Source: a virus. From it: a stretch of DNA of 64,000 bases. Both the position numbers and the translations under genes were made by a program. How positions within the stretch are numbered: the first letter of the stretch is position 1; the number at the start of each line of letters is the position of its first letter. The stretch spans positions 51,641-115,640 of IMG/VR virus record IMGVR_UViG_3300045988_183117, one strand, 5' to 3'. Shown here one piece after another: positions 1 through 64,000 of this stretch. The notes below the pieces were generated by a model. That model had not been told where the DNA came from, ran no database searches, and was given only the letters and a program-made list of their open reading frames with translations.

Positions 1-642
1 TGCCAATGAGAATGACGTCATTCGGGAGCCGGTCAAGTTCCTGCATCAATGCGATGGTGACGCGGCTCATTTCAGCGACGTCATCACGGCCGCCACGGCA
101 CATTCCGATAGCATCAATTTCATCAACACAAAGAACGCAGGGCGTGCGCTTTGCGTAATCGAACACTCTGCCGATGTTCTGCTGTGTCCGGCCAAGAGCA
201 GAATTGACAAGGCCAGAAAATTTCAGGAAAACAAACGGTAAATTTGCCTTGTGTGCAATGTAGCGGGCCAATTCAGTCTTACCAACACCAGGAAGGCCCG
301 TCAAAAGCAAAGAGCAAGTATAGTGGATGCCAAGCTCCTTGATGGCTAAAGCTGCTTTTCTGGTGGCCAAGAGCTTGTTGATGACTGTTTCTTCCTCCTC
401 GCGGAGCAGGAACCGGCTCTCAGGGAAATTCGTGGCATCCTCCGCAATCAAGAGGTTTTCCAGGTTGGCGGGCAGCTGAATCAGTTCCGGTTTCAGAAGA
501 TTCAACTTTCTGAGTTCGTTTTCTTTGAACCTGGCGTCCTTTTCGGGTACATTCTTTTCAAGCATGATTCGGCACTGAGTCTGCGCGTTACGAATATCGC
601 CATCCACCACAAATCGAATTAAATTACGTACGTCGTCTGTCA
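1..642 (-). CDS. AAA+ ATPase, N-terminal part (gene runs past the window start)
   Basis: Reverse translation from ATG at 642 gives MTDDVRNLIRF... Walker A is GLPGVGKT and Walker B is LCVDEID. AGGAGG lies 2 nt upstream; the short spacing leaves the start slightly uncertain. Confidence 0.7.
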
Positions 643-688
643 TTTCATTTCCTCCTAAAAAAGAAATAGGCCGCCAAATGGCAGCCTG

Positions 689-1642
689 TTAATATGAGGT
701 TATATTCTGATTTTTGTTTCTACTGCAAATAGTGTTTACCGTCGAAACAGAGAGATTATATTCAGTGGCAAGCGCCTGCACCTTCTCGCCTTCCCTGTGG
801 CGTTTAGCAATCAGTGCATTACGTTCCGTGTTTTTTCGCGGACGGCCGCGTTTCTGTAAAATTCCAGCTCTGACATTTTCCTGATGAAACGTTTCATAAA
901 TCGCCGTTTTAGAGATTCCGTATTCCTTGGCAATAGTGCTGACCGAGACCCCTCTTTCGATTTTGCTTCGAATATCGGAATTCCTTTGATTGGTCTTGTC
1001 TTTCAGCGCCTTGTGATAGTATTCCTGACAGGTTTTTCCAATTTGGCGCATGTCCTTGTAAAGAGTGGATTTTGAAATACCGTATTTCTCACAGATGTCT
1101 TTTGAGGACGTTCCTGCCTCATAATCCGCAAGAATCGCCTTGCGCCTTTCATCCAACTTTTTGGAATTTGTATGTAAATGCCCTGCAAGGACGGTACGGA
1201 CACTGCTTCGAGACAAAAAGTATTTTTTGGCGATTTCCTTATCAGTCATTCCGGCTTTCGCATCTTCCAACATAGCCGCATTGCGAACTTTCGTGGCAGC
1301 AGACTGCTTTTTCTTGTTCTTCTTAATCGTAGCTTGAGCGTATTCAGAAACAGTATAGTAGCACTGCTGATAGGTCACGCCATGCTTCTTTGCGATTTCA
1401 GCAACCGTCATCCCGGCTTTCGCATCTTGAATCATAGCTTCGTCGAGAGGTGCTCTTTTTGCTTTCTTTGCAAGATTCTTTTCTTTTGCTAGGTCTCTCA
1501 CCATGGCATAGCAATAAGAGCTTGAAAAATACGTTTCCTTGGCGATTTCCTTGACAGTTTTGCCAGAAAGATACATTTCCCGGACTTTTTCTCGGTCTTC
1601 TTTGACCTGCTGCTTCGCAACATCTTTCTTTGATGCAGCCAT
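689..1642 (-). CDS. Multi-HTH protein (5-6 tandem helix-turn-helix repeats), paralog family member 1
   Basis: ORF track 689..1657. ~50-aa units repeat the pattern K.IA.KYG.S..T.Y. The first ATG at 1657 contains the RBS, so the start is placed at the second ATG (MAASKK) at 1642. Confidence 0.6.
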   Translation of the reverse strand: MAASKKDVAKQQVKEDREKVREMYLSGKTVKEIAKETYFSSSYCYAMVRDLAKEKNLAKKAKRAPLDEAMIQDAKAGMTVAEIAKKHGVTYQQCYYTVSEYAQATIKKNKKKQSAATKVRNAAMLEDAKAGMTDKEIAKKYFLSRSSVRTVLAGHLHTNSKKLDERRKAILADYEAGTSSKDICEKYGISKSTLYKDMRQIGKTCQEYYHKALKDKTNQRNSDIRSKIERGVSVSTIAKEYGISKTAIYETFHQENVRAGILQKRGRPRKNTERNALIAKRHREGEKVQALATEYNLSVSTVNTICSRNKNQNITSY

Positions 1643-1646
1643 GCAA

Positions 1647-2165
1647 TTATTCCTCACTTTGACAACTTTTACTTTTCCCTGGGCCTGGACTATACCGCTT
1701 CATGGCGCGATATACGCTTCCCTTTTTGAGCCCGTATTCTTCCGCAAGCTCTTTGACAGAAACGCCGTTTTTGTATTTCCTGACCATCTCGGCGTTTCTT
1801 TTCTTGCCAGTCTCGATACGGTTTTGGCTGTGGATTTGTCGGCCATTCTTTCCGTGTGCATGAAGAATCCGATAAAAGAGCGTTCCACTGATGCCGTATT
1901 TTTCCTGAAGCTCCGGAGATTTTGCGCCCATCTCATATTCATGAATCATCTGGGTTTGCCAGGCTTTCTTCTTTGCTTTCCTCTGCCGGGCCTGTTCTTT
2001 GTAAAAGTCCTTCAGACTATATCGGACAGTAGAAACACAAATTTGATACTTTTCGGCCAGCTGTTTCTGGGACATACCGTTCTTGGCATCCTCCAGCATC
2101 TTTTCATTTCGCGCCCTGACTTTGTCATGAGTTAGACACACGTGGGTAATCTTGTTAATCGGCAT
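1647..2165 (-). CDS. Multi-HTH protein, paralog family member 2
   Basis: ORF track entry. Repeated HTH units such as GMSQKQLAEKYQICVSTVRYSLK. RBS AAGGAG lies 9 nt upstream. Confidence 0.6.
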   Translation of the reverse strand: MPINKITHVCLTHDKVRARNEKMLEDAKNGMSQKQLAEKYQICVSTVRYSLKDFYKEQARQRKAKKKAWQTQMIHEYEMGAKSPELQEKYGISGTLFYRILHAHGKNGRQIHSQNRIETGKKRNAEMVRKYKNGVSVKELAEEYGLKKGSVYRAMKRYSPGPGKSKSCQSEE

Positions 2166-2686
2166 TTTCGCTATTCTCCTTGGCTCTGGCTTTTACGTTA
2201 TACTGGTAAATCCCATTTTGATGAAGGATAAGGTAACCTAGTGAAGGGCTGATATTTACCTCCCTGCTCAACTCGATAATCGATTTTCGAGGATTTTTCT
2301 TGTAAGCATCAAGAAAAGTTTGGTTCCGCATCTTTTTCTCTTTTTTGAGAGCCGTTTCAATATGATTGTATTTTTGGCTTTCGTACTCTCCGCTCGAATG
2401 CAAGATTGCATAAATACGCTGCATAGAAATGCCGTACATCTTGCCCAATTCTCTGGCCGTCATACCGCCTTTATACTGTTTAACAATTTGCTCATTTCGA
2501 GTGGTAAGTCTCTTCCTCTTTTTTTCAAAATAACGAGGCGGCTCCTGCGTACCTTTTAGAATCTTGTAGCACATCGTTTCTGAAAGATTATATTCCCTCG
2601 CGATTTCTAAAATCGGCTTTCCATTTTTGTAATCTTCGATGATGCTTTTATTGCGGTTCATGCGTTCTTCTTTGTTTGACATAAAG
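2155..2686 (-). CDS. Multi-HTH protein, paralog family member 3
   Basis: Track ORF 2155..2820. Its N-terminal extension overlaps promoter motif A1, so the start is moved to MSNKEE, preceded by GGAGG. Confidence 0.6.
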
Positions 2687-2794
2687 CCTCCGATAAAAAG
2701 AAAGAGCAGGTTCAAAACTGAGCCCGCCCTAGCCTTTCGGTCGGATTTTGCCCGACCAACGATGTTTTTTGATGCCTTTCGTTCTATATTTTGT

Positions 2795-2822
2795 ATTATA
2801 TGCAATTCGCACAGATGCACAA
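2795..2822 (-). promoter_or_regulatory. Family A promoter A1 (TTGTGC-ATCTGTGCGAATTGCA-TATAAT)
   Basis: Read on the minus strand: a 16-nt spacer with the conserved core, about 110 nt upstream of the 2155..2686 start. Confidence 0.55.
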
Positions 2823-2920
2823 TGTTTTTCTTTCTGGTAATTTATGGTAAGTGTTGTGCAAAAAAATAAGACCACCACCCTTTTTGGGGCAGTGGTCTTG
2901 ATTGCTATTGCTTTTGAAAA

Positions 2921-3370
2921 TCAATCCAGTAGTTTTCCGGCCTTGTATGAGTGGTACAAATAGCTCGGATTACAATAGTAAGTTGCAGTATTAAAATCTG
3001 AGATGTCATCGCTAATGAACGAGGAAAATACATCAATTACATCCTGGACACTAGGAGTGCTAGTACAGTCAAAGATGATGCGCTGGTACACTTTTCCGAT
3101 ATCTGTATAAGATGGAACCTTGTAATGGCAGTTAGACACCGTATCATACGTTCCTTCCGGCACAGGAAAAAGCTCACAAATTTCATCGGCAGATTGCTCA
3201 AAGCTCTGGCAGTGAAACACATCCGCTGAGTCGAGAATTGCCTTGACTCCGTTTGTGCCAAGAGCAGAAACCACATCCTTGCGATGATTCCTCGTAACGC
3301 GGCCGATATATTCAATCAGGCTGCAGGTATAAAAGACATCGTTTTTGCTGTAGGTTGCAGTTTCAGTCAT
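2921..3370 (-). CDS. Hypothetical protein (possible DUF3791-like partner of the adjacent DUF3990)
   Basis: 149-aa ORF. Its start overlaps the upstream gene's stop by 4 nt (translational coupling). Domain assignment is weak. Confidence 0.5.
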   Translation of the reverse strand: MTETATYSKNDVFYTCSLIEYIGRVTRNHRKDVVSALGTNGVKAILDSADVFHCQSFEQSADEICELFPVPEGTYDTVSNCHYKVPSYTDIGKVYQRIIFDCTSTPSVQDVIDVFSSFISDDISDFNTATYYCNPSYLYHSYKAGKLLD

Positions 3371-3819
3371 ACTTCAATCGCCTCCTTAAAAGAGAGACAT
3401 TTCAAAGCGACTTCCGTGTGAAAGCTGATTTGATGCGTGGGATGCTTGAATTTTGCCAACGCCCAAAAAGCTTCACGGCTAATATCACCGCTTAGAAAGT
3501 CGTTGACGTAGTTCCAAATGGTGTCATCCGCCATGGGTCCTTCCACAATATCATAGTCATGATGTTTGCCCGAGCGACATATAGCAATAAAATCAAGCCA
3601 CTCATCACTCATTTCGGGGAATTTCTTAATATTTAGCATAGGAGATTCTGTATATTCAAACACGTTGACAATACCACGAGACCTGCCTTTTTTTGACCAG
3701 CGAGCGGCTTGTTCGTAGTTGCTAGTGCAATAGAATCCCCATGAAAAATCTTTGGCGTACCTTGTTTTTCTGACCTCAGGGTTGCGGACTATTACATCGC
3801 TGCCATGATACAGAACCAT
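3367..3819 (-). CDS. DUF3990 family protein
   Basis: Motifs MVLYHGS, DFSWGFYCT, QAARW, YDIVEGPMADD and HQISFHT. The start is moved to MVLYHGS, with RBS AAGGAAG 8 nt upstream. Confidence 0.7.
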   Translation of the reverse strand: MVLYHGSDVIVRNPEVRKTRYAKDFSWGFYCTSNYEQAARWSKKGRSRGIVNVFEYTESPMLNIKKFPEMSDEWLDFIAICRSGKHHDYDIVEGPMADDTIWNYVNDFLSGDISREAFWALAKFKHPTHQISFHTEVALKCLSFKEAIEV

Positions 3820-3940
3820 TATTATCACTTCCTTGCATATATTATACTTGTTTTTATGTGTTAACACAATCATTTCGTATGATTTTGGTTCCTACGCTTT
3901 CTGCTGAAAGAATCCGAATCAAAGTTTCGTTCTAGGAGTA

Positions 3941-5374
3941 TCAGCTGTTCGATTCACCCGGCAGCCACTGCTGCGGATAAGCACGAAGGCGGTTACTCGG
4001 CACGCAGTCATTCAGAGCAGAGTTCTCAGCAAGCGCCATATCAATGATGTAGTAATCATTGCCGTTGCGCATTACATCGACGCTCCACTGCCCTGTCAAC
4101 TCAATGCGAGGAATAACCTTCTTCAGTTCAGCCAGAACAGTTTGAACGCTTTCGTGGTAACGCTGGTTCAGAATGTCTTCATGCATCTTGTAGACAACAT
4201 AATCATGGCGTTCCTGTGGGCTGCTGACTTTTTTGAATTCGTTCTTCATAACATCGCTGCGCCAATAAGGACTTGCGCCAAGGATTTCCTTTGTATCAAA
4301 ATCCACAAACACGCGATATTCAGTGTGCAGCGGCAAACCGTTGTAGATGGTGGGGTTATTTTCTTTGTCCTTGATGTATTCTCTGACGACCCACTCGTTC
4401 GTGGTGTTCGCGCCGTAGAAGCAGCGATTGTTCAGAGGGGATGCCATCGAGCATGTCAGATGATTCAAAAACAAGAAATACTCGCCCATCTCATTGATTT
4501 CCTTCGGGTTATGGATATGAGCGTTGCGGAATTCGTATTTGGAAGAATACGTGCCCGTTTTGATAAAATAGTCTTCGTATCCATCAAGATGGAAGACTTT
4601 CTGGCAATAACGGTTCACGATTTCCTTTGTAACGGGATTCAACGTCTCGAAACCAAGGCGGGTAAGCTGCAGCATGGTGATAGGTACGCGAAGAATTTTT
4701 GTGTCCGGAACCTTGAAAAATGCGCTGCCGTACAATCCCTCTACCAGAGGAGGAAACCAGAAGCCCATAGAGTTGGGGTTCATCTCAAGCATCTGATAAG
4801 TGAAGTCATCAAGGTCGAGGATGTCAAGACCTTGACGGAACATGTTGTAGTAGAACATTTTTGTGCTGTCGTTCTTTGCATTCTTGTAGCCTGCGTAGTT
4901 TTGAAGCAGTTCCTTGTACGACGGCTCAGAAATGTCAATCTTCATCAACTTTCCGGTGAGCTGCGGACGGAGTTCTTCGGGGTAGCGTTTCAACTCCTCG
5001 TTTGTAACCTCTGTCATAAAGTCGCGGTTGGCAGAGTATGTCACATAATAGCCACCGCGTTCCGCGTTGTAGATGTACAGACGCGTTTCAAGCACCAGTT
5101 CTGTGACGATGCGGTCAATGAGCGAATTGAGTTCCGGTGGGAAGTAGACCTTTTTGTCGAGAATTGCTTTGACTGTAGCTGTATCCCACTGGAGCATATT
5201 TTCATGCAGCTCTCCGCTTTCAAGAACCTGTGTCTTATAGACCTCATCAAAGGTTTTGAGGGCATCAGGGTTAGTTTTGAGCATTGCTGCAAGCTCCTCA
5301 TAGGAAAACGGCTTATCTTTCTTATCGGTTAAGATGGCGCTGATTTGTTCAAACATGTCTTTTGTTTCAGTCAT
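3941..5374 (-). CDS. Hypothetical 477-aa protein (possible ATP-grasp-like C-terminal region)
   Basis: Long ORF with protein-like composition. The C-terminal TEYRVFVDFDTKEILGASPYWR is reminiscent of ATP-grasp strands. No firm motif assignment. Confidence 0.55.
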   Translation of the reverse strand: MTETKDMFEQISAILTDKKDKPFSYEELAAMLKTNPDALKTFDEVYKTQVLESGELHENMLQWDTATVKAILDKKVYFPPELNSLIDRIVTELVLETRLYIYNAERGGYYVTYSANRDFMTEVTNEELKRYPEELRPQLTGKLMKIDISEPSYKELLQNYAGYKNAKNDSTKMFYYNMFRQGLDILDLDDFTYQMLEMNPNSMGFWFPPLVEGLYGSAFFKVPDTKILRVPITMLQLTRLGFETLNPVTKEIVNRYCQKVFHLDGYEDYFIKTGTYSSKYEFRNAHIHNPKEINEMGEYFLFLNHLTCSMASPLNNRCFYGANTTNEWVVREYIKDKENNPTIYNGLPLHTEYRVFVDFDTKEILGASPYWRSDVMKNEFKKVSSPQERHDYVVYKMHEDILNQRYHESVQTVLAELKKVIPRIELTGQWSVDVMRNGNDYYIIDMALAENSALNDCVPSNRLRAYPQQWLPGESNS

Positions 5375-5444
5375 TTGTGGTCTCCTTTTCTAAAAAAGCC
5401 ACCGTTTCTGTAGGAAAACAGTGGCAATATATAAGTGATATGGT

Positions 5445-5918
5445 TTAGCTTGCAATGTACAACTCGCTGTTGGAAATGTTCTCCAGCCAGTTTTTGTTCA
5501 TTACATTACCAAAACGATATTTCTTCTGCGACTTGTAGGACCAATCGCAGCCGGAAACGACATCACCGATGGCGTTCAAGTACAGCTCGCCGCTGTAAAA
5601 GTCGATATCGCCGTGCTTGGCCAGAACCGCGTCTACGGTTTCTACGGGCACATACCCGTAGACCGTAGCCAGCGGTGCCTCGTCGTCTTCAGCAAACGGC
5701 AGAAACTCTTCGACCTCCTCAGACAAGTAGCTGAGTTCGACCTTAGAGTAATTGCCGTCCGACAGGTCTTCGTTCGGTATGCAGTAGTGCATGCCACTTG
5801 CCTGAATCGACAGGGTGAAGCCGTCTGCACAAACTGCTTCCGGACGAAGTGCAGCAGTACCAAAGATGGTCTTGCTGAAGGTTTTGCGGAGAAATTCGTT
5901 GGTATTGAAAATAGCCAT
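5445..5918 (-). CDS. Hypothetical protein, paralog of 50231..50581
   Basis: MAIFNTNEF...CADGFTLSIQASGMHYC...YGYVPVETVDAVLAKHG aligns with MNTIMNTAEF...CADGFKMSIQASDEHYC...YGYVPLTVVDAIIAKHG in the other copy. Confidence 0.6.
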   Translation of the reverse strand: MAIFNTNEFLRKTFSKTIFGTAALRPEAVCADGFTLSIQASGMHYCIPNEDLSDGNYSKVELSYLSEEVEEFLPFAEDDEAPLATVYGYVPVETVDAVLAKHGDIDFYSGELYLNAIGDVVSGCDWSYKSQKKYRFGNVMNKNWLENISNSELYIAS

Positions 5919-5953
5919 AGTAATATGCTCCCTTTCTGTGTGTGAGATGTTTC

Positions 5954-6718
5954 TTAGATGTACTTTTCCCAGAAGCGCTCGAACTCTTCGTCCGGCATCT
6001 GGGCTTCGGTTTCATCCATCACGCGGTCGTAAGTATCGCTGGAAATGTCGGTCCCGACAAAATCAGCAACAGCCTCATGTCCGCGCTTCTGGATGGCGTC
6101 CTTCAGGATAGCCCAACGACATTCGTGAATGGCATCATCCAGCGTTTTGTTGCCATCAGGCTGCCAATACTCGCCTGTCTGCTGAATTCTATAAAGCTCA
6201 TCCAGCGCATCATCAACATTGTTTTCGAGAAGAATATCGTCAATAAAATTGATAGGATAATCCTTGCCGTTGATTTTCACTTCTGCATAACTGAACGAGT
6301 CATCATTATCGGGGCTTGCGCAGCATTCGACAGCAAAAACTTCATGGGTTTTGCGGTTGGCTTTGCATGGCAGATTGAACATTGCACCGGAATCAAAGCA
6401 GGACTCAATGCAGGCATTGACCACATCGCTTACGGGAGACTCTGCAGCCTCCTGATATTCCGGCATGTGCCAGATGTCGATGCTTGCCTTGTTGGTATCC
6501 TCAATGTTGCGGACCTTCAAGACACGGACACCCTTCTTCTCCATGTGAATGACGGCACGGCACAGGTCCACACGGATTTCGTGTGAATCCATAATGGTGC
6601 CACGGTCATCCTTAGGTAGGAAGATTTCGATAACTTTGTTGATATCGGGGGTTTCGGCGACGAAATAGACTTTGTCATCGTGAATTTTGAACATTGCATT
6701 ACGCTCCTTCTTGTTCAT
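5954..6718 (-). CDS. Hypothetical 254-aa acidic protein
   Basis: ORF track entry. Promoter A2 lies about 100 nt upstream. Confidence 0.55.
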   Translation of the reverse strand: MNKKERNAMFKIHDDKVYFVAETPDINKVIEIFLPKDDRGTIMDSHEIRVDLCRAVIHMEKKGVRVLKVRNIEDTNKASIDIWHMPEYQEAAESPVSDVVNACIESCFDSGAMFNLPCKANRKTHEVFAVECCASPDNDDSFSYAEVKINGKDYPINFIDDILLENNVDDALDELYRIQQTGEYWQPDGNKTLDDAIHECRWAILKDAIQKRGHEAVADFVGTDISSDTYDRVMDETEAQMPDEEFERFWEKYI

Positions 6719-6720
6719 AC

Positions 6721-6765
6721 AAAAAGGGCGGGCTCCCTAAAAACAGGAAGTCCGCCCTTTAAGCG
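6721..6765 (-). terminator. Rho-independent terminator after 6878..8038
   Basis: AAGGGCGGGCTCC...GGAAGTCCGCCCTT hairpin with flanking T/A runs. Confidence 0.5.
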
Positions 6766-6814
6766 AAATTGTGAATGTACGAAAGGCATAAAACCCTTTC
6801 GATATAGAATGTTA

Positions 6815-6859
6815 TCTATCGTACAATTTTTATTGTAGTCGGTTCGCACAGCTTGTCGA
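6815..6859 (-). promoter_or_regulatory. Family A promoter A2 plus downstream element TTGTACGATAGAT
   Basis: TCGACA-AGCTGTGCGAACCGAC-TACAAT, then TTGTACGATAGAT a further 7 nt downstream. Confidence 0.5.
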
Positions 6860-6877
6860 GTAAATCAGGTGCAATTT

Positions 6878-8038
6878 TTATGGTTTGCAAATCCCACACG
6901 CCGAATACCCTTCCTGGATGAGCTCATCGCGGGGCCCCATATAGTCGATTCGATTCTTTTGACTCATCGATTCGACTGCAGAGCAATCGGGTTTGTGAAA
7001 CTTCATAGTGCTCGTGTTCAGAACGTATGTCTCGTCTATGACAAGTGAAGCTTTGTCCTGTTCATCCTTGGAATCTGCAGCACTACCGGCTTCAATCCGA
7101 TTTTCATCATGATATTCACCGGAAGTGAAACTTACCTCTTTGCCATCCGAGGTGCAGTAAATATCACCCAGCAGGTCTGTGCGATAAACCTCGACACCTT
7201 TGTTTTGCAGCTTGTCGAGTGTTTCCTGATGTGGATGACCGTAACTGTTCCCTGTGCCACAAGAAATCACAGCATATGTTGGATTTACCGCATCCAGAAA
7301 AGTCTCTGAGGTAGATGTACTTGAGCCATGATGCCCTACTTTCAGAACTGTTGACTGAATGTCTTGTCCCGATGCAAGTATCACGTTTTCCGCTTCCTGT
7401 TCTGCATCTCCGGTAAAGAGGAACGAGGTGTCTCCATAGACAATACGCAAAACAATCGAAGTATTGTTCGTGTCATCGGGAACAGAATTAACACCAACTA
7501 TCGTGAATTCTGCTTTCCCTAGAGTATAAGTGTCTCCCACATCCGGTATCGTGATGCCTCCGCCTTTCTGTTCCGCGTGGCTTGCAAAGTCCCGAAATGC
7601 TTTGCTGTCGTATTCTGTCACAGGGCATAGAGTCATGTCCGCAGTGACGGCCTCAAAGGCACCGGACAAGCCGCCGATGTGGTCTTCGTGCGCGTGAGTC
7701 CCAACGACATAATCCAGGTGCCCATCGGTTTCACGCTGCATAACAGAATATAAGAGGTTAGAATCATCGACATTACCGCCATCAATAAGCATTGAGTGGC
7801 CGTCGCAGGTGATAAGGGCGGAATCCGCCTGCCCTACGTCTATAAAGTGAATGGTAAAGCTGCCGTCCACCGAACCGCCAGCCGTCTGTTCACTGCTTGC
7901 AGTGCTTTCTGAGACGACCCCGGTGCTGGATGGACTTTCCGATATTATCGGATTCTGACCGCAGCCGGTGAAGCTGAGTGCAAGGAGCGTAGCGATGATT
8001 GCCGCCGTGCTCCGGAATAGATTGTTTTTGAGTTTCAT
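6878..8038 (-). CDS. Lipoprotein with an MBL-fold metallo-hydrolase domain (ComEC C-terminal-like) and a Cys-rich C-terminal tail
   Basis: Signal peptide plus lipobox LALSFTGCG. HAHEDHIGG is the HxHxDH motif. The C-terminus is CSAVESM...YSACGICKP. Confidence 0.75.
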   Translation of the reverse strand: MKLKNNLFRSTAAIIATLLALSFTGCGQNPIISESPSSTGVVSESTASSEQTAGGSVDGSFTIHFIDVGQADSALITCDGHSMLIDGGNVDDSNLLYSVMQRETDGHLDYVVGTHAHEDHIGGLSGAFEAVTADMTLCPVTEYDSKAFRDFASHAEQKGGGITIPDVGDTYTLGKAEFTIVGVNSVPDDTNNTSIVLRIVYGDTSFLFTGDAEQEAENVILASGQDIQSTVLKVGHHGSSTSTSETFLDAVNPTYAVISCGTGNSYGHPHQETLDKLQNKGVEVYRTDLLGDIYCTSDGKEVSFTSGEYHDENRIEAGSAADSKDEQDKASLVIDETYVLNTSTMKFHKPDCSAVESMSQKNRIDYMGPRDELIQEGYSACGICKP

Positions 8039-8056
8039 ACTTTTTCTCCTTTCAAC

Positions 8057-8098
8057 AAAAAAAGCGGACCTACCCCGCTATGGGATAAGTCCGCTTAA
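8057..8098 (-). terminator. Rho-independent terminator after the 8179..8509 small-protein genes
   Basis: GCGGACCTACCCCGCTATGGGATAAGTCCGC hairpin followed by a T7 run on the minus strand. Confidence 0.55.
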
Positions 8099-8147
8099 AA
8101 TACAGATTGTGAATCCTACTGATTTTTAGTATCTGTTCACATTTTAT

Positions 8148-8175
8148 ATTGTACGGCGTTCGTATATTTTGGCAA
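8148..8175 (-). promoter_or_regulatory. Family A promoter A3 (degenerate core)
   Basis: TTGCCA-AAATATACGAACGCCG-TACAAT, upstream of 6878..8038. Confidence 0.4.
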
Positions 8176-8178
8176 GCG

Positions 8179-8391
8179 CTATTTTTCCCCAAACTTGATG
8201 TCGATATATACAATCTCAAAGCACAGTGCAGCGCTCAAGGCAAATCCGAGAACGATATACGACGGGTGAGTTAAGGACCAGCCAGGATTCGCTAGATACC
8301 CATGCCAATATCTAATGTTAAGTACAAAATTAAACACCGGCAGAATTAGATACCAGATGCTTTCCAGCACAATTTTGATGTCTTTTCGCAT
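8179..8391 (-). CDS. Small membrane protein (70 aa)
   Basis: Two hydrophobic helices. Confidence 0.4.
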   Translation of the reverse strand: MRKDIKIVLESIWYLILPVFNFVLNIRYWHGYLANPGWSLTHPSYIVLGFALSAALCFEIVYIDIKFGEK

Positions 8392-8392
8392 T

Positions 8393-8509
8393 TCACTCGC
8401 CTCGAAATTCGAGCGGAATCATGGTCCGGCGCTTTTGGCTTTCTGAATACCAGATAACGCCAAATCCGACCAGGATAGCGAAAATGATGATTTTCAAAAG
8501 CTTCTTCAT
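8393..8509 (-). CDS. Small membrane protein (38 aa), not in the ORF track
   Basis: MKKLLKIIIFAILVGFGVIWYSESQKRRTMIPLEFRGE, with RBS AGGAGAAATAA upstream. Its stop abuts the start of the next gene. Confidence 0.3.
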   Translation of the reverse strand: MKKLLKIIIFAILVGFGVIWYSESQKRRTMIPLEFRGE

Positions 8510-8686
8510 TTATTTCTCCTTTTATGCTGCGGATGCAAAGATGTCACCGCAAGGGCAGTTATAAAACATTTTATACCGACTTGTCACGGCCGATATATCC
8601 CAATTCTTAATATCTCTCTCCTTTTTTAGAAATTTTTTATCGCTGCGAATATCTTTATGGCATCGTGATATTCGCAGAATAATTGT

Positions 8687-9352
8687 TTATGCTTTGCTCA
8701 TTTTTGTCAGTCGCTTAGCAACTGACATGATGAGCCATTTCTGGGTTTTCTCCGAGAGTTGGCGGGGCTTGCATTCGATTTTCTTGCGAATCCCGCAGGT
8801 ATTTTCGCCGTTGTAATATAGCAGAACTCCTATACCATCAGGAATCTCATCTTTGACCTTCTTGTATAGCGCTAACGGCATCGCATAGTAGTTACAGTGC
8901 CCCACAAAGTTGTGGCCATGGTCAGAGTGAAAGTCACTCACGGAAACCTTAATTTCCACGCAGGTGACGACGGTGTCGATGGTGTATGTATGTTTCGTCT
9001 TATATAGCCTGCAGAACCGTTCCGTACACGGTTCATTACGAAAACTCCAGTTGGCGATATCTTTAGGGCATGATACTTCCTGCGTCCACTGCCGGACGGA
9101 CGGCATAACTAAGTCTCTGTCCTCATCCCTGTACATTGAGAGTTTGCAGGTCCCACATTTTGTTTCTGATGTGAAGCACTCTTGGACCCGAACGAAGTCA
9201 ACAAGGCCGGATTTTATCGAACCGCACTCGACAGGTACTTCCAGAGCGTCGAAGCCTTGACGGAACGAATCAACCCGGTATCCACCATAGCTAGTAGGAT
9301 GCCAAACCTTTAGCGCTGATTCGATTTTTTGAGTCAGAAGAGTTTTTGCCAT
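8687..9352 (-). CDS. Putative PD-(D/E)xK nuclease-fold protein (MmcB-like)
   Basis: IDTVVTCVEIKVS gives a D...E.K motif. Start moved to MAKTLL with RBS GAGGATTGGAG. Confidence 0.45.
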   Translation of the reverse strand: MAKTLLTQKIESALKVWHPTSYGGYRVDSFRQGFDALEVPVECGSIKSGLVDFVRVQECFTSETKCGTCKLSMYRDEDRDLVMPSVRQWTQEVSCPKDIANWSFRNEPCTERFCRLYKTKHTYTIDTVVTCVEIKVSVSDFHSDHGHNFVGHCNYYAMPLALYKKVKDEIPDGIGVLLYYNGENTCGIRKKIECKPRQLSEKTQKWLIMSVAKRLTKMSKA

Positions 9353-9366
9353 GGCTGCTCCAATCC

Positions 9367-9660
9367 TCATCGAATGATTTCGTGCGCAATAACGTCGGAT
9401 TCCGTACAAAAGATATCGCTGTAATCGGCCTCATCATTGCCCGCACAGACCTCATGCTGATATGGTGCCGTGCCCTTGCGTTCAATTTCAATGCGCCAAA
9501 TGCCATCGATATAGCGCACGACAATAATGGTATCGTCGTCCAGGAATAACCGAACTCCCTTGATATCGAAGCAACCAATTTCATCGACTCCATAGTTGGA
9601 ATTTTCCAGGCAGACAAGGTCGTCACTGGACCCATAAATTTTGACCACGTTGCACCTCAC
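9367..9660 (-). CDS. Hypothetical small protein
   Basis: ORF track entry. ATGA overlap with the upstream gene. Confidence 0.45.
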   Translation of the reverse strand: MRCNVVKIYGSSDDLVCLENSNYGVDEIGCFDIKGVRLFLDDDTIIVVRYIDGIWRIEIERKGTAPYQHEVCAGNDEADYSDIFCTESDVIAHEIIR

Positions 9661-9932
9661 ACCGTTTTCTGTTCGCTGGTGACAATGCGCGGGATGAATA
9701 GAAATTCAGTTTTTCTTGTTTCAGCGTTGGTTCTCCGAATGACCGTGCCATCCCGAACGATTTTCACGCCATCCTTATTGATGACAGGCTTTTCTTTGCC
9801 GACGAAGTTCATCAGTTCCAGCTCTTCAACAGTGTAGTTATCCCGGTGCAGCCATTCCGTGAGCTCACCGTCATCGTCGAAAACCGGGATAGCCTCGCTT
9901 CCCAGCGTGCTCCTTGCTTCAAACTTATTCAT
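9657..9932 (-). CDS. Hypothetical small protein
   Basis: ORF track entry. RBS GCAAGGAGAC. Confidence 0.45.
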   Translation of the reverse strand: MNKFEARSTLGSEAIPVFDDDGELTEWLHRDNYTVEELELMNFVGKEKPVINKDGVKIVRDGTVIRRTNAETRKTEFLFIPRIVTSEQKTV

Positions 9933-10039
9933 AGTTTTTGTCTCCTTGCAACAATTTTTTATGCGATTTATCGGAATTTTTGGGGCTATATCTTAGTTTT
10001 GCAACATCCATATAGCTGCAAAGACTCAAGTTGATGGCA

Positions 10040-10906
10040 TTACCCAGCTTTCTTGGTTTTCTTGGTTTCGGGCTTTACGATACCGCCGTTGGCATCGTAG
10101 ACATTGTATGGGAAGTCACCGTTATTGACGCGCTTAGCAACGCGCTGCCCGGTGGCAGTCTTATAATACTGGTTCAGTCGGTTTGCAGTACGGAAAAAGG
10201 CAAACCTTGCATACTGTGTGCCGCGCTTGACACGGTTTTCGCGCAGCAGTTCGTCCCGCAGCGTGATAGCATAATGTTCGGCTTCATTGTTGGTGAACCC
10301 CGAATAGAACACGTCCATGAACTTCTCGATATAAATAGCGGGAACATCGTTCATGGCAGCCACAATGATGGCCGCTGTTGTACCTGCGGAATTGAGTCCC
10401 GGCAGCGTAGCCTTCTTGATGCACTTGGTGGCGGATTCGATTTGCGTGCGGTATTTCATCAGCCATTCGCTCAAAGCTTCCTCGTGACTGAGGTTCGAGC
10501 CTGCGAACACGCGGCCGATGAGGTTTGCTGCGGAGAGAATCGTATTGTTCGTCCAGCTCATATCGTACTCGGACATCTGCACACGGTTCGCCATGGAGCG
10601 GATGTTCCCGGAATCGATGTGCTGAGACTTGGCGGCATTAAAGGTCACGTTCATACGCACGGTCACACCGGACTCGACGATAGCGAGCAGTCGATGCTGA
10701 CCATCGACCAGCGTGCCATCGGAGGCAATGGCGATACCCTGATGCGTTGTATCCCAATGCCATTCTCTCATGTCTTTCGCCATCTTTTTGACTTTGGCGA
10801 CGTTCACGTTCCGATTGTTATCGTTCCTCTCAAGCCATTTTGCCGCCTGTTCGGGCGAGATTTCGTAGCCGTCCCGAGTCCTCTGATTAAAATTATAGCG
10901 TCCCAT
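10040..10906 (-). CDS. ParB/Srx-like nuclease domain protein (DGQHR motif)
   Basis: LVDGQHRLLAI is the ParB N-terminal / DndB-type motif. RBS AAAGGA. Confidence 0.75.
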   Translation of the reverse strand: MGRYNFNQRTRDGYEISPEQAAKWLERNDNNRNVNVAKVKKMAKDMREWHWDTTHQGIAIASDGTLVDGQHRLLAIVESGVTVRMNVTFNAAKSQHIDSGNIRSMANRVQMSEYDMSWTNNTILSAANLIGRVFAGSNLSHEEALSEWLMKYRTQIESATKCIKKATLPGLNSAGTTAAIIVAAMNDVPAIYIEKFMDVFYSGFTNNEAEHYAITLRDELLRENRVKRGTQYARFAFFRTANRLNQYYKTATGQRVAKRVNNGDFPYNVYDANGGIVKPETKKTKKAG

Positions 10907-10923
10907 CTGTAATTCCTTTCTGC

Positions 10924-11265
10924 CTATGTGGGCATATGTCTGATATTTGTTATGTGATATTCAGAAGGATTTTCCGATTTGTGATTATATTCGTGTTGGT
11001 CGAGTTGGCGTGGCTGCATCGAAACAGTGCGCAACGTTCTGAGTCTGTGCATAACACCTCCTCTCACCAGCGGCGATAAGGTATCCCTGCCGCTGAGGTT
11101 ATGAGTCCTAGCTCTGTCGTCTGAATCAGCCAGAATCGCCAGCAGCTCATCGAGGATGCCGATATAGTTGTCGTCATTGATATACTGGATGGTGTTAATC
11201 ATGGCTGTTTTCAGTGCATTGAGAGGCTCTCCGCGCATTGAACCGGAAGTATCGACAACGAACAA
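10924..11265 (-). pseudogene. vWA-domain fragment in the same frame as the upstream membrane-protein gene, separated by a single TAA
   Basis: VVDTSGSM is a MIDAS-type DxSxS motif. There is no ATG; the track uses TTG. Upstream in frame the sequence reads ...GYTRTD-TAA-EIALFVVDTSGSM. Confidence 0.45.
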
Positions 11266-11274
11266 AGCTATTTC

Positions 11275-12048
11275 TTAGTCTGTGCGGGTGTATCCGTGGT
11301 CAGCTAACCATTTATGTACTTCATTCGTGACGTTCAATGTATCGATGGAATAGCTGTTAACTCCTAGTTTGCCATTGGAAAGATTCATGCCGATATTATA
11401 AATGAGCTTGTGGCCTTTCATTTTGCCGATGGTCGTTGTGCTTCCTGCGGCGAATGTTTTGACTCCGACGCCGAGTTCCGAGTTATTCTCGTAGTCCAGC
11501 TCCTTGTAAGTAAAATTGTCTTGTACAAGAATCAGTTTTTTGAAAATCTGATGACTCTGCAAGATGCCATTATGAATGGAAAGGCAGTTTTGCCAATCGG
11601 CTTCAAAATCAATCCAGTTCCCGAATGTGGAAGCTGTCAATGGAGCATTAGGACTCTGGTTGATAGCCGCTGCCTCTTGAAGCAGCAGTTTCTTAGGTGT
11701 TTTGTATTCCGCTACCGGATAGTTAATTTCGCCCTTGCACAGTATTTTCGCAAATGCTTTGACGGCAAGCTTACCAAAGATAACGCAGAAGCATCCGCAG
11801 AAACCAAAAAATGCGCCAAGCAGATAGAATACAAGTGTTGCTGTATGGATGCTTTCGGGGTCGTATCTCTGCGCTGATGCCTCCGAAATAACAAGGCCAA
11901 TTGGAATCAGCAGCAAGATAATGCCGAAAATTATAAAGGCGATTCCCATTGTTACCCACATCCGACCCGTACCTGCCGGGGTCGCATATTTCAGTGCTCT
12001 TTTCCGTTCTTTCTCAGACGGAATCATCTTATCCTTTTTGGCTGCCAT
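11275..12048 (-). CDS. Membrane protein (2 TM helices plus a soluble domain)
   Basis: Hydrophobic segments IAFIIFGIILLLIPIGLVI and LVFYLLGAFFGFCGCFCVIFG. Confidence 0.55.
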   Translation of the reverse strand: MAAKKDKMIPSEKERKRALKYATPAGTGRMWVTMGIAFIIFGIILLLIPIGLVISEASAQRYDPESIHTATLVFYLLGAFFGFCGCFCVIFGKLAVKAFAKILCKGEINYPVAEYKTPKKLLLQEAAAINQSPNAPLTASTFGNWIDFEADWQNCLSIHNGILQSHQIFKKLILVQDNFTYKELDYENNSELGVGVKTFAAGSTTTIGKMKGHKLIYNIGMNLSNGKLGVNSYSIDTLNVTNEVHKWLADHGYTRTD

Positions 12049-12095
12049 GATTTCCTCCTCCTTTTAATCGTGAAATCTGTTGTTGATTTTCTGAA

Positions 12096-14816
12096 TCAGC
12101 CAAAGCTGAGCTGCTCCGAGTCAGTTGAAAAGAAAGCCGCCTTTTTCTTTGCCTGCTCTTTTGCGCTCTTACTTATCGGTTTCTTCGTGCCGTCCAGATG
12201 ATGCTTGCTCTTGTACGAATAGCCTTTCCAGGCAGCCTGATAGGAAAGGTAGCCATATCCGTTAGCATTGTCCAGGACCTTATCAGTTGCGGCCTCGACC
12301 ACAACATAACGGGGCTGGTTGGGCTTTGAGAGTTCATCGCTTTTCACGACACGATAGCTCTTCTTCTCATCTGCGCCGTACTTGGAAAACGGTAATGCGG
12401 ATTCCTTTTTGGGCTTGGATTTTGCCTTGGCGCTTTCGATGCTTCCCTCAACGGAATCCACCAGTTCAGAGTCAAAGAACGCCTCATCAAGAGGTACGTT
12501 GGGGCTGTTCTGCTTCTTTGCTTCTTCGATTTTCTGATACATGGCATCTTCGGCGCGGCGCATCTTCCAAACCTTGATGAGGGCTTTTTCCGGGAACGTG
12601 ATGGTCAGTCCCTTTTCCGCCAGCATCTTTCGGACAGCAGGCGTAGCGAAAGACTTGTATTTTGCATACGGTCCTTCTTTGTGCTGCTCGATTTCATGGC
12701 TTACCTGAGTCATATATTCCTCAAACGCCTTGTTCTGGTCGAGCCAGAACTCGACTTCGGAATAAGGAGAATCATGGTCCACGGTTTTTTGAAGTTCGCA
12801 ACTCTTCGCATAAGCAAGACAAGCGTCTTTCACATCGGCAAAACCAAGCCCAAAATTATCGTTCAGAGTGTTTCGGCGTGCTCCATCCATCACGAAATAA
12901 CGGCTTCCTTGCTTGATGATGGCGATACCATCTCCGGAAGTGATAGTGGTGGACTCTTCCGCATATCCGTCGTCAGTCCAGCGGTCGATAATCGATGCCG
13001 TATCCTGTACAAAGCCTTTTCGGCAGGTGTAATAATCCGCGCCGTTGTAAGCTCGTTTCGTGATGCACTTGGTAATTGCGTCAATCAGAGCGTCTATATC
13101 CTTGATTTTTACGCTGTACATCAGGTTACTTTTGACGTTCCAGACAACGCCATACGGCAACCCCAATGCCATCATGGAACACGCACACTGCAGAAAATGC
13201 TTATGTGCCAGGCTGCTGATGAACTTGATGCAGTAGACGGTATTATTCTTTACGACATCCGCAAGGCCCGAGGTATAAATTACTTTATGGTCCTTAGTAT
13301 GAATGTCGATATCGCCACGTGCCTGAACATATTCATCGGGAGTGAACACGGTTCCAAGCCGCATGCTGAGCGACATTTTGGCTTTTGCGTTCACAAAAGG
13401 AGGCTTGACCTGTTTTACATACCTGCACTGATTCGTTTCGAGTGCTGTGAGCAGTAGAACCTTATCCTCGACCGTTGCACCCTTCTTGATTTTCAAATAC
13501 TGCATGTCTTTATGCAGGTCCATGTAATACGCAAGTGCGTCATCTATATCGTAGGAATTAAAGAATCCTGCCTGCATGTAGATGCTGATGCAGGGAGACA
13601 AATCAATCATTGCATCTGCCGTCTGGATATCAATGGTCGTGGTATCATTACGTTCAATCGGTGTGACTTCCAACAGCTTATAGCAGGCATCTACATCCTC
13701 GATGAATTTATGGTCAAACATCTCAGAAAATGCGAACGGATGCGGAAATCCGCGAAGAGTTTCAGTTGGGGTCATCAGAGATTTATCGCTCAACGGATGG
13801 TCTGAGTTTACGAAAATGATTCGCTGCTTTCCTCGGCTTGCTGCGACACAAAACAGATTCCGAAGAATCTCATATCGTGCCATCGGTTTGCTTGTGCGAG
13901 ACGACCAGTATTCTTCCGTGAAATCAAACACAACGCAGATAGGCCGCTCCATACCTTTGCTGCCGTCAAAAGTCGTGAAGATACCAACATCCGAGGAGGG
14001 TGCTACTGCCTTATTCCCATCATTGTCTGCGATACTTGCATAGACATGATGCTTGTCATAGAGGTTCCCCGGTCGATTCTCCAAGTCGTTGAGCACCTTC
14101 GTCATGGCTCCAATTCGAGCACCCAGGCAAAGGACATTTTTGGGGTTCTGCTTATTCAGGAACTCTGTCACTTCATCGACCGACATCTGTTCCACGATAC
14201 AGGAGCTATTTACGCCGTTGATGGTCTTGCCCCAGATATTGCCGAGTCGTTCTGCCAAGTCATGAGAAATACGGAAGCATTTCGTGAAAACCACCTGTTC
14301 ATGGCGGCCGAGAAAATCCTGCATGAACTCCCAGACATCCAGCGCTGTATCATCGTAGATTTTCTGCTTCATATCGCCCACTGCAACGATTTGAAGGCTC
14401 GGATTCTGAGAACGGATATATTTGAGTAGTTCCGCAATCTCGTCATTGATATCCTGATACTCGTCAATGATAAGAGTATCAATCGGCGGAATCGGAATTT
14501 TCTTTTCCAATACCATAGCGAGCTGTTCACCCTGCCCGCAATTTCGGATTCCCTTTTTGTTCAGCAGCAGGCTTGCAAATCCGTGATAGTTCTGGACCAA
14601 GACATTATGATTTTTGATTTTGTCTTTGGCGTCAAGTTTGAGTAATCGGTTATAGGTCAAGTACAGGATACGCCGTTCTGGAGGGTACGCATCACAGAGC
14701 ACGTTGATGGTCGATGTCTTTCCGCTGCCAATGCAGGCGTCACACAATACGTTTTTTCCCGACAATGCCAAATGTACGAATTCCTGTTGTTCGCTTGACA
14801 AGTCGTTCAGCGTCAT
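12096..14816 (-). CDS. UvrD/Rep-like SF1 DNA helicase with a long C-terminal extension
   Basis: Walker A is ACIGSGKTST and motif II is LIIDEYQDIND. Start moved to MTLNDL with RBS AGGAG 7 nt upstream. Promoter A4 lies upstream. Confidence 0.8.
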   Translation of the reverse strand: MTLNDLSSEQQEFVHLALSGKNVLCDACIGSGKTSTINVLCDAYPPERRILYLTYNRLLKLDAKDKIKNHNVLVQNYHGFASLLLNKKGIRNCGQGEQLAMVLEKKIPIPPIDTLIIDEYQDINDEIAELLKYIRSQNPSLQIVAVGDMKQKIYDDTALDVWEFMQDFLGRHEQVVFTKCFRISHDLAERLGNIWGKTINGVNSSCIVEQMSVDEVTEFLNKQNPKNVLCLGARIGAMTKVLNDLENRPGNLYDKHHVYASIADNDGNKAVAPSSDVGIFTTFDGSKGMERPICVVFDFTEEYWSSRTSKPMARYEILRNLFCVAASRGKQRIIFVNSDHPLSDKSLMTPTETLRGFPHPFAFSEMFDHKFIEDVDACYKLLEVTPIERNDTTTIDIQTADAMIDLSPCISIYMQAGFFNSYDIDDALAYYMDLHKDMQYLKIKKGATVEDKVLLLTALETNQCRYVKQVKPPFVNAKAKMSLSMRLGTVFTPDEYVQARGDIDIHTKDHKVIYTSGLADVVKNNTVYCIKFISSLAHKHFLQCACSMMALGLPYGVVWNVKSNLMYSVKIKDIDALIDAITKCITKRAYNGADYYTCRKGFVQDTASIIDRWTDDGYAEESTTITSGDGIAIIKQGSRYFVMDGARRNTLNDNFGLGFADVKDACLAYAKSCELQKTVDHDSPYSEVEFWLDQNKAFEEYMTQVSHEIEQHKEGPYAKYKSFATPAVRKMLAEKGLTITFPEKALIKVWKMRRAEDAMYQKIEEAKKQNSPNVPLDEAFFDSELVDSVEGSIESAKAKSKPKKESALPFSKYGADEKKSYRVVKSDELSKPNQPRYVVVEAATDKVLDNANGYGYLSYQAAWKGYSYKSKHHLDGTKKPISKSAKEQAKKKAAFFSTDSEQLSFG

Positions 14817-14899
14817 AGCTATATCTCCTAACAACAAAAATGCCCCGATAGCATCCAATCCAGATGCCGTCAGGGCACAATTTTTATCTTATTAGGGTT

Positions 14900-14927
14900 A
14901 TTATATCTGATTCGCACAGATGTGCAA
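14900..14927 (-). promoter_or_regulatory. Family A promoter A4
   Basis: TTGCAC-ATCTGTGCGAATCAGA-TATAAT, upstream of the UvrD-like helicase. Confidence 0.55.
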
Positions 14928-14944
14928 GCGTTTTCCTCCCCCCC

Positions 14945-14988
14945 CAAAAAAAGGAAAGACCCCTACCGATTTTCGGTAAGGGTCTTTC
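14945..14988 (-). terminator. Rho-independent terminator after the macro gene
   Basis: GAAAGACCCCTACCGATTTTCGGTAAGGGTCTTTC hairpin followed by a T7 run on the minus strand. Confidence 0.6.
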
Positions 14989-14993
14989 TGCTA

Positions 14994-15470
14994 TTACTGC
15001 TGGAGTTCCCAAATTTCAATATTCAGATTCCAGGCTTTTGCTGCATCGCTGATGATTTCCAGAACCGTGTCCCAGTCGCCTCCGGCAAGGCCGCAGCCTA
15101 AACCATATGGCAGCCGGACGATTGCGCTCTGATTCTTTTGAGTACAGTCTCGGAAAAATGAGAACAGTGCAGTCGCTAGTGCAGCGTAATTTGTTTGTCT
15201 TTCGCCCCGGCCATAGCCATTTTGGCCGAACAGGTTCACGATGTACAGCTTCGGCTCTACCAGAACTTCTTGATAAGTCCCAAGCTTGTTGCCATCACTG
15301 CCATAGCAAAGTCCCAGATAGTGCCGATATACTACCGGCCATTGGCTGCGAATTTGCATCGCGAGTCCGGCTCCCATCACGCCTTTGCAATTTACTTGCT
15401 GGCAAATGTAAGTTGGCTTACTCGCAGAAAGTCGTGAAAAAATATTGCCGTCGATAAATTTAATGCCCAT
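14994..15470 (-). CDS. Macro-domain protein (ADP-ribose binding / hydrolase)
   Basis: QQVNCKGVMGAGLAMQIR matches the macro N..AAN..GGGV signature. IVRLPYGLGCGLAGGDW matches the second glycine-rich loop. Start moved to MGIKF immediately after the stop of the upstream gene. Confidence 0.7.
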   Translation of the reverse strand: MGIKFIDGNIFSRLSASKPTYICQQVNCKGVMGAGLAMQIRSQWPVVYRHYLGLCYGSDGNKLGTYQEVLVEPKLYIVNLFGQNGYGRGERQTNYAALATALFSFFRDCTQKNQSAIVRLPYGLGCGLAGGDWDTVLEIISDAAKAWNLNIEIWELQQ

Positions 15471-15471
15471 C

Positions 15472-15879
15472 TTACTTACCACCCTTTCCAAATTTCGAAG
15501 CATTCCCTGGATAGATGGTGTAGTCCGTGCCATAATCAACGTTATTGTCTCGGTATACGAGCTCTACATTCGACATGCTGGTATAGAAAACCTTGTCTCG
15601 GTAACGGCTATCGCCGATTTCAAATTTGATGTTTTGCCCGTTGTCCACGATTTCGTAGCTTACGAGAGCGGATACGGTCCAAATGTTGTCGTAGCGAAAA
15701 TGAATGTAATTGTATTCCGGTTTCATCTCAGCACTTTCCGGTGTAGACAATATCTGACCCGGAATATCTTCGAGTTCAGACATTGTGGTACTTGTCACAG
15801 TGCTGATTGCGTCCTCACAGCCAGCCAAAGGTAGAGCCAGGCAGCACAGCACCAAAGCAGTCCCAATAAATTTTTTCAT
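15472..15879 (-). CDS. Small lipoprotein
   Basis: MKKFIGTALVLCCLALPLAGCED carries a lipobox. Promoter A5 lies upstream. Confidence 0.55.
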   Translation of the reverse strand: MKKFIGTALVLCCLALPLAGCEDAISTVTSTTMSELEDIPGQILSTPESAEMKPEYNYIHFRYDNIWTVSALVSYEIVDNGQNIKFEIGDSRYRDKVFYTSMSNVELVYRDNNVDYGTDYTIYPGNASKFGKGGK

Positions 15880-15902
15880 AGTTATTCCTCCGTCTGATTT
15901 TT

Positions 15903-15930
15903 ATTGTACGCAGTTCGCACAAAAGAAAAA
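15903..15930 (-). promoter_or_regulatory. Family A promoter A5 (weak -35)
   Basis: TTTTCT-TTTGTGCGAACTGCG-TACAAT, upstream of the lipoprotein / macro operon. Confidence 0.45.
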
Positions 15931-15990
15931 GCTACCCAATAGCCATAAGGCCACTGAGCAGCTCAATGTAAATCCTATTTTGTGTTTGAT

Positions 15991-16036
15991 ATCTGTCGTA
16001 CAAATCTGATTGTGCGAGCCTCGCACATCAGGTCAA
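15991..16036 (-). promoter_or_regulatory. Family A promoter A6 with downstream TTGTACGACAGAT element, in tandem 60 nt upstream of A5
   Basis: TTGACC-TGATGTGCGAGGCTCG-CACAAT, then TTTGTACGACAGATA. Confidence 0.45.
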
Positions 16037-16161
16037 GCCATGTCGGCAGCTACGCATCCTGGCACCTACGGTTTCTGTGGACAAAAGGATGCAGCTACAC
16101 AAACAAAAAAGCCCTACCCGCATTTTACTGCAGGCTTGGTTTGCTTTTTGCTCTGTGGCGT

Positions 16162-16482
16162 TTAGCCCTCAACAACAAAGGTGTAGCTGTCTTCTTTCAT
16201 CGCGACAAGGCCCTTGAACGTCTGGCACTCAGCTTCGTCCAGGAATGCCTTGATGGTCAGGCTAGTATCCTCATTATCCAGCCATTCGGGACGCATTCGG
16301 ACAACGAGGTCGTGTAGCTCTCCGAGAACATAGGCCATCAGGTCATGGTCGCCCAGAGCCTCGCCAATTGCTTCATCATCGCATTCGACGGGAAAGCTGA
16401 TGGATGCGGCAAGGCCGTCAAGTTCATCATCGTCTTTGGGGCGGATTACAGTGGCTTCGAGTTTCAAAATACTGGTGTTCAT
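16162..16482 (-). CDS. Hypothetical acidic 106-aa protein
   Basis: ORF track entry. Promoter A7 lies about 60 nt upstream. Confidence 0.5.
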   Translation of the reverse strand: MNTSILKLEATVIRPKDDDELDGLAASISFPVECDDEAIGEALGDHDLMAYVLGELHDLVVRMRPEWLDNEDTSLTIKAFLDEAECQTFKGLVAMKEDSYTFVVEG

Positions 16483-16531
16483 AGTGAAATTTCCTTTTTT
16501 GTGTGTTGTGCTTTATCTTTCGACATCTTTA

Positions 16532-16559
16532 ATTGTATTTAATTCGCACGGATGCACAA
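16532..16559 (-). promoter_or_regulatory. Family A promoter A7
   Basis: TTGTGC-ATCCGTGCGAATTAAA-TACAAT, upstream of 16162..16482 and divergent from the plus-strand promoter of 16785..18671. Confidence 0.55.
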
Positions 16560-16699
16560 GGCAAAACTGTGGCAAAATTGTGGTAAAGACAAGGCGCATA
16601 GAGCTTGTTCCGTCACCAAGCCGGAAAGCTCAAGAATCAATTGCTTTGCTCAAATATGTCATCTTGTGTGTTTTATTGCCATTTGTTGTAAATTAGCGC

Positions 16700-16731
16700 T
16701 TGCTTTTTAGTACGAGATGTGCTATTATAAT
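16700..16731 (+). promoter_or_regulatory. Sigma-A-like promoter for 16785..18671 (TTGCTT-17-TATTAT/TATAAT)
   Basis: Consensus-like hexamers 55 nt upstream of the RBS AAAGGAG. Confidence 0.5.
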
Positions 16732-16784
16732 TACAGAAGATGACATTATTATACAGCAAATGACACATTTGAAAGGAGCACACC

Positions 16785-18671
16785 ATGATTTCTGTTAACC
16801 TCGCCACGCCCGTGATTTTCTATAAGCAGCTGCCCGGCATCGCTAAGAAGCTGGATGTGGATGCTGATTTTTTGAAAGGCTTTCTCACCAACGCCAGGTG
16901 TTATGTCGAGGATGCCGGAAAAGGTGAAGTGCTTGAGCTGGACAACTCGGCCGACACGATAACGAAAGTTGTCGCAACCCATGAGAAGCGCTTTTACGGT
17001 GCGGAGGCCATGGTGGAATTCGCCAAGAGCAAAGGCGTGGATATTCCTGCACTGAACCATTTTGAACTTGGTGCAGATATCTCTGCCCATGCAACGGAAG
17101 ACCAAGTTGCCAACATCACTGCATTGGCCGCACGAGTCGAGCGCCTCAATAGTCGGTACAAGAGTCTTGCCCGGCTTGAAGCCCCGGACGTCATCCTGAT
17201 GAACGAAGCAAGGATGGTGCGTGAGGCAGTAGAGCAGCTGGAAGATAACAGCGGTACTTACTTCCCGGCTCTTAACCAGAATGGGGTTGCCTATCAATCC
17301 TTGAAGGATATTGGGTATTCCCTTGTCACCGGTTGGGACAAGTCGGTGCTTGAAAAGAACAGCAATAAGGATACGGAGGCCACCTTTCCCAAAGAGCCCG
17401 ACTTTCAAAGGCTGGCATCGCTGGTCAAAAAAGCCATCGGAACCCGCACACAGGGTAAGTTTGCGTTTCAAGCGGGGCTGACTCGTGGATATATCAGTAA
17501 CCTTGCGAACGGCAACGCGAAAGCTCAGCCGACCGAGAATACCATCAAGAAAATTGCAAGCGCAACGGATGCTGTCACGGAGAACGAGCTTCGTATCGCC
17601 TGTGGGTATGAGCCCTTGCCTGACGACGGGAAAGACAAGCTCTCTATGCAGCGTGCAAGCATGTCTGATGACGCATGGCAGAAAGACAACGTGGATGCAT
17701 TCCTCTCTTTTCTGAATGAAACGATTCCAATGTCCACTCCTCTTTCGTCCACTGAAATTCTTCAAGCTCTTTTCAAGGAAAAATACGGTGACAAGAACGA
17801 CCAGATTCTGCTGGAAAAGGTCTCTGCCCCCGGCACCTATCGTGCGGAAGGTACGGCTGCTAATGTCATTCTACCCATTCGTCTATGTTGGTTCAGCTTC
17901 AAGCGGATGCTGATGCAGACCCTCTATGTGGGACTTATCGGGCATTACAGCAAAAATGATGAGCTGTACATTACCGGATACATTTCTTCTGTGAAAGAGC
18001 TGCATGACGCGGTTCCGGCGCTGCGAGGCGGCATTGATGCGGCCTATGACGCGAGTCTGCCGGAGGGAATCGACATCATGAAGTTCCCGGTATTTTACAC
18101 GGCTTCCAATGTTCAGGAAGCATACAAGCGGGTCCAGCAGAAAATCGTCTCCAAAATTGACGATTACTTTGCCAGCGAAGTGAAGGTTCGCGTTTCCGGC
18201 ATCGGCTTTTATACTGATACCCTCTCGGATGAAAAGTTTGTGGAATTCATGCGCCTTCATAAAGCAGCGCTGACTGCTCCTTCTGCTCCTATCGAACTCC
18301 GGGACATCTATGAAAACGTTGTTGAACGTCACGGCCGCCCTGAGGATTTCCTTGTGGAAGACAGCGACTTTGACTGTAAGGCTTCCGTTATCACCTATGC
18401 GATGAACAATGAGACGGTTCTCTGTGCAGGACAGGACATCTTTGACGGGATGCTGGGCAGCAAAGAAACCGATGCAGAAAATTGCTCTTGCGTTTCTGTC
18501 TCTGACAAAGAGTTTGCCCGTCTGCATTCCAAGTTTGGCCTCAAGAAAGAGGACGTTCTGGAAGCTATCAAGGCATACGCGCAGGAGCTCGGTCTGGAGT
18601 ACGGCCCCGTCAACTATTTCATGATGTGTGACCCGAAATATGCAAACGACCTTGGCGAGATTGTGCAGTGA
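16785..18671 (+). CDS. Large protein with a central XRE-family HTH; candidate regulator
   Basis: KKAIGTRTQGKFAFQAGLTRGYISNLANG is a Cro/C1-type HTH. RBS AAAGGAG. Own promoter TTGCTT-17-TATTAT. A terminator hairpin follows at 18723-18774. Confidence 0.7.
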   Translation: MISVNLATPVIFYKQLPGIAKKLDVDADFLKGFLTNARCYVEDAGKGEVLELDNSADTITKVVATHEKRFYGAEAMVEFAKSKGVDIPALNHFELGADISAHATEDQVANITALAARVERLNSRYKSLARLEAPDVILMNEARMVREAVEQLEDNSGTYFPALNQNGVAYQSLKDIGYSLVTGWDKSVLEKNSNKDTEATFPKEPDFQRLASLVKKAIGTRTQGKFAFQAGLTRGYISNLANGNAKAQPTENTIKKIASATDAVTENELRIACGYEPLPDDGKDKLSMQRASMSDDAWQKDNVDAFLSFLNETIPMSTPLSSTEILQALFKEKYGDKNDQILLEKVSAPGTYRAEGTAANVILPIRLCWFSFKRMLMQTLYVGLIGHYSKNDELYITGYISSVKELHDAVPALRGGIDAAYDASLPEGIDIMKFPVFYTASNVQEAYKRVQQKIVSKIDDYFASEVKVRVSGIGFYTDTLSDEKFVEFMRLHKAALTAPSAPIELRDIYENVVERHGRPEDFLVEDSDFDCKASVITYAMNNETVLCAGQDIFDGMLGSKETDAENCSCVSVSDKEFARLHSKFGLKKEDVLEAIKAYAQELGLEYGPVNYFMMCDPKYANDLGEIVQ

Positions 18672-18722
18672 ATCGTTCTGAACGCGGTAAGATGATTTGC
18701 TGCCCTATCGGTTGATACAAAC

Positions 18723-18774
18723 AAAAAAAATAAGGCTGCTACCCATTACTGGGCGGCAGCCTTTTGCGTTTGAA
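18723..18774. terminator. Bidirectional terminator between the plus gene 16785..18671 and the minus NADAR operon
   Basis: GGCTGCTACCCATTACTGGGCGGCAGCC hairpin with an A8 run upstream and a T4 run downstream. Confidence 0.6.
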
Positions 18775-18875
18775 CAAAAGAAAACGAGAACACCGTCGGC
18801 AACGGAGTCCTCGCAAAAGATAGTTCTTTTTGATTACGGTTTTAATTATATGGAACCCGCAATGCATTGCAAGCA

Positions 18876-19328
18876 TTATTTGCCCGCTTGCTTTTTCAGC
18901 TTATCTCTCGTTTCCATGAGAATGATTCCGAGCCGATTCTGACCCGGGATGTTCCGGCATTTCTGGCAGTGGCAGTTGCCCCAGTAATTGTCATGCCAGC
19001 TGGTAGTATCCTCCTCAATAAGCTGTGTACCCGTTTCGAGGAGACGCTGCTTGAGGTCTTTATTCTGTTCGAATTTAGCCATCACCACGCGGCGCATTAC
19101 ATCGTCCCGGGTTTCGTCCCAGTTGGCAGGGAAAGCCACATGACGGCCAAAATGCTTAGCCGTTGCCGGAGGCATGTCTGAAAATTGTTTGCGCTCTTCC
19201 AGCGGAACCTTGTGGCTCTGAAACGCTGCTTCGGCATTCTTGTAACGAATCCCATTCATCACAAATTCGCAAGAATAATAGTTACTCATAAACCAGTAGC
19301 GAGGGGTATCTTTTCTGAATCGAATCAT
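18876..19328 (-). CDS. NADAR (YbiA-like, DUF1768) domain protein
   Basis: Motifs FMSNYY..F..NGIRYKNAEAAFQ and NYWGNCHCQKCRNIPGQNRLGIILMETRDKL match YbiA/NADAR. RBS AGGAG. Confidence 0.7.
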   Translation of the reverse strand: MIRFRKDTPRYWFMSNYYSCEFVMNGIRYKNAEAAFQSHKVPLEERKQFSDMPPATAKHFGRHVAFPANWDETRDDVMRRVVMAKFEQNKDLKQRLLETGTQLIEEDTTSWHDNYWGNCHCQKCRNIPGQNRLGIILMETRDKLKKQAGK

Positions 19329-19349
19329 ACGAATCTCCTATTCTCTATC

Positions 19350-19904
19350 TCATGCGGCGGTTTTATTGCCGCTGTTCTTTTTCTCTACTGCTGTACTCAA
19401 AAGACCATCAAACAACTCAACTGCCGTAGACACAAACAGCTGGCTCTGAACCGAGATTTTTCCCGGCTCCGGAGTCCGCTCTTTCATGTGCGCAGCAGCA
19501 TTATAAATTGCCGCCAAAACCCCATGCTTCATCAAAACCACTTCTCTGATATCGGGACTTTCAGCGGCAAGGAAGCTGGCGAGGTTGTAGGCCCGCCCAA
19601 GCATCAGCTCATCGTACAGCGGAGCATTGTGCTGGACCATGGTAGTGTAAACAGCAGGTTGTTCTCCGAAAGTGCTGAATCGGATGCCTCGGAATCCAGA
19701 ATTCAGCTCATACAAAAGCGCGAGGCGTTCGGTCAGAAATACTGCCGTCTCAGCAGTCTTCTTTGCCGTTTTATCAGATAATGGAGCGGCATTGTTCTGC
19801 TGTGCCGCGTGCAGAATTTTTTTGGCTAAAAGCCGTTTCGCATATTCCTGCACATCGTGGTCAAGCTCATAGTAAATGTGGCTTGCCGTCTTGTTTGTAC
19901 GCAT
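19350..19904 (-). CDS. Hypothetical 184-aa protein
   Basis: ORF track entry. Sits in the operon between the SF2 helicase and the NADAR gene. Confidence 0.55.
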   Translation of the reverse strand: MRTNKTASHIYYELDHDVQEYAKRLLAKKILHAAQQNNAAPLSDKTAKKTAETAVFLTERLALLYELNSGFRGIRFSTFGEQPAVYTTMVQHNAPLYDELMLGRAYNLASFLAAESPDIREVVLMKHGVLAAIYNAAAHMKERTPEPGKISVQSQLFVSTAVELFDGLLSTAVEKKNSGNKTAA

Positions 19905-19908
19905 CTTG

Positions 19909-22104
19909 TTACCTCCTGGTTCTTGCCGCCTTCTGTTGTTCGACCCACGCTTCGGCTTCCTCTACTGTGGCATACACTGCCGTCTCACCGCGCCGGGCAA
20001 TCTGTTTTCGGGCATTCTGAGCTGCCTGCTCACTCTTGTAAGTTTCATAGCCAATGTAGGACCCATCCCATCGGGCAAGGCAGCAATAATATTCGTGGCT
20101 CTTAGCGGGAGCTGTCGGGACAAAGGGAGGTGGTACTGCGGGTGTTGCCTGAGTCGGCTGTGCGGCAGGAATCGGTGTTCCAGTCTTTCTGGCAATTAGA
20201 TTCTGCTTTTCTGCCATCCAGGCATCAGCTTCCTTCGTACAATAGAAGTACTTTGCTTCGCAAGTATTGAACAGTGAATAATACAGATTCAACATTTCTT
20301 TTTCACTGTTGCAGACCTTCTTGCGAGCCAAATTGTAGCTTGCATCGTAGTAGCAGCAGATGAAAGCATCCCCACGCGGTGCTTTCTTCGTCTCGTTTTC
20401 CTTGTAGTCTGGATACAGCTTGGCGAGGTCTTCTGCCGTATTCTTTTCCGGGTCCAGCGTGGATGCGTCGAACCCATTCGGAAGTTTCCAGTCATGAGAA
20501 CTGATGATGTCCAAAAAGCTGCTTGCATAGCGCAATGTCCAGCGCCCAACATGGACGAACCCAAAACTTTCAAGACACCGAATCTGTTTCGGGGTAGCCA
20601 TTCCGCTGGCTCTGCGAGCAATGAGTCGTTTGAGAATTGCAGCGGCAAGGCCCTGAGATTTGATGGCATCCCCTTTTACGCCGTAGCACGAAATACTATC
20701 GATGATGTCATCGGAAGGCTCCTGCCTCTCACTCTCAAACATCGGCTGATAATCGTTGAGTTCCGGCGCTTCGATGCTGAAAATGTACTGCAGCGGGTCA
20801 ACCAATCCTCTCGGCTTTTGACGCTGTGCCTTGAGCTTGCGCTGAATCGTATCCTGCTTTTCGAGTTCACACAGTGCTTTCCGCTTTTCCTCGTCCAGCT
20901 CAGTCTGTGCTTCCTCGATTGCCTCAATCAGCCCCAATTCGGGACTCCCGAAATTTTCCTGGCTATTCGAACCGGTGAGTGCCGCATCCGCCAGCATATC
21001 GGTGGTCTTTTGTGCCACTTCCGGGTCTTCACAGAAAATATCAGCAGGATGGCAAAGACTATGTTTCTTTGTCAGCCACAGGAAATCCAGCACGAGAAGA
21101 TTCTTTTTCCCTTCACATAGGCGTGTTCCGCGTCCCACAATCTGCGCATACAGGCTACGGCTCTTGGTAGGACGCAAGCAGATGATACAGTCAACGGTCG
21201 GGCAATCCCAGCCTTCCGTCAGGAGCATCGCGTTCGTCAGCGCCTTGTACTCGCCATTGTCAAACCCTTTCAGAACGTCCTTCCGGTCCGCAGACGCGCC
21301 ATTGACTTCTGCGGTCTTGAAGTTTCGCTTATTGAGAATATTACACAGTCTTTTGCTGATTCGTACCAGAGGCGTAAAGATGACAGTCTTTCGGTTCTGG
21401 CATTCTCGCACAATGGCATCCGCAATCGTGTCCAGATACAGGTCAAGAACATTGCCGAGGTCCTGAGCACTGAAATCACCGGCATTGATATGAACCTTGC
21501 TGATGTCTACCTCGACCGGAATTGTCTTCGTGTTAATTTTGCAGAGATATCCTTCCCGAATTGCATCCGGGAGCTTATATTCAAATGCAAGACTATCAAA
21601 GATATCAGATAGGGATTTCATGTCGCTTCGGTCGGGTGTTGCGGTCACGCCCAACACTTTGGCATCGATGAAATGCTCGAGAATTCCCTTGTAAGTTTTG
21701 GCTGCCGTGTGATGCGCTTCATCAATGATGATAGTCCCGAAATAATCACGCGGATACTTCATTAACCGATTCTGCTTAGAGAGAGTCTGAACACTGGCAA
21801 CCACGACCATCTTATCGGAATCGAGCGCCGAGCTTTGCGCTTTCTCTAACGCGGTCTCTAGCCCCGTCACCATCTTGAGCTTGTCGCTTGCCTGCTGTAA
21901 AAGCTCTTCCCGGTGCGCAAGAATCAAAACGTGTTCGCCCTTTGCCACCTGGTCGTTCACGATGCTTGCAAACACAATAGTTTTGCCGGTTCCGGTCGGC
22001 ATCACAACCAGCGTTTTCTTATTCCCGGCATCCCACTCTCTATGAATCGCCGCAGCAGCTTTCTGCTGATATGGCCGTGGGTCAATCTTCTTTGTTGTAA
22101 TCAT
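19909..22104 (-). CDS. DEAD/DEAH-box SF2 helicase (type III res-like) with C-terminal tandem repeats resembling the RNase H1 N-terminal hybrid-binding domain
   Basis: Motifs PTGTGKT, IIIDEAHH and TATPDR. The C-terminus carries two ~55-aa repeats ending YFYCTKEADAWM and VYATVEEAEAWV. Confidence 0.8.
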   Translation of the reverse strand: MITTKKIDPRPYQQKAAAAIHREWDAGNKKTLVVMPTGTGKTIVFASIVNDQVAKGEHVLILAHREELLQQASDKLKMVTGLETALEKAQSSALDSDKMVVVASVQTLSKQNRLMKYPRDYFGTIIIDEAHHTAAKTYKGILEHFIDAKVLGVTATPDRSDMKSLSDIFDSLAFEYKLPDAIREGYLCKINTKTIPVEVDISKVHINAGDFSAQDLGNVLDLYLDTIADAIVRECQNRKTVIFTPLVRISKRLCNILNKRNFKTAEVNGASADRKDVLKGFDNGEYKALTNAMLLTEGWDCPTVDCIICLRPTKSRSLYAQIVGRGTRLCEGKKNLLVLDFLWLTKKHSLCHPADIFCEDPEVAQKTTDMLADAALTGSNSQENFGSPELGLIEAIEEAQTELDEEKRKALCELEKQDTIQRKLKAQRQKPRGLVDPLQYIFSIEAPELNDYQPMFESERQEPSDDIIDSISCYGVKGDAIKSQGLAAAILKRLIARRASGMATPKQIRCLESFGFVHVGRWTLRYASSFLDIISSHDWKLPNGFDASTLDPEKNTAEDLAKLYPDYKENETKKAPRGDAFICCYYDASYNLARKKVCNSEKEMLNLYYSLFNTCEAKYFYCTKEADAWMAEKQNLIARKTGTPIPAAQPTQATPAVPPPFVPTAPAKSHEYYCCLARWDGSYIGYETYKSEQAAQNARKQIARRGETAVYATVEEAEAWVEQQKAARTRR

Positions 22105-22159
22105 ATTTCACCCAAAAAACAAGCAGGCCCGAAATGAGCCTGCCTTACTTTTTCTCAAT

Positions 22160-22354
22160 TTAGTTCATTGCCCGCTGCATCACAAATATAATGCCGGTTG
22201 CCAAAACCATAACGCCAATGTCTCTGACAACGGTTCCGACCTGTTTATCATTGGTAATGTCCTGATTCCATTCAAATCCCCAACCAATCATAGCGACACC
22301 AACCACAATCAAAATAATACCAACAATCGTTAAGCTTTCTTCTGATAAACCGTA
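22160..22354 (-). CDS. Small membrane protein (64 aa)
   Basis: Track start 22447 lies inside the -10 of promoter A8. Start moved to MYGLSEE with RBS GGAAAGGAAA. Confidence 0.45.
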   Translation of the reverse strand, partial: YGLSEESLTIVGIILIVVGVAMIGWGFEWNQDITNDKQVGTVVRDIGVMVLATGIIFVMQRAMN

Positions 22355-22445
22355 CATAGTGCATTTCCTTTCCGCAAACAAAAAAGTCCCGCACAAACAA
22401 CTCATGCGGGACAACGATAAGATATATTTTTGGTTTATATTTTTC

Positions 22446-22473
22446 ATTGTACGTAATTCGCACAGATTGACAA
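22446..22473 (-). promoter_or_regulatory. Family A promoter A8
   Basis: TTGTCA-ATCTGTGCGAATTACG-TACAAT, upstream of the small membrane / helicase / NADAR operon. Confidence 0.55.
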
Positions 22474-22531
22474 TAGAAAATTACAAAAAAAATCCCGCAT
22501 GAGCGTCGCTGCTCACACAGGAAAAAATTTC

Positions 22532-23140
22532 TTAATATTCAGTGCAGAGAACCGTCAAAAGGCTGGAGAAGTAGTACATTGCGATGGTCGTGATTTTCAC
22601 AGCATCGCTTCCCTGCCCGTTTGCAAGGCGTGTAAAGGTTCCGCCGTTCTTGAGTCGGGTCATGGTCAGGTACATGAGCATATAGGTGTTCACATAGACG
22701 TCTGTATATCGCTGACCGTCGTCCTCGTAGCGCTGCGGGATACATTCCTGACTCAACATTTCAATGAGCTGATACCAGGATTTCAGATACAGAGGGCTCT
22801 TCGGTTCATTCAGAGCATTCTGAGCCTGCTTCTGGTATTCTTTCAGAGTTTCATCAGTCAGGGGCATAAACTCGACGTTTGCAAATTTGTCACGGTTGTA
22901 GTAGAGCCACAGCGTGGCATTGGACAGGTCCATGCAAATACCGGCAAGCTTCTCTGCTTTTTCGTCCTCCATTTGAGTCACCGGAACGCTCGGGTCATCG
23001 ATTTCGGCATCTTCGGAAGTCATGTCCACAATCCTGTAGCTGTTCTCTTCTGCCCGAATTTCAGAACTGACGAAGCGCTTGAAATCTTCAACGAGCTTCC
23101 GATAAGCTTCGAGCTGAGCATTTTCTTTCTGTTCACTCAT
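22532..23140 (-). CDS. Hypothetical 202-aa protein
   Basis: Start moved to MSEQKEN with RBS AAAGGGAGA. Driven by family B promoter B1. Confidence 0.55.
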   Translation of the reverse strand: MSEQKENAQLEAYRKLVEDFKRFVSSEIRAEENSYRIVDMTSEDAEIDDPSVPVTQMEDEKAEKLAGICMDLSNATLWLYYNRDKFANVEFMPLTDETLKEYQKQAQNALNEPKSPLYLKSWYQLIEMLSQECIPQRYEDDGQRYTDVYVNTYMLMYLTMTRLKNGGTFTRLANGQGSDAVKITTIAMYYFSSLLTVLCTEY

Positions 23141-23167
23141 AATGTGTATCTCCCTTTTGGATTTCTT

Positions 23168-23195
23168 ATTATATGGATATTGCACTTTTTTGCAA
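23168..23195 (-). promoter_or_regulatory. Family B promoter B1 (TTGCAA-AAAAGTGCAATATCCA-TATAAT)
   Basis: 16-nt spacer with GTGCAAT in the same position as the GTGCGAAT of family A. Upstream of 22532..23140. Confidence 0.5.
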
Positions 23196-23242
23196 GGGCT
23201 TTTAACCCAAGCACCTTTTGCGCCGTTTGTCAATGGCCACAA

Positions 23243-23263
23243 AATATCAAAGTACTGGTAAAA
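23243..23263 (-). promoter_or_regulatory. Putative activator site: CCAGTACTTTGATATT (minus strand), about 50 nt upstream of B1
   Basis: Near-identical to the two direct repeats at 29412-29464. Confidence 0.35.
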
Positions 23264-23334
23264 TTAAGGTGGGAAGACGTTCTGGAACCATGAAACACAG
23301 AGCCCTGCCTCTTGCTTATGGCTGCTGACTTTTT

Positions 23335-24042
23335 TCAGCCTGCGTTCTGGCTGTTCTTCTTGACATCGGCTGCAACCTTCAAGCGGCGTATGTACTCTTC
23401 GAGCTCTTCCAGCGTATAGGTTTCTTCCGTCTCAATCGGCTCTTTGGCATCTTTGGGCAGATAGCTTTTCGTACAGACAAACTCAGGGCTCGTTACAGGG
23501 CAGTCCAGGACAGTTTCATCGTACAACTCTTTCTCGATGTTGTGGTAGAGAAAGAACGGGATATGCCGCCCGCAATCGTCATCCGATTCTGTCCAATCCG
23601 GGAGTTCCTGGATTTCGCGGCCGTATGTTTCATACAATACCGTGTTTGCCCGAGCATTGCCAAGAAGAGTGTTGAACAGCTTAAAGTTTTCTCTCACTTC
23701 GCGGCGGAAGAATTTCGGGAGCGAGAACTCCTCGTATTCCAGCTTCGTATCAGAACGTAGATAGTAGCGGTACTGCGCCTCGACCGGCATGAATTCAGTC
23801 GTGTTGTTCAGCTCTTTCAAAGCGTTGAGTCGTTCACTCGTTTTTTTGACATTATGTCTTGCAAAGCCCAGATACGCTGAAACCAGAATCATCAGAAGAA
23901 GAGCTGCAAGGATAATGACAATGAGCCATTCCTCGCCTTCGATATGCGGCAGGTGTTTCAGAATACTATCCTGGATAGCATAAGGAAGGTCATCGAACCA
24001 TTCATAGAACCCAATCGGGTCCTGATAAGTATGGGGAGCCAT
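23335..24042 (-). CDS. Membrane-anchored hypothetical protein
   Basis: One TM segment, LIVIILAALLLMILVSAYLGF. RBS GGTGAGGGTGA. Confidence 0.55.
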   Translation of the reverse strand: MAPHTYQDPIGFYEWFDDLPYAIQDSILKHLPHIEGEEWLIVIILAALLLMILVSAYLGFARHNVKKTSERLNALKELNNTTEFMPVEAQYRYYLRSDTKLEYEEFSLPKFFRREVRENFKLFNTLLGNARANTVLYETYGREIQELPDWTESDDDCGRHIPFFLYHNIEKELYDETVLDCPVTSPEFVCTKSYLPKDAKEPIETEETYTLEELEEYIRRLKVAADVKKNSQNAG

Positions 24043-24060
24043 GATTCACCCTCACCGCCA

Positions 24061-24948
24061 TCAGTAAATAAACTTGCATTCCCGGCGTTCCCGGCCATTG
24101 CCGCACCAGTAATGCCGCCAGCGGGGGGTTTTGCCTTCCCCATTCTTTTTGTATTCTTTGGCCGCATTCTCACCAACGGTATACGGTTTAATGTTGATTC
24201 GCTGTGCCTTTCCCTGAAACACGAATACCGGGCGGTCACGCTTTTTGGAAGTTTCCAAGCGGACATCAGGGTTCTTGCTGGCAAGATAGTTGGCGCACAG
24301 GATTGCCAGCCGGACATAAGGCGTTCCGTCGTCAAAGACCGAAGGCACTTCTTCCATTACGGCCGGAACACTGATACCGTTCACTTGCCGCTGTCCTGCT
24401 GCCTTTTCCAGATATTCTTTCGTACTCCGGGTTGCTTCCGTCAAACTCTGATTTTCCTTGGCCCAGGCAGGCAGAGTCAGGAACGTGAAATCATCGTGGC
24501 TACCCTTAGTGGGGCCGACAAGAACGATACCGAAAGCTGTGGTTTTCTCTTTTTCGTCGAATTCCACATGCACGAACATACCGTTGTAGTCGTAGCTGTC
24601 ATACACCGGGATAAAGAAATCACGAACCGGGAGTCGCTGCAGGATATCCTGATGAATTGCCACGTCATCCGTATCCATCAGCATTTTCTGAAACTCGTAG
24701 TCAAAATCATAGACCGTCTTCGTCTGATTCCAGCAGCCAATGGTAAAGCAGGGAAAAATCTGCGCAGCCAAAACACGCTCAAAACCCGGCGTGTTCATTC
24801 TCTGCGCCGCTGTCATGCAGCACAGCATCGCGGACTTGTTGTATTCTTCCAGCGTTTTTCCACACGGGTCACTGAATCCAAAATGGTTTCGGGTTTGTTT
24901 GGTAACGGCATTCGCCGTCAATGCGATTCTCAGCTGTTCATTGGTCAT
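24061..24948 (-). CDS. Hypothetical 295-aa protein
   Basis: RBS TGGAGGATAAC. ATGA-type overlap with the upstream gene. Confidence 0.55.
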   Translation of the reverse strand: MTNEQLRIALTANAVTKQTRNHFGFSDPCGKTLEEYNKSAMLCCMTAAQRMNTPGFERVLAAQIFPCFTIGCWNQTKTVYDFDYEFQKMLMDTDDVAIHQDILQRLPVRDFFIPVYDSYDYNGMFVHVEFDEKEKTTAFGIVLVGPTKGSHDDFTFLTLPAWAKENQSLTEATRSTKEYLEKAAGQRQVNGISVPAVMEEVPSVFDDGTPYVRLAILCANYLASKNPDVRLETSKKRDRPVFVFQGKAQRINIKPYTVGENAAKEYKKNGEGKTPRWRHYWCGNGRERRECKFIY

Positions 24949-25544
24949 TTGTTATCCTCCAAATTATTTTTGATTTTTGCCATATGCAAACAGCGCTGGA
25001 CCATCCCAATGGTGAATTTGCGAGTCGTCAGTACTGTCATGAGCTTGCCTTCATTACCCTTGATAGTTCGTTCCAAAATGTTCCAGGATTCGGTTTCAGG
25101 CTTGACATTGGTATATAAGTCCAGCGGAACATACAGCCACGCGATTTCACTGTCCCGCATCACGGCATAGGATTGCAGGATTTTATCAATTGCCTCTACG
25201 CCGACCTTCCAGCTGGTGATTATGGTCCGGCTGATATCGTATACAATCAGGTGCGGTGCTTCATTTGCTTCCGTATCAACTTCAATGACATGAGCAATAT
25301 ACGGTTTCCCGTCCACCAGCTTATACCGATAAATGATGGACGGGATTTTCTCTCGAATCAATCTGTCATGTTCAAGCGCCAAGTCCGCGTACTCGCCCGT
25401 TGCATCAATGATGATGACTCGTCCCTGACAGGTCCTCAGTGTCGCTCTAATTTGCTTGCGGCACCAGGCAGAGCAACTCTCTTTGTACTCCGTCGAGACA
25501 AGAAAGAAATTCCTGCCCGGTGTGATAATGGGTTCATAGCTCAT
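24945..25544 (-). CDS. Hypothetical 199-aa protein
   Basis: RBS ACAGAGGATAAAC. Promoter A9 lies upstream. Confidence 0.55.
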   Translation of the reverse strand: MSYEPIITPGRNFFLVSTEYKESCSAWCRKQIRATLRTCQGRVIIIDATGEYADLALEHDRLIREKIPSIIYRYKLVDGKPYIAHVIEVDTEANEAPHLIVYDISRTIITSWKVGVEAIDKILQSYAVMRDSEIAWLYVPLDLYTNVKPETESWNILERTIKGNEGKLMTVLTTRKFTIGMVQRCLHMAKIKNNLEDNK

Positions 25545-25572
25545 TGTTTATCCTCTGTAGCTTTTGTAATTC

Positions 25573-25600
25573 ATTCACTTTTAATTGTCTGCGATTCGCA
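25573..25600 (-). promoter_or_regulatory. Family A promoter A9
   Basis: TTGCGA-AACTGTGCGAATCGCA-GACAAT. Confidence 0.5.
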
Positions 25601-25644
25601 CAGTTTCGCAACATGATATTGTCTGTGAATATCAGTTATCGGAG

Positions 25645-26283
25645 TCATAGTCCCTTGACAAAATTCGGGTCGTAGTGGGACAGGACTTCCTCGTTCAAGC
25701 TGTATTCGCAGTTGATAGTCGTTGCGTCATCCACATACATGCCTCGGTTTGCGTAGTATATCCCATCGATATAAATGGCGAACATGACGGACGGCATCAG
25801 TGCCTTTTCATTCACTGCGTAAATCAGGTATTCATCCAGATTATCCTTGACCACCGCGCTCTTATTGATTTGGGCGATTTGCTGTTCGCAAAGGAATACA
25901 GGGCAGCATACTCCTTCTTTTCCAAAACCAATTTTGTAGCTCTGGTATTCCTCGCCATACAGCTGCATGGCGATAGAATTGTATCCTTGGAGAAATCCGG
26001 TTTTTGTATGGATGACGGAAATCTCGCCTACCGTGCAGTTGTTCTCACGGATAGCAAAAGGGTGTCTCAGAATATCTTTCGTGTTGATGCCGCGCATGTA
26101 CGCCCTTGCGTCAGCAGCTGGCATGTATTGCAGCAGGAACTTGGAATCATTCAGCCGGATGCCATAACCTTGCCGCAGCACTTTCGGAATATAGTGTGCC
26201 TGCCCGATAACGGCCTTGCCTTTCACGATATCGAAGGTGAACTCATATCCTTTCGATTTGGTTTGCTTAACAATCCATTGCAA
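25645..26283 (-). CDS. Hypothetical 212-aa protein (TTG start)
   Basis: AAAGGAGG lies 8 nt upstream of the TTG at 26283. Confidence 0.5.
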   Translation of the reverse strand: MQWIVKQTKSKGYEFTFDIVKGKAVIGQAHYIPKVLRQGYGIRLNDSKFLLQYMPAADARAYMRGINTKDILRHPFAIRENNCTVGEISVIHTKTGFLQGYNSIAMQLYGEEYQSYKIGFGKEGVCCPVFLCEQQIAQINKSAVVKDNLDEYLIYAVNEKALMPSVMFAIYIDGIYYANRGMYVDDATTINCEYSLNEEVLSHYDPNFVKGL

Positions 26284-26711
26284 AACTCCATCGCCTCCTT
26301 TTGCCTTCTCACTCGCTGGATAACCTTGTAAATACCAGGAACCGAGAGCTGATACTTTTCGGATAGTTTCTGCACCGGCACGCCACTCTCGTATTCTCGA
26401 AAGATATTCTCGTTGCGCGGTCTTTGTCTAATTTTGATGCGCTCGTTTTTGCGGTTTTCAGTCAGACCCGCATCATTGGCAACCATGCCGCAATATCCTT
26501 CTGTCACGTTGAATTTCGCAATCATTTCCTTGAGAGGGACACTGTTCTTGTATGCCGCAATTATTTCAGCTTTTCTGGCATCCTCAACCTGTGCCAGCTG
26601 AATTCTGGCTTTCTGCTTTGCGTCGTCTAACGCTCGATAGCATGTACGGACGCTCAACCTGTATTTTGTGGCAAGCTCCTCAATGGAATAGCCGTTGCCG
26701 TAGTCTTTCAT
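26223..26711 (-). CDS. Multi-HTH protein, paralog family member 4
   Basis: Track ORF 26223..26822. Its first codons (MPICANCRQ) are a translation of promoter motif A10, so the start is moved to MKDYGNGYSIEELATKY. Confidence 0.5.
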   Translation of the reverse strand: MKDYGNGYSIEELATKYRLSVRTCYRALDDAKQKARIQLAQVEDARKAEIIAAYKNSVPLKEMIAKFNVTEGYCGMVANDAGLTENRKNERIKIRQRPRNENIFREYESGVPVQKLSEKYQLSVPGIYKVIQRVRRQKEAMEFCNGLLSKPNRKDMSSPSIS

Positions 26712-26793
26712 GATATTGCGATTTCGCTCAATCAGCTTTTTGCTTGCAAACCTTGAGATGGTACTCAGCTCCTTTGCTTTATGCTTTACTTCT

Positions 26794-26822
26794 GATTGTC
26801 TGCAATTCGCACAAATGGGCAA
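26794..26822 (-). promoter_or_regulatory. Family A promoter A10
   Basis: TTGCCC-ATTTGTGCGAATTGCA-GACAAT, upstream of multi-HTH gene 4. Confidence 0.5.
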
Positions 26823-26873
26823 CTATTTTTGCGAAATAAGAAGGCAGGCTCCGAAAAGAACCTGCCATGCATA

Positions 26874-29033
26874 TTAGAGGTTAAAGATGCCCAGCCAGCG
26901 CCGAAACTTGATGCCGAACAATTCCTGTGCCTGCTCGTAGTTCATGATAAGCTGGTTGCCGCCAGAAATCTCTGCTTCGAGGGAGTTCGGCAGCTCATCT
27001 GCAATGTATTTCAGTTCGTACCACGGTCCATCCGGCGGATAGGAGTAAATGAGCCTGTTCTGCTTCTTATCAACCCGGAACTTGCTCGGGTCAGCCTGCC
27101 ATGCCAGTTCGATTTTCTCAATTGCAGCACGACCAATGCTCTCATCACCCATATAGTCGTTATAGTACAGGATACGCACATAGTCCGGCAAATCGATTCC
27201 GCATGCCTCGAAGATATCTGCAATGACACTAGACGAAGCGTGGAAGATATCCGGGAAGTATTCCTTGCCATTCGCATTTTCACGCATTTCCGTCGTCATC
27301 TCATCGATGCAAACAAGCATTCGGCGGACATATTCGCCATAGAACGCGGTTGTCAGCTCCGACATACTCTCATTCACACGCTTTGAGTTCTTGGCACCGC
27401 GCTCGTTGTCGATTTTAGCACCAATTCGACAGATGATAGCACGTTTCGAGAGGTCTTTTGTCAGCGAGGTAATTTTATTCGATGTGATAGATACAGCAGG
27501 ATAGTTCACGAGCCTGTCCGAGATACCCCATTCATCGTTCTTGATTACCCGTTCTGAATGGTTCTGAAACTGGGTCTTGGCGAGGTCGTCGATGTTCAGC
27601 GGCAGTCCCTCACAAACTCGTTTGAGGCCGTCGATTCTTGTGGCTGTGAAATCCTCCGTCGTGTTCATCTTAACGGTCTCACCGCACATGAGTTTGACAA
27701 GAAATTTTATAAAGGTCGTCTTGCCGCCGTTTGAGTCGCCGTATATAACGCCGTACATCGGGAACAGCTTCGTATCGTAGTTGTTCCTCGATGCGAAATA
27801 CCGCAGATACGCCATGAACGGAGTAGCCAGATACCAGGTCATGTACTTGAAGTAGTCCTTCTTGGCCTGTTCGACATCGCCGTAAAAGTAGTCCATGCCT
27901 GAGAAGAACTTCTGGATGCTCTTGATGTTCTTTGCCACCTCGCTGAGATTCGGATTGAGGTCGATATTCTCGTCGTTGAAGGTCATGGTCCCGGCATCAT
28001 AGTCGATATGTAATTTCGGGAGCTGCTTAACTGCCTCAGCTGCCACACGCCGCACCTCGGTATATCGTTTCCCGAAAACGCGCATCGGTTCCGCTGCCAC
28101 TACAATACGATTCGCCTGTACCGGCATCTTAGGCATGATTGGCTTGACGAGTTCCTGCATTTTCTTGACATCGGCAACTATCTCGTATTCGACCTCATCC
28201 TCAGGCTGTGCCTGTTCCAGAAAGACAAGCTTCTGCTTTTCAATAGACTGAAAGACGGGCACTTCTTTGATGTTCTCTTTCAGATAATCTTCCTGGTTCA
28301 TGGTGTTCACGACTGCCTTATAGGAGACATTGTCGGAGCAGGTCTCCTTGAAGGTCTCGAACAGAACCTTGTAATGCGAAAATGCCGCCTCGTCATCGAA
28401 GCAGACGATATTCTCTCGCTGAATGCCGCAAAACGCCGATGCCGACATATTCGCACTGCCGGTGATGACTCGGACACGCTTATGGTCAGCGCTCTCCAAG
28501 ATAAAGATTTTCTCGTGCGATTTCGTGTCCCGCGATACATACAGCTGCAAGGACCCGTCATAGAGCCTGTTCGCGAGGTTCCCTGCCGACTTAGCGAGCC
28601 GCTGCACGCTGTCGATTTGCACCGACATGATGGCAGCGATGTCGGTGGCGATGATTTTCTCGCATCCGAACACGACTTCCGCATACGAGAACTTGTTGAT
28701 GACCTTATTTACGAACTCGATTCCGGACGAAAAAGTGATAGCATAGAGTCTGTCGAACCCGTCAAACAGCTCCTCCCAATTCGTTTCGACCGTATCAGCA
28801 TATATCGCCTTCACAACACTCAGCGCCTGCGTGGAGATGCTCGCCTTTGCCTTCGTGGTTTTGTTCGCCACTGGTTTGAAGGGCTTATCCGTCTGCCCAT
28901 CACTGTCCCCCGTATCCTCGCCGGGGTCTAAGAGTTCTTCCGGGCCTTCCTCGGTGTATTCGGGGCTTTCCGACACCATCATGTCCATGAGCGACATCTG
29001 ATTTTCCAAGTCGTTTGCTTTTCTCCTTGCCAT
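26874..29033 (-). CDS. Fusion of a PLD-like (HKD) nuclease domain with an SF3 helicase / primase C-terminal P-loop domain
   Basis: SHEKIFILESADHKRVRVITGSANMS resembles HxK...GSxN. YGDSNGGKTTF is a P4/D5-type Walker A. A 330-nt leader lies downstream of promoter A11. Confidence 0.7.
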   Translation of the reverse strand: MARRKANDLENQMSLMDMMVSESPEYTEEGPEELLDPGEDTGDSDGQTDKPFKPVANKTTKAKASISTQALSVVKAIYADTVETNWEELFDGFDRLYAITFSSGIEFVNKVINKFSYAEVVFGCEKIIATDIAAIMSVQIDSVQRLAKSAGNLANRLYDGSLQLYVSRDTKSHEKIFILESADHKRVRVITGSANMSASAFCGIQRENIVCFDDEAAFSHYKVLFETFKETCSDNVSYKAVVNTMNQEDYLKENIKEVPVFQSIEKQKLVFLEQAQPEDEVEYEIVADVKKMQELVKPIMPKMPVQANRIVVAAEPMRVFGKRYTEVRRVAAEAVKQLPKLHIDYDAGTMTFNDENIDLNPNLSEVAKNIKSIQKFFSGMDYFYGDVEQAKKDYFKYMTWYLATPFMAYLRYFASRNNYDTKLFPMYGVIYGDSNGGKTTFIKFLVKLMCGETVKMNTTEDFTATRIDGLKRVCEGLPLNIDDLAKTQFQNHSERVIKNDEWGISDRLVNYPAVSITSNKITSLTKDLSKRAIICRIGAKIDNERGAKNSKRVNESMSELTTAFYGEYVRRMLVCIDEMTTEMRENANGKEYFPDIFHASSSVIADIFEACGIDLPDYVRILYYNDYMGDESIGRAAIEKIELAWQADPSKFRVDKKQNRLIYSYPPDGPWYELKYIADELPNSLEAEISGGNQLIMNYEQAQELFGIKFRRWLGIFNL

Positions 29034-29374
29034 TTTGTGTCTATCCTTTCTAAACAGATTTGTGTCTTTTCTTTTGGTCGGGTATATATGCGAGCAGTTA
29101 CGTTTTTAGCAACTAATCATTCATGTTTTTTTGCTTTTTCGGTTAAATCTGATTTTAGGTATTCCTAGTTTCATTCTACCACTTTAGCTGTCCCATTGTC
29201 CGGACTTCAAACCACTCGGTGCAAGTTTTATCCGCCTCAGCCGGATTTTATTCGTTTTTTCTTGTATCCTCTTCGCGTTTCGTTTAATTTCGTGTTGTTT
29301 CGTGAATACCAAAAACAGCAGCCATATTTATTGCAAATACATCATTGCATCGCTCTTTTTGTTCTCCAATTCCC

Positions 29375-37548: not shown

Positions 37549-38897
37549 TGAAAGGGGGCTTCGCAGTGAAAATCACTTCCAGCTATGCTGTGGAAATCAA
37601 AAAGCAGAAAATGTTCGACAATACTATAAAGATTTATCGCGAAGCCGTTTCTTTCTTGATTGATTGTTTTAACAAAGAATGGGATTCTATTCAAAAAGTA
37701 GAGGGTGCCAAATCTCGAAAGAGTTTTGCCGAGAAGTTAATTCATACTACAAAATACAGCACTGCTAAATATGATTTCGATGCCAAGTTTTATAAGTTCC
37801 CCAGTTACCTGCGCAGAGCAGCTATTCAAGCAGCACTCGGCTCTGTAAGCAGCTACTACAGTAGCCATAAGAACTGGGAAGCTAACGGCAAATTTGGCAA
37901 TGAGCCAAAACTCCAATGCGATAGATTCTGTTTCCCAACTTTCTATAAAACCGTTATGTTTTCTGAAAGCAACGAGCCCAACCAGTGCTACTTAAAGCTG
38001 TACAGTAAAAACGATTGGGTTTGGGTTCCTATCGCAATGCGTGCCACCGATGTCAAATACATCACGAAATACTGGTCACATTGCGAAAAGAGTGCTCCCT
38101 CCCTCGAAAAGAAGTACGGGAAGTATTTCCTACGCTTTGCCTTCGAGGAAGAGGTAAAACTCTCCGATACTGAAATTCAGGATAGGCGTATCTGCGCTGT
38201 AGACCTTGGTCTCAATACTGACGCTGTGTGTAGCATCATGACTGCCGATGGAACTGTCCTTGCAAGAAAATTTATCAATTTTGCAAGTGAAAAAGACCAT
38301 CTGTATCATGTGCTCAACCGTATTAAGCGTAAGCAAAGAGAACATGGGCCTAAGAGTGCTGCTGCTATGTGGCGTTACGTCAAAGCCTTGAATGATGATG
38401 TAGCGAAAAAAGTTGCCGCCGCCATTACTGAATTCGCAGTGCTTTATTCTGTAGATGTGATTGTTTTTGAACATTTGTCATTTACAGGCAAAAAGCACGG
38501 CGGCAGTAAAGCACAAAAGCTGACAATGTGGAAACGTAATTCCATACAGGATTATGTGACACAGAAGGCACACCGCTGCGGTATCCGGATTTCGCGTATC
38601 TGCGCTTGGGGCACAAGCAAACTCGCCTTTGATGGCAGTGGTGCTCTTGAGCGTGATGAAACCAATCGTGCCCTTGCAACGTTTGCAAGCGGCAAACAAT
38701 ACAACTGTGACCTAAGTGCGAGCTACAATATTGGCGCTCGCTACTTTGTCAGAGAGTTGCTAAAACCCTTGCCAGCGATGGTAAGGTCTCAGCTTTCGGC
38801 TAATGTTCCGGATGTTGAGCGTAGAATCCAAGTTACACTTGCCACGCTTAAAGTTCTGTATCCTGAGCTTAAAAAACTCAGTACACAGGCAGCGTAA
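37548..38897 (+). CDS. tnpB: IS605 OrfB/TnpB RNA-guided RuvC-like endonuclease
   Basis: RuvC-I is CAVDLGLNTD, RuvC-II is VFEHLSF, and CAWGTSKLAFDGSG ... CDLSASYNIGARYF gives the Zn-finger/RuvC-III region. Confidence 0.85.
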   Translation: MKGGFAVKITSSYAVEIKKQKMFDNTIKIYREAVSFLIDCFNKEWDSIQKVEGAKSRKSFAEKLIHTTKYSTAKYDFDAKFYKFPSYLRRAAIQAALGSVSSYYSSHKNWEANGKFGNEPKLQCDRFCFPTFYKTVMFSESNEPNQCYLKLYSKNDWVWVPIAMRATDVKYITKYWSHCEKSAPSLEKKYGKYFLRFAFEEEVKLSDTEIQDRRICAVDLGLNTDAVCSIMTADGTVLARKFINFASEKDHLYHVLNRIKRKQREHGPKSAAAMWRYVKALNDDVAKKVAAAITEFAVLYSVDVIVFEHLSFTGKKHGGSKAQKLTMWKRNSIQDYVTQKAHRCGIRISRICAWGTSKLAFDGSGALERDETNRALATFASGKQYNCDLSASYNIGARYFVRELLKPLPAMVRSQLSANVPDVERRIQVTLATLKVLYPELKKLSTQAA

Positions 38898-39045
38898 GAT
38901 GTACAGATGCTAACTGAGTTATTAGTTTTCTTGCGGTGATGGCTTCCGTCTGGACGCCTGAGCTGAGGGATTACCGTATCTTTCGTTAGAACGCCGCCAC
39001 CCATAAAAGGAGCGGGAAGCCCGCGACTTTAGTCGTGGGAGGATT
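38898..39045 (+). ncRNA. Putative TnpB omega-RNA (reRNA) scaffold at the IS right end; the guide would be the adjacent flank CACGGTATCGATGTCT
   Basis: Position and orientation immediately 3' of tnpB, ending at the inferred right-end boundary. The region is GC-rich and structured. Confidence 0.35.
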
Positions 39046-39582
39046 CACGGTATCGATGTCTTGCGGTTTCACTCCATAGATTTCCAGTCCTGCTTTATCC
39101 CACGAAACGACCTCGGTGGTTTTCACTCCTGGTCCAATTTCCGGGAACCAACTGGTATCTGCCGGGATTCCATTCAAGGACGAGCTGCTTGTGATAGCGC
39201 AAAGAGTTTTGTCATCCGTTTTATTTTGGAAATCAACGGTCCAGTAGTAGCCATAGCTGTCATCATAACCCACGTTCTGCAAGATGATGGTACAGGTATC
39301 GTTGTCGGCAATCGTCTGTGGCTGGAAACTCTCATCGAACTGGATGTCGGGTTCAGCCGTTGCATTATCGGCAGCACTACTTGCAGTACTCGTTGAAGAG
39401 TCGCTGGTGCTTTCCTCGGAGGATGCAGCATCAGATGTAGCTGCACTGCTGGCAGCAGCACTGGTAGTGTTAGAGCTGCTACAGGCGGCCAGGGAAAGTA
39501 CAAGCAAAGCCGAAAGTGCTAATGATACAACCTTTTTCATGATTTTCTCCTTTTTTCTTTGTATAAGGCTATTATACATCAA
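38986..39582 (-). pseudogene. N-terminal fragment (signal peptide/lipobox plus domain 1) of the IS-disrupted lipoprotein gene
   Basis: MKKVVSLALSALLVLSLAAC. Homologous to residues 1-200 of 39685..40779. Its last ~19 codons (NPPTTKVAGFPLLLWVAAF) are encoded by the IS right end. Confidence 0.55.
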
Positions 39583-39684
39583 AAGCGCTTCGGCATTTTA
39601 CTTTTCCAGAACGAAACCTTTACTTACAAAGTTGCAAACGAAGCCCGGGAAAGTTAATAATTTTAATCGCAGGAGGGCGTCAAA

Positions 39685-40779
39685 TTATTCCGATGTTGTC
39701 ACGGAATTTGTCTGAGGGTTAATAGTGAAAGTCTCATCTACATAGATGTCCCGAGTATTGAAATTGTTTATAACGATTGGCATCACCATTTCGGTGATAG
39801 AGGTGGGGTCTTTACCGTTGGCCTCATAAGTATCCAAATAATCGCGATAGTAGATGTCCATATAGACATTAGTATGTGCATCGATTCCCATTGTATCTGT
39901 TTCAGGGAAGCACTCAAAACCATTTATAGAGCCTCCGCTTCTAAAGGCAAACATGATTTCTTTATCTGTTTTGTTTTCGATGTAAGCTTTAGCCGTGTAA
40001 CCGTCCAGGCCATCGGGGTCAAATCCACAAATCATCAGAGTGCAAGCGTCATTGTCGGCCAGTACGAGGTCTGTGGGTTGGGTTTCATGCTTTGGCTCGG
40101 TTGCGTTTTCTTCCCCTTTTGGATAAACCACGAAATCGTCATCAACAAAGTCATGCCGTGGGATAACATCATAATCTAATTCGTTATAGACATCGAGATA
40201 AAAACTTACCGTATTGATATCCTGCGGATTGATGTTATAAATTTTAAGCCCGGAACTTTCCCAATGATGAATCTCCGTTTCCTCTTGACCAGGTTCAACA
40301 CTCGTAAGCCAAAGGCTCGCACCCACGCCATTCAATGTGCAGTCGCCAAACGAGTAACCGAGTTTTTTATCTGATGTCTTATTCTTGAAGTAAAGCTTCC
40401 AATAATAGCCGTAATCATCATCGTAGCCTACGCTCTGCAAGATAATGGTGCATTCTTCATTATCAACAAGTGTTTGTGCCTGGAAATCATTATCGTATGT
40501 AATTTTGGGTTCGGGGGACGGCGTAGGTAAATCGCTGCCTGTGCCGTTCCACACCCTTTCATATGTTTTGCCGTCTTCTGTAGTATATGTCTCTCCTACT
40601 TTAATCCCGTCAGGGCTGTAATTTTGCGTGCTATTGGAAGTGCTATTTGACGAAGCACTTGACGACGAAGCACTTGACTTGGATTCACTTGAGGCTGCAG
40701 CAGAACTATCTGCCTTGCCACAGGCAGCCAAAGACAGCATGAGTGCAGCGGATACTGCAATCGAAACGAGTTTTCTCAT
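39685..40779 (-). CDS. Intact two-domain Ser-rich lipoprotein; the intact paralog of the IS-disrupted gene
   Basis: MRKLVSIAVSAALMLSLAACG. RBS GTTAGGAGAGAT. Both halves match the split fragments. Confidence 0.65.
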   Translation of the reverse strand: MRKLVSIAVSAALMLSLAACGKADSSAAASSESKSSASSSSASSNSTSNSTQNYSPDGIKVGETYTTEDGKTYERVWNGTGSDLPTPSPEPKITYDNDFQAQTLVDNEECTIILQSVGYDDDYGYYWKLYFKNKTSDKKLGYSFGDCTLNGVGASLWLTSVEPGQEETEIHHWESSGLKIYNINPQDINTVSFYLDVYNELDYDVIPRHDFVDDDFVVYPKGEENATEPKHETQPTDLVLADNDACTLMICGFDPDGLDGYTAKAYIENKTDKEIMFAFRSGGSINGFECFPETDTMGIDAHTNVYMDIYYRDYLDTYEANGKDPTSITEMVMPIVINNFNTRDIYVDETFTINPQTNSVTTSE

Positions 40780-40833
40780 TGTTTTATCTCTCCTAACAAC
40801 AGGTGCTGTTTTTTAAGGCAACACTATTCTGGA

Positions 40834-41106
40834 TTAGTCGCTGCTCGCATCCTCTTCCGTCACGCTATCCCCCAGTAAGTCCTGATAATCGTCTGGATAG
40901 GTAGAAGTGCTGATGGTTTCTCCGGTATCGGCATCGATATAGTTGACCACAACACGCGGGTCCGATACGCCACTGTAATACTGGTATGCCGCGCCGCAAA
41001 AAGCGTAGGTGAGTGCTGACAAGCCGTCCCAGCTTCCCTCAAACGCCTCGCGGTCAACCTTTACTGTGAATTCGGTGGCATCGTCATTATATGGCAGCCT
41101 TTCTCT
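40834..41106 (-). other. Open frame with no ATG (TTG at 41022); possible gene remnant
   Basis: The frame is open to 41106 and out of frame with the upstream HipA-like gene. Confidence 0.2.
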
Positions 41107-41140
41107 TTAAGCTGCATTTCTGTTATTTGATATTTGCTTT

Positions 41141-42271
41141 TTATTGCTGTGCAGCTTCCAACAAGAATCTGGCCTTTTCCTGAACTGCATGTTCCAGCAT
41201 CTTGAGCCGCTCATCACCGAGATTATACCGACTATGCTTTTTGAACTTGAAAGTCAGCAAATGCCGCAGCTCCTGTTTCTGTTTTGGTCCCATAACATGA
41301 CAAGCGACTTCATCGAAGTTCGCATACAGAGCTGGAGCCAATGTCTTTTCCTGCTCGGAGAGATTGTTCAAGTCATCATCCATAACATAACAGTACAAAG
41401 ACAACCCATTATCGAAGATGGGCGCAGGCTTTAGCAATTGATTTGTGTGGTTATCTACCAGGAAGCCGAAGTTACCAAGATGTCGGTCCGTATTTCGAAT
41501 CACAGCATCCAGAACCAGCATATCTGCTAGGTCATCTTTCCAACCGTGAGCGTCATACCAGGCAACAATTTGGGAAATCTTGGAGGTTTCAATAAGCGTG
41601 GATGCCGGAACGAAGGAAATATCTTTGCTCGTGAACAGCTCACAGGTGGAGCAAAGCATTCCTTTCCACTTGGAAAGTCCATAAGAGATATGGTCAATTC
41701 CCATTGCCTCAGCTACCTGTGCGGCATAGAACTCAGAGTAGGGTTCTTTGCCAGTATTGGCAAAACCGCTTGTCCCGCCCTTGTAAAGCAGAACTTTACC
41801 GTCTTTTCTACGCCATGCTTTTGGTAGCATACCATTCGTTGTGAATTCAGGAGAAGACCGGAATCTCGATGCAGGAGAACTGCCGTAACCTGTAAAAGCA
41901 ATTTGCGATAGCACTTGACTGAATCGATTGTCGAAAAGGTTTACCTGCGCGAAAGTTTTTGGGTCATCCGGATAAGTGACCCAATAGCAATCGGTTAGGG
42001 AGAGTCCTTTGCAGATTTGTAGGATACCGATGAAATCATTCTCGCTCAAGCCATTTTTTGATAGGAAATTCTGAGCATAAGCTCTGTTTGCGGGAATCGT
42101 CCGGTGCCGCAGCCAACGGGTCAATGATTCGTTGGTGGGCTTCATACCAAGGGGGAGGTACGTCGCTTTATCTTTGTTTGTTGAGGTAATGGCAACGTCA
42201 ATACCGTCAATGGTTCGTTCGGCTGTAAAATGGAGCAGGATATCATCGAATTGTTTCAGCACCAAATCCAT
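41141..42271 (-). CDS. HipA-like Ser/Thr kinase (HipA_C-type catalytic motifs)
   Basis: VLDAVIRNTDRHLGNFGFLVD matches D.H..NF. APIFDNGLSL is the DxG-like motif. Start moved to MDLVLK with RBS GAAAGGAGGG. Own promoter TTGAGA-17-TATAAT with an extended -10. Confidence 0.65.
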   Translation of the reverse strand: MDLVLKQFDDILLHFTAERTIDGIDVAITSTNKDKATYLPLGMKPTNESLTRWLRHRTIPANRAYAQNFLSKNGLSENDFIGILQICKGLSLTDCYWVTYPDDPKTFAQVNLFDNRFSQVLSQIAFTGYGSSPASRFRSSPEFTTNGMLPKAWRRKDGKVLLYKGGTSGFANTGKEPYSEFYAAQVAEAMGIDHISYGLSKWKGMLCSTCELFTSKDISFVPASTLIETSKISQIVAWYDAHGWKDDLADMLVLDAVIRNTDRHLGNFGFLVDNHTNQLLKPAPIFDNGLSLYCYVMDDDLNNLSEQEKTLAPALYANFDEVACHVMGPKQKQELRHLLTFKFKKHSRYNLGDERLKMLEHAVQEKARFLLEAAQQ

Positions 42272-42306
42272 AAAGCGCCCTCCTTTCACAAATAATTTAT
42301 AGAAAT

Positions 42307-42335
42307 ATTATAGCATATAGCGCTGTTCCTCTCAA
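42307..42335 (-). promoter_or_regulatory. Promoter for the HipA-like gene (TTGAGA-17-TGcTATAAT)
   Basis: Read on the minus strand from 42290-42353. Confidence 0.5.
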
Positions 42336-42353
42336 TGTTTGTTTTAGCAGCAT

Positions 42354-43079
42354 TTATGCAACTTTGACCGTCTCAAATTCCCAGGTAACGGTATCCACGA
42401 TACAAAAAGCCTGTGACCCGTATGGGGTTCCGTCACGATAGGTCGAGAAAGTATCACAGGAAAGAACTCCGTCTTCCAAGTGTACTTCTTTGACTGGCGT
42501 ATGCCCCACCACTTGCAGATATTTGCCGCCGCGATACAAACGTTTTGCGTTTTGATTCGGAGACAGCTGCGGGCGATACCAAATGGGAGAGTCCGCTGCC
42601 CACATTGTCTCACAGCCCATCTGGTTGATAGCTTTGATAACCGCGAGAACATTTTTGCGGTTCTGTGGTGCTACCCGGAGTTGAACAAAGAGATTTGCAA
42701 GGCCGCCGTGCATGAAAAGTGTTTTGTCAATTTTGTGGATATATGCAAGCTGACTTTTCTTTGGCAAGGTATTTGTCAACTTTTTAATTTCTTGACACAC
42801 CAGCCCTCTTTTTTCCGGATGGTATCCGGTTTCCGGTTTTCCCCAGATGTAGCTCAGGTCATGGTTCCCGTAGCACCAGAGAGTATCTGGATGTTCCTTG
42901 GCAAACGCGATTGCGGTTTCATAGGTCTCCAGATACTGCGCATCATCATGTACCCCGAAATCATCTGCCAAGTCCATAAGGCAGACGGCCTTGTCCGCAA
43001 TGCCCTTCTTCACGATGGCATCTGCCTGCGCAAACATCCAGGGTTTCAAATGGCAATCTGGAATGACTAAGACCTTCAT
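42354..43079 (-). CDS. Calcineurin-like metallophosphoesterase (lambda-PPase-like Ser/Thr phosphatase)
   Basis: Motifs PDCH, GNHD, GGLANL and GHTP. Promoter A14 lies upstream. Confidence 0.75.
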   Translation of the reverse strand: MKVLVIPDCHLKPWMFAQADAIVKKGIADKAVCLMDLADDFGVHDDAQYLETYETAIAFAKEHPDTLWCYGNHDLSYIWGKPETGYHPEKRGLVCQEIKKLTNTLPKKSQLAYIHKIDKTLFMHGGLANLFVQLRVAPQNRKNVLAVIKAINQMGCETMWAADSPIWYRPQLSPNQNAKRLYRGGKYLQVVGHTPVKEVHLEDGVLSCDTFSTYRDGTPYGSQAFCIVDTVTWEFETVKVA

Positions 43080-43115
43080 GGCTCTTCACCTCTCTTTTTT
43101 GTGTTTACTATTTAG

Positions 43116-43143
43116 ATTATATACGATTCGCACCGAACGTCGA
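43116..43143 (-). promoter_or_regulatory. Family A promoter A14
   Basis: TCGACG-TTCGGTGCGAATCGTA-TATAAT, upstream of the metallophosphatase. Confidence 0.5.
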
Positions 43144-43422
43144 GAATTCCGTTCTGGAGAATCATTGTGTTCGGCCGCCATGGCATCGTGCTGCCGGGCC
43201 AAGCTGAGCCACGCCAAATAATGCTGAATCGGAATTCAGTGAAATTAAATTCAACGTTTTTGAGAATACAAGAAGAGCCCCCGCCAAAGAGCGGAGGCTT
43301 GTTTTTGTGCAGCAAAGCTCAAAGTCATAGGGGTATTTCTCCAAACGCCAGGAAATCTCCCTCATAGTTTGCATCGTGCCAGAAATTATTGAAATTATAG
43401 AGAATTTTTGCAAGCCCTAGTG

Positions 43423-43451
43423 TTTACAAGTGCAGTGTTTTAGCGTATAAT
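43423..43451 (+). promoter_or_regulatory. Promoter for the XRE-ImmA gene (TTTACA-17-TATAAT)
   Basis: Followed by RBS AGGAGG. Confidence 0.5.
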
Positions 43452-43477
43452 GTAAACAGCAGAAAGGAGGAAAGGCG

Positions 43478-44509
43478 ATGGATATCAGCAAAAACATCAC
43501 CTATTATCGTTCTCAAAAAGGCGTTACTCAGCAATGGTTGGCTGACGCAATCGATGTCAGTAAAATGAGCATTTCCCATTTTGAGAATGGTAAACGCCGT
43601 CCGGACATTGCAACCATCAAGAAAATTTGTAAAGCGCTGGATGTTACTCTTGGTAAATTCATGGCGTACAATGAGGGAGTTACTGTTTTTAATGGCTCTT
43701 TCCGTAAGTCGGACAATCTAGCCGCATCTCAGCAGGATGCTATCGTTGCTCAGATTCGCTACGCTGCACAGCGCTATTACGATGCCTGTTTGTGCGCCAA
43801 TACCGTTTGTGACGCCAACACTCTACCCAAAGAGAAAATTCCTGTTTTTGAGGACGCAAACCGGTCCGCTTCCTATATGCGCAGCGTTCTTGGCCTGGCT
43901 CCGACCGGGCCCGTTGGCAATCTTACCAGCGTACTCGAAAACAAGGGCATCTATGTCGTTCTGGTCGAACAGCGTGACATGGGTGTATCTACCAAGAACT
44001 TCTCGGGGTATAATGGACTCTCCAATAAGGGCTTCCCTATCATCGCTGTAAATGAAAGTATGGTCTATGGCCGTCAGCGCTTTACCCTTGCACATGAATT
44101 CGCACATTTGCTCTTTACCAATGCTACTGAGCGGCAGATTGACGATATTGCAGGACGGTTTTTATTGCCCAGCGAAGATTTGAAACGAGAAGTTGGTAGC
44201 AAACGACCGTTTATCAGTTTTAAGGAAATCGTGTATGTCCAGAATGAATATGGAGTTTCTGAGCAGTGCATTGTTTTTCGTGCAAGGCAGGAGGAAATCA
44301 TTAGTCAGCGCACTTATGATATTATCCTTAATGCCAAGGAATACCCACAAGATACTACCGATATCAGAGAACATCCTATTCGGTTGGAGCAAATTGTCTG
44401 TCGCGCTTATACTGATAATGAAATTAGCGTATCGAAGGCTGCTGAGCTGTTAAATGTCGATACCGTTAAAGCTGCAGCTGTTTGTGGGGCAGAAGGAGAA
44501 AGCGCATGA
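43478..44509 (+). CDS. XRE-family HTH fused to an ImmA/IrrE-type metallopeptidase domain
   Basis: QQWLADAIDVSKMSISHFENG is the HTH. HEFAHLLF is HExxH. RBS AGGAGG. Promoter TTTACA-17-TATAAT. Confidence 0.8.
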   Translation: MDISKNITYYRSQKGVTQQWLADAIDVSKMSISHFENGKRRPDIATIKKICKALDVTLGKFMAYNEGVTVFNGSFRKSDNLAASQQDAIVAQIRYAAQRYYDACLCANTVCDANTLPKEKIPVFEDANRSASYMRSVLGLAPTGPVGNLTSVLENKGIYVVLVEQRDMGVSTKNFSGYNGLSNKGFPIIAVNESMVYGRQRFTLAHEFAHLLFTNATERQIDDIAGRFLLPSEDLKREVGSKRPFISFKEIVYVQNEYGVSEQCIVFRARQEEIISQRTYDIILNAKEYPQDTTDIREHPIRLEQIVCRAYTDNEISVSKAAELLNVDTVKAAAVCGAEGESA

Positions 44510-44568
44510 CTCTGTTTGCCGACACAAATAAAATAGAATGGCCTCTGCCGTATTTGGCAGGGGCCTTT

Positions 44569-45099
44569 TCATCCGTATTTCCCAAGCGGTCGGGCCTGAA
44601 GCAAGGCACTCACATCGAAACTCGAAGCGTTGTACACCGTCACACCATGTTCCAGAGCGTATTTCACCGTATATGCCGTGCCGCCGGTAGTCCTTGTACA
44701 GTAGGAGATACAATAGGCAGAGCAATCTATTAAATGCCTGTCTCTTAGAAGGTATACTCCCCTGCTTGGCTCTTTTGCTATGTAGACTATCTTGTCCACC
44801 TGCTTATCTATCTTCTCTGCGTGCCGCTGCTGTTCCAAGCTCCATTTAGAACGGTATCCCTCAAAAGGCAAAACCTCAATAACGCGAATTCGGGGATGTG
44901 CTGCTTTCAACGAAACCAGCATATCCGCCATAAGAGTATCAAAACCTAAAGAACCGCCGATACCAAAGTAAGTGACTCCCTGCTGGATAAGTGGAATAAG
45001 CCGGTGTTCCACCCTGGCCAATATTTTGAGCTGCTCGCCCGGTGGGATATCCTTGTGCCCAACAAAGCAGCAGGTTTGCTCTCGGTATTTGCTATTCAC
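44569..45099 (-). CDS. YpsA/YoqJ-like SLOG-family protein (DUF1273-like), GTG start
   Basis: N-terminal CCFVGHKDIP resembles the YpsA T.GHRP motif. The size of 176 aa fits. AGGAGAAG lies upstream of GTG. Confidence 0.55.
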   Translation of the reverse strand: MNSKYREQTCCFVGHKDIPPGEQLKILARVEHRLIPLIQQGVTYFGIGGSLGFDTLMADMLVSLKAAHPRIRVIEVLPFEGYRSKWSLEQQRHAEKIDKQVDKIVYIAKEPSRGVYLLRDRHLIDCSAYCISYCTRTTGGTAYTVKYALEHGVTVYNASSFDVSALLQARPLGKYG

Positions 45100-45194
45100 C
45101 TTGTTTCTTCTCCTTTCGTTGCAAAATCACTTCGTCTGCTTGACACTGTTTGTGGTATAATTTTTACAACCAAAAAATGATGGAGGCTTTAGGT

Positions 45195-45584
45195 ATGCTT
45201 GAGCTTACGAAAGAGCAAATACAACAACTTGTAGATACTATCGAGAGCAAGCAAGACTGTCATTGCAGTGTTTCCAACAGTATGCGTACTATTTGGATTA
45301 CTTCTAGCGACGGGGAAAATGAGCTGCGTGTTGCTTTCCTTGGAAATTTTGCATTGGTTCTTTCTCGCGTTGAGTTTGCTCACAAACGTTGTGGTACGAT
45401 AACAGCGATACTTTTTGCCTTAAAGAAAATCTGCGAAGAAAACGGCGTACACCGCATTATTATCCAATCTGTGTTGACGCCCGAAATGGAGTCATTCTGC
45501 TGCAAATCTGGTTGCAAGCCCGACCCAAACTCGACCATGGAAGTTGGTGGAGTCTTGACGGGCGATTATTTCTTCGATTTTTAG
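45195..45584 (+). CDS. Hypothetical 129-aa protein
   Basis: RBS GATGGAGG upstream of MLELTKEQ. Extended -10 promoter TGgTATAAT. Confidence 0.5.
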   Translation: MLELTKEQIQQLVDTIESKQDCHCSVSNSMRTIWITSSDGENELRVAFLGNFALVLSRVEFAHKRCGTITAILFALKKICEENGVHRIIIQSVLTPEMESFCCKSGCKPDPNSTMEVGGVLTGDYFFDF

Positions 45585-45853
45585 CAGGGGTCTCCGGCTG
45601 CAGCATTTTCCTTTGCTTCCACGAACCACCTGTCCTCCTCAAAGAACAGATATGTTTTGGCTCTTCCTATCTGGCAGGTATAGCGAACTCCTACTCCGCC
45701 AGTTTTCGAGTATTTCCGGGGCAACACTTCCGAGATGCAGGTGATATCGAATCTCTGGCCCGTGTCCCAGATGACTGTCTGAGGCGTTAATATGCCTTCA
45801 GGAGAGAAATCGGCAATGACCTCGACATATTTCTTAATTCTTGGTTCTGACAT
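45581..45853 (-). CDS. Hypothetical 90-aa protein downstream of the Y-family polymerase
   Basis: ORF track entry. Overlaps the 3' end of the polymerase gene. Confidence 0.45.
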   Translation of the reverse strand: MSEPRIKKYVEVIADFSPEGILTPQTVIWDTGQRFDITCISEVLPRKYSKTGGVGVRYTCQIGRAKTYLFFEEDRWFVEAKENAAAGDPC

Positions 45854-47135
45854 AGATTAGATGCTCCCCTGTGCTTCCCTGCAAATACCCGTGTGGGTGT
45901 ATGGTGTGGTCTCCCTTGGCGTCACAATGAGAGAGAAACCGGTCTTTGTACATGACGGCTCGTTGTACGGAATAGTATCCGAACCGGTTCCGTATCCCGT
46001 CAATCGCGGATTCAAGCCGCTCGGTCTCTTCCTGCTTTTCGGCGCTGTACTCAAAAGATATCTGGTTTGGTTCCGTATCTGGCCGCAGGTCAATGGCACG
46101 CACGCCAACTGAGCGTAGGTGCTCACTCCACCGGTAGTTCTTCTTATACAGCTGGTAAGCTGCCTCCGCAATATCCTTTTCCTGCATCGTTGGCTGGCCG
46201 AGCTTGCACTGTCTCTCAAAAGAGAAAAGGCTGGAATCCCGGAGACTCACCTCTACGCCTCGGCATCGGAAATGGTTCTCTCTGAGCCGCGCAGCGACAC
46301 TTTCCGCGAGCAGATAAATAACAATCCAGACATCCCGGTTAGTCTTCAAGTCCCGTGGCGTTGTCCAGCTGTTTCCGATGCTCTTGATAGGTGCCTGAGC
46401 TTCCCTTCCCTCGTATTTCGCCACTGCTCCCGTGTCAAGGCCATTGGCGAATCCCCAAAGCATCGGGCCGATTTTCCCGAATTTTTCTTTCAGAAAGTTT
46501 GGATTGGCGGTCGCCAAATCACCGATTGTATGGATACAGTAGCTTGATAACTTTTTCCCCGTTCTGGACCCAACATACAGAAGGTCCGTGGCAGGCAGCG
46601 GGAACACGATATCTTTCCAGTTTGACCTTGATATAACGGTGGTGGCATCTGGCTTCTTGTAATCAGACCCCAACTTGGCAAAGACTTTATTCCAGCTCAC
46701 TCCGATGGAACAGGTAATGCCCAGTTCATTCTTCACGGTATCAGATACTTTCTTGGCTATCTCTTCCCCGCTTCCAAAGAGAGACCGGCTTGCGGTACAA
46801 TCGAGCCATGCTTCATCCAAGCCAAACGGTTCGACCATGTCAGAGTATCTGAGGAATATCTCTCTGGTATACCCACTGTACCTGGTATATAGGTCATAAT
46901 GAGCCGGAACAAAGATGATGTCACGGCAATGCTGCTGCGCTTCCCAGAGTGCCATCCCGGTTTTCACGCCCATCCGTTTGGCCGGATACGAGGCAGTCAA
47001 CACAATGCCGTTTCGCCTTTCCGGGTCACCACATACTGCAATCGGCTTCCCCTGCAGCTTTGGGTTATAGGCCATCTCCACGCTTGCATAAAAGCAATTC
47101 ATGTCACAATGAAGAATGATTCGTTCACTCGCCAC
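45834..47135 (-). CDS. Y-family translesion DNA polymerase (DinB/UmuC-like), GTG start
   Basis: HCDMNCFYASVE is the catalytic motif. GGAGGAGG lies 6 nt upstream of GTG. Confidence 0.85.
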   Translation of the reverse strand: MASERIILHCDMNCFYASVEMAYNPKLQGKPIAVCGDPERRNGIVLTASYPAKRMGVKTGMALWEAQQHCRDIIFVPAHYDLYTRYSGYTREIFLRYSDMVEPFGLDEAWLDCTASRSLFGSGEEIAKKVSDTVKNELGITCSIGVSWNKVFAKLGSDYKKPDATTVISRSNWKDIVFPLPATDLLYVGSRTGKKLSSYCIHTIGDLATANPNFLKEKFGKIGPMLWGFANGLDTGAVAKYEGREAQAPIKSIGNSWTTPRDLKTNRDVWIVIYLLAESVAARLRENHFRCRGVEVSLRDSSLFSFERQCKLGQPTMQEKDIAEAAYQLYKKNYRWSEHLRSVGVRAIDLRPDTEPNQISFEYSAEKQEETERLESAIDGIRNRFGYYSVQRAVMYKDRFLSHCDAKGDHTIHPHGYLQGSTGEHLIYVRTKN

Positions 47136-47162
47136 GATTGGCCTCCTCCGTCCGCTGCAACA

Positions 47163-47310
47163 CCTGTTGGTTGTTATTTATGTTCTGCTGGTTGTTATTG
47201 GTTGTTAATAGTATAGCAAATACAACCGTAAGTTGCAATATGTGCGGATAAAATAGAATTTGGAAGTCCAATCAAATACACTACAACCGGAAGTTATCGC
47301 CAGCGGTTGT
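47163..47310. repeat. Iteron-like repeats upstream of the Y-family polymerase: GGTTGTTA(TT) three times and the palindrome ACAACCG-N14-CGGTTGT
   Basis: Read directly from 47150-47310. Confidence 0.45.
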
Positions 47311-47370
47311 ATGGAACGGTTACTATTTTGTAATTCATGCATGACATTGACGTATGGCAAGTAGTTGGCA

Positions 47371-47408
47371 AAAGAAAAAGCCGCCCACCCGGTTATGGGT
47401 GAACGGCA
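47371..47408 (-). terminator. Rho-independent terminator after the zinc-ribbon genes
   Basis: GCCGCCCACCCGGTTATGGGTGAACGGC hairpin followed by TTTTTCTTTT on the minus strand. Confidence 0.5.
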
Positions 47409-47463
47409 GGAAACGCTATCTATGTAAAAAGACGACTGAGTTCGTCAGAGGTCTTGTAATCTA

Positions 47464-48804
47464 TCAGGCAGCTTTCTTTGCTGCGGTTTTATGGCTCTTC
47501 ATGTGCTTCAGAGCGTTGGCTTCAAGTTCCTTCTTGTTGGCATCATACCAAACCTCGAATTCCTTGAAGTTGTTCAGTGCCCAAATTTCAGGAGAAGCCT
47601 TACGGCCGTAAATCTCTTCCAACAGATTGATGACTTTACGACCAACTTCTTCCATGATTTCGGCATCGTATTTACCGTTACGGTAAAACCCTTCAGGCAT
47701 AACGATGTCGTATTTCGGGTCAAGGACTTCAAGTCCCGGCTCCAAAACGCGAATCATTGCATATCCTGCTTTGCGAGCTGCTTCGAACTTGAAACGGTCT
47801 TTTTGGGCTTTGTCTTTATGTGGATAGCTGCCGTTGTATTCGGCGCAGAATTTCTGAATATGGTCCACAAAGTCCAATCCCAAGTGGCCGTCTCCCAAGA
47901 TGTTTTGTACATCAGAGAAAGGATTAGCAATTCCGTTTTCACCTGCAAACGACAGCATAAAACGCACCACGAAACATTCCGGTTTGGAAATGGCGTTAAT
48001 TCTCCTCCTGTTGCAGTCGTAGCAGCCAGTGAAACCGTTGTTTACAGAATCGACAACACTTCCGATTTGGGCTTTGAATTCCTTGCCGCAATCAGGACAC
48101 TTGAAGATTGCCTTTTTATCGGTCTTGGCAGTAACTTCCAAGGCAGATTTTTCGTTTTTGTTACTCCACATGGCGGCAACTTTTGGGTATCTCGAAGCAA
48201 GGTCGTTGATACCGGGAACAACCTTGCGCCCGTTGCAAACAGGGCAACCAGTGGTTCCGTTTTCTACAGCATAGACAACATGTTCGATTTTGGTTTCGAA
48301 TTCTTTTCCGCAATCACGGCATTTGAAGAAGACCTTTTTGTTGCTCTTGACGGCAACTTCTGACGCGGATAACTTGTTTTTACCGCTCCACATAGCAGCA
48401 ATTTCCGGGTACTTCGACGCAAGGTCATTGACGCCGGGAACAATTTTTTTACCTGCGCAAACAGGGCAGCCCGTGAGGTTGTGGTTTACAGAACGAACAA
48501 CATTCTGAATCGTAGCTTCGAATTCCTGCCCACAGTCAGGGCAAACAAATGTGAGCTTCCTTTTACTCCCAGCAGTAACTTCAAAAGCAAAGTGCTTGTC
48601 TTTTTCACTCAGCATTGCAGCAACCTTAGGAGCAACAGTCGCCAAATCGTTTTCTCCCACAATCAGTTTTCTACTTTTTTTAGGGGGCTTAGCAGTTTTC
48701 TTTTCCTCTTCCTCGTACGGCATCTTAATACCAAGAGTCGGAACAGGAGCGCAAGCAGCGCAATTGCAGGTGTTGGCATGCATAACCTTCACAAAAGTAT
48801 TCAT
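47464..48804 (-). CDS. Protein with 4 tandem zinc-ribbon repeats and a C-terminal DUF559/Vsr-like endonuclease-fold domain
   Basis: Four repeats of the unit CPDCGxEF...GCPVC.G. The C-terminus GLDFVDH...DRFKFEAARKAGYAMIRV is DUF559-like. Start moved to MNTFVKV with RBS GAGGAGAAAAGAGG. Confidence 0.65.
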   Translation of the reverse strand: MNTFVKVMHANTCNCAACAPVPTLGIKMPYEEEEKKTAKPPKKSRKLIVGENDLATVAPKVAAMLSEKDKHFAFEVTAGSKRKLTFVCPDCGQEFEATIQNVVRSVNHNLTGCPVCAGKKIVPGVNDLASKYPEIAAMWSGKNKLSASEVAVKSNKKVFFKCRDCGKEFETKIEHVVYAVENGTTGCPVCNGRKVVPGINDLASRYPKVAAMWSNKNEKSALEVTAKTDKKAIFKCPDCGKEFKAQIGSVVDSVNNGFTGCYDCNRRRINAISKPECFVVRFMLSFAGENGIANPFSDVQNILGDGHLGLDFVDHIQKFCAEYNGSYPHKDKAQKDRFKFEAARKAGYAMIRVLEPGLEVLDPKYDIVMPEGFYRNGKYDAEIMEEVGRKVINLLEEIYGRKASPEIWALNNFKEFEVWYDANKKELEANALKHMKSHKTAAKKAA

Positions 48805-48927
48805 AATTATCCTCTTTTCTCCTCGTAACATTCGAGGCTTGCAATAAAAAGCAGCCACCATCCCCCCTTGCAGGAAGATGATAGCTGCTACATTCATAAG
48901 CCAACTTCGTATCAGATGGCTTTTTTA

Positions 48928-50097
48928 TTATTCTTCAGTAGCTTTCTGACCGTGATGAAGGGCGCCCCGGACAAACTGGTTCCAGCGAGCATGGTACAAA
49001 ACGAACCCGTCTTCAAACTCCACCGTGATGTTGTTGACACCATGATAAGCGGTGCAGGTGGCTTTGCTGCCATCCTTCATCGTCATCGTAGTGCCGACAG
49101 ATTTCGGAGAACCGTACTCGTCCTTGCGAGCTGCGTTGATGGCACGCTCCCGCAGTCTGCAATTGGGGCAGCAAGTAACACCGGACGCAATAGCCCGCGT
49201 CATGTTGTGGATGCTTGTCACAAACTCTTGTTTGCAATCGGGGCACACAAAAATGGCGCGTCTGGACGAACGGGCAGGAATTTCGCTGGGGGCGTAATCA
49301 TTCTTGCTGCTCCACATAGCAGCAGCTTTTGGATACATGGTCGCCAAATCGTTGACGCCGGAAATAGCCTTGCGACCTGCACAAACAGGGCAACCGGTAT
49401 TGTCATGCAACAAAGAATTGACGACGTTGCAAACGGGAGCCTTAAACTCCTGTTTGCAGTCGGGGCAGACAAACCATGCCATTTTGTTGTTGCCTGCAGA
49501 TATCTTACTGGGAGAGCAAGCGTTTTTGTCGCTCCACATGTTGGCTGCCGCAGGGCACTTTGTAGCTAAGTCATTGATTCCGGAAACCACTTTCAAACCA
49601 CGACAAACGGGACAACCGGTGCGATAACGCATCAAAGAGTTGACAACATTGCAAATGGAAGACTCAAACTCTTGTCCGCAATCAGGGCATACAAAGATGG
49701 CCTTTTTGTGGCTGCCTGCAGCTACTTCGCTGGGAGAGCAAGCGTTCTTGTCACTCCACATGGTAGCAGCCATAGGGCATTTGGTAGCCAAATCGTTGAT
49801 GCCGGAAACAATCTTTTTACCTGCACAAACAGGGCAACCAGTGTTACCGTTCATTACCGAACGAACAACACTAAAGATTTTGCTTTCAAATTCCTGCCCA
49901 CAGTCTGGGCAAACAAATGTGAACTTTCTTCTGCTTCCCGCAGCCACTTTACTGGGAGAGAAGGTGTTCTTGTCACTCCACATGGTAGCAGCCATAGGGC
50001 ATTTTGTAGCCACGTCATTGATGCCGGGGATAACGGGGATAACTTCCTTGGAATTGGTAGTGTTGGTGTTGATGTTGGTATTCATAGCGGTTTTCAT
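48928..50097 (-). CDS. Protein with 4 tandem zinc-ribbon repeats (paralog of 47464..48804)
   Basis: Four near-identical repeats AAMWSDKN..SPS.VAAGS.K..FVCPDCGQEF....VV.S...N.GCPVC.G.K. Start moved to MKTAMNT with RBS GAGGAGAAAGAG. Confidence 0.65.
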   Translation of the reverse strand: MKTAMNTNINTNTTNSKEVIPVIPGINDVATKCPMAATMWSDKNTFSPSKVAAGSRRKFTFVCPDCGQEFESKIFSVVRSVMNGNTGCPVCAGKKIVSGINDLATKCPMAATMWSDKNACSPSEVAAGSHKKAIFVCPDCGQEFESSICNVVNSLMRYRTGCPVCRGLKVVSGINDLATKCPAAANMWSDKNACSPSKISAGNNKMAWFVCPDCKQEFKAPVCNVVNSLLHDNTGCPVCAGRKAISGVNDLATMYPKAAAMWSSKNDYAPSEIPARSSRRAIFVCPDCKQEFVTSIHNMTRAIASGVTCCPNCRLRERAINAARKDEYGSPKSVGTTMTMKDGSKATCTAYHGVNNITVEFEDGFVLYHARWNQFVRGALHHGQKATEE

Positions 50098-50230
50098 AAC
50101 AGACTCTCTTTCTCCTCGTATTTTCGAGGCTTGTAGAATAAAAATAGCAGCTATCATTTTTACGATAACTGCTTCATATATGAGCATACGGCGTGCAGCC
50201 GAATGTCATGCTGGAATTGGATAGAGTGGC

Positions 50231-50581
50231 TTACTGCTCATCGAGCAGGATTCCACCGTGCTTGGCGATGATGGCATCGACAACAGTGAGCGGCACATAG
50301 CCGTACACTCCGTCATCACCATATTCGTCGAGTAATGGCTCGGACGGAGACGGGAACCCGACTTCTACGCTCACGTAGCTCCCCTCGTCGTCCTTCTGGC
50401 AGTAGTGCTCATCGGATGCCTGAATGGACATCTTGAAGCCATCTGCGCAGATTGCTTCGGGGCGGTTCTCGCGCATCGCCATCATAGCAGCAAATATGTT
50501 GCCGCTGCTCTTGGCAATCTTTTCCTTCTTCAGAAGGTCGGTAACGCGGATGAATTCGGCGGTGTTCATAATGGTGTTCAT
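50231..50581 (-). CDS. Hypothetical protein, paralog of 5445..5918
   Basis: The track's N-terminal extension overlaps promoter A15. Start moved to MNTIMNTAEF with RBS GAGGAAAG. Confidence 0.55.
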   Translation of the reverse strand: MNTIMNTAEFIRVTDLLKKEKIAKSSGNIFAAMMAMRENRPEAICADGFKMSIQASDEHYCQKDDEGSYVSVEVGFPSPSEPLLDEYGDDGVYGYVPLTVVDAIIAKHGGILLDEQ

Positions 50582-50690
50582 AGCTTTCCTCGACTTTCTC
50601 CGCATTACGCGGTCTTGCAACAAAAAAGACAGGTCACCCGATTGGTGCCTGTCTGAATTTGTCAGATTATGAATGGTTGATGTCGGTTTA

Positions 50691-50738
50691 TTATCTGTCG
50701 TACAACACTTATTGTATGCCGTTCGCAAGTTTCGTCAA
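50691..50738 (-). promoter_or_regulatory. Family A promoter A15 with downstream TTGTACGACAGATAA element
   Basis: TTGACG-AAACTTGCGAACGGCA-TACAAT, then 8 nt, then GTTGTACGACAGATAA. Confidence 0.5.
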
Positions 50739-50914
50739 ACATTTTTTCAAAAGAAAAAAGCCGCCCACCCGAAGGCAGACGGCTTGTAATTACTATTTTG
50801 TAATCCTTGTTTGCTTGCCGGGATATGCGAGCCAGATACAATAGGAGTTGTACAACAAATACTACATTGAAGTATTTGTGCAAAAACTATCCAAACGAAG
50901 GAGAACGAAAGAAC

Positions 50915-51577
50915 ATGAGAAACAAAAACCTGACCGCTGCCGCTGCTGTGGCAACCGCTGCAGCCCTGATGCTTGCCGGATGCGCTACTCAGAAGCCTGC
51001 CGCTTCCTCTTCCGAAGCAGCTTCTACCGCCCCGGCTGAAAGTTCTGTGGTTGAGGAGACTACGCCGGAGGAAGCGCCTTCCGAGGTTACTGATGTAGAC
51101 GAAGCTGCTGCAGAGGACCTGCTGTTGAGCACCGAGACGATGCACTACAGTGCTGATGATGAAGATGGCGTTGTTACCGTCCATAAGTACGATGAGAACG
51201 GCAATGAGGTTTTCATGCGTGAAATCGACAAAGCAAGTGATATGGACACCGTTATCATCAAAGAGCTGGACGAGAACGGCAATGTCCTGAAAATGACCTC
51301 CTACCTCAATGGCGAGCAAAACTATCTGTACACTCAGGTTTTTAACGACCACGGGGACCTGATTGAACGCGATGATGAGGATGGCAATCCTTCCATCGTG
51401 TGCCAGTATACCTATGATGACAACGGCCGGAAACTGAGCGAAGAGTCCTACACCTTGACACCTCCCACGATTGAAATCGTGGGATTCCTGGGCGGCGCGG
51501 CAAGGTTCATCACCAAACCGTATCTGAAACAGCGAGTTATGCGGTTTCCCATCATACGCTACGGGTGTAGCGCATGA
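50915..51577 (+). CDS. Lipoprotein with YD-type repeats
   Basis: LAGCATQK is the lipobox. DENGN repeats and YTYDDNGRKLSEE match the YD repeat. RBS GAAGGAGAACG. Confidence 0.65.
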   Translation: MRNKNLTAAAAVATAAALMLAGCATQKPAASSSEAASTAPAESSVVEETTPEEAPSEVTDVDEAAAEDLLLSTETMHYSADDEDGVVTVHKYDENGNEVFMREIDKASDMDTVIIKELDENGNVLKMTSYLNGEQNYLYTQVFNDHGDLIERDDEDGNPSIVCQYTYDDNGRKLSEESYTLTPPTIEIVGFLGGAARFITKPYLKQRVMRFPIIRYGCSA

Positions 51578-51718
51578 CGAGCATCCAGCCAAAATGGTTG
51601 ACCAACATACTTGTCTGCATTCCCAGTTCTTTTAAGTGCATCCTCCGAAGGGAGTTTCACCTCTTGCGAGGCAGCTCTCTAACGAGGAATGTGTCGAATT
51701 CCCCGAAAAACTATTATT

Positions 51719-53455
51719 TTAGAACCCTACGCTTGCAGGAAGATAGCTTTCAGCTTCCTGCAGGCGCTTTTTTGTATTTTCATGCATCTTCAAAAATGCA
51801 GGAAAAGCAGCTTTAAGAGCTTCGGTATCGTATTTTAGAGTTTCAGTATTTATATGGGCGAGCAGAAAAGCGGAATACAGGTCACGCTGGACTACTTCTC
51901 CGCTGCTGAGGTGTGCCATTCGCTCGGATAGTTTCTTTTTGGTATAACTTTCATCTGTACGGTCAAATTGCGAGGCTTTCGTTTCAAAAGTATTTACCTT
52001 GATAACGCTGCCGCCATAACGATTGGCTTTTTTGTTCAGGATGGAAATAAACATTGCGGGGGCGCAGCGGCTTAGAGACTTTCCGAACCGTTTTTTCGTA
52101 TGTGCTCTGCCAGTTTTAGCGTTGATTTTTGTTTCTTTGCTGCGCTTCTGCAATGCTTTATAGTTCATGTCTTCAACCACAAACTCGTTGCCATGCTGCA
52201 GCAATTCGTTAGCAAGGATGTTGTGCTCCATCTTACGGATATCAGCTAAGCGGCGGTTCATGTCCCGCAATTTTGCACGCAGACGATAATACCTTTTGCT
52301 GTATTTCCACTTGCGCTTTTGTTTTTGTCCATGCTGTCGCTTCAACCTTTTGATTGTACCATCCGGATTATAATATTTCGGATTTGTAACGCGGCGGGAG
52401 CGGTCCATTGCACGCTGTGTGCGAGCAATCTCATTTACGAGGCTTTTGGCCTGCGCTCTTGCCGATGGCGCGAGCACCATTAAATCGCAGATATCATTGC
52501 CGCTGACAGCAAGCGTCTGTGTGCCGATATCAAGACCTATGCGTCCTTGATTTACAGAATGCTTCATCACGCCGTTACCGTCGCACTTTGTGGGAGGATA
52601 GCCTTCTAAGATGAATTGTGCATAATACTTCCACTTGGTCTTAACCCATTTACGAGTGATGCGGCAGTATTTTACTCCACATTTGAGAGCTTCCTGCTGA
52701 TATTTTCCTGTCTGAGCTTTAGGATTACGCAACACAACAGGAAATTCATGCTTTCCGTACACAATGCGCAGGTTGCCTTTTCCGATAGTGGGCTTAATTT
52801 TTGCGATAGCGGCAGCAATTTCAGCTTCCATTTGTGGTTTTACCTCATCAGGAAGAACGACTTTCTTATCGTCTTTAGGGTCAGACCGCCCGTACATATC
52901 ATCGTATCGCTTCTCAACGGCTTTTTGCGCCTTGCGCTTAGCCGACTCTATATTGCTTGTAGTGAGGTTTGCCGGGCGAAGCACGATACCGGTAGCATTA
53001 TTCTTACCGGAAATCGAAGCTACATCTTCCAGCTTTTTATAATGGACAGCCTTCCCTTTGCTGAAGAAAAAGCCTTCCCAAGCCGTCCAGACGGCGGATG
53101 CAACATTCTGTGCTACATGAGAATTGATGGCAAAGTGCTTCGCGTACGGCACAACCATTTTATGAAAAGCGCCTTCCGAAAAGCCGGTCTCTTGAATCTT
53201 TTTCTGCCGCTGCTTGAGAAGGGCTTTCTGCTCCTCACTGTCAGGAACGGCTTTCGCAATGGCTGTCATTAAGTCACGATACTTGCGCGTCTTGCGCAAT
53301 TGGTGCCACATTTTTGTAGTCACACTCACAAGCTGATTGTAGATGACACCACACTTCTTGAACTCCTTATACAGATAGTCTTGCTCGTTGAGACTTATAT
53401 CAAGAGGCAATGTCAATACAAATGATGGCGTGCTATTCTTGCTCCCGAAAGCCAT
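51719..53455 (-). CDS. Solo TnpB-like (IS605 OrfB-family) RuvC nuclease, 578 aa, with no recognisable zinc finger
   Basis: RuvC-I is RIGLDIGTQTLAV, RuvC-II is FVVEDMNYKAL, RuvC-III-like is QRDLYSAFLL. There is no CxxC pair. A structured 140-nt 3' region is a possible omega-RNA. No adjacent tnpA. Confidence 0.65.
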   Translation of the reverse strand: MAFGSKNSTPSFVLTLPLDISLNEQDYLYKEFKKCGVIYNQLVSVTTKMWHQLRKTRKYRDLMTAIAKAVPDSEEQKALLKQRQKKIQETGFSEGAFHKMVVPYAKHFAINSHVAQNVASAVWTAWEGFFFSKGKAVHYKKLEDVASISGKNNATGIVLRPANLTTSNIESAKRKAQKAVEKRYDDMYGRSDPKDDKKVVLPDEVKPQMEAEIAAAIAKIKPTIGKGNLRIVYGKHEFPVVLRNPKAQTGKYQQEALKCGVKYCRITRKWVKTKWKYYAQFILEGYPPTKCDGNGVMKHSVNQGRIGLDIGTQTLAVSGNDICDLMVLAPSARAQAKSLVNEIARTQRAMDRSRRVTNPKYYNPDGTIKRLKRQHGQKQKRKWKYSKRYYRLRAKLRDMNRRLADIRKMEHNILANELLQHGNEFVVEDMNYKALQKRSKETKINAKTGRAHTKKRFGKSLSRCAPAMFISILNKKANRYGGSVIKVNTFETKASQFDRTDESYTKKKLSERMAHLSSGEVVQRDLYSAFLLAHINTETLKYDTEALKAAFPAFLKMHENTKKRLQEAESYLPASVGF

Positions 53456-54039
53456 AACAGCCCTCCTTTCCTTGATTGATTATACCGGTATTATAACATT
53501 TTTTTGATGCAAAAAGAAATCAAGTAGCTTTCTTATTTACAGATTGTACACATTCGTCTTTCTTAAAAACTCATGCACCAATTCCTCCCACCGCTCACGC
53601 AGTGGGCTTCCTTGGCGTGGATTTTGTGAAATGGCAGGCCCTCGTGTGTGATGTATGTTCCCATGCGACTTCCTCCGCGATGTTTTTTGGCTTCATTATA
53701 GCAGATAAAGCAAAAGAGAGCCACGGTTTCGTGACTCTCTACTTTTTTGTACATACGCCGATGCGAAGGAACACGGGATAAAGATAGCGCCCGACTGAGC
53801 CTACCAGCTCTTCTGGTCCACTAACACTGCCTTTTTCTCTTTGCAGCTGTCTGGCGTGATGAAAAGCCTCTATCGCAGCCACCTTAGCTTGGCATTTTCC
53901 GTTCTGCCAAGAATATCTTTGAGGACGGCCACATCCGAGCTGCAGCGCCGTTTGTTGAACGCCATGCCGAATCGGTCATCGACACATACAATCGGTATCA
54001 CTTGGTATTTACCCTCCTTGCTATCATTGTGCATCGTCT

Positions 54040-55437
54040 TCAGCTTCCGAACTCAATATTTACGGAACCATCCGCTGAAATCTTGATGCGCATGGTTTTG
54101 ATATATCGTTCATAAAACTGTTTTTCCTCAGCCTTCGAAAGCTCGATGCGGGTTTGTAGATAAGCTACATTCATCATTTCCTTGACATTAAAGCTTTCAA
54201 AGTGCCTGCCGACAAAGCGCTGGCATTCACTGAGCAGTGCATCGACCTTCATTTTGTGAGATTGCCCACCTTGGCAAAACTGGTCCAGATAGCAAAAGGG
54301 AATATCACTGTCAATCATTTTCTGTACAATTTCGCTGCTGACTTTATTTTGCTCAACCATCACGAGAAATTTGGCAGTGGACACCGAGCTGATAAGCCCC
54401 CAATAGTCGGAATCCGATGAAAACAGCAGGAAACTGTCCACCTTGTTGACATAGTGCTCCTTGCAGCATCCCGCCACCAGCATCACATCCACAAGGCTTT
54501 TCCCGGTAAGGACTCGTTCTGACATTTGATGTTCAATAACCGCCTTTGTGTGTTTCTGAAGCAGATTCCAGGCAGAAGAAGCATTAACATCATTGTACAA
54601 AATGATTTTTGTGATTTTAGCAAGCGTTTCCGGCTGCATACTTTGAAGAGCCGCACACAGTTTCAGCGGGTCACAGTTTTCGCAGTCAACGAGAGCAACC
54701 GTCTGTTCGCTGGCATCCACAAATCCATAAATGTTTCTCTTGGTTTCTCTTCCTTCTCCTCTGACATTGGAGTAGCCGGTGAATACCTCACCATTCTGCT
54801 GATAAAGTCTGCTCAGAAACTTTTCGTCATTATAAAGAAGATTTCCTTCCTCATCTTTGCTCCAGCGCCAGTTAATGAACATGCGATACGGATAGCGTTC
54901 GAGGTTCTCCATATAATACTCGAAGACTTCCTTGGACTTCTTTGTGCTGTTGCCGCCAGGGATGATAAACAGCTGCCGCACGAACTCCCAGTTGACCCAG
55001 ATTGGAAACAGAGACTTGCAAGCATCGATATGCTGCTGTAAGAGAGTGTTGATTTTTGGCAGGTATTCTTCCAGCTTTGGATTCGCTTTTATGATATCGA
55101 TTCCATCTTTTCGAAGCTGATTAACCATGCCTTGTGTCTGAGGAATCGTATGCAGGTTCTTGAGCTCCATCAGAATTAACATTGAAAAGTGCTTGAAGTT
55201 GCGCTCTATCTCGGTTCGTAAGCCACAGAGGTTTCGGATGATGCGAGCATCTCGGTTATCGCTGAGTTGCTCATAAATATCTGAATCCAAACCCGTATAC
55301 TGGCTCTTCCAGTGAGAGTCTGGCACGCCAATAAGGAAAGCGACTTTTGAGACAACATCATACTCCTCACCGCGCCGTTCACGATACTTTTCCCGCTTTG
55401 AGAGCTCCTCCGTCTCTGCGTCAATCATTCGTTCCAT
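54040..55437 (-). CDS. Hypothetical 465-aa protein (possible NYN/PIN-like region VALVDCENC)
   Basis: Start moved to MERMIDAE with RBS AAGGAGGGAGG. The track's 120-aa N-terminal extension looks noncoding. Confidence 0.55.
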   Translation of the reverse strand: MERMIDAETEELSKREKYRERRGEEYDVVSKVAFLIGVPDSHWKSQYTGLDSDIYEQLSDNRDARIIRNLCGLRTEIERNFKHFSMLILMELKNLHTIPQTQGMVNQLRKDGIDIIKANPKLEEYLPKINTLLQQHIDACKSLFPIWVNWEFVRQLFIIPGGNSTKKSKEVFEYYMENLERYPYRMFINWRWSKDEEGNLLYNDEKFLSRLYQQNGEVFTGYSNVRGEGRETKRNIYGFVDASEQTVALVDCENCDPLKLCAALQSMQPETLAKITKIILYNDVNASSAWNLLQKHTKAVIEHQMSERVLTGKSLVDVMLVAGCCKEHYVNKVDSFLLFSSDSDYWGLISSVSTAKFLVMVEQNKVSSEIVQKMIDSDIPFCYLDQFCQGGQSHKMKVDALLSECQRFVGRHFESFNVKEMMNVAYLQTRIELSKAEEKQFYERYIKTMRIKISADGSVNIEFGS

Positions 55438-55945
55438 ATCACATTCCTCCCTCCTTGAATGATATCGGTATTTTCCCGTTCTGCCAAGATTATATTTGTG
55501 GTCTTTGTGATTTTCCTTGCTCACGCTTCCCTGCGGCTCATCCGATTCTTGCCCATCTGTTCCACCTGATATCAGTCCTGCGAAACTCAAATGTATGTCA
55601 CTATTATACAATGGGAAGTCCGCTTTGTGAACTGCTTTTATCAAAGCCGAATAGCCAAGTCTCTGGTTTTGGTTACAGGAGAGTTTGCTGAGACAACCGG
55701 GTAGCCAAAAAGACAAGCTGGCAGTTGTCACAAGGCCCTGCAGACGTTCTGAACCTATCTTATTGGGACGACTGCGCTCTGCTGAGAAATCTGTATGCCT
55801 TGGCATAGATTCGTTTTGACCAGGCCATCCGTTCTGATGAACATTATGAAACCAGACTTTGGACTGATTGCTCTACCTCCTCACAGCCGTCAGAAAGCCC
55901 TTACCTGCGCATCGTTTTCGTATGAGCAAGGAAACTTTACCCATG

Positions 55946-55989
55946 CAAAAAGAAAAAGCACCACAGAGGCTCTGTGCCCCTATGGTGCT
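55946..55989 (-). terminator. Rho-independent terminator after 55999..56844
   Basis: GCACCACAGAGGCTCTGTGCCCCTATGGTGC hairpin followed by TTTTTCTTTTT on the minus strand. Confidence 0.6.
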
Positions 55990-55998
55990 TATGTTTTC

Positions 55999-56844
55999 TT
56001 AGAGATAATCGCTCAGCTTAATGACGCCAACCGAGTTCGGAGATGTGTCAATATCCAGATAAGTGCATCCGGAACAATCCCTGTCGAATCTCACAATTTC
56101 GGAATGCGGGATGTGTCCAAAGATATAGAGCGTCTTATCGTGTCCAGGTCGTAACTCATCCAGGTCGTAACTGTAATATCTTCCAAAAGGATTGTTATGC
56201 GTAATCACTATATGCTGATATCTATATGGCTCTGTATAATCTATATTAACCTCCGTAACCGTCTGATTCCAAAGCCATTCAAATAATGCTCTTTGTTTCC
56301 TTGTACAGGAGAGATACTCGTATATAGTTCTTTCGGCATCATAGGGATTGCCGCACATCACTTCCAGCAAGTACAGAATAATCTTCCAAAGGCTATCGTC
56401 TTCCCATGCTATCGTATAGGTGATAAAGGCACGAACGAATGCATAGAAAGTCTTTGGCTTCCCCCGAATAATTTCGATTCGTTTATCAGCACTGCACTCA
56501 TACTCTTTGAGTTCTTCTTTTGTTTTGGGATAAGTATATCCTGCCTTGTATGTTCTGAATATTCCTGCCGCAAACAACCGAATTTGGGGGACTTTGATTA
56601 ACACATGATAGTACTGAAGCATCTTCCTGTGTTGAAGCTCATGGTTACCCTGAACCAATCTCACATCACATTCATGCTCTTGCAGAAAAGACACCGTTCT
56701 GGCATTATCTTTTCCACGGTCGGTGACATCTCCCACGCAGATGATGGTATCGCCTTCCTGCCAGCCTGCTGCATTGAGAGATTCCATCAATCCTTGATAG
56801 TTTCCATGGATATCTCCCGCCACGAAGATTTCGCTCATCCTCAT
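55999..56844 (-). CDS. Calcineurin-like metallophosphoesterase (second Ser/Thr phosphatase-like gene)
   Basis: Motifs GDIHGN, GDVTDRG and GNHE. A terminator hairpin lies downstream. Confidence 0.75.
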   Translation of the reverse strand: MRMSEIFVAGDIHGNYQGLMESLNAAGWQEGDTIICVGDVTDRGKDNARTVSFLQEHECDVRLVQGNHELQHRKMLQYYHVLIKVPQIRLFAAGIFRTYKAGYTYPKTKEELKEYECSADKRIEIIRGKPKTFYAFVRAFITYTIAWEDDSLWKIILYLLEVMCGNPYDAERTIYEYLSCTRKQRALFEWLWNQTVTEVNIDYTEPYRYQHIVITHNNPFGRYYSYDLDELRPGHDKTLYIFGHIPHSEIVRFDRDCSGCTYLDIDTSPNSVGVIKLSDYL

Positions 56845-56863
56845 CTCCCCTTCTCGTTTTCTC

Positions 56864-57613
56864 TTAAAGCATCATGAGCAGCCGTTCCATTTCATTGTTG
56901 TCCTTATAGGAGGAAATAACCATATTCCGGCGGTCGCGCTCCTGCTCTTCTTCGGGATACCAGTCTTCGGTATAGTCATCACCGAGAAGTTTCTTGGCAA
57001 TGTCTTCAATCGAGAATCCGATTCGAGGCTCCTTGTTTTCATCAAAAGCCCTCTGCGCTTCCTCAAATTTCGTATCGAGCTTTTCCTTTTCCAGCTCAAC
57101 GCCGGATGCATCTACACCAAAGAAGGTCATTTCCCATAACACACGGGACAGGCAGAATTCAAGACCATAGATGTAGATGCTGGATGGTGCCAGTTTCCAG
57201 CTAAGAACCTCGTCCCAAGCGCTGAGTTCAAAAGCATATTTCGTGGGAAGGTCCTGATTCATCACCGCGTTTTCGATTTCGTCCGTACTCATAAAGGTCA
57301 GCATCTCGTCACTAATAGGCTCAAACTTTTTCGTGTGCTTTTCTTTCCAGTTACGGAGGTCTCTCACTTCGATACAGACAGTGTCATCGCCTTCATCGCC
57401 AAATCCCTTGCAAACCACAATGATACTTTGCTCATCCGGGTTTACTGCTTTTGGCGTGACGGTCTCCATTCTGGCAAATGCTCTATCGACTTCCTTAACT
57501 GCTGCCGCCTGTTCCTCGTTATCGGAATACATGGCAGCAAATTCTTTCGCCAACTTGCTTTTATCGCAATGCATAAATGCTTCATAAGTGTTCTTGAAAT
57601 CAGTCTTTACCAT
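56864..57613 (-). CDS. Hypothetical 249-aa acidic protein
   Basis: ORF track entry. Confidence 0.55.
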   Translation of the reverse strand: MVKTDFKNTYEAFMHCDKSKLAKEFAAMYSDNEEQAAAVKEVDRAFARMETVTPKAVNPDEQSIIVVCKGFGDEGDDTVCIEVRDLRNWKEKHTKKFEPISDEMLTFMSTDEIENAVMNQDLPTKYAFELSAWDEVLSWKLAPSSIYIYGLEFCLSRVLWEMTFFGVDASGVELEKEKLDTKFEEAQRAFDENKEPRIGFSIEDIAKKLLGDDYTEDWYPEEEQERDRRNMVISSYKDNNEMERLLMML

Positions 57614-57614
57614 A

Positions 57615-57848
57615 TTATTTTTCTTTCTTCGCTTTCTGTTCTTTGATGATGGTCACCTTGACTTTGGCTGCCAGCTTTTTCTTGACCGCCTCATATTCTT
57701 TCTCAGTGCCCTTGAATGTGATTTTGTTACCGCCGCTGAGCATTGCTTCCTGCACGCTTAACGGGTCGATGCATTCCGGGTATTCTGTATGCAATCCCAC
57801 GAATGTTTCTGAACCATGTGGGCGTGGACTGATTACCTCATATACCAT
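57615..57848 (-). CDS. Hypothetical 77-aa protein
   Basis: RBS AGAGGAGAGACGAG. Confidence 0.45.
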   Translation of the reverse strand: MVYEVISPRPHGSETFVGLHTEYPECIDPLSVQEAMLSGGNKITFKGTEKEYEAVKKKLAAKVKVTIIKEQKAKKEK

Positions 57849-57880
57849 TCTCGTCTCTCCTCTAAGCCAAAAAAGACGAA

Positions 57881-58092
57881 TGGCAGCTACGCAACCGGCA
57901 GCCTGTTACCGGGCAGCGGCTACGCTTCCGTCATCCGTCTTTCATTTCTTTACAAGCAGCTACGCTTTATTGTATGACCTGCGGTATGCGGGCCTACGGT
58001 ACTTTCGGAGTAGTCTATTGCGGCTACGCTTCCCGCAAGTACATTTCGCTCAACTTTAGGCAAGTACCTACGGTTTCAAGCACCTACGGTTC
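57881..58092. repeat. Array of short motifs, GC(A/G)GCTACGC four times and (C/A)CCTACGGT(T/A) three times; a related trio sits at 16045-16100
   Basis: Read directly from the sequence. Both loci are intergenic, immediately upstream of minus-strand transcription starts. Confidence 0.4.
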
Positions 58093-58100
58093 CGACCAGG

Positions 58101-58325
58101 TTATTTATCGTCGTCGTTGTTTTCCCGGTCTTCCAGAATCTGCGGATAAATCCAAAACATGAAATATGCCAGGATAATATAAGAACCAACAAAATGAAAG
58201 AACAAGGCCGGTGTAGTCATAACATCCAAAAGACCAACGAACTTGAAAACAACAAGAGTTAAAGCAGAATTAACAAGGAACACAAGGTCCAGAAGCAAGA
58301 TTCGACCAACAGTGATATTCGACAT
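58101..58325 (-). CDS. Small 2-TM membrane protein (74 aa)
   Basis: Hydrophobic helices and an acidic C-terminus. Confidence 0.45.
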   Translation of the reverse strand: MSNITVGRILLLDLVFLVNSALTLVVFKFVGLLDVMTTPALFFHFVGSYIILAYFMFWIYPQILEDRENNDDDK

Positions 58326-58328
58326 GAT

Positions 58329-58997
58329 TTATGCCTCCTCAGCAAAATATTGATGCAGTGACTCCGATACGATTTCCTGCGTTTCCTGGCTCCAACGAGT
58401 ATACGCATTGTCAGGGAACTCGGCATTCTCTACCATGCTCAGCTTCCAGGAGGATACAGGAACCCCGTTCTGGACTGTAATTATGGTGGGCGCTCCGATT
58501 CTCTTTTCACCGATACTGATGCTTTCGCCGTTCTCGTCTTTCACAGTATAGTCGATGAGATAATCGCTCAGCCAGTCAAGAAGCTCATAATACCCTTTTC
58601 CGGGAGCCGCGGTCATGACCGGGCCATTCAGAGTCTCATCAAATTCATACTTGTCGCGGTAGTTATCAATCTGGCAATAGTAGAGGGTCTTTTCCTCCTC
58701 TTTTGCAGTTTCAATAAGTTCCGGCATCAGGTTCCGGCAATAAGGGCAGGTAGGAAATGCAAAAACGATAATGCCATCAGCTACGCTTCGTGCTTCCTCC
58801 GCCGTCACTTCTTTGATGGAGGCAAAGGCAGGAACTTTGATTTCCTGGAATGTCTCTTCTGCCGTCGAGCTACGCTTCATTCCATTATAGCCCTCATAGG
58901 TCCTTGCTAAAGCAACGGAAGGTATTCCGGCAGTGCAGATTGCGGCTGCCATTGCCAGTGTTGCTGCAGCGTATGGAATTAAAAACTTTCTTTTCAT
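58329..58997 (-). CDS. Secreted thioredoxin-fold protein (CxxC thiol-disulfide oxidoreductase)
   Basis: Signal peptide. FAFPTCPYCRNL is the active-site motif. Driven by promoter B2. Confidence 0.7.
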   Translation of the reverse strand: MKRKFLIPYAAATLAMAAAICTAGIPSVALARTYEGYNGMKRSSTAEETFQEIKVPAFASIKEVTAEEARSVADGIIVFAFPTCPYCRNLMPELIETAKEEEKTLYYCQIDNYRDKYEFDETLNGPVMTAAPGKGYYELLDWLSDYLIDYTVKDENGESISIGEKRIGAPTIITVQNGVPVSSWKLSMVENAEFPDNAYTRWSQETQEIVSESLHQYFAEEA

Positions 58998-59102
58998 AGG
59001 ACATGCTTCCGATTTGATTTAGATAACCTCAAACCTTGATTAGATTGCATCTGAATGATTTGTGGTCAGAGGTATGTACAATTTTTCTTTTCTATATCTG
59101 CA

Positions 59103-59130
59103 TTATACCATAAATTGCACTTTTTCTCAA
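59103..59130 (-). promoter_or_regulatory. Family B promoter B2 (TTGAGA-AAAAGTGCAATTTATGG-TATAAT)
   Basis: Upstream of the thioredoxin-like gene. Confidence 0.5.
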
Positions 59131-59228
59131 TTTGGAAGCCGGTTTGTTAAATGAAAGTTCACGATTAGCGGTCAAAGTGTTGCCAGCCTGCCAGACGAGA
59201 GGTTGAAGTAGCTCCATCAACCCTTCTG

Positions 59229-59531
59229 TCAGCCTTTCAATGCTTCCTGGAAGAAAGCGTTGTCCATGCGTCTTGTCTTTTCCTTGTGCGGCGGAATCAA
59301 GTCAAATACTTGTCTACTCTGCTTTCCCTCTTGTGTCTTCGTCTTTTCTTCTTTTCCAGCTTCTGAGATATCGAAATCGTCATCGAAGTCATCGTCATCG
59401 AAGAACCAAGAACACACGGACGATTCACTCATGGTTTTGAGTTCAAGACACTCTTCACAATAAGTTTGGGGTTCTCCCACACGAGCTTCAAACTTGCGCT
59501 TGCAGGTTGGACATACTCGAATCGCTATCAT
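59229..59531 (-). CDS. Small zinc-ribbon protein with an acidic linker
   Basis: CPTC...CEEC, then a DDDDFDDDFD run. Confidence 0.5.
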   Translation of the reverse strand: MIAIRVCPTCKRKFEARVGEPQTYCEECLELKTMSESSVCSWFFDDDDFDDDFDISEAGKEEKTKTQEGKQSRQVFDLIPPHKEKTRRMDNAFFQEALKG

Positions 59532-60805
59532 TGGTCATCCATCTCCTCTTCATTGTATCCATTATGCGTCAATGGGTTAATCCCATCGCGGCGAATTCCG
59601 TCGTCGTCGTATTTATGTGCTGGCATTGGGATGTTGTCAAAATCCTTGAAATCGAGAACTTTGTTTCCTAGTGCCCGGCTGATACCGTCTTGCATTCCTC
59701 GCTCACAAACGACATGGTAAGGCACTCGTCCGTTTTTTTGATATTCGAGTTCTTCAAGCTCAATGACCGGCAGCGTTATGGTTTTGCATTTCTGTTCATT
59801 GATGTATGCTTCAACATATCGCCCAGAAGTAACGGTTGTATGGCTTTCAGCCATCTCATCCAGCCACACGGAAATCATTTCATTGAGTTCGTTTCGTGTT
59901 AAAGCTGCTGTTCGAGTAAGAAGTTCCACGCCGATAGAACTTGTTGGAACGAAATAGCTGTACTTGTAGACTTGCTCGAGATTTGTGAGCGTCAAGAGCC
60001 TTGTTGCGTTATGGGTTTTGATGATATCAGCGCTGTCGATTGCTTTGCCGTACTTATCGCCAGTAATGATTTTGGGAACCATAGCGCAGGTCTTGCCGAT
60101 AACGATGCACTTAGGCGGCATGCTGCAGACAGTTGTGAAGTCCTCGTCCGTTGCTGCAAGTGAGCTGGATTTCAAGAGTTCCATCACTGCACTTACACGC
60201 CGCTGTTCGTAAGACACAACCCATCGCATCAGCTTATCGAGCGTACAGTAGAGAAAAGAAATGCCTGTGCGGTTGATTACGATACCTACCAGACGGCTTT
60301 GACCGAGCGTGTACTCCTCGCCCATTGTGGTGCTCGTCTTGATAGTTGCAGAGATTTCATCGGACAGGAAAAGAAGCCCTTTGTCATAGAAGAAGTCGCT
60401 CATGAAGGATTGGGACGCATCCTGTTCAGAATTAAGAACATCAATCAGCTTGATTCCAGCTTCCTTGGCAGGTTGAATTCCCGCTGCTCGGCACATGCAG
60501 AGTGTCGTTTCCACCCTGGTGAGCCGTCCTTGTTCGCCTTTGATTCGCCGCTTCATAGCCGCCCGCTTGTCTACATCCAGAGCGTCTTTTTGAGTGCTTC
60601 GAATGTATTTCAGACCGTCCGGAGAGATACGCACATACCGCGATTCATCTCTCATAAAAACCTCAACATACCCATGCTTTTTGGCCGCTCTCAGAGCTTT
60701 GGTAACGCATTGATATGGGATGTCAGAGAGAGCAATGGCAAGCTGCTTGTGCTGGATAGAATCAACGCCATAGAGATATACGAGAAGCTTTTGTTCGTTC
60801 GTCAT
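59528..60805 (-). CDS. Hypothetical 425-aa protein, possibly a winged-helix replication-initiator-like protein
   Basis: The N-terminal 60 aa are wHTH-like. An IR and iteron-like site lies upstream. The assignment is speculative. Confidence 0.5.
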   Translation of the reverse strand: MTNEQKLLVYLYGVDSIQHKQLAIALSDIPYQCVTKALRAAKKHGYVEVFMRDESRYVRISPDGLKYIRSTQKDALDVDKRAAMKRRIKGEQGRLTRVETTLCMCRAAGIQPAKEAGIKLIDVLNSEQDASQSFMSDFFYDKGLLFLSDEISATIKTSTTMGEEYTLGQSRLVGIVINRTGISFLYCTLDKLMRWVVSYEQRRVSAVMELLKSSSLAATDEDFTTVCSMPPKCIVIGKTCAMVPKIITGDKYGKAIDSADIIKTHNATRLLTLTNLEQVYKYSYFVPTSSIGVELLTRTAALTRNELNEMISVWLDEMAESHTTVTSGRYVEAYINEQKCKTITLPVIELEELEYQKNGRVPYHVVCERGMQDGISRALGNKVLDFKDFDNIPMPAHKYDDDGIRRDGINPLTHNGYNEEEMDDQ

Positions 60806-60893
60806 AGTACCACCAAAGTTGTCCGTTCGATTCCGTACCTCATATGAATCGCAGGGCTGAAATTCATATCGTACCGCGTAAAATCAAAAAGAA

Positions 60894-60968
60894 AGAGTAA
60901 CATTTCTAGGGAACGAAAATATGACACCTAAAAATGTTACTCTTTTATATCCCTTAAAATGTTACTAC
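60894..60968. repeat. Perfect 12-bp inverted repeat AGAGTAACATTT / AAATGTTACTCT with a third half-site, upstream of 59528..60805
   Basis: Read directly from the sequence; 25-bp spacer. Confidence 0.45.
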
Positions 60969-60977
60969 CGGACTACG

Positions 60978-61766
60978 TTAAAGCCAATGGAAGAGGTCGG
61001 CTTTTGAGCAAAGAATCACTTCCAAATACGGGTCATATTCGGTCGGAATTGCAGTGTAAAGGAAGCTCATCATATCCCATCCATCACCGTGTTGGAACAC
61101 CCTGCAAATGGCATTTGTGATGGCTCCCGTATAGACATTGTTGCTGTCAATCGGGGTCTTTTTCGTGGGTGAAACGCCGCGACAAAACACGAGAAAAAGT
61201 TGTTCGGAAGGCAGGTTGATTGGCCCATTTTGAGCGATAAATGCCTTGATAGCAGCCTCCGTGATGTAATCGAATTCGGCATCAAGATAATACTGCCCAA
61301 CAGCGTCTTTCGCCTTTGCCTTCCGGCTGTACCACTCATGCTGAAAAGGCGGCAAAAAGGAAGAAAACCGGAGCTTGAGAAAGCCATTTTGAGGGATAGA
61401 AACCATACAGAAATCGTTTGGAATTGACGTTGCAATGTTTTTTCGCTGATACGGTGCAGGGGCTTCATCACTCTCAAATGAGACAAGGATTGACCGCTCG
61501 GCTTTAAGAATCTCAATCGAAACATCATTGCGAATGGAATCCGGCAGCTTTTTCAAGGGAACATCATCCGGAACCGATTTCAAAGCATCCACTGCCTTTT
61601 GGAGCTTGCTTTTTACGAACTTTGTCGATGCATTGTACAAAACCGGGACTTGATATTCGGCTTCAGGGGCATCATCACCGGCGTTGCGTTTGACATTGTT
61701 TTTGTCGATGCGACGTTTATAATCATTTAATGATGGGAACGCCATTCCAAACATCCTCGTCGTCAA
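60978..61766 (-). CDS. Hypothetical 262-aa protein
   Basis: ORF track entry. Confidence 0.5.
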   Translation of the reverse strand: MTTRMFGMAFPSLNDYKRRIDKNNVKRNAGDDAPEAEYQVPVLYNASTKFVKSKLQKAVDALKSVPDDVPLKKLPDSIRNDVSIEILKAERSILVSFESDEAPAPYQRKNIATSIPNDFCMVSIPQNGFLKLRFSSFLPPFQHEWYSRKAKAKDAVGQYYLDAEFDYITEAAIKAFIAQNGPINLPSEQLFLVFCRGVSPTKKTPIDSNNVYTGAITNAICRVFQHGDGWDMMSFLYTAIPTEYDPYLEVILCSKADLFHWL

Positions 61767-62313
61767 TTTGTTCCGTCACATTCAGGTCATAGTTGTCGCT
61801 GACCATGCAGAAATAACGAATCCCGCATTCACTCAGAAGCTTTCGATTTGCGCCGGGGGCCAGGATTGCGATACGGGAAGTGACCGGCATCATATCCTCA
61901 CGAATGCCAAGGCTCCGAATCGTGTCTCCCAAAATAAGTTCGTTGCCACGTTCAAATTCACAAACATAGTAGACACTGCCATCGAAGCAGAAGCTCAACA
62001 GCCAGGGAGTGCCGCTGGGAATCGTAAAATTACGACTCTCCGGCAAAAATTCACATGCAACGCGGAAAGCACGGCAGCGCTTGCGGATGCTGCTCGTCAT
62101 CGTGATGTAATCGGCTTTCGCCAACCCTTCTTTGGTAGGATAGCAGGCCGGACGGCGGTTGGAGCCTTTACGGCAGGCGTTGTAAATGATTTCCTGTGCC
62201 ATGTTTTTGCTGACCTGATATTGACGAGTGAGATACTCGGCCATCAGTTCATTGGGAATAACGGGGATGGCATCCAGCAGTTCGCGGATATCGGAATTGT
62301 GAATCTCAGACAT
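61723..62313 (-). CDS. Hypothetical 196-aa protein
   Basis: Start moved to MSEIHNS with RBS GAAAGGAGA. Confidence 0.5.
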   Translation of the reverse strand: MSEIHNSDIRELLDAIPVIPNELMAEYLTRQYQVSKNMAQEIIYNACRKGSNRRPACYPTKEGLAKADYITMTSSIRKRCRAFRVACEFLPESRNFTIPSGTPWLLSFCFDGSVYYVCEFERGNELILGDTIRSLGIREDMMPVTSRIAILAPGANRKLLSECGIRYFCMVSDNYDLNVTEQIDDEDVWNGVPIIK

Positions 62314-62445
62314 ACAAATGTCTCCTTTCATTTCTAGCAAAATGAACCAATGTGTTCTTTTGCCGTTTGTGAACCATAAATTAAACGCATTAGCGTTGCG
62401 CTTACGTGAAATTGAATTGTGCCTTTTTATGGATAAAAGAAAAAG

Positions 62446-62488
62446 AATGACACATTTTGAAAGTGAAAAATGAACACATTTTGACGTG
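62446..62488. repeat. Direct repeats AATGACACATTTTGAAAGTG and AATGAACACATTTTGACGTG in the intergenic region downstream of the VirB4-like gene
   Basis: Read directly from the sequence. Related half-sites lie at 62341-62380. Confidence 0.4.
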
Positions 62489-62567
62489 TACATTCACAGC
62501 TTTACTCAAAATGTATCATTCTTTATAATAATCAGCGCTCCTTCGCTTTATTTTGATGTTTCAAATA

Positions 62568-64000: not shown

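Follow-up and report, generated by a model that had tools for sequence, protein, structure and literature searches.

The DNA analyzed here (the window, a stretch of 64,000 nucleotides) carries many copies of one promoter-like sequence in which part of the spacer between the -35 and -10 boxes is as conserved as the boxes themselves. The question raised by this array is which protein reads the conserved spacer block, and with what effect on transcription. The explanation that we favor, tentatively and at somewhat less than an even chance, is that these are promoters for the housekeeping sigma factor in which an operator for plasmid-encoded tandem-HTH proteins is embedded; the outcome would be a burst of expression followed by shut-off.

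The motif and its distribution

An earlier note on this sequence had listed at least fifteen copies of the promoter with an invariant spacer, and all fifteen sites exist. With up to one mismatch allowed, the core pattern ATTGTRNNNNRTTCGCA has 15 matches where 0.44 would be expected, a count that was not attained in any of 100 shuffles. Some coordinates needed correction: the site given as 25573-25600 was off by 11 nt and lies at 25584-25611, while 16010-16036 and 26794-26822 are 16009-16036 and 26795-26822. The list also lacked a sixteenth, opposite-strand copy at 50815-50842 (plus), which is divergent from the one at 50711-50738. The 28-bp unit TTGnnn-nnnn-GTGCGAAy-nnnn-TAcAAT is present 15 times on the minus and once on the plus strand. 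The PWM scan of the window was sharply bimodal: the 16 sites score 25-38 bits and, apart from two degenerate minus-strand sites (18845-18872, 16.5 bits; 23168-23195, 12.5 bits), no other site scores above 9.4 bits.

The spacer is 16 nt long in every copy. The proposed near-invariance of spacer positions 1-12 applies to positions 5-12 (GTGCGAAy), whereas positions 1-4 vary; in the larger set of instances from relatives, positions 13-16 follow a weaker consensus, yGCA. No copy carries an extended -10 TG, and several copies have a G at -12. The 7-mer GTGCGAA is nearly confined to the motif promoters, which account for 12 of the 14 copies in the window.

The scan of related genomes suggested in the note bears out conservation beyond drift. 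The motif is kept in 65 non-redundant instances from relatives, and positions -24 to -18 hold 0.9-2.0 bits per position in this set, equal to the -35 and -10 boxes. A deeply diverged sister lineage (loci L213-L215), whose coupling protein is 40% identical, also retains the motif, at 24-39 bits, and encodes a collinear three-HTH orthologue with 35% identity. The species-representative genomes searched gave no matches.

All sites fall within 2.8-50.8 kb of the window, and it is there that nearly all minus-strand units are headed by the motif; the motif is absent from 51-64 kb, from the type IV secretion region and from the sequence past the tandem-HTH operon. The replicon's other promoter-like sites have the canonical form (TTGaca-17-(TG)TATAAT), so the block is not merely the promoter style of the host. 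The motif sites look like sigma-70/sigma-A-type promoters: a ribosome-binding site and a start codon follow each of them after 23-130 nt (342 nt for P29375), and several come directly after a strong terminator. An open reading frame starting LPICANCRQ (26223-26822) reads through the motif and is an artefact of ORF finding, in agreement with the motif being regulatory and not coding.

Transcription units, leaders and cargo

The window derives from a conjugative megaplasmid of Gram-positive type, which occurs very commonly in metagenomes of the human gut and is listed as "viral" in IMG/VR. On one side of the promoter array are the type IV secretion genes, with those for the type IV coupling protein and VirB4 just upstream of it, and on the other side is the tandem-HTH operon. 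The oriT was not located in this analysis, and the array is thus not assigned to the leading region. Strong terminators upstream of the units insulate them. As part of the explanation that we tentatively favor, the regulon would consist of about 16 such insulated units, with roughly 45 genes, in the cargo region of a Hodor-like plasmid of human-gut Bacillota.

P50711 (50711-50738, minus, 30.2 bits) reads TTGACG-16-TACAAT with the spacer block TTGCGAAC. It lies between an upstream terminator (50785-50758) and a leader terminator (50654-50626), and its Box-1 leader precedes a 116-aa gene (50581-50231) followed by DUF4379 and ImpB-like genes. The divergent plus-strand promoter at 50815-50842 (TTGCCG-16-TACAAT, spacer block ATGCGAGC, 26.9 bits) is upstream of a 220-aa gene at about 50915-51577 (plus), called from the context of locus L129. 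The units that follow are all on the minus strand. P43116 (43116-43143, 26.9 bits) has no leader terminator, and its Metallophos gene (43079-42354) begins 37 nt downstream. P33071 (33071-33098, 33.6 bits) would give a leader or sRNA-like transcript of about 135 nt ending at a terminator (32972-32936) directly upstream of P32904 (32904-32931, 34.6 bits), which precedes a SPFH/flotillin gene (32810-31161), an HDV-like ribozyme and small genes. P29375 (29375-29402, 35.6 bits) heads a gene for a 719-aa protein with a PLD/NgoFVII-like nuclease fold (29033-26874), and P26795 (26795-26822, 38.0 bits) heads the fourth tandem-HTH gene and a 212-aa gene. Behind P25584 (25584-25611, 36.8 bits) are a 199-aa gene, a 295-aa AcrVA2-like gene, so called from the Pfam tag on an orthologous gene, and further genes. 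P22446 (22446-22473, 36.4 bits; leader terminator 22412-22385) is followed, in order, by a gene for a 65-aa membrane protein, a terminator (22145-22121), and genes for a 731-aa DEAD/ResIII helicase, a 184-aa protein and a NADAR protein.

P16532 (16532-16559, 34.7 bits) precedes a 106-aa gene (16482-16162). P16009 (16009-16036, 25.4 bits) has a Box-1 leader of about 80 nt; the T-tract of its terminator (15964-15928) doubles as the -35 box of P15903 (15903-15930, 29.0 bits), which heads a 135-aa lipoprotein-like gene (15879-15472) and a 181-aa phosphatase-like gene. P14900 (14900-14927, 33.4 bits) has both an upstream (14988-14954) and a leader terminator (14878-14839); its long operon begins with a 906-aa UvrD-like helicase gene (14816-12096) and extends to about 8.2 kb. 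P8148 (8148-8175, 26.7 bits), with the variant spacer block ATACGAAC, a Box-1-like leader and a terminator at 8096-8061, precedes an Apyc1-like gene of the metallo-beta-lactamase fold (8038-6878). P6832 (6832-6859, 31.0 bits) has a Box-1 leader with a terminator at 6758-6725, and its operon, about 6694 to 2921, includes a DUF3990 gene. P2795 (2795-2822, 36.8 bits), downstream of a terminator at 2899-2868, heads the tandem-HTH operon through a leader with a weak terminator-like hairpin (2752-2703). It is the best-conserved copy among relatives and is identical across the 62 retrieved loci.

The cargo includes AcrVA2-like, Apyc1-like, NADAR, DUF3990/ART-like and ImpB-like polymerase genes, together with helicases and the PLD nuclease fold; judged from these family matches, it looks like anti-defence cargo. 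An intrinsic terminator lies between promoter and gene at 8 of the 15 minus-strand promoters in the window and at 28 of the 65 non-redundant promoters. These terminated leaders, 60-135 nt long, would provide about half of the promoters with a second level of control. A subclass of leaders has conserved 5' boxes in common, of which Box 1 opens with TACGAT at about +2 to +7.

Candidate readers of the spacer block

The tandem-HTH operon (689-2682, minus) encodes H175 (2682-2155) and H172 (2165-1647), with three HTH units each, and H317 (1642-689), with six; the fourth paralogue (26711-26223, minus), behind P26795, is a 162-aa protein with three units. The motif thus heads the tandem-HTH genes themselves. 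Matches for the operon include HTH_23, HTH_28, Mor and Sigma70_r4 in Pfam, a late transcriptional activator HTH in PHROG, and the CD3324 family and Cbp1 in NCBIfam; the best family matches of the units are the DNA-binding domain of Mor/C-type activators and sigma region 4. The AlphaFold model of H175 has three tri-helical units joined by flexible linkers. The solved folds closest to it are a CRISPR-repeat-binding protein (2LVS, the top PDB match), the mariner/SETMAR paired-like domain and the Pax paired domain, all tandem-HTH readers of long asymmetric DNA. The earlier proposal of these paralogues as candidate regulators is a reasonable one, given their three- and six-unit arrays, a motif-driven operon, and a collinear orthologue in the lineage that keeps the motif. 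The note had also proposed an extra recognition element for a dedicated regulator or sigma-like factor; the conservation of the spacer block is supported, while a sigma-like factor is one of several options.

In the explanation that we favor, each site would be a housekeeping-sigma promoter (-35 TTGc.., 16-nt spacer, -10 TAcAAT), and the block yGTGCGAAyyGCA, in fixed register at -25 to -13, would be the operator of a plasmid-encoded factor, with H175, H172, H317 and the 26-kb paralogue as the best candidates. Monomeric three-HTH arrays could recognize about 29 bp of continuous, asymmetric sequence over the -35 box, spacer and -10 box, and their occupancy would exclude RNA polymerase. In the lineage of the window, a motif promoter also heads the regulator operon, which would place the regulator under its own negative control; on plasmid entry into a factor-free cell, the genes would be expressed and then shut off. 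In the sister lineage, the retrieved stretch upstream of the orthologue contains no motif promoter, so autoregulation is not universal. The identity of the protein at the block, the sign of regulation, the timing after transfer and the promoter activity itself are what we infer here. If the explanation is correct, one plasmid-encoded DNA-binding protein would switch the whole gene set on and off together, and a burst on entry is the behavior expected of establishment and anti-defence genes.

Strand-consistent sites, invariant register, insulation and anti-defence-like cargo agree with an operator, as does the co-occurrence of the motif with a three-HTH orthologue in the sister lineage. However, this orthologue is only 35% identical and the motif is unchanged, which is unusual for a cognate pair of protein and site; exchange of cassettes between lineages holding the specificity fixed, or a reader encoded by the host, would explain it.

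Positive control is a rather unlikely alternative. Here, a tandem sigma-region-4/Mor-type HTH protein, as activator or sigma-like specificity factor, would dock on the spacer block and possibly the -35-like TTGC, and recruit or re-target the host RNA polymerase to weak promoters. Every HTH unit best matches Mor, "late transcriptional activator" PHROGs or sigma-70 region 4, a likeness that counts against repression in that it suits an activator or specificity factor equally. The core is suboptimal (only TTG plus C at -35, 16 and not 17 nt, no TG, G at -12 in several copies), so the promoters may be weak alone, which would fit activation better than repression, and the rigid register of the three elements suggests that they are read as one unit. 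However, an activator behind its own target promoters (P2795 and P26795) would be a positive-feedback switch, silent at the very time when a plasmid that has just arrived requires these genes; the dimers of Mor and C bind dyads at about -33 to -56, not asymmetric sites in the spacer; and no sigma region 2 was detected in the scanned ORFs of the window.

We consider it unlikely that the block is read by a host factor, an alternative sigma or a global regulator, to which the cargo promoters would be tuned. A conserved host protein would easily explain a motif that is identical in two lineages whose coupling proteins and three-HTH orthologues have diverged so far. GCGAAC/T is similar to a half-site of the LexA box of Bacillota, and also to the -35 box of promoters for ECF-type sigma factors. 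A complete LexA box is absent, however, as the position of the second half-site reads TACAA; the nearest CGAC/CGTC-like sequence is at a spacing of about 20 nt and not the 16-17 nt of ECF promoters. The block has no known match among the consensus sequences of sporulation or other Bacillota sigma factors, and the motif is limited to one plasmid region, with canonical promoters elsewhere.

Antitermination of the lambda Q type appears improbable. A factor binding the spacer element would board RNA polymerase early in elongation and let it read through the leader terminators and those inside operons (e.g., 22145-22121 and 48889-48850). The Q-binding element of lambda PR' likewise sits between the -35 and -10 boxes, leader terminators are frequent, and Box 1 lies where a sigma-dependent pause element would be found. 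In contrast, the essential final T of such a -10-like element is variable in Box 1 (T/C/A/G), its invariant bases being G..A.rGATA; a leader terminator is missing from over half of the motif promoters; domain searches found no Q-family or other antiterminator domain; and dependence on a plasmid-made antiterminator would delay genes needed at entry.

The least probable explanation is that the block has no dedicated reader and its likeness reflects common descent of a 28-mer cassette spread by duplication and recombination, which may also supply homology for shuffling: the units are built as modules of terminator, promoter and one or more genes and form mosaics among relatives, many of them have a promoter-plus-leader module of evident common origin, and a sister-lineage cassette (L213, position 15224, 38.8 bits) is orthologous to the promoter and leader of the P29375 unit, which shows exchange between lineages, but across the 65 copies -30 to -26 and the flanks are randomised whereas -24 to -18 are 95-100% conserved, which argues for selection and not recency, and promoters with wholly unrelated leaders and genes have the block in common.

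Comparison with known systems

An experimental precedent for such a regulon is found on the Gram-positive conjugative plasmid p576 of Bacillus: several strong sigma-A promoters that drive its establishment operons have Reg operators, and the gene for the repressor is itself a member of the regulon (PMC8708921). As in the megaplasmid, p576 (EGeRS2, Reg576) and pLS20 (EGeRS1) have similar regulatory sequences, each ahead of a separate variable establishment or anti-restriction operon, a regulator gene inside the regulon, a gene set that is mosaic among relatives, some copies with an extra conserved element just past the transcription start, and elements blocking read-through from upstream (PMC8708921). 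However, the Reg operators are dual heptamer direct repeats outside the core promoter, bound by a ribbon-helix-helix protein (PMC8708921), whereas the megaplasmid has a single asymmetric in-spacer block in fixed register, with tandem-HTH candidates. The megaplasmid has about 16 such promoters, against 4-5 on p576 and pLS20 (PMC8708921), and leader terminators after the promoter, and the systems have no sequence similarity.

The global repressor networks of Gram-negative conjugative plasmids, such as those run by IncP KorA/KorB/TrbA and IncW R388 ArdK, and Aca-controlled anti-CRISPR promoters also use one HTH protein, encoded by plasmid or phage, with a short operator repeated across promoters, negative feedback and an expression burst on entry (see also PMC13551039). 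In most cases, their operators are palindromic, overlap the -35 or -10 box and are recognized by dimers, and the host phylum and protein families differ from those of the megaplasmid.

Lambda PR'-qut-tR' has a factor element in the spacer, a conserved initial transcribed sequence, and a terminator about 60-135 nt downstream that requires read-through. The megaplasmid differs in that its Box 1 departs from the defining feature of a pause element, in having no Q-like protein, in its many promoters as opposed to one, and in its many copies without a terminator.

By sequence and fold, H175 and H317 are best matched by Cbp1/Cbp2 and the Tc1/mariner paired-like domains. These are tandem homeodomain-like HTHs on basic linkers that bind, as monomers, to one uninterrupted asymmetric site of 20-30 bp. 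Their roles are different and their sources archaeal or eukaryotic, and the likeness is confined to architecture and HTH fold (Foldseek E-value 0.03).

The megaplasmid fits the description of the recently reported "Hodor" plasmids (bioRxiv 10.64898/2026.02.21.707213; PMC12934698), a likeness of description and not of compared sequences. The Hodor paper makes no mention of promoters, regulators or anti-defence genes (PMC12934698). In both cases, the origin is the human gut, contigs of 200-390 kb are catalogued as viruses, TnpB genes are frequent, and there are no close relatives in plasmid databases; the GC content is about 47% in one group and 43-45% in the other, and VirD4 is about 40% identical between the groups (PMC12934698).

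A putative promoter class with a conserved spacer block

The motif that recurs along this DNA, TTGnnn-nnnn-GTGCGAAy-nnnn-TAcAAT, appears to mark a plasmid regulon with a private promoter-operator module, the recognition part of the spacer (the block) being the putative operator. An earlier note had listed 15 sites, and all of them exist in the window sequence. The one placed at 25573-25600 was out of register (the correct 28-mer is 25584-25611), and a sixteenth, on the plus strand at 50815-50842 and divergent from 50711-50738, had been overlooked; it was recovered with a position weight matrix built from the sites. A search of the window for the core pattern ATTGTRNNNNRTTCGCA, allowing up to one mismatch, gave 15 matches, where shuffles predict 0.44. 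The matrix scored 16 window sites at 25-38 bits; the next two scored 16.5 (18845) and 12.5 bits (23168), and the rest 9.4 bits or less. Fifteen sites are on the minus strand and one is on the plus strand. The spacer is 16 nt in all copies, as the note had said; its near-invariance, claimed for positions 1-12, holds for positions 5-12 (GTGCGAAy) and for no others. An ORF starting LPICANCRQ was rightly read there as a translation of the motif.

The 16 copies span 48 kb adjoining the type IV secretion genes. No motif promoters were found in the secretion region or in the 10 kb past the tandem-HTH operon, and promoter-like sites elsewhere on the element are of the canonical TTGaca-17-(TG)TATAAT form. 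The 16.5-bit site, a degenerate copy at 18845-18872 on the minus strand with the block TTGCGGGT, aims into the 3' end of a convergent 628-aa plus-strand gene (16785-18671) and may be a decayed or an antisense promoter.

Pooling the instances in the window with those in about 200 related loci, and removing near-duplicates, gave 65 non-redundant promoters. In this set, positions -35 to -31 read (c/g)TTGc, position -28 is A, positions -25 to -13 form an unbroken conserved block, yGTGCGAAyyGCA, and positions -12 to -7 read TAcAAT; an A-rich stretch lies 3' of the -10 box, and a T(G/A)nA signal lies near the expected start. Between -24 and -18 the block matches both hexamers in information (0.9-2.0 bits per position), and positions -30 to -26 and both flanks are unconstrained. 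Elements of the sigma-70/sigma-A type are present in the window sites: TTG in 13 of 16, a -10 box of TAyAAT or GACAAT, and exactly 16 nt between them. A generic promoter scanner picks up 8 of the 16, with 9-10 of 12 each, and an extended -10 TG is absent from all window sites. What follows the -10 box is either a start codon, 23-130 nt (once 342 nt) on and preceded by a GGAG-like ribosome-binding site, or another motif promoter.

The 7-mer GTGCGAA occurs 14 times in the window; since 12 of these copies are within promoters, the block has no stand-alone copies. A 9-mer sub-matrix scan revealed neither secondary block copies at fixed offsets nor positional enrichment, and because of this the resemblance of the block to the -35 region (TTGCnnA) and to Box 1 (TGTACGA), an element of the leaders, is only an impression.

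We compared the motif with the defining features of three other promoter types, and it fits none of them. Single-stranded promoters of the Frpo type form a long imperfect hairpin with the boxes paired within the strand; no inverted motif copy lies near any site, and the sole copy on the opposite strand belongs to a different, divergent promoter at a distance of about 100 bp. ECF-sigma promoters have a GAAC -35 element followed 16-17 nt on by CGTC or CGAC. Here some 20 nt separate GCGAAC from the nearest CGAC, an arrangement limited to the Box-1 class. Promoters of the Mu Mor/C activators have a dyad near -43 and a defective -35; nothing is conserved 5' of the -35 in our set, and the block (-25 to -13) is asymmetric. 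We know of no LexA, Spo0A, CcpA or sporulation-sigma consensus sequence that fits the block. A literature search for the motif string returned irrelevant matches only. The establishment regulon of the Bacillus plasmid p576 (EGeRS2 promoters, Reg576 repressor) is similar in that a conjugative plasmid carries, within one region, several operons headed by the same regulatory sequence. However, the p576 Reg operators are dual heptamer direct repeats that flank the promoter and are read by a ribbon-helix-helix repressor, whereas the block described here is single, asymmetric and inside the spacer, and the candidate readers are tandem-HTH proteins.

Terminators and leaders

Strong intrinsic terminators are located just 5' of several promoters, for example at 14988-14954, 15964-15929, 2899-2868, 22522-22493 and 50785-50758; the units are therefore insulated from each other. 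The two terminators that flank the promoter at 22446, at 22522-22493 and 22412-22385 on the minus strand, have mutually complementary arms, GCTCATGCGGGA and TCCCGCATGAG, so that a read-through transcript from upstream could form an alternative structure.

Of the 15 minus-strand promoters in the window, 8 have a leader closed by an intrinsic terminator; beyond it lies the gene's ribosome-binding site or else another motif promoter (16009 then 15903; 33071 then 32904). One class of leaders, found at 17 of the 65 non-redundant promoters, carries Box 1, a conserved 5' sequence (U)GUACGAuAGAUAnC. A terminator follows at +81 to +109 in all 17 of these leaders; among the 48 others, 11 have one (p = 1e-8). 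Aligned, they show Box 1, a variable hairpin region, Box 2 (AUUCACAaUU) and the intrinsic terminator, in this order, and compensatory changes in 7 of 10 base pairs back the terminator hairpin. Within the window, this leader or sRNA-like module lies on the minus strand 3' of the promoters at 6832, 8148, 16009, 50711 and 33071, and there are 17 non-redundant relatives. At two loci the module stands alone and is followed by a second motif promoter. No Rfam family matches the leaders. A riboswitch-like antiterminator formed from the conserved boxes is unlikely, as the terminator arms vary among leaders and the boxes are constant. The leader-terminator module constitutes a second, unexplained layer of control.

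Genes of the array and the replicon that carries them

The motif promoters head about 15 units comprising about 45 genes. Recognisable products include AcrVA2-like, Apyc1-like metallo-beta-lactamase-fold, NADAR-domain and DUF3990/ART-like proteins, a Y-family (ImpB-like) polymerase, UvrD-like and DEAD/ResIII helicases, and a PLD nuclease-fold protein, along with an SPFH/flotillin protein, phosphoesterases and zinc-ribbon proteins; most of the remaining genes were assigned to no family. The gene content, uniform orientation and mosaic variation among relatives resemble the establishment and anti-defence regions of conjugative plasmids (PMC11541004; PMC8708921), and the array is a candidate leading region. 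From sequence alone, the 28-bp signature delimits this regulon, in which dozens of mostly unknown genes lie beside recognisable anti-defence genes. It can serve directly in the search for further anti-defence candidates and in predicting the genes that are expressed earliest after transfer.

Several other features were noted among these genes. In the operon of the promoter at 32904, an HDV-like self-cleaving ribozyme (Rfam RF02682, HDV-F-prausnitzii; 48.1 bits, gathering score 44) lies between the SPFH/flotillin gene and the gene that follows it, at 31063-31134 on the minus strand. It could process the mRNA of this operon, and its family hints at a Faecalibacterium-like host. A promoter-free plus-strand island at 33.3-38.9 kb contains an inserted IS200/IS605 element (Y1 transposase and TnpB-like gene; 37129-38897, plus strand), and a second TnpB/OrfB-like gene of 578 aa lies just beyond the promoter array at 51719-53455 on the minus strand. 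An HD-domain gene at 33350-34803 (plus strand), with a canonical extended -10 promoter at about 33275-33315, appears to be split over two frames that overlap (33350-33949 and 33778-34803), close to a T-run at about 33722-33731; the split could be a frameshift or an assembly error. The part at 33.8 kb (33778-34803) was considered as a MOBH-like relaxase and rejected, as the TIGR03760 HMM gave no match.

Although the record is catalogued as viral, a phage origin was rejected: megablast and tblastn against GenBank phages returned nothing relevant to the window, PHROG matches were generic, and the type IV coupling protein and VirB4 indicate a conjugative element. The right end of the window encodes the C-terminal part of a VirB4/TraC-like ATPase, and public contigs with identical genes run on into a type IV secretion region of the Gram-positive type. 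These contigs encode a VirD4-like coupling protein, with an M23 peptidase gene and a 2095-aa ORF 5' of its gene. PLSDB plasmids gave no nucleotide match; the nearest coupling proteins are 30% identical and are encoded on large Clostridium botulinum/sporogenes plasmids. H317, a tandem-HTH protein of the operon at 689..2682 (minus strand), is found in 835 index blocks of the assembly collection, with human-gut contigs of up to 254 kb, and dozens of near-identical contigs, 35-389 kb long, are labelled viral in IMG/VR. Other contigs form a second group, with a lower GC content (about 43%) and a coupling protein that shares only 40% identity. Scans of species-representative genomes with one protein and with the 28-mer found no host.

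A 2026 preprint describes the Hodor megaplasmids as conjugative elements of the human gut, 211-389 kb in size and present in virus catalogues, with a GC content of 47.1% (G1) or 44.6% (G2), VirD4 about 40% identical between the groups, and frequent TnpB genes (PMC12934698). The window replicon is probably a Hodor megaplasmid, matched by the published description: like G1, it is a human-gut replicon of more than 200 kb with a GC content of about 47%, VirD4 and VirB4, a second group with VirD4 about 40% identical, and a viral catalogue entry. The viral labelling of this conjugative plasmid family (IMG/VR 3300045988_18xxxx, L001-L282) agrees with the statement in the preprint that these plasmids were overlooked in virus collections (PMC12934698). 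The preprint names the BioProjects PRJNA492158, PRJNA354235 and PRJNA818303 for paired metatranscriptomes, and its three curated genomes with paired RNA belong to G2; it makes no mention of promoters, regulators or defence (PMC12934698). Few mobile elements of human-gut Bacillota are as widespread as these megaplasmids, whose regulation is not known to have been described; the main value of the motif is as a sequence handle on the unexplored early and anti-defence genes of a very common gut megaplasmid.

The motif is conserved across both lineages. Relatives with a coupling protein 83% identical carry it with different flanks (L074). Walking along the contigs of the 40% lineage, we found that the same motif begins about 25 kb past the coupling-protein gene; one copy there, TTGCGCAGCCGTGCGAATTGCATACAAT, scores 38.8 bits, and another has a Box-1-like leader. 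At least one motif unit of that lineage is orthologous to the cassette of the promoter at 29375 in the window; cassettes have therefore been exchanged between the lineages.

Candidate reader proteins and the proposed mode of control

The last promoter of the array, P2795 (at 2795), drives three genes for tandem-HTH proteins (three units in H175 and in H172, six in H317), and P26795 drives a fourth, three-unit protein (26223..26711, minus strand). Each HTH unit matches homeodomain-like HTH families, the DNA-binding domain of the Mor/C "late transcriptional activator" family, and sigma region 4. The AlphaFold model of H175 has three tri-helical units joined by low-confidence linkers (mean pLDDT 76, pTM 0.35). 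Its best PDB match, in both sequence and fold, is the CRISPR-repeat-binding protein 2LVS, followed by the paired-like domains of mariner/SETMAR and the Pax paired domain, all of which are monomeric readers of long asymmetric sites. Every H175 homologue that a word-indexed protein search gave belongs to the same plasmid family, with an identity of at least 75%. The 40% lineage has a collinear three-HTH orthologue of H175 with 35% identity (L212, 13786-14259). Tandem-HTH genes are under motif promoters in the window lineage, through P2795 and P26795, and the sister orthologue has no motif promoter 5' of it within the fetched stretch (L212). This orthologue lies between the secretion genes and the first motif promoters (L213/L214, about 15.2-18.3 kb).

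The reading that fits best is that the motif is a housekeeping-sigma promoter with a built-in putative operator for a plasmid factor. The candidate factor, a tandem-HTH protein, would cover -35 to -7 and exclude RNA polymerase. Negative autoregulation through P2795 would then give a burst of expression on entry into a naive cell, followed by shut-off, a behaviour that has been shown experimentally for the Reg system of p576 (PMC8708921). The earlier note's observation is confirmed and extended by these results; its interpretation, an extra recognition element with the tandem-HTH proteins as candidate regulators, is supported in part. The design is unusual in that the recognition block is held within the spacer in rigid register, in about 16 copies per plasmid, and is accompanied by tandem-HTH proteins and a conserved leader-terminator module. 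A spacer operator read by a tandem-HTH protein would be an unusual and compact way to coordinate many units, and might serve in gut Firmicutes as an orthogonal promoter-regulator pair.

Positive control, with a tandem-HTH protein as activator or specificity factor, is favoured by the HTH homology to Mor and sigma region 4 and by the modest core promoter elements. We consider it unlikely. Repression, for which the evidence is indirect, is preferred because an activator whose gene depends on one of its own target promoters would leave a plasmid switched off on arrival. It is rather improbable that a host factor reads the block, a reading that would account for an identical motif despite the diverged three-HTH orthologues. 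To a similar degree, we doubt a further reading in which the three-HTH proteins, built from sigma-region-4-like units, are a novel type of promoter-specificity factor. One polypeptide would recognise a 29-bp site made up of the -35-like box, the spacer and the -10-proximal DNA. It would then either provide a private promoter class for host RNA polymerase or join the polymerase at that site so that the leader terminators are overridden. If this were true, the megaplasmid would have its own transcription programme, covering about 45 anti-defence and establishment genes and common to both deep lineages. Antitermination similar to that of lambda Q is suggested by the spacer element and the leader terminators together, and a terminator 3' of the promoter (8 of the 15 minus-strand promoters) is a point of likeness. 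It is, however, very improbable: the Box 1 position that matches the final T of the -10-like pause element (TAnnnT) is variable, the invariant bases being G..A.rGATA, so that the defining feature of the sigma-dependent pause element is missing, and no scanned window ORF has a Pfam or PHROG match to a Q-family antiterminator. Least probable is pure common descent of the 28-mer with no dedicated reader, as the conservation is position-specific.

Besides the tandem-HTH proteins, the window encodes a fusion of an XRE-type HTH (HTH_3) and an M78 (ImmA/IrrE-like) peptidase at 43478-44509 on the plus strand. This gene has its own canonical promoter, divergent from the motif promoter at 43116, and its product is possibly an additional regulator or switch of the ImmR/ImmA kind.
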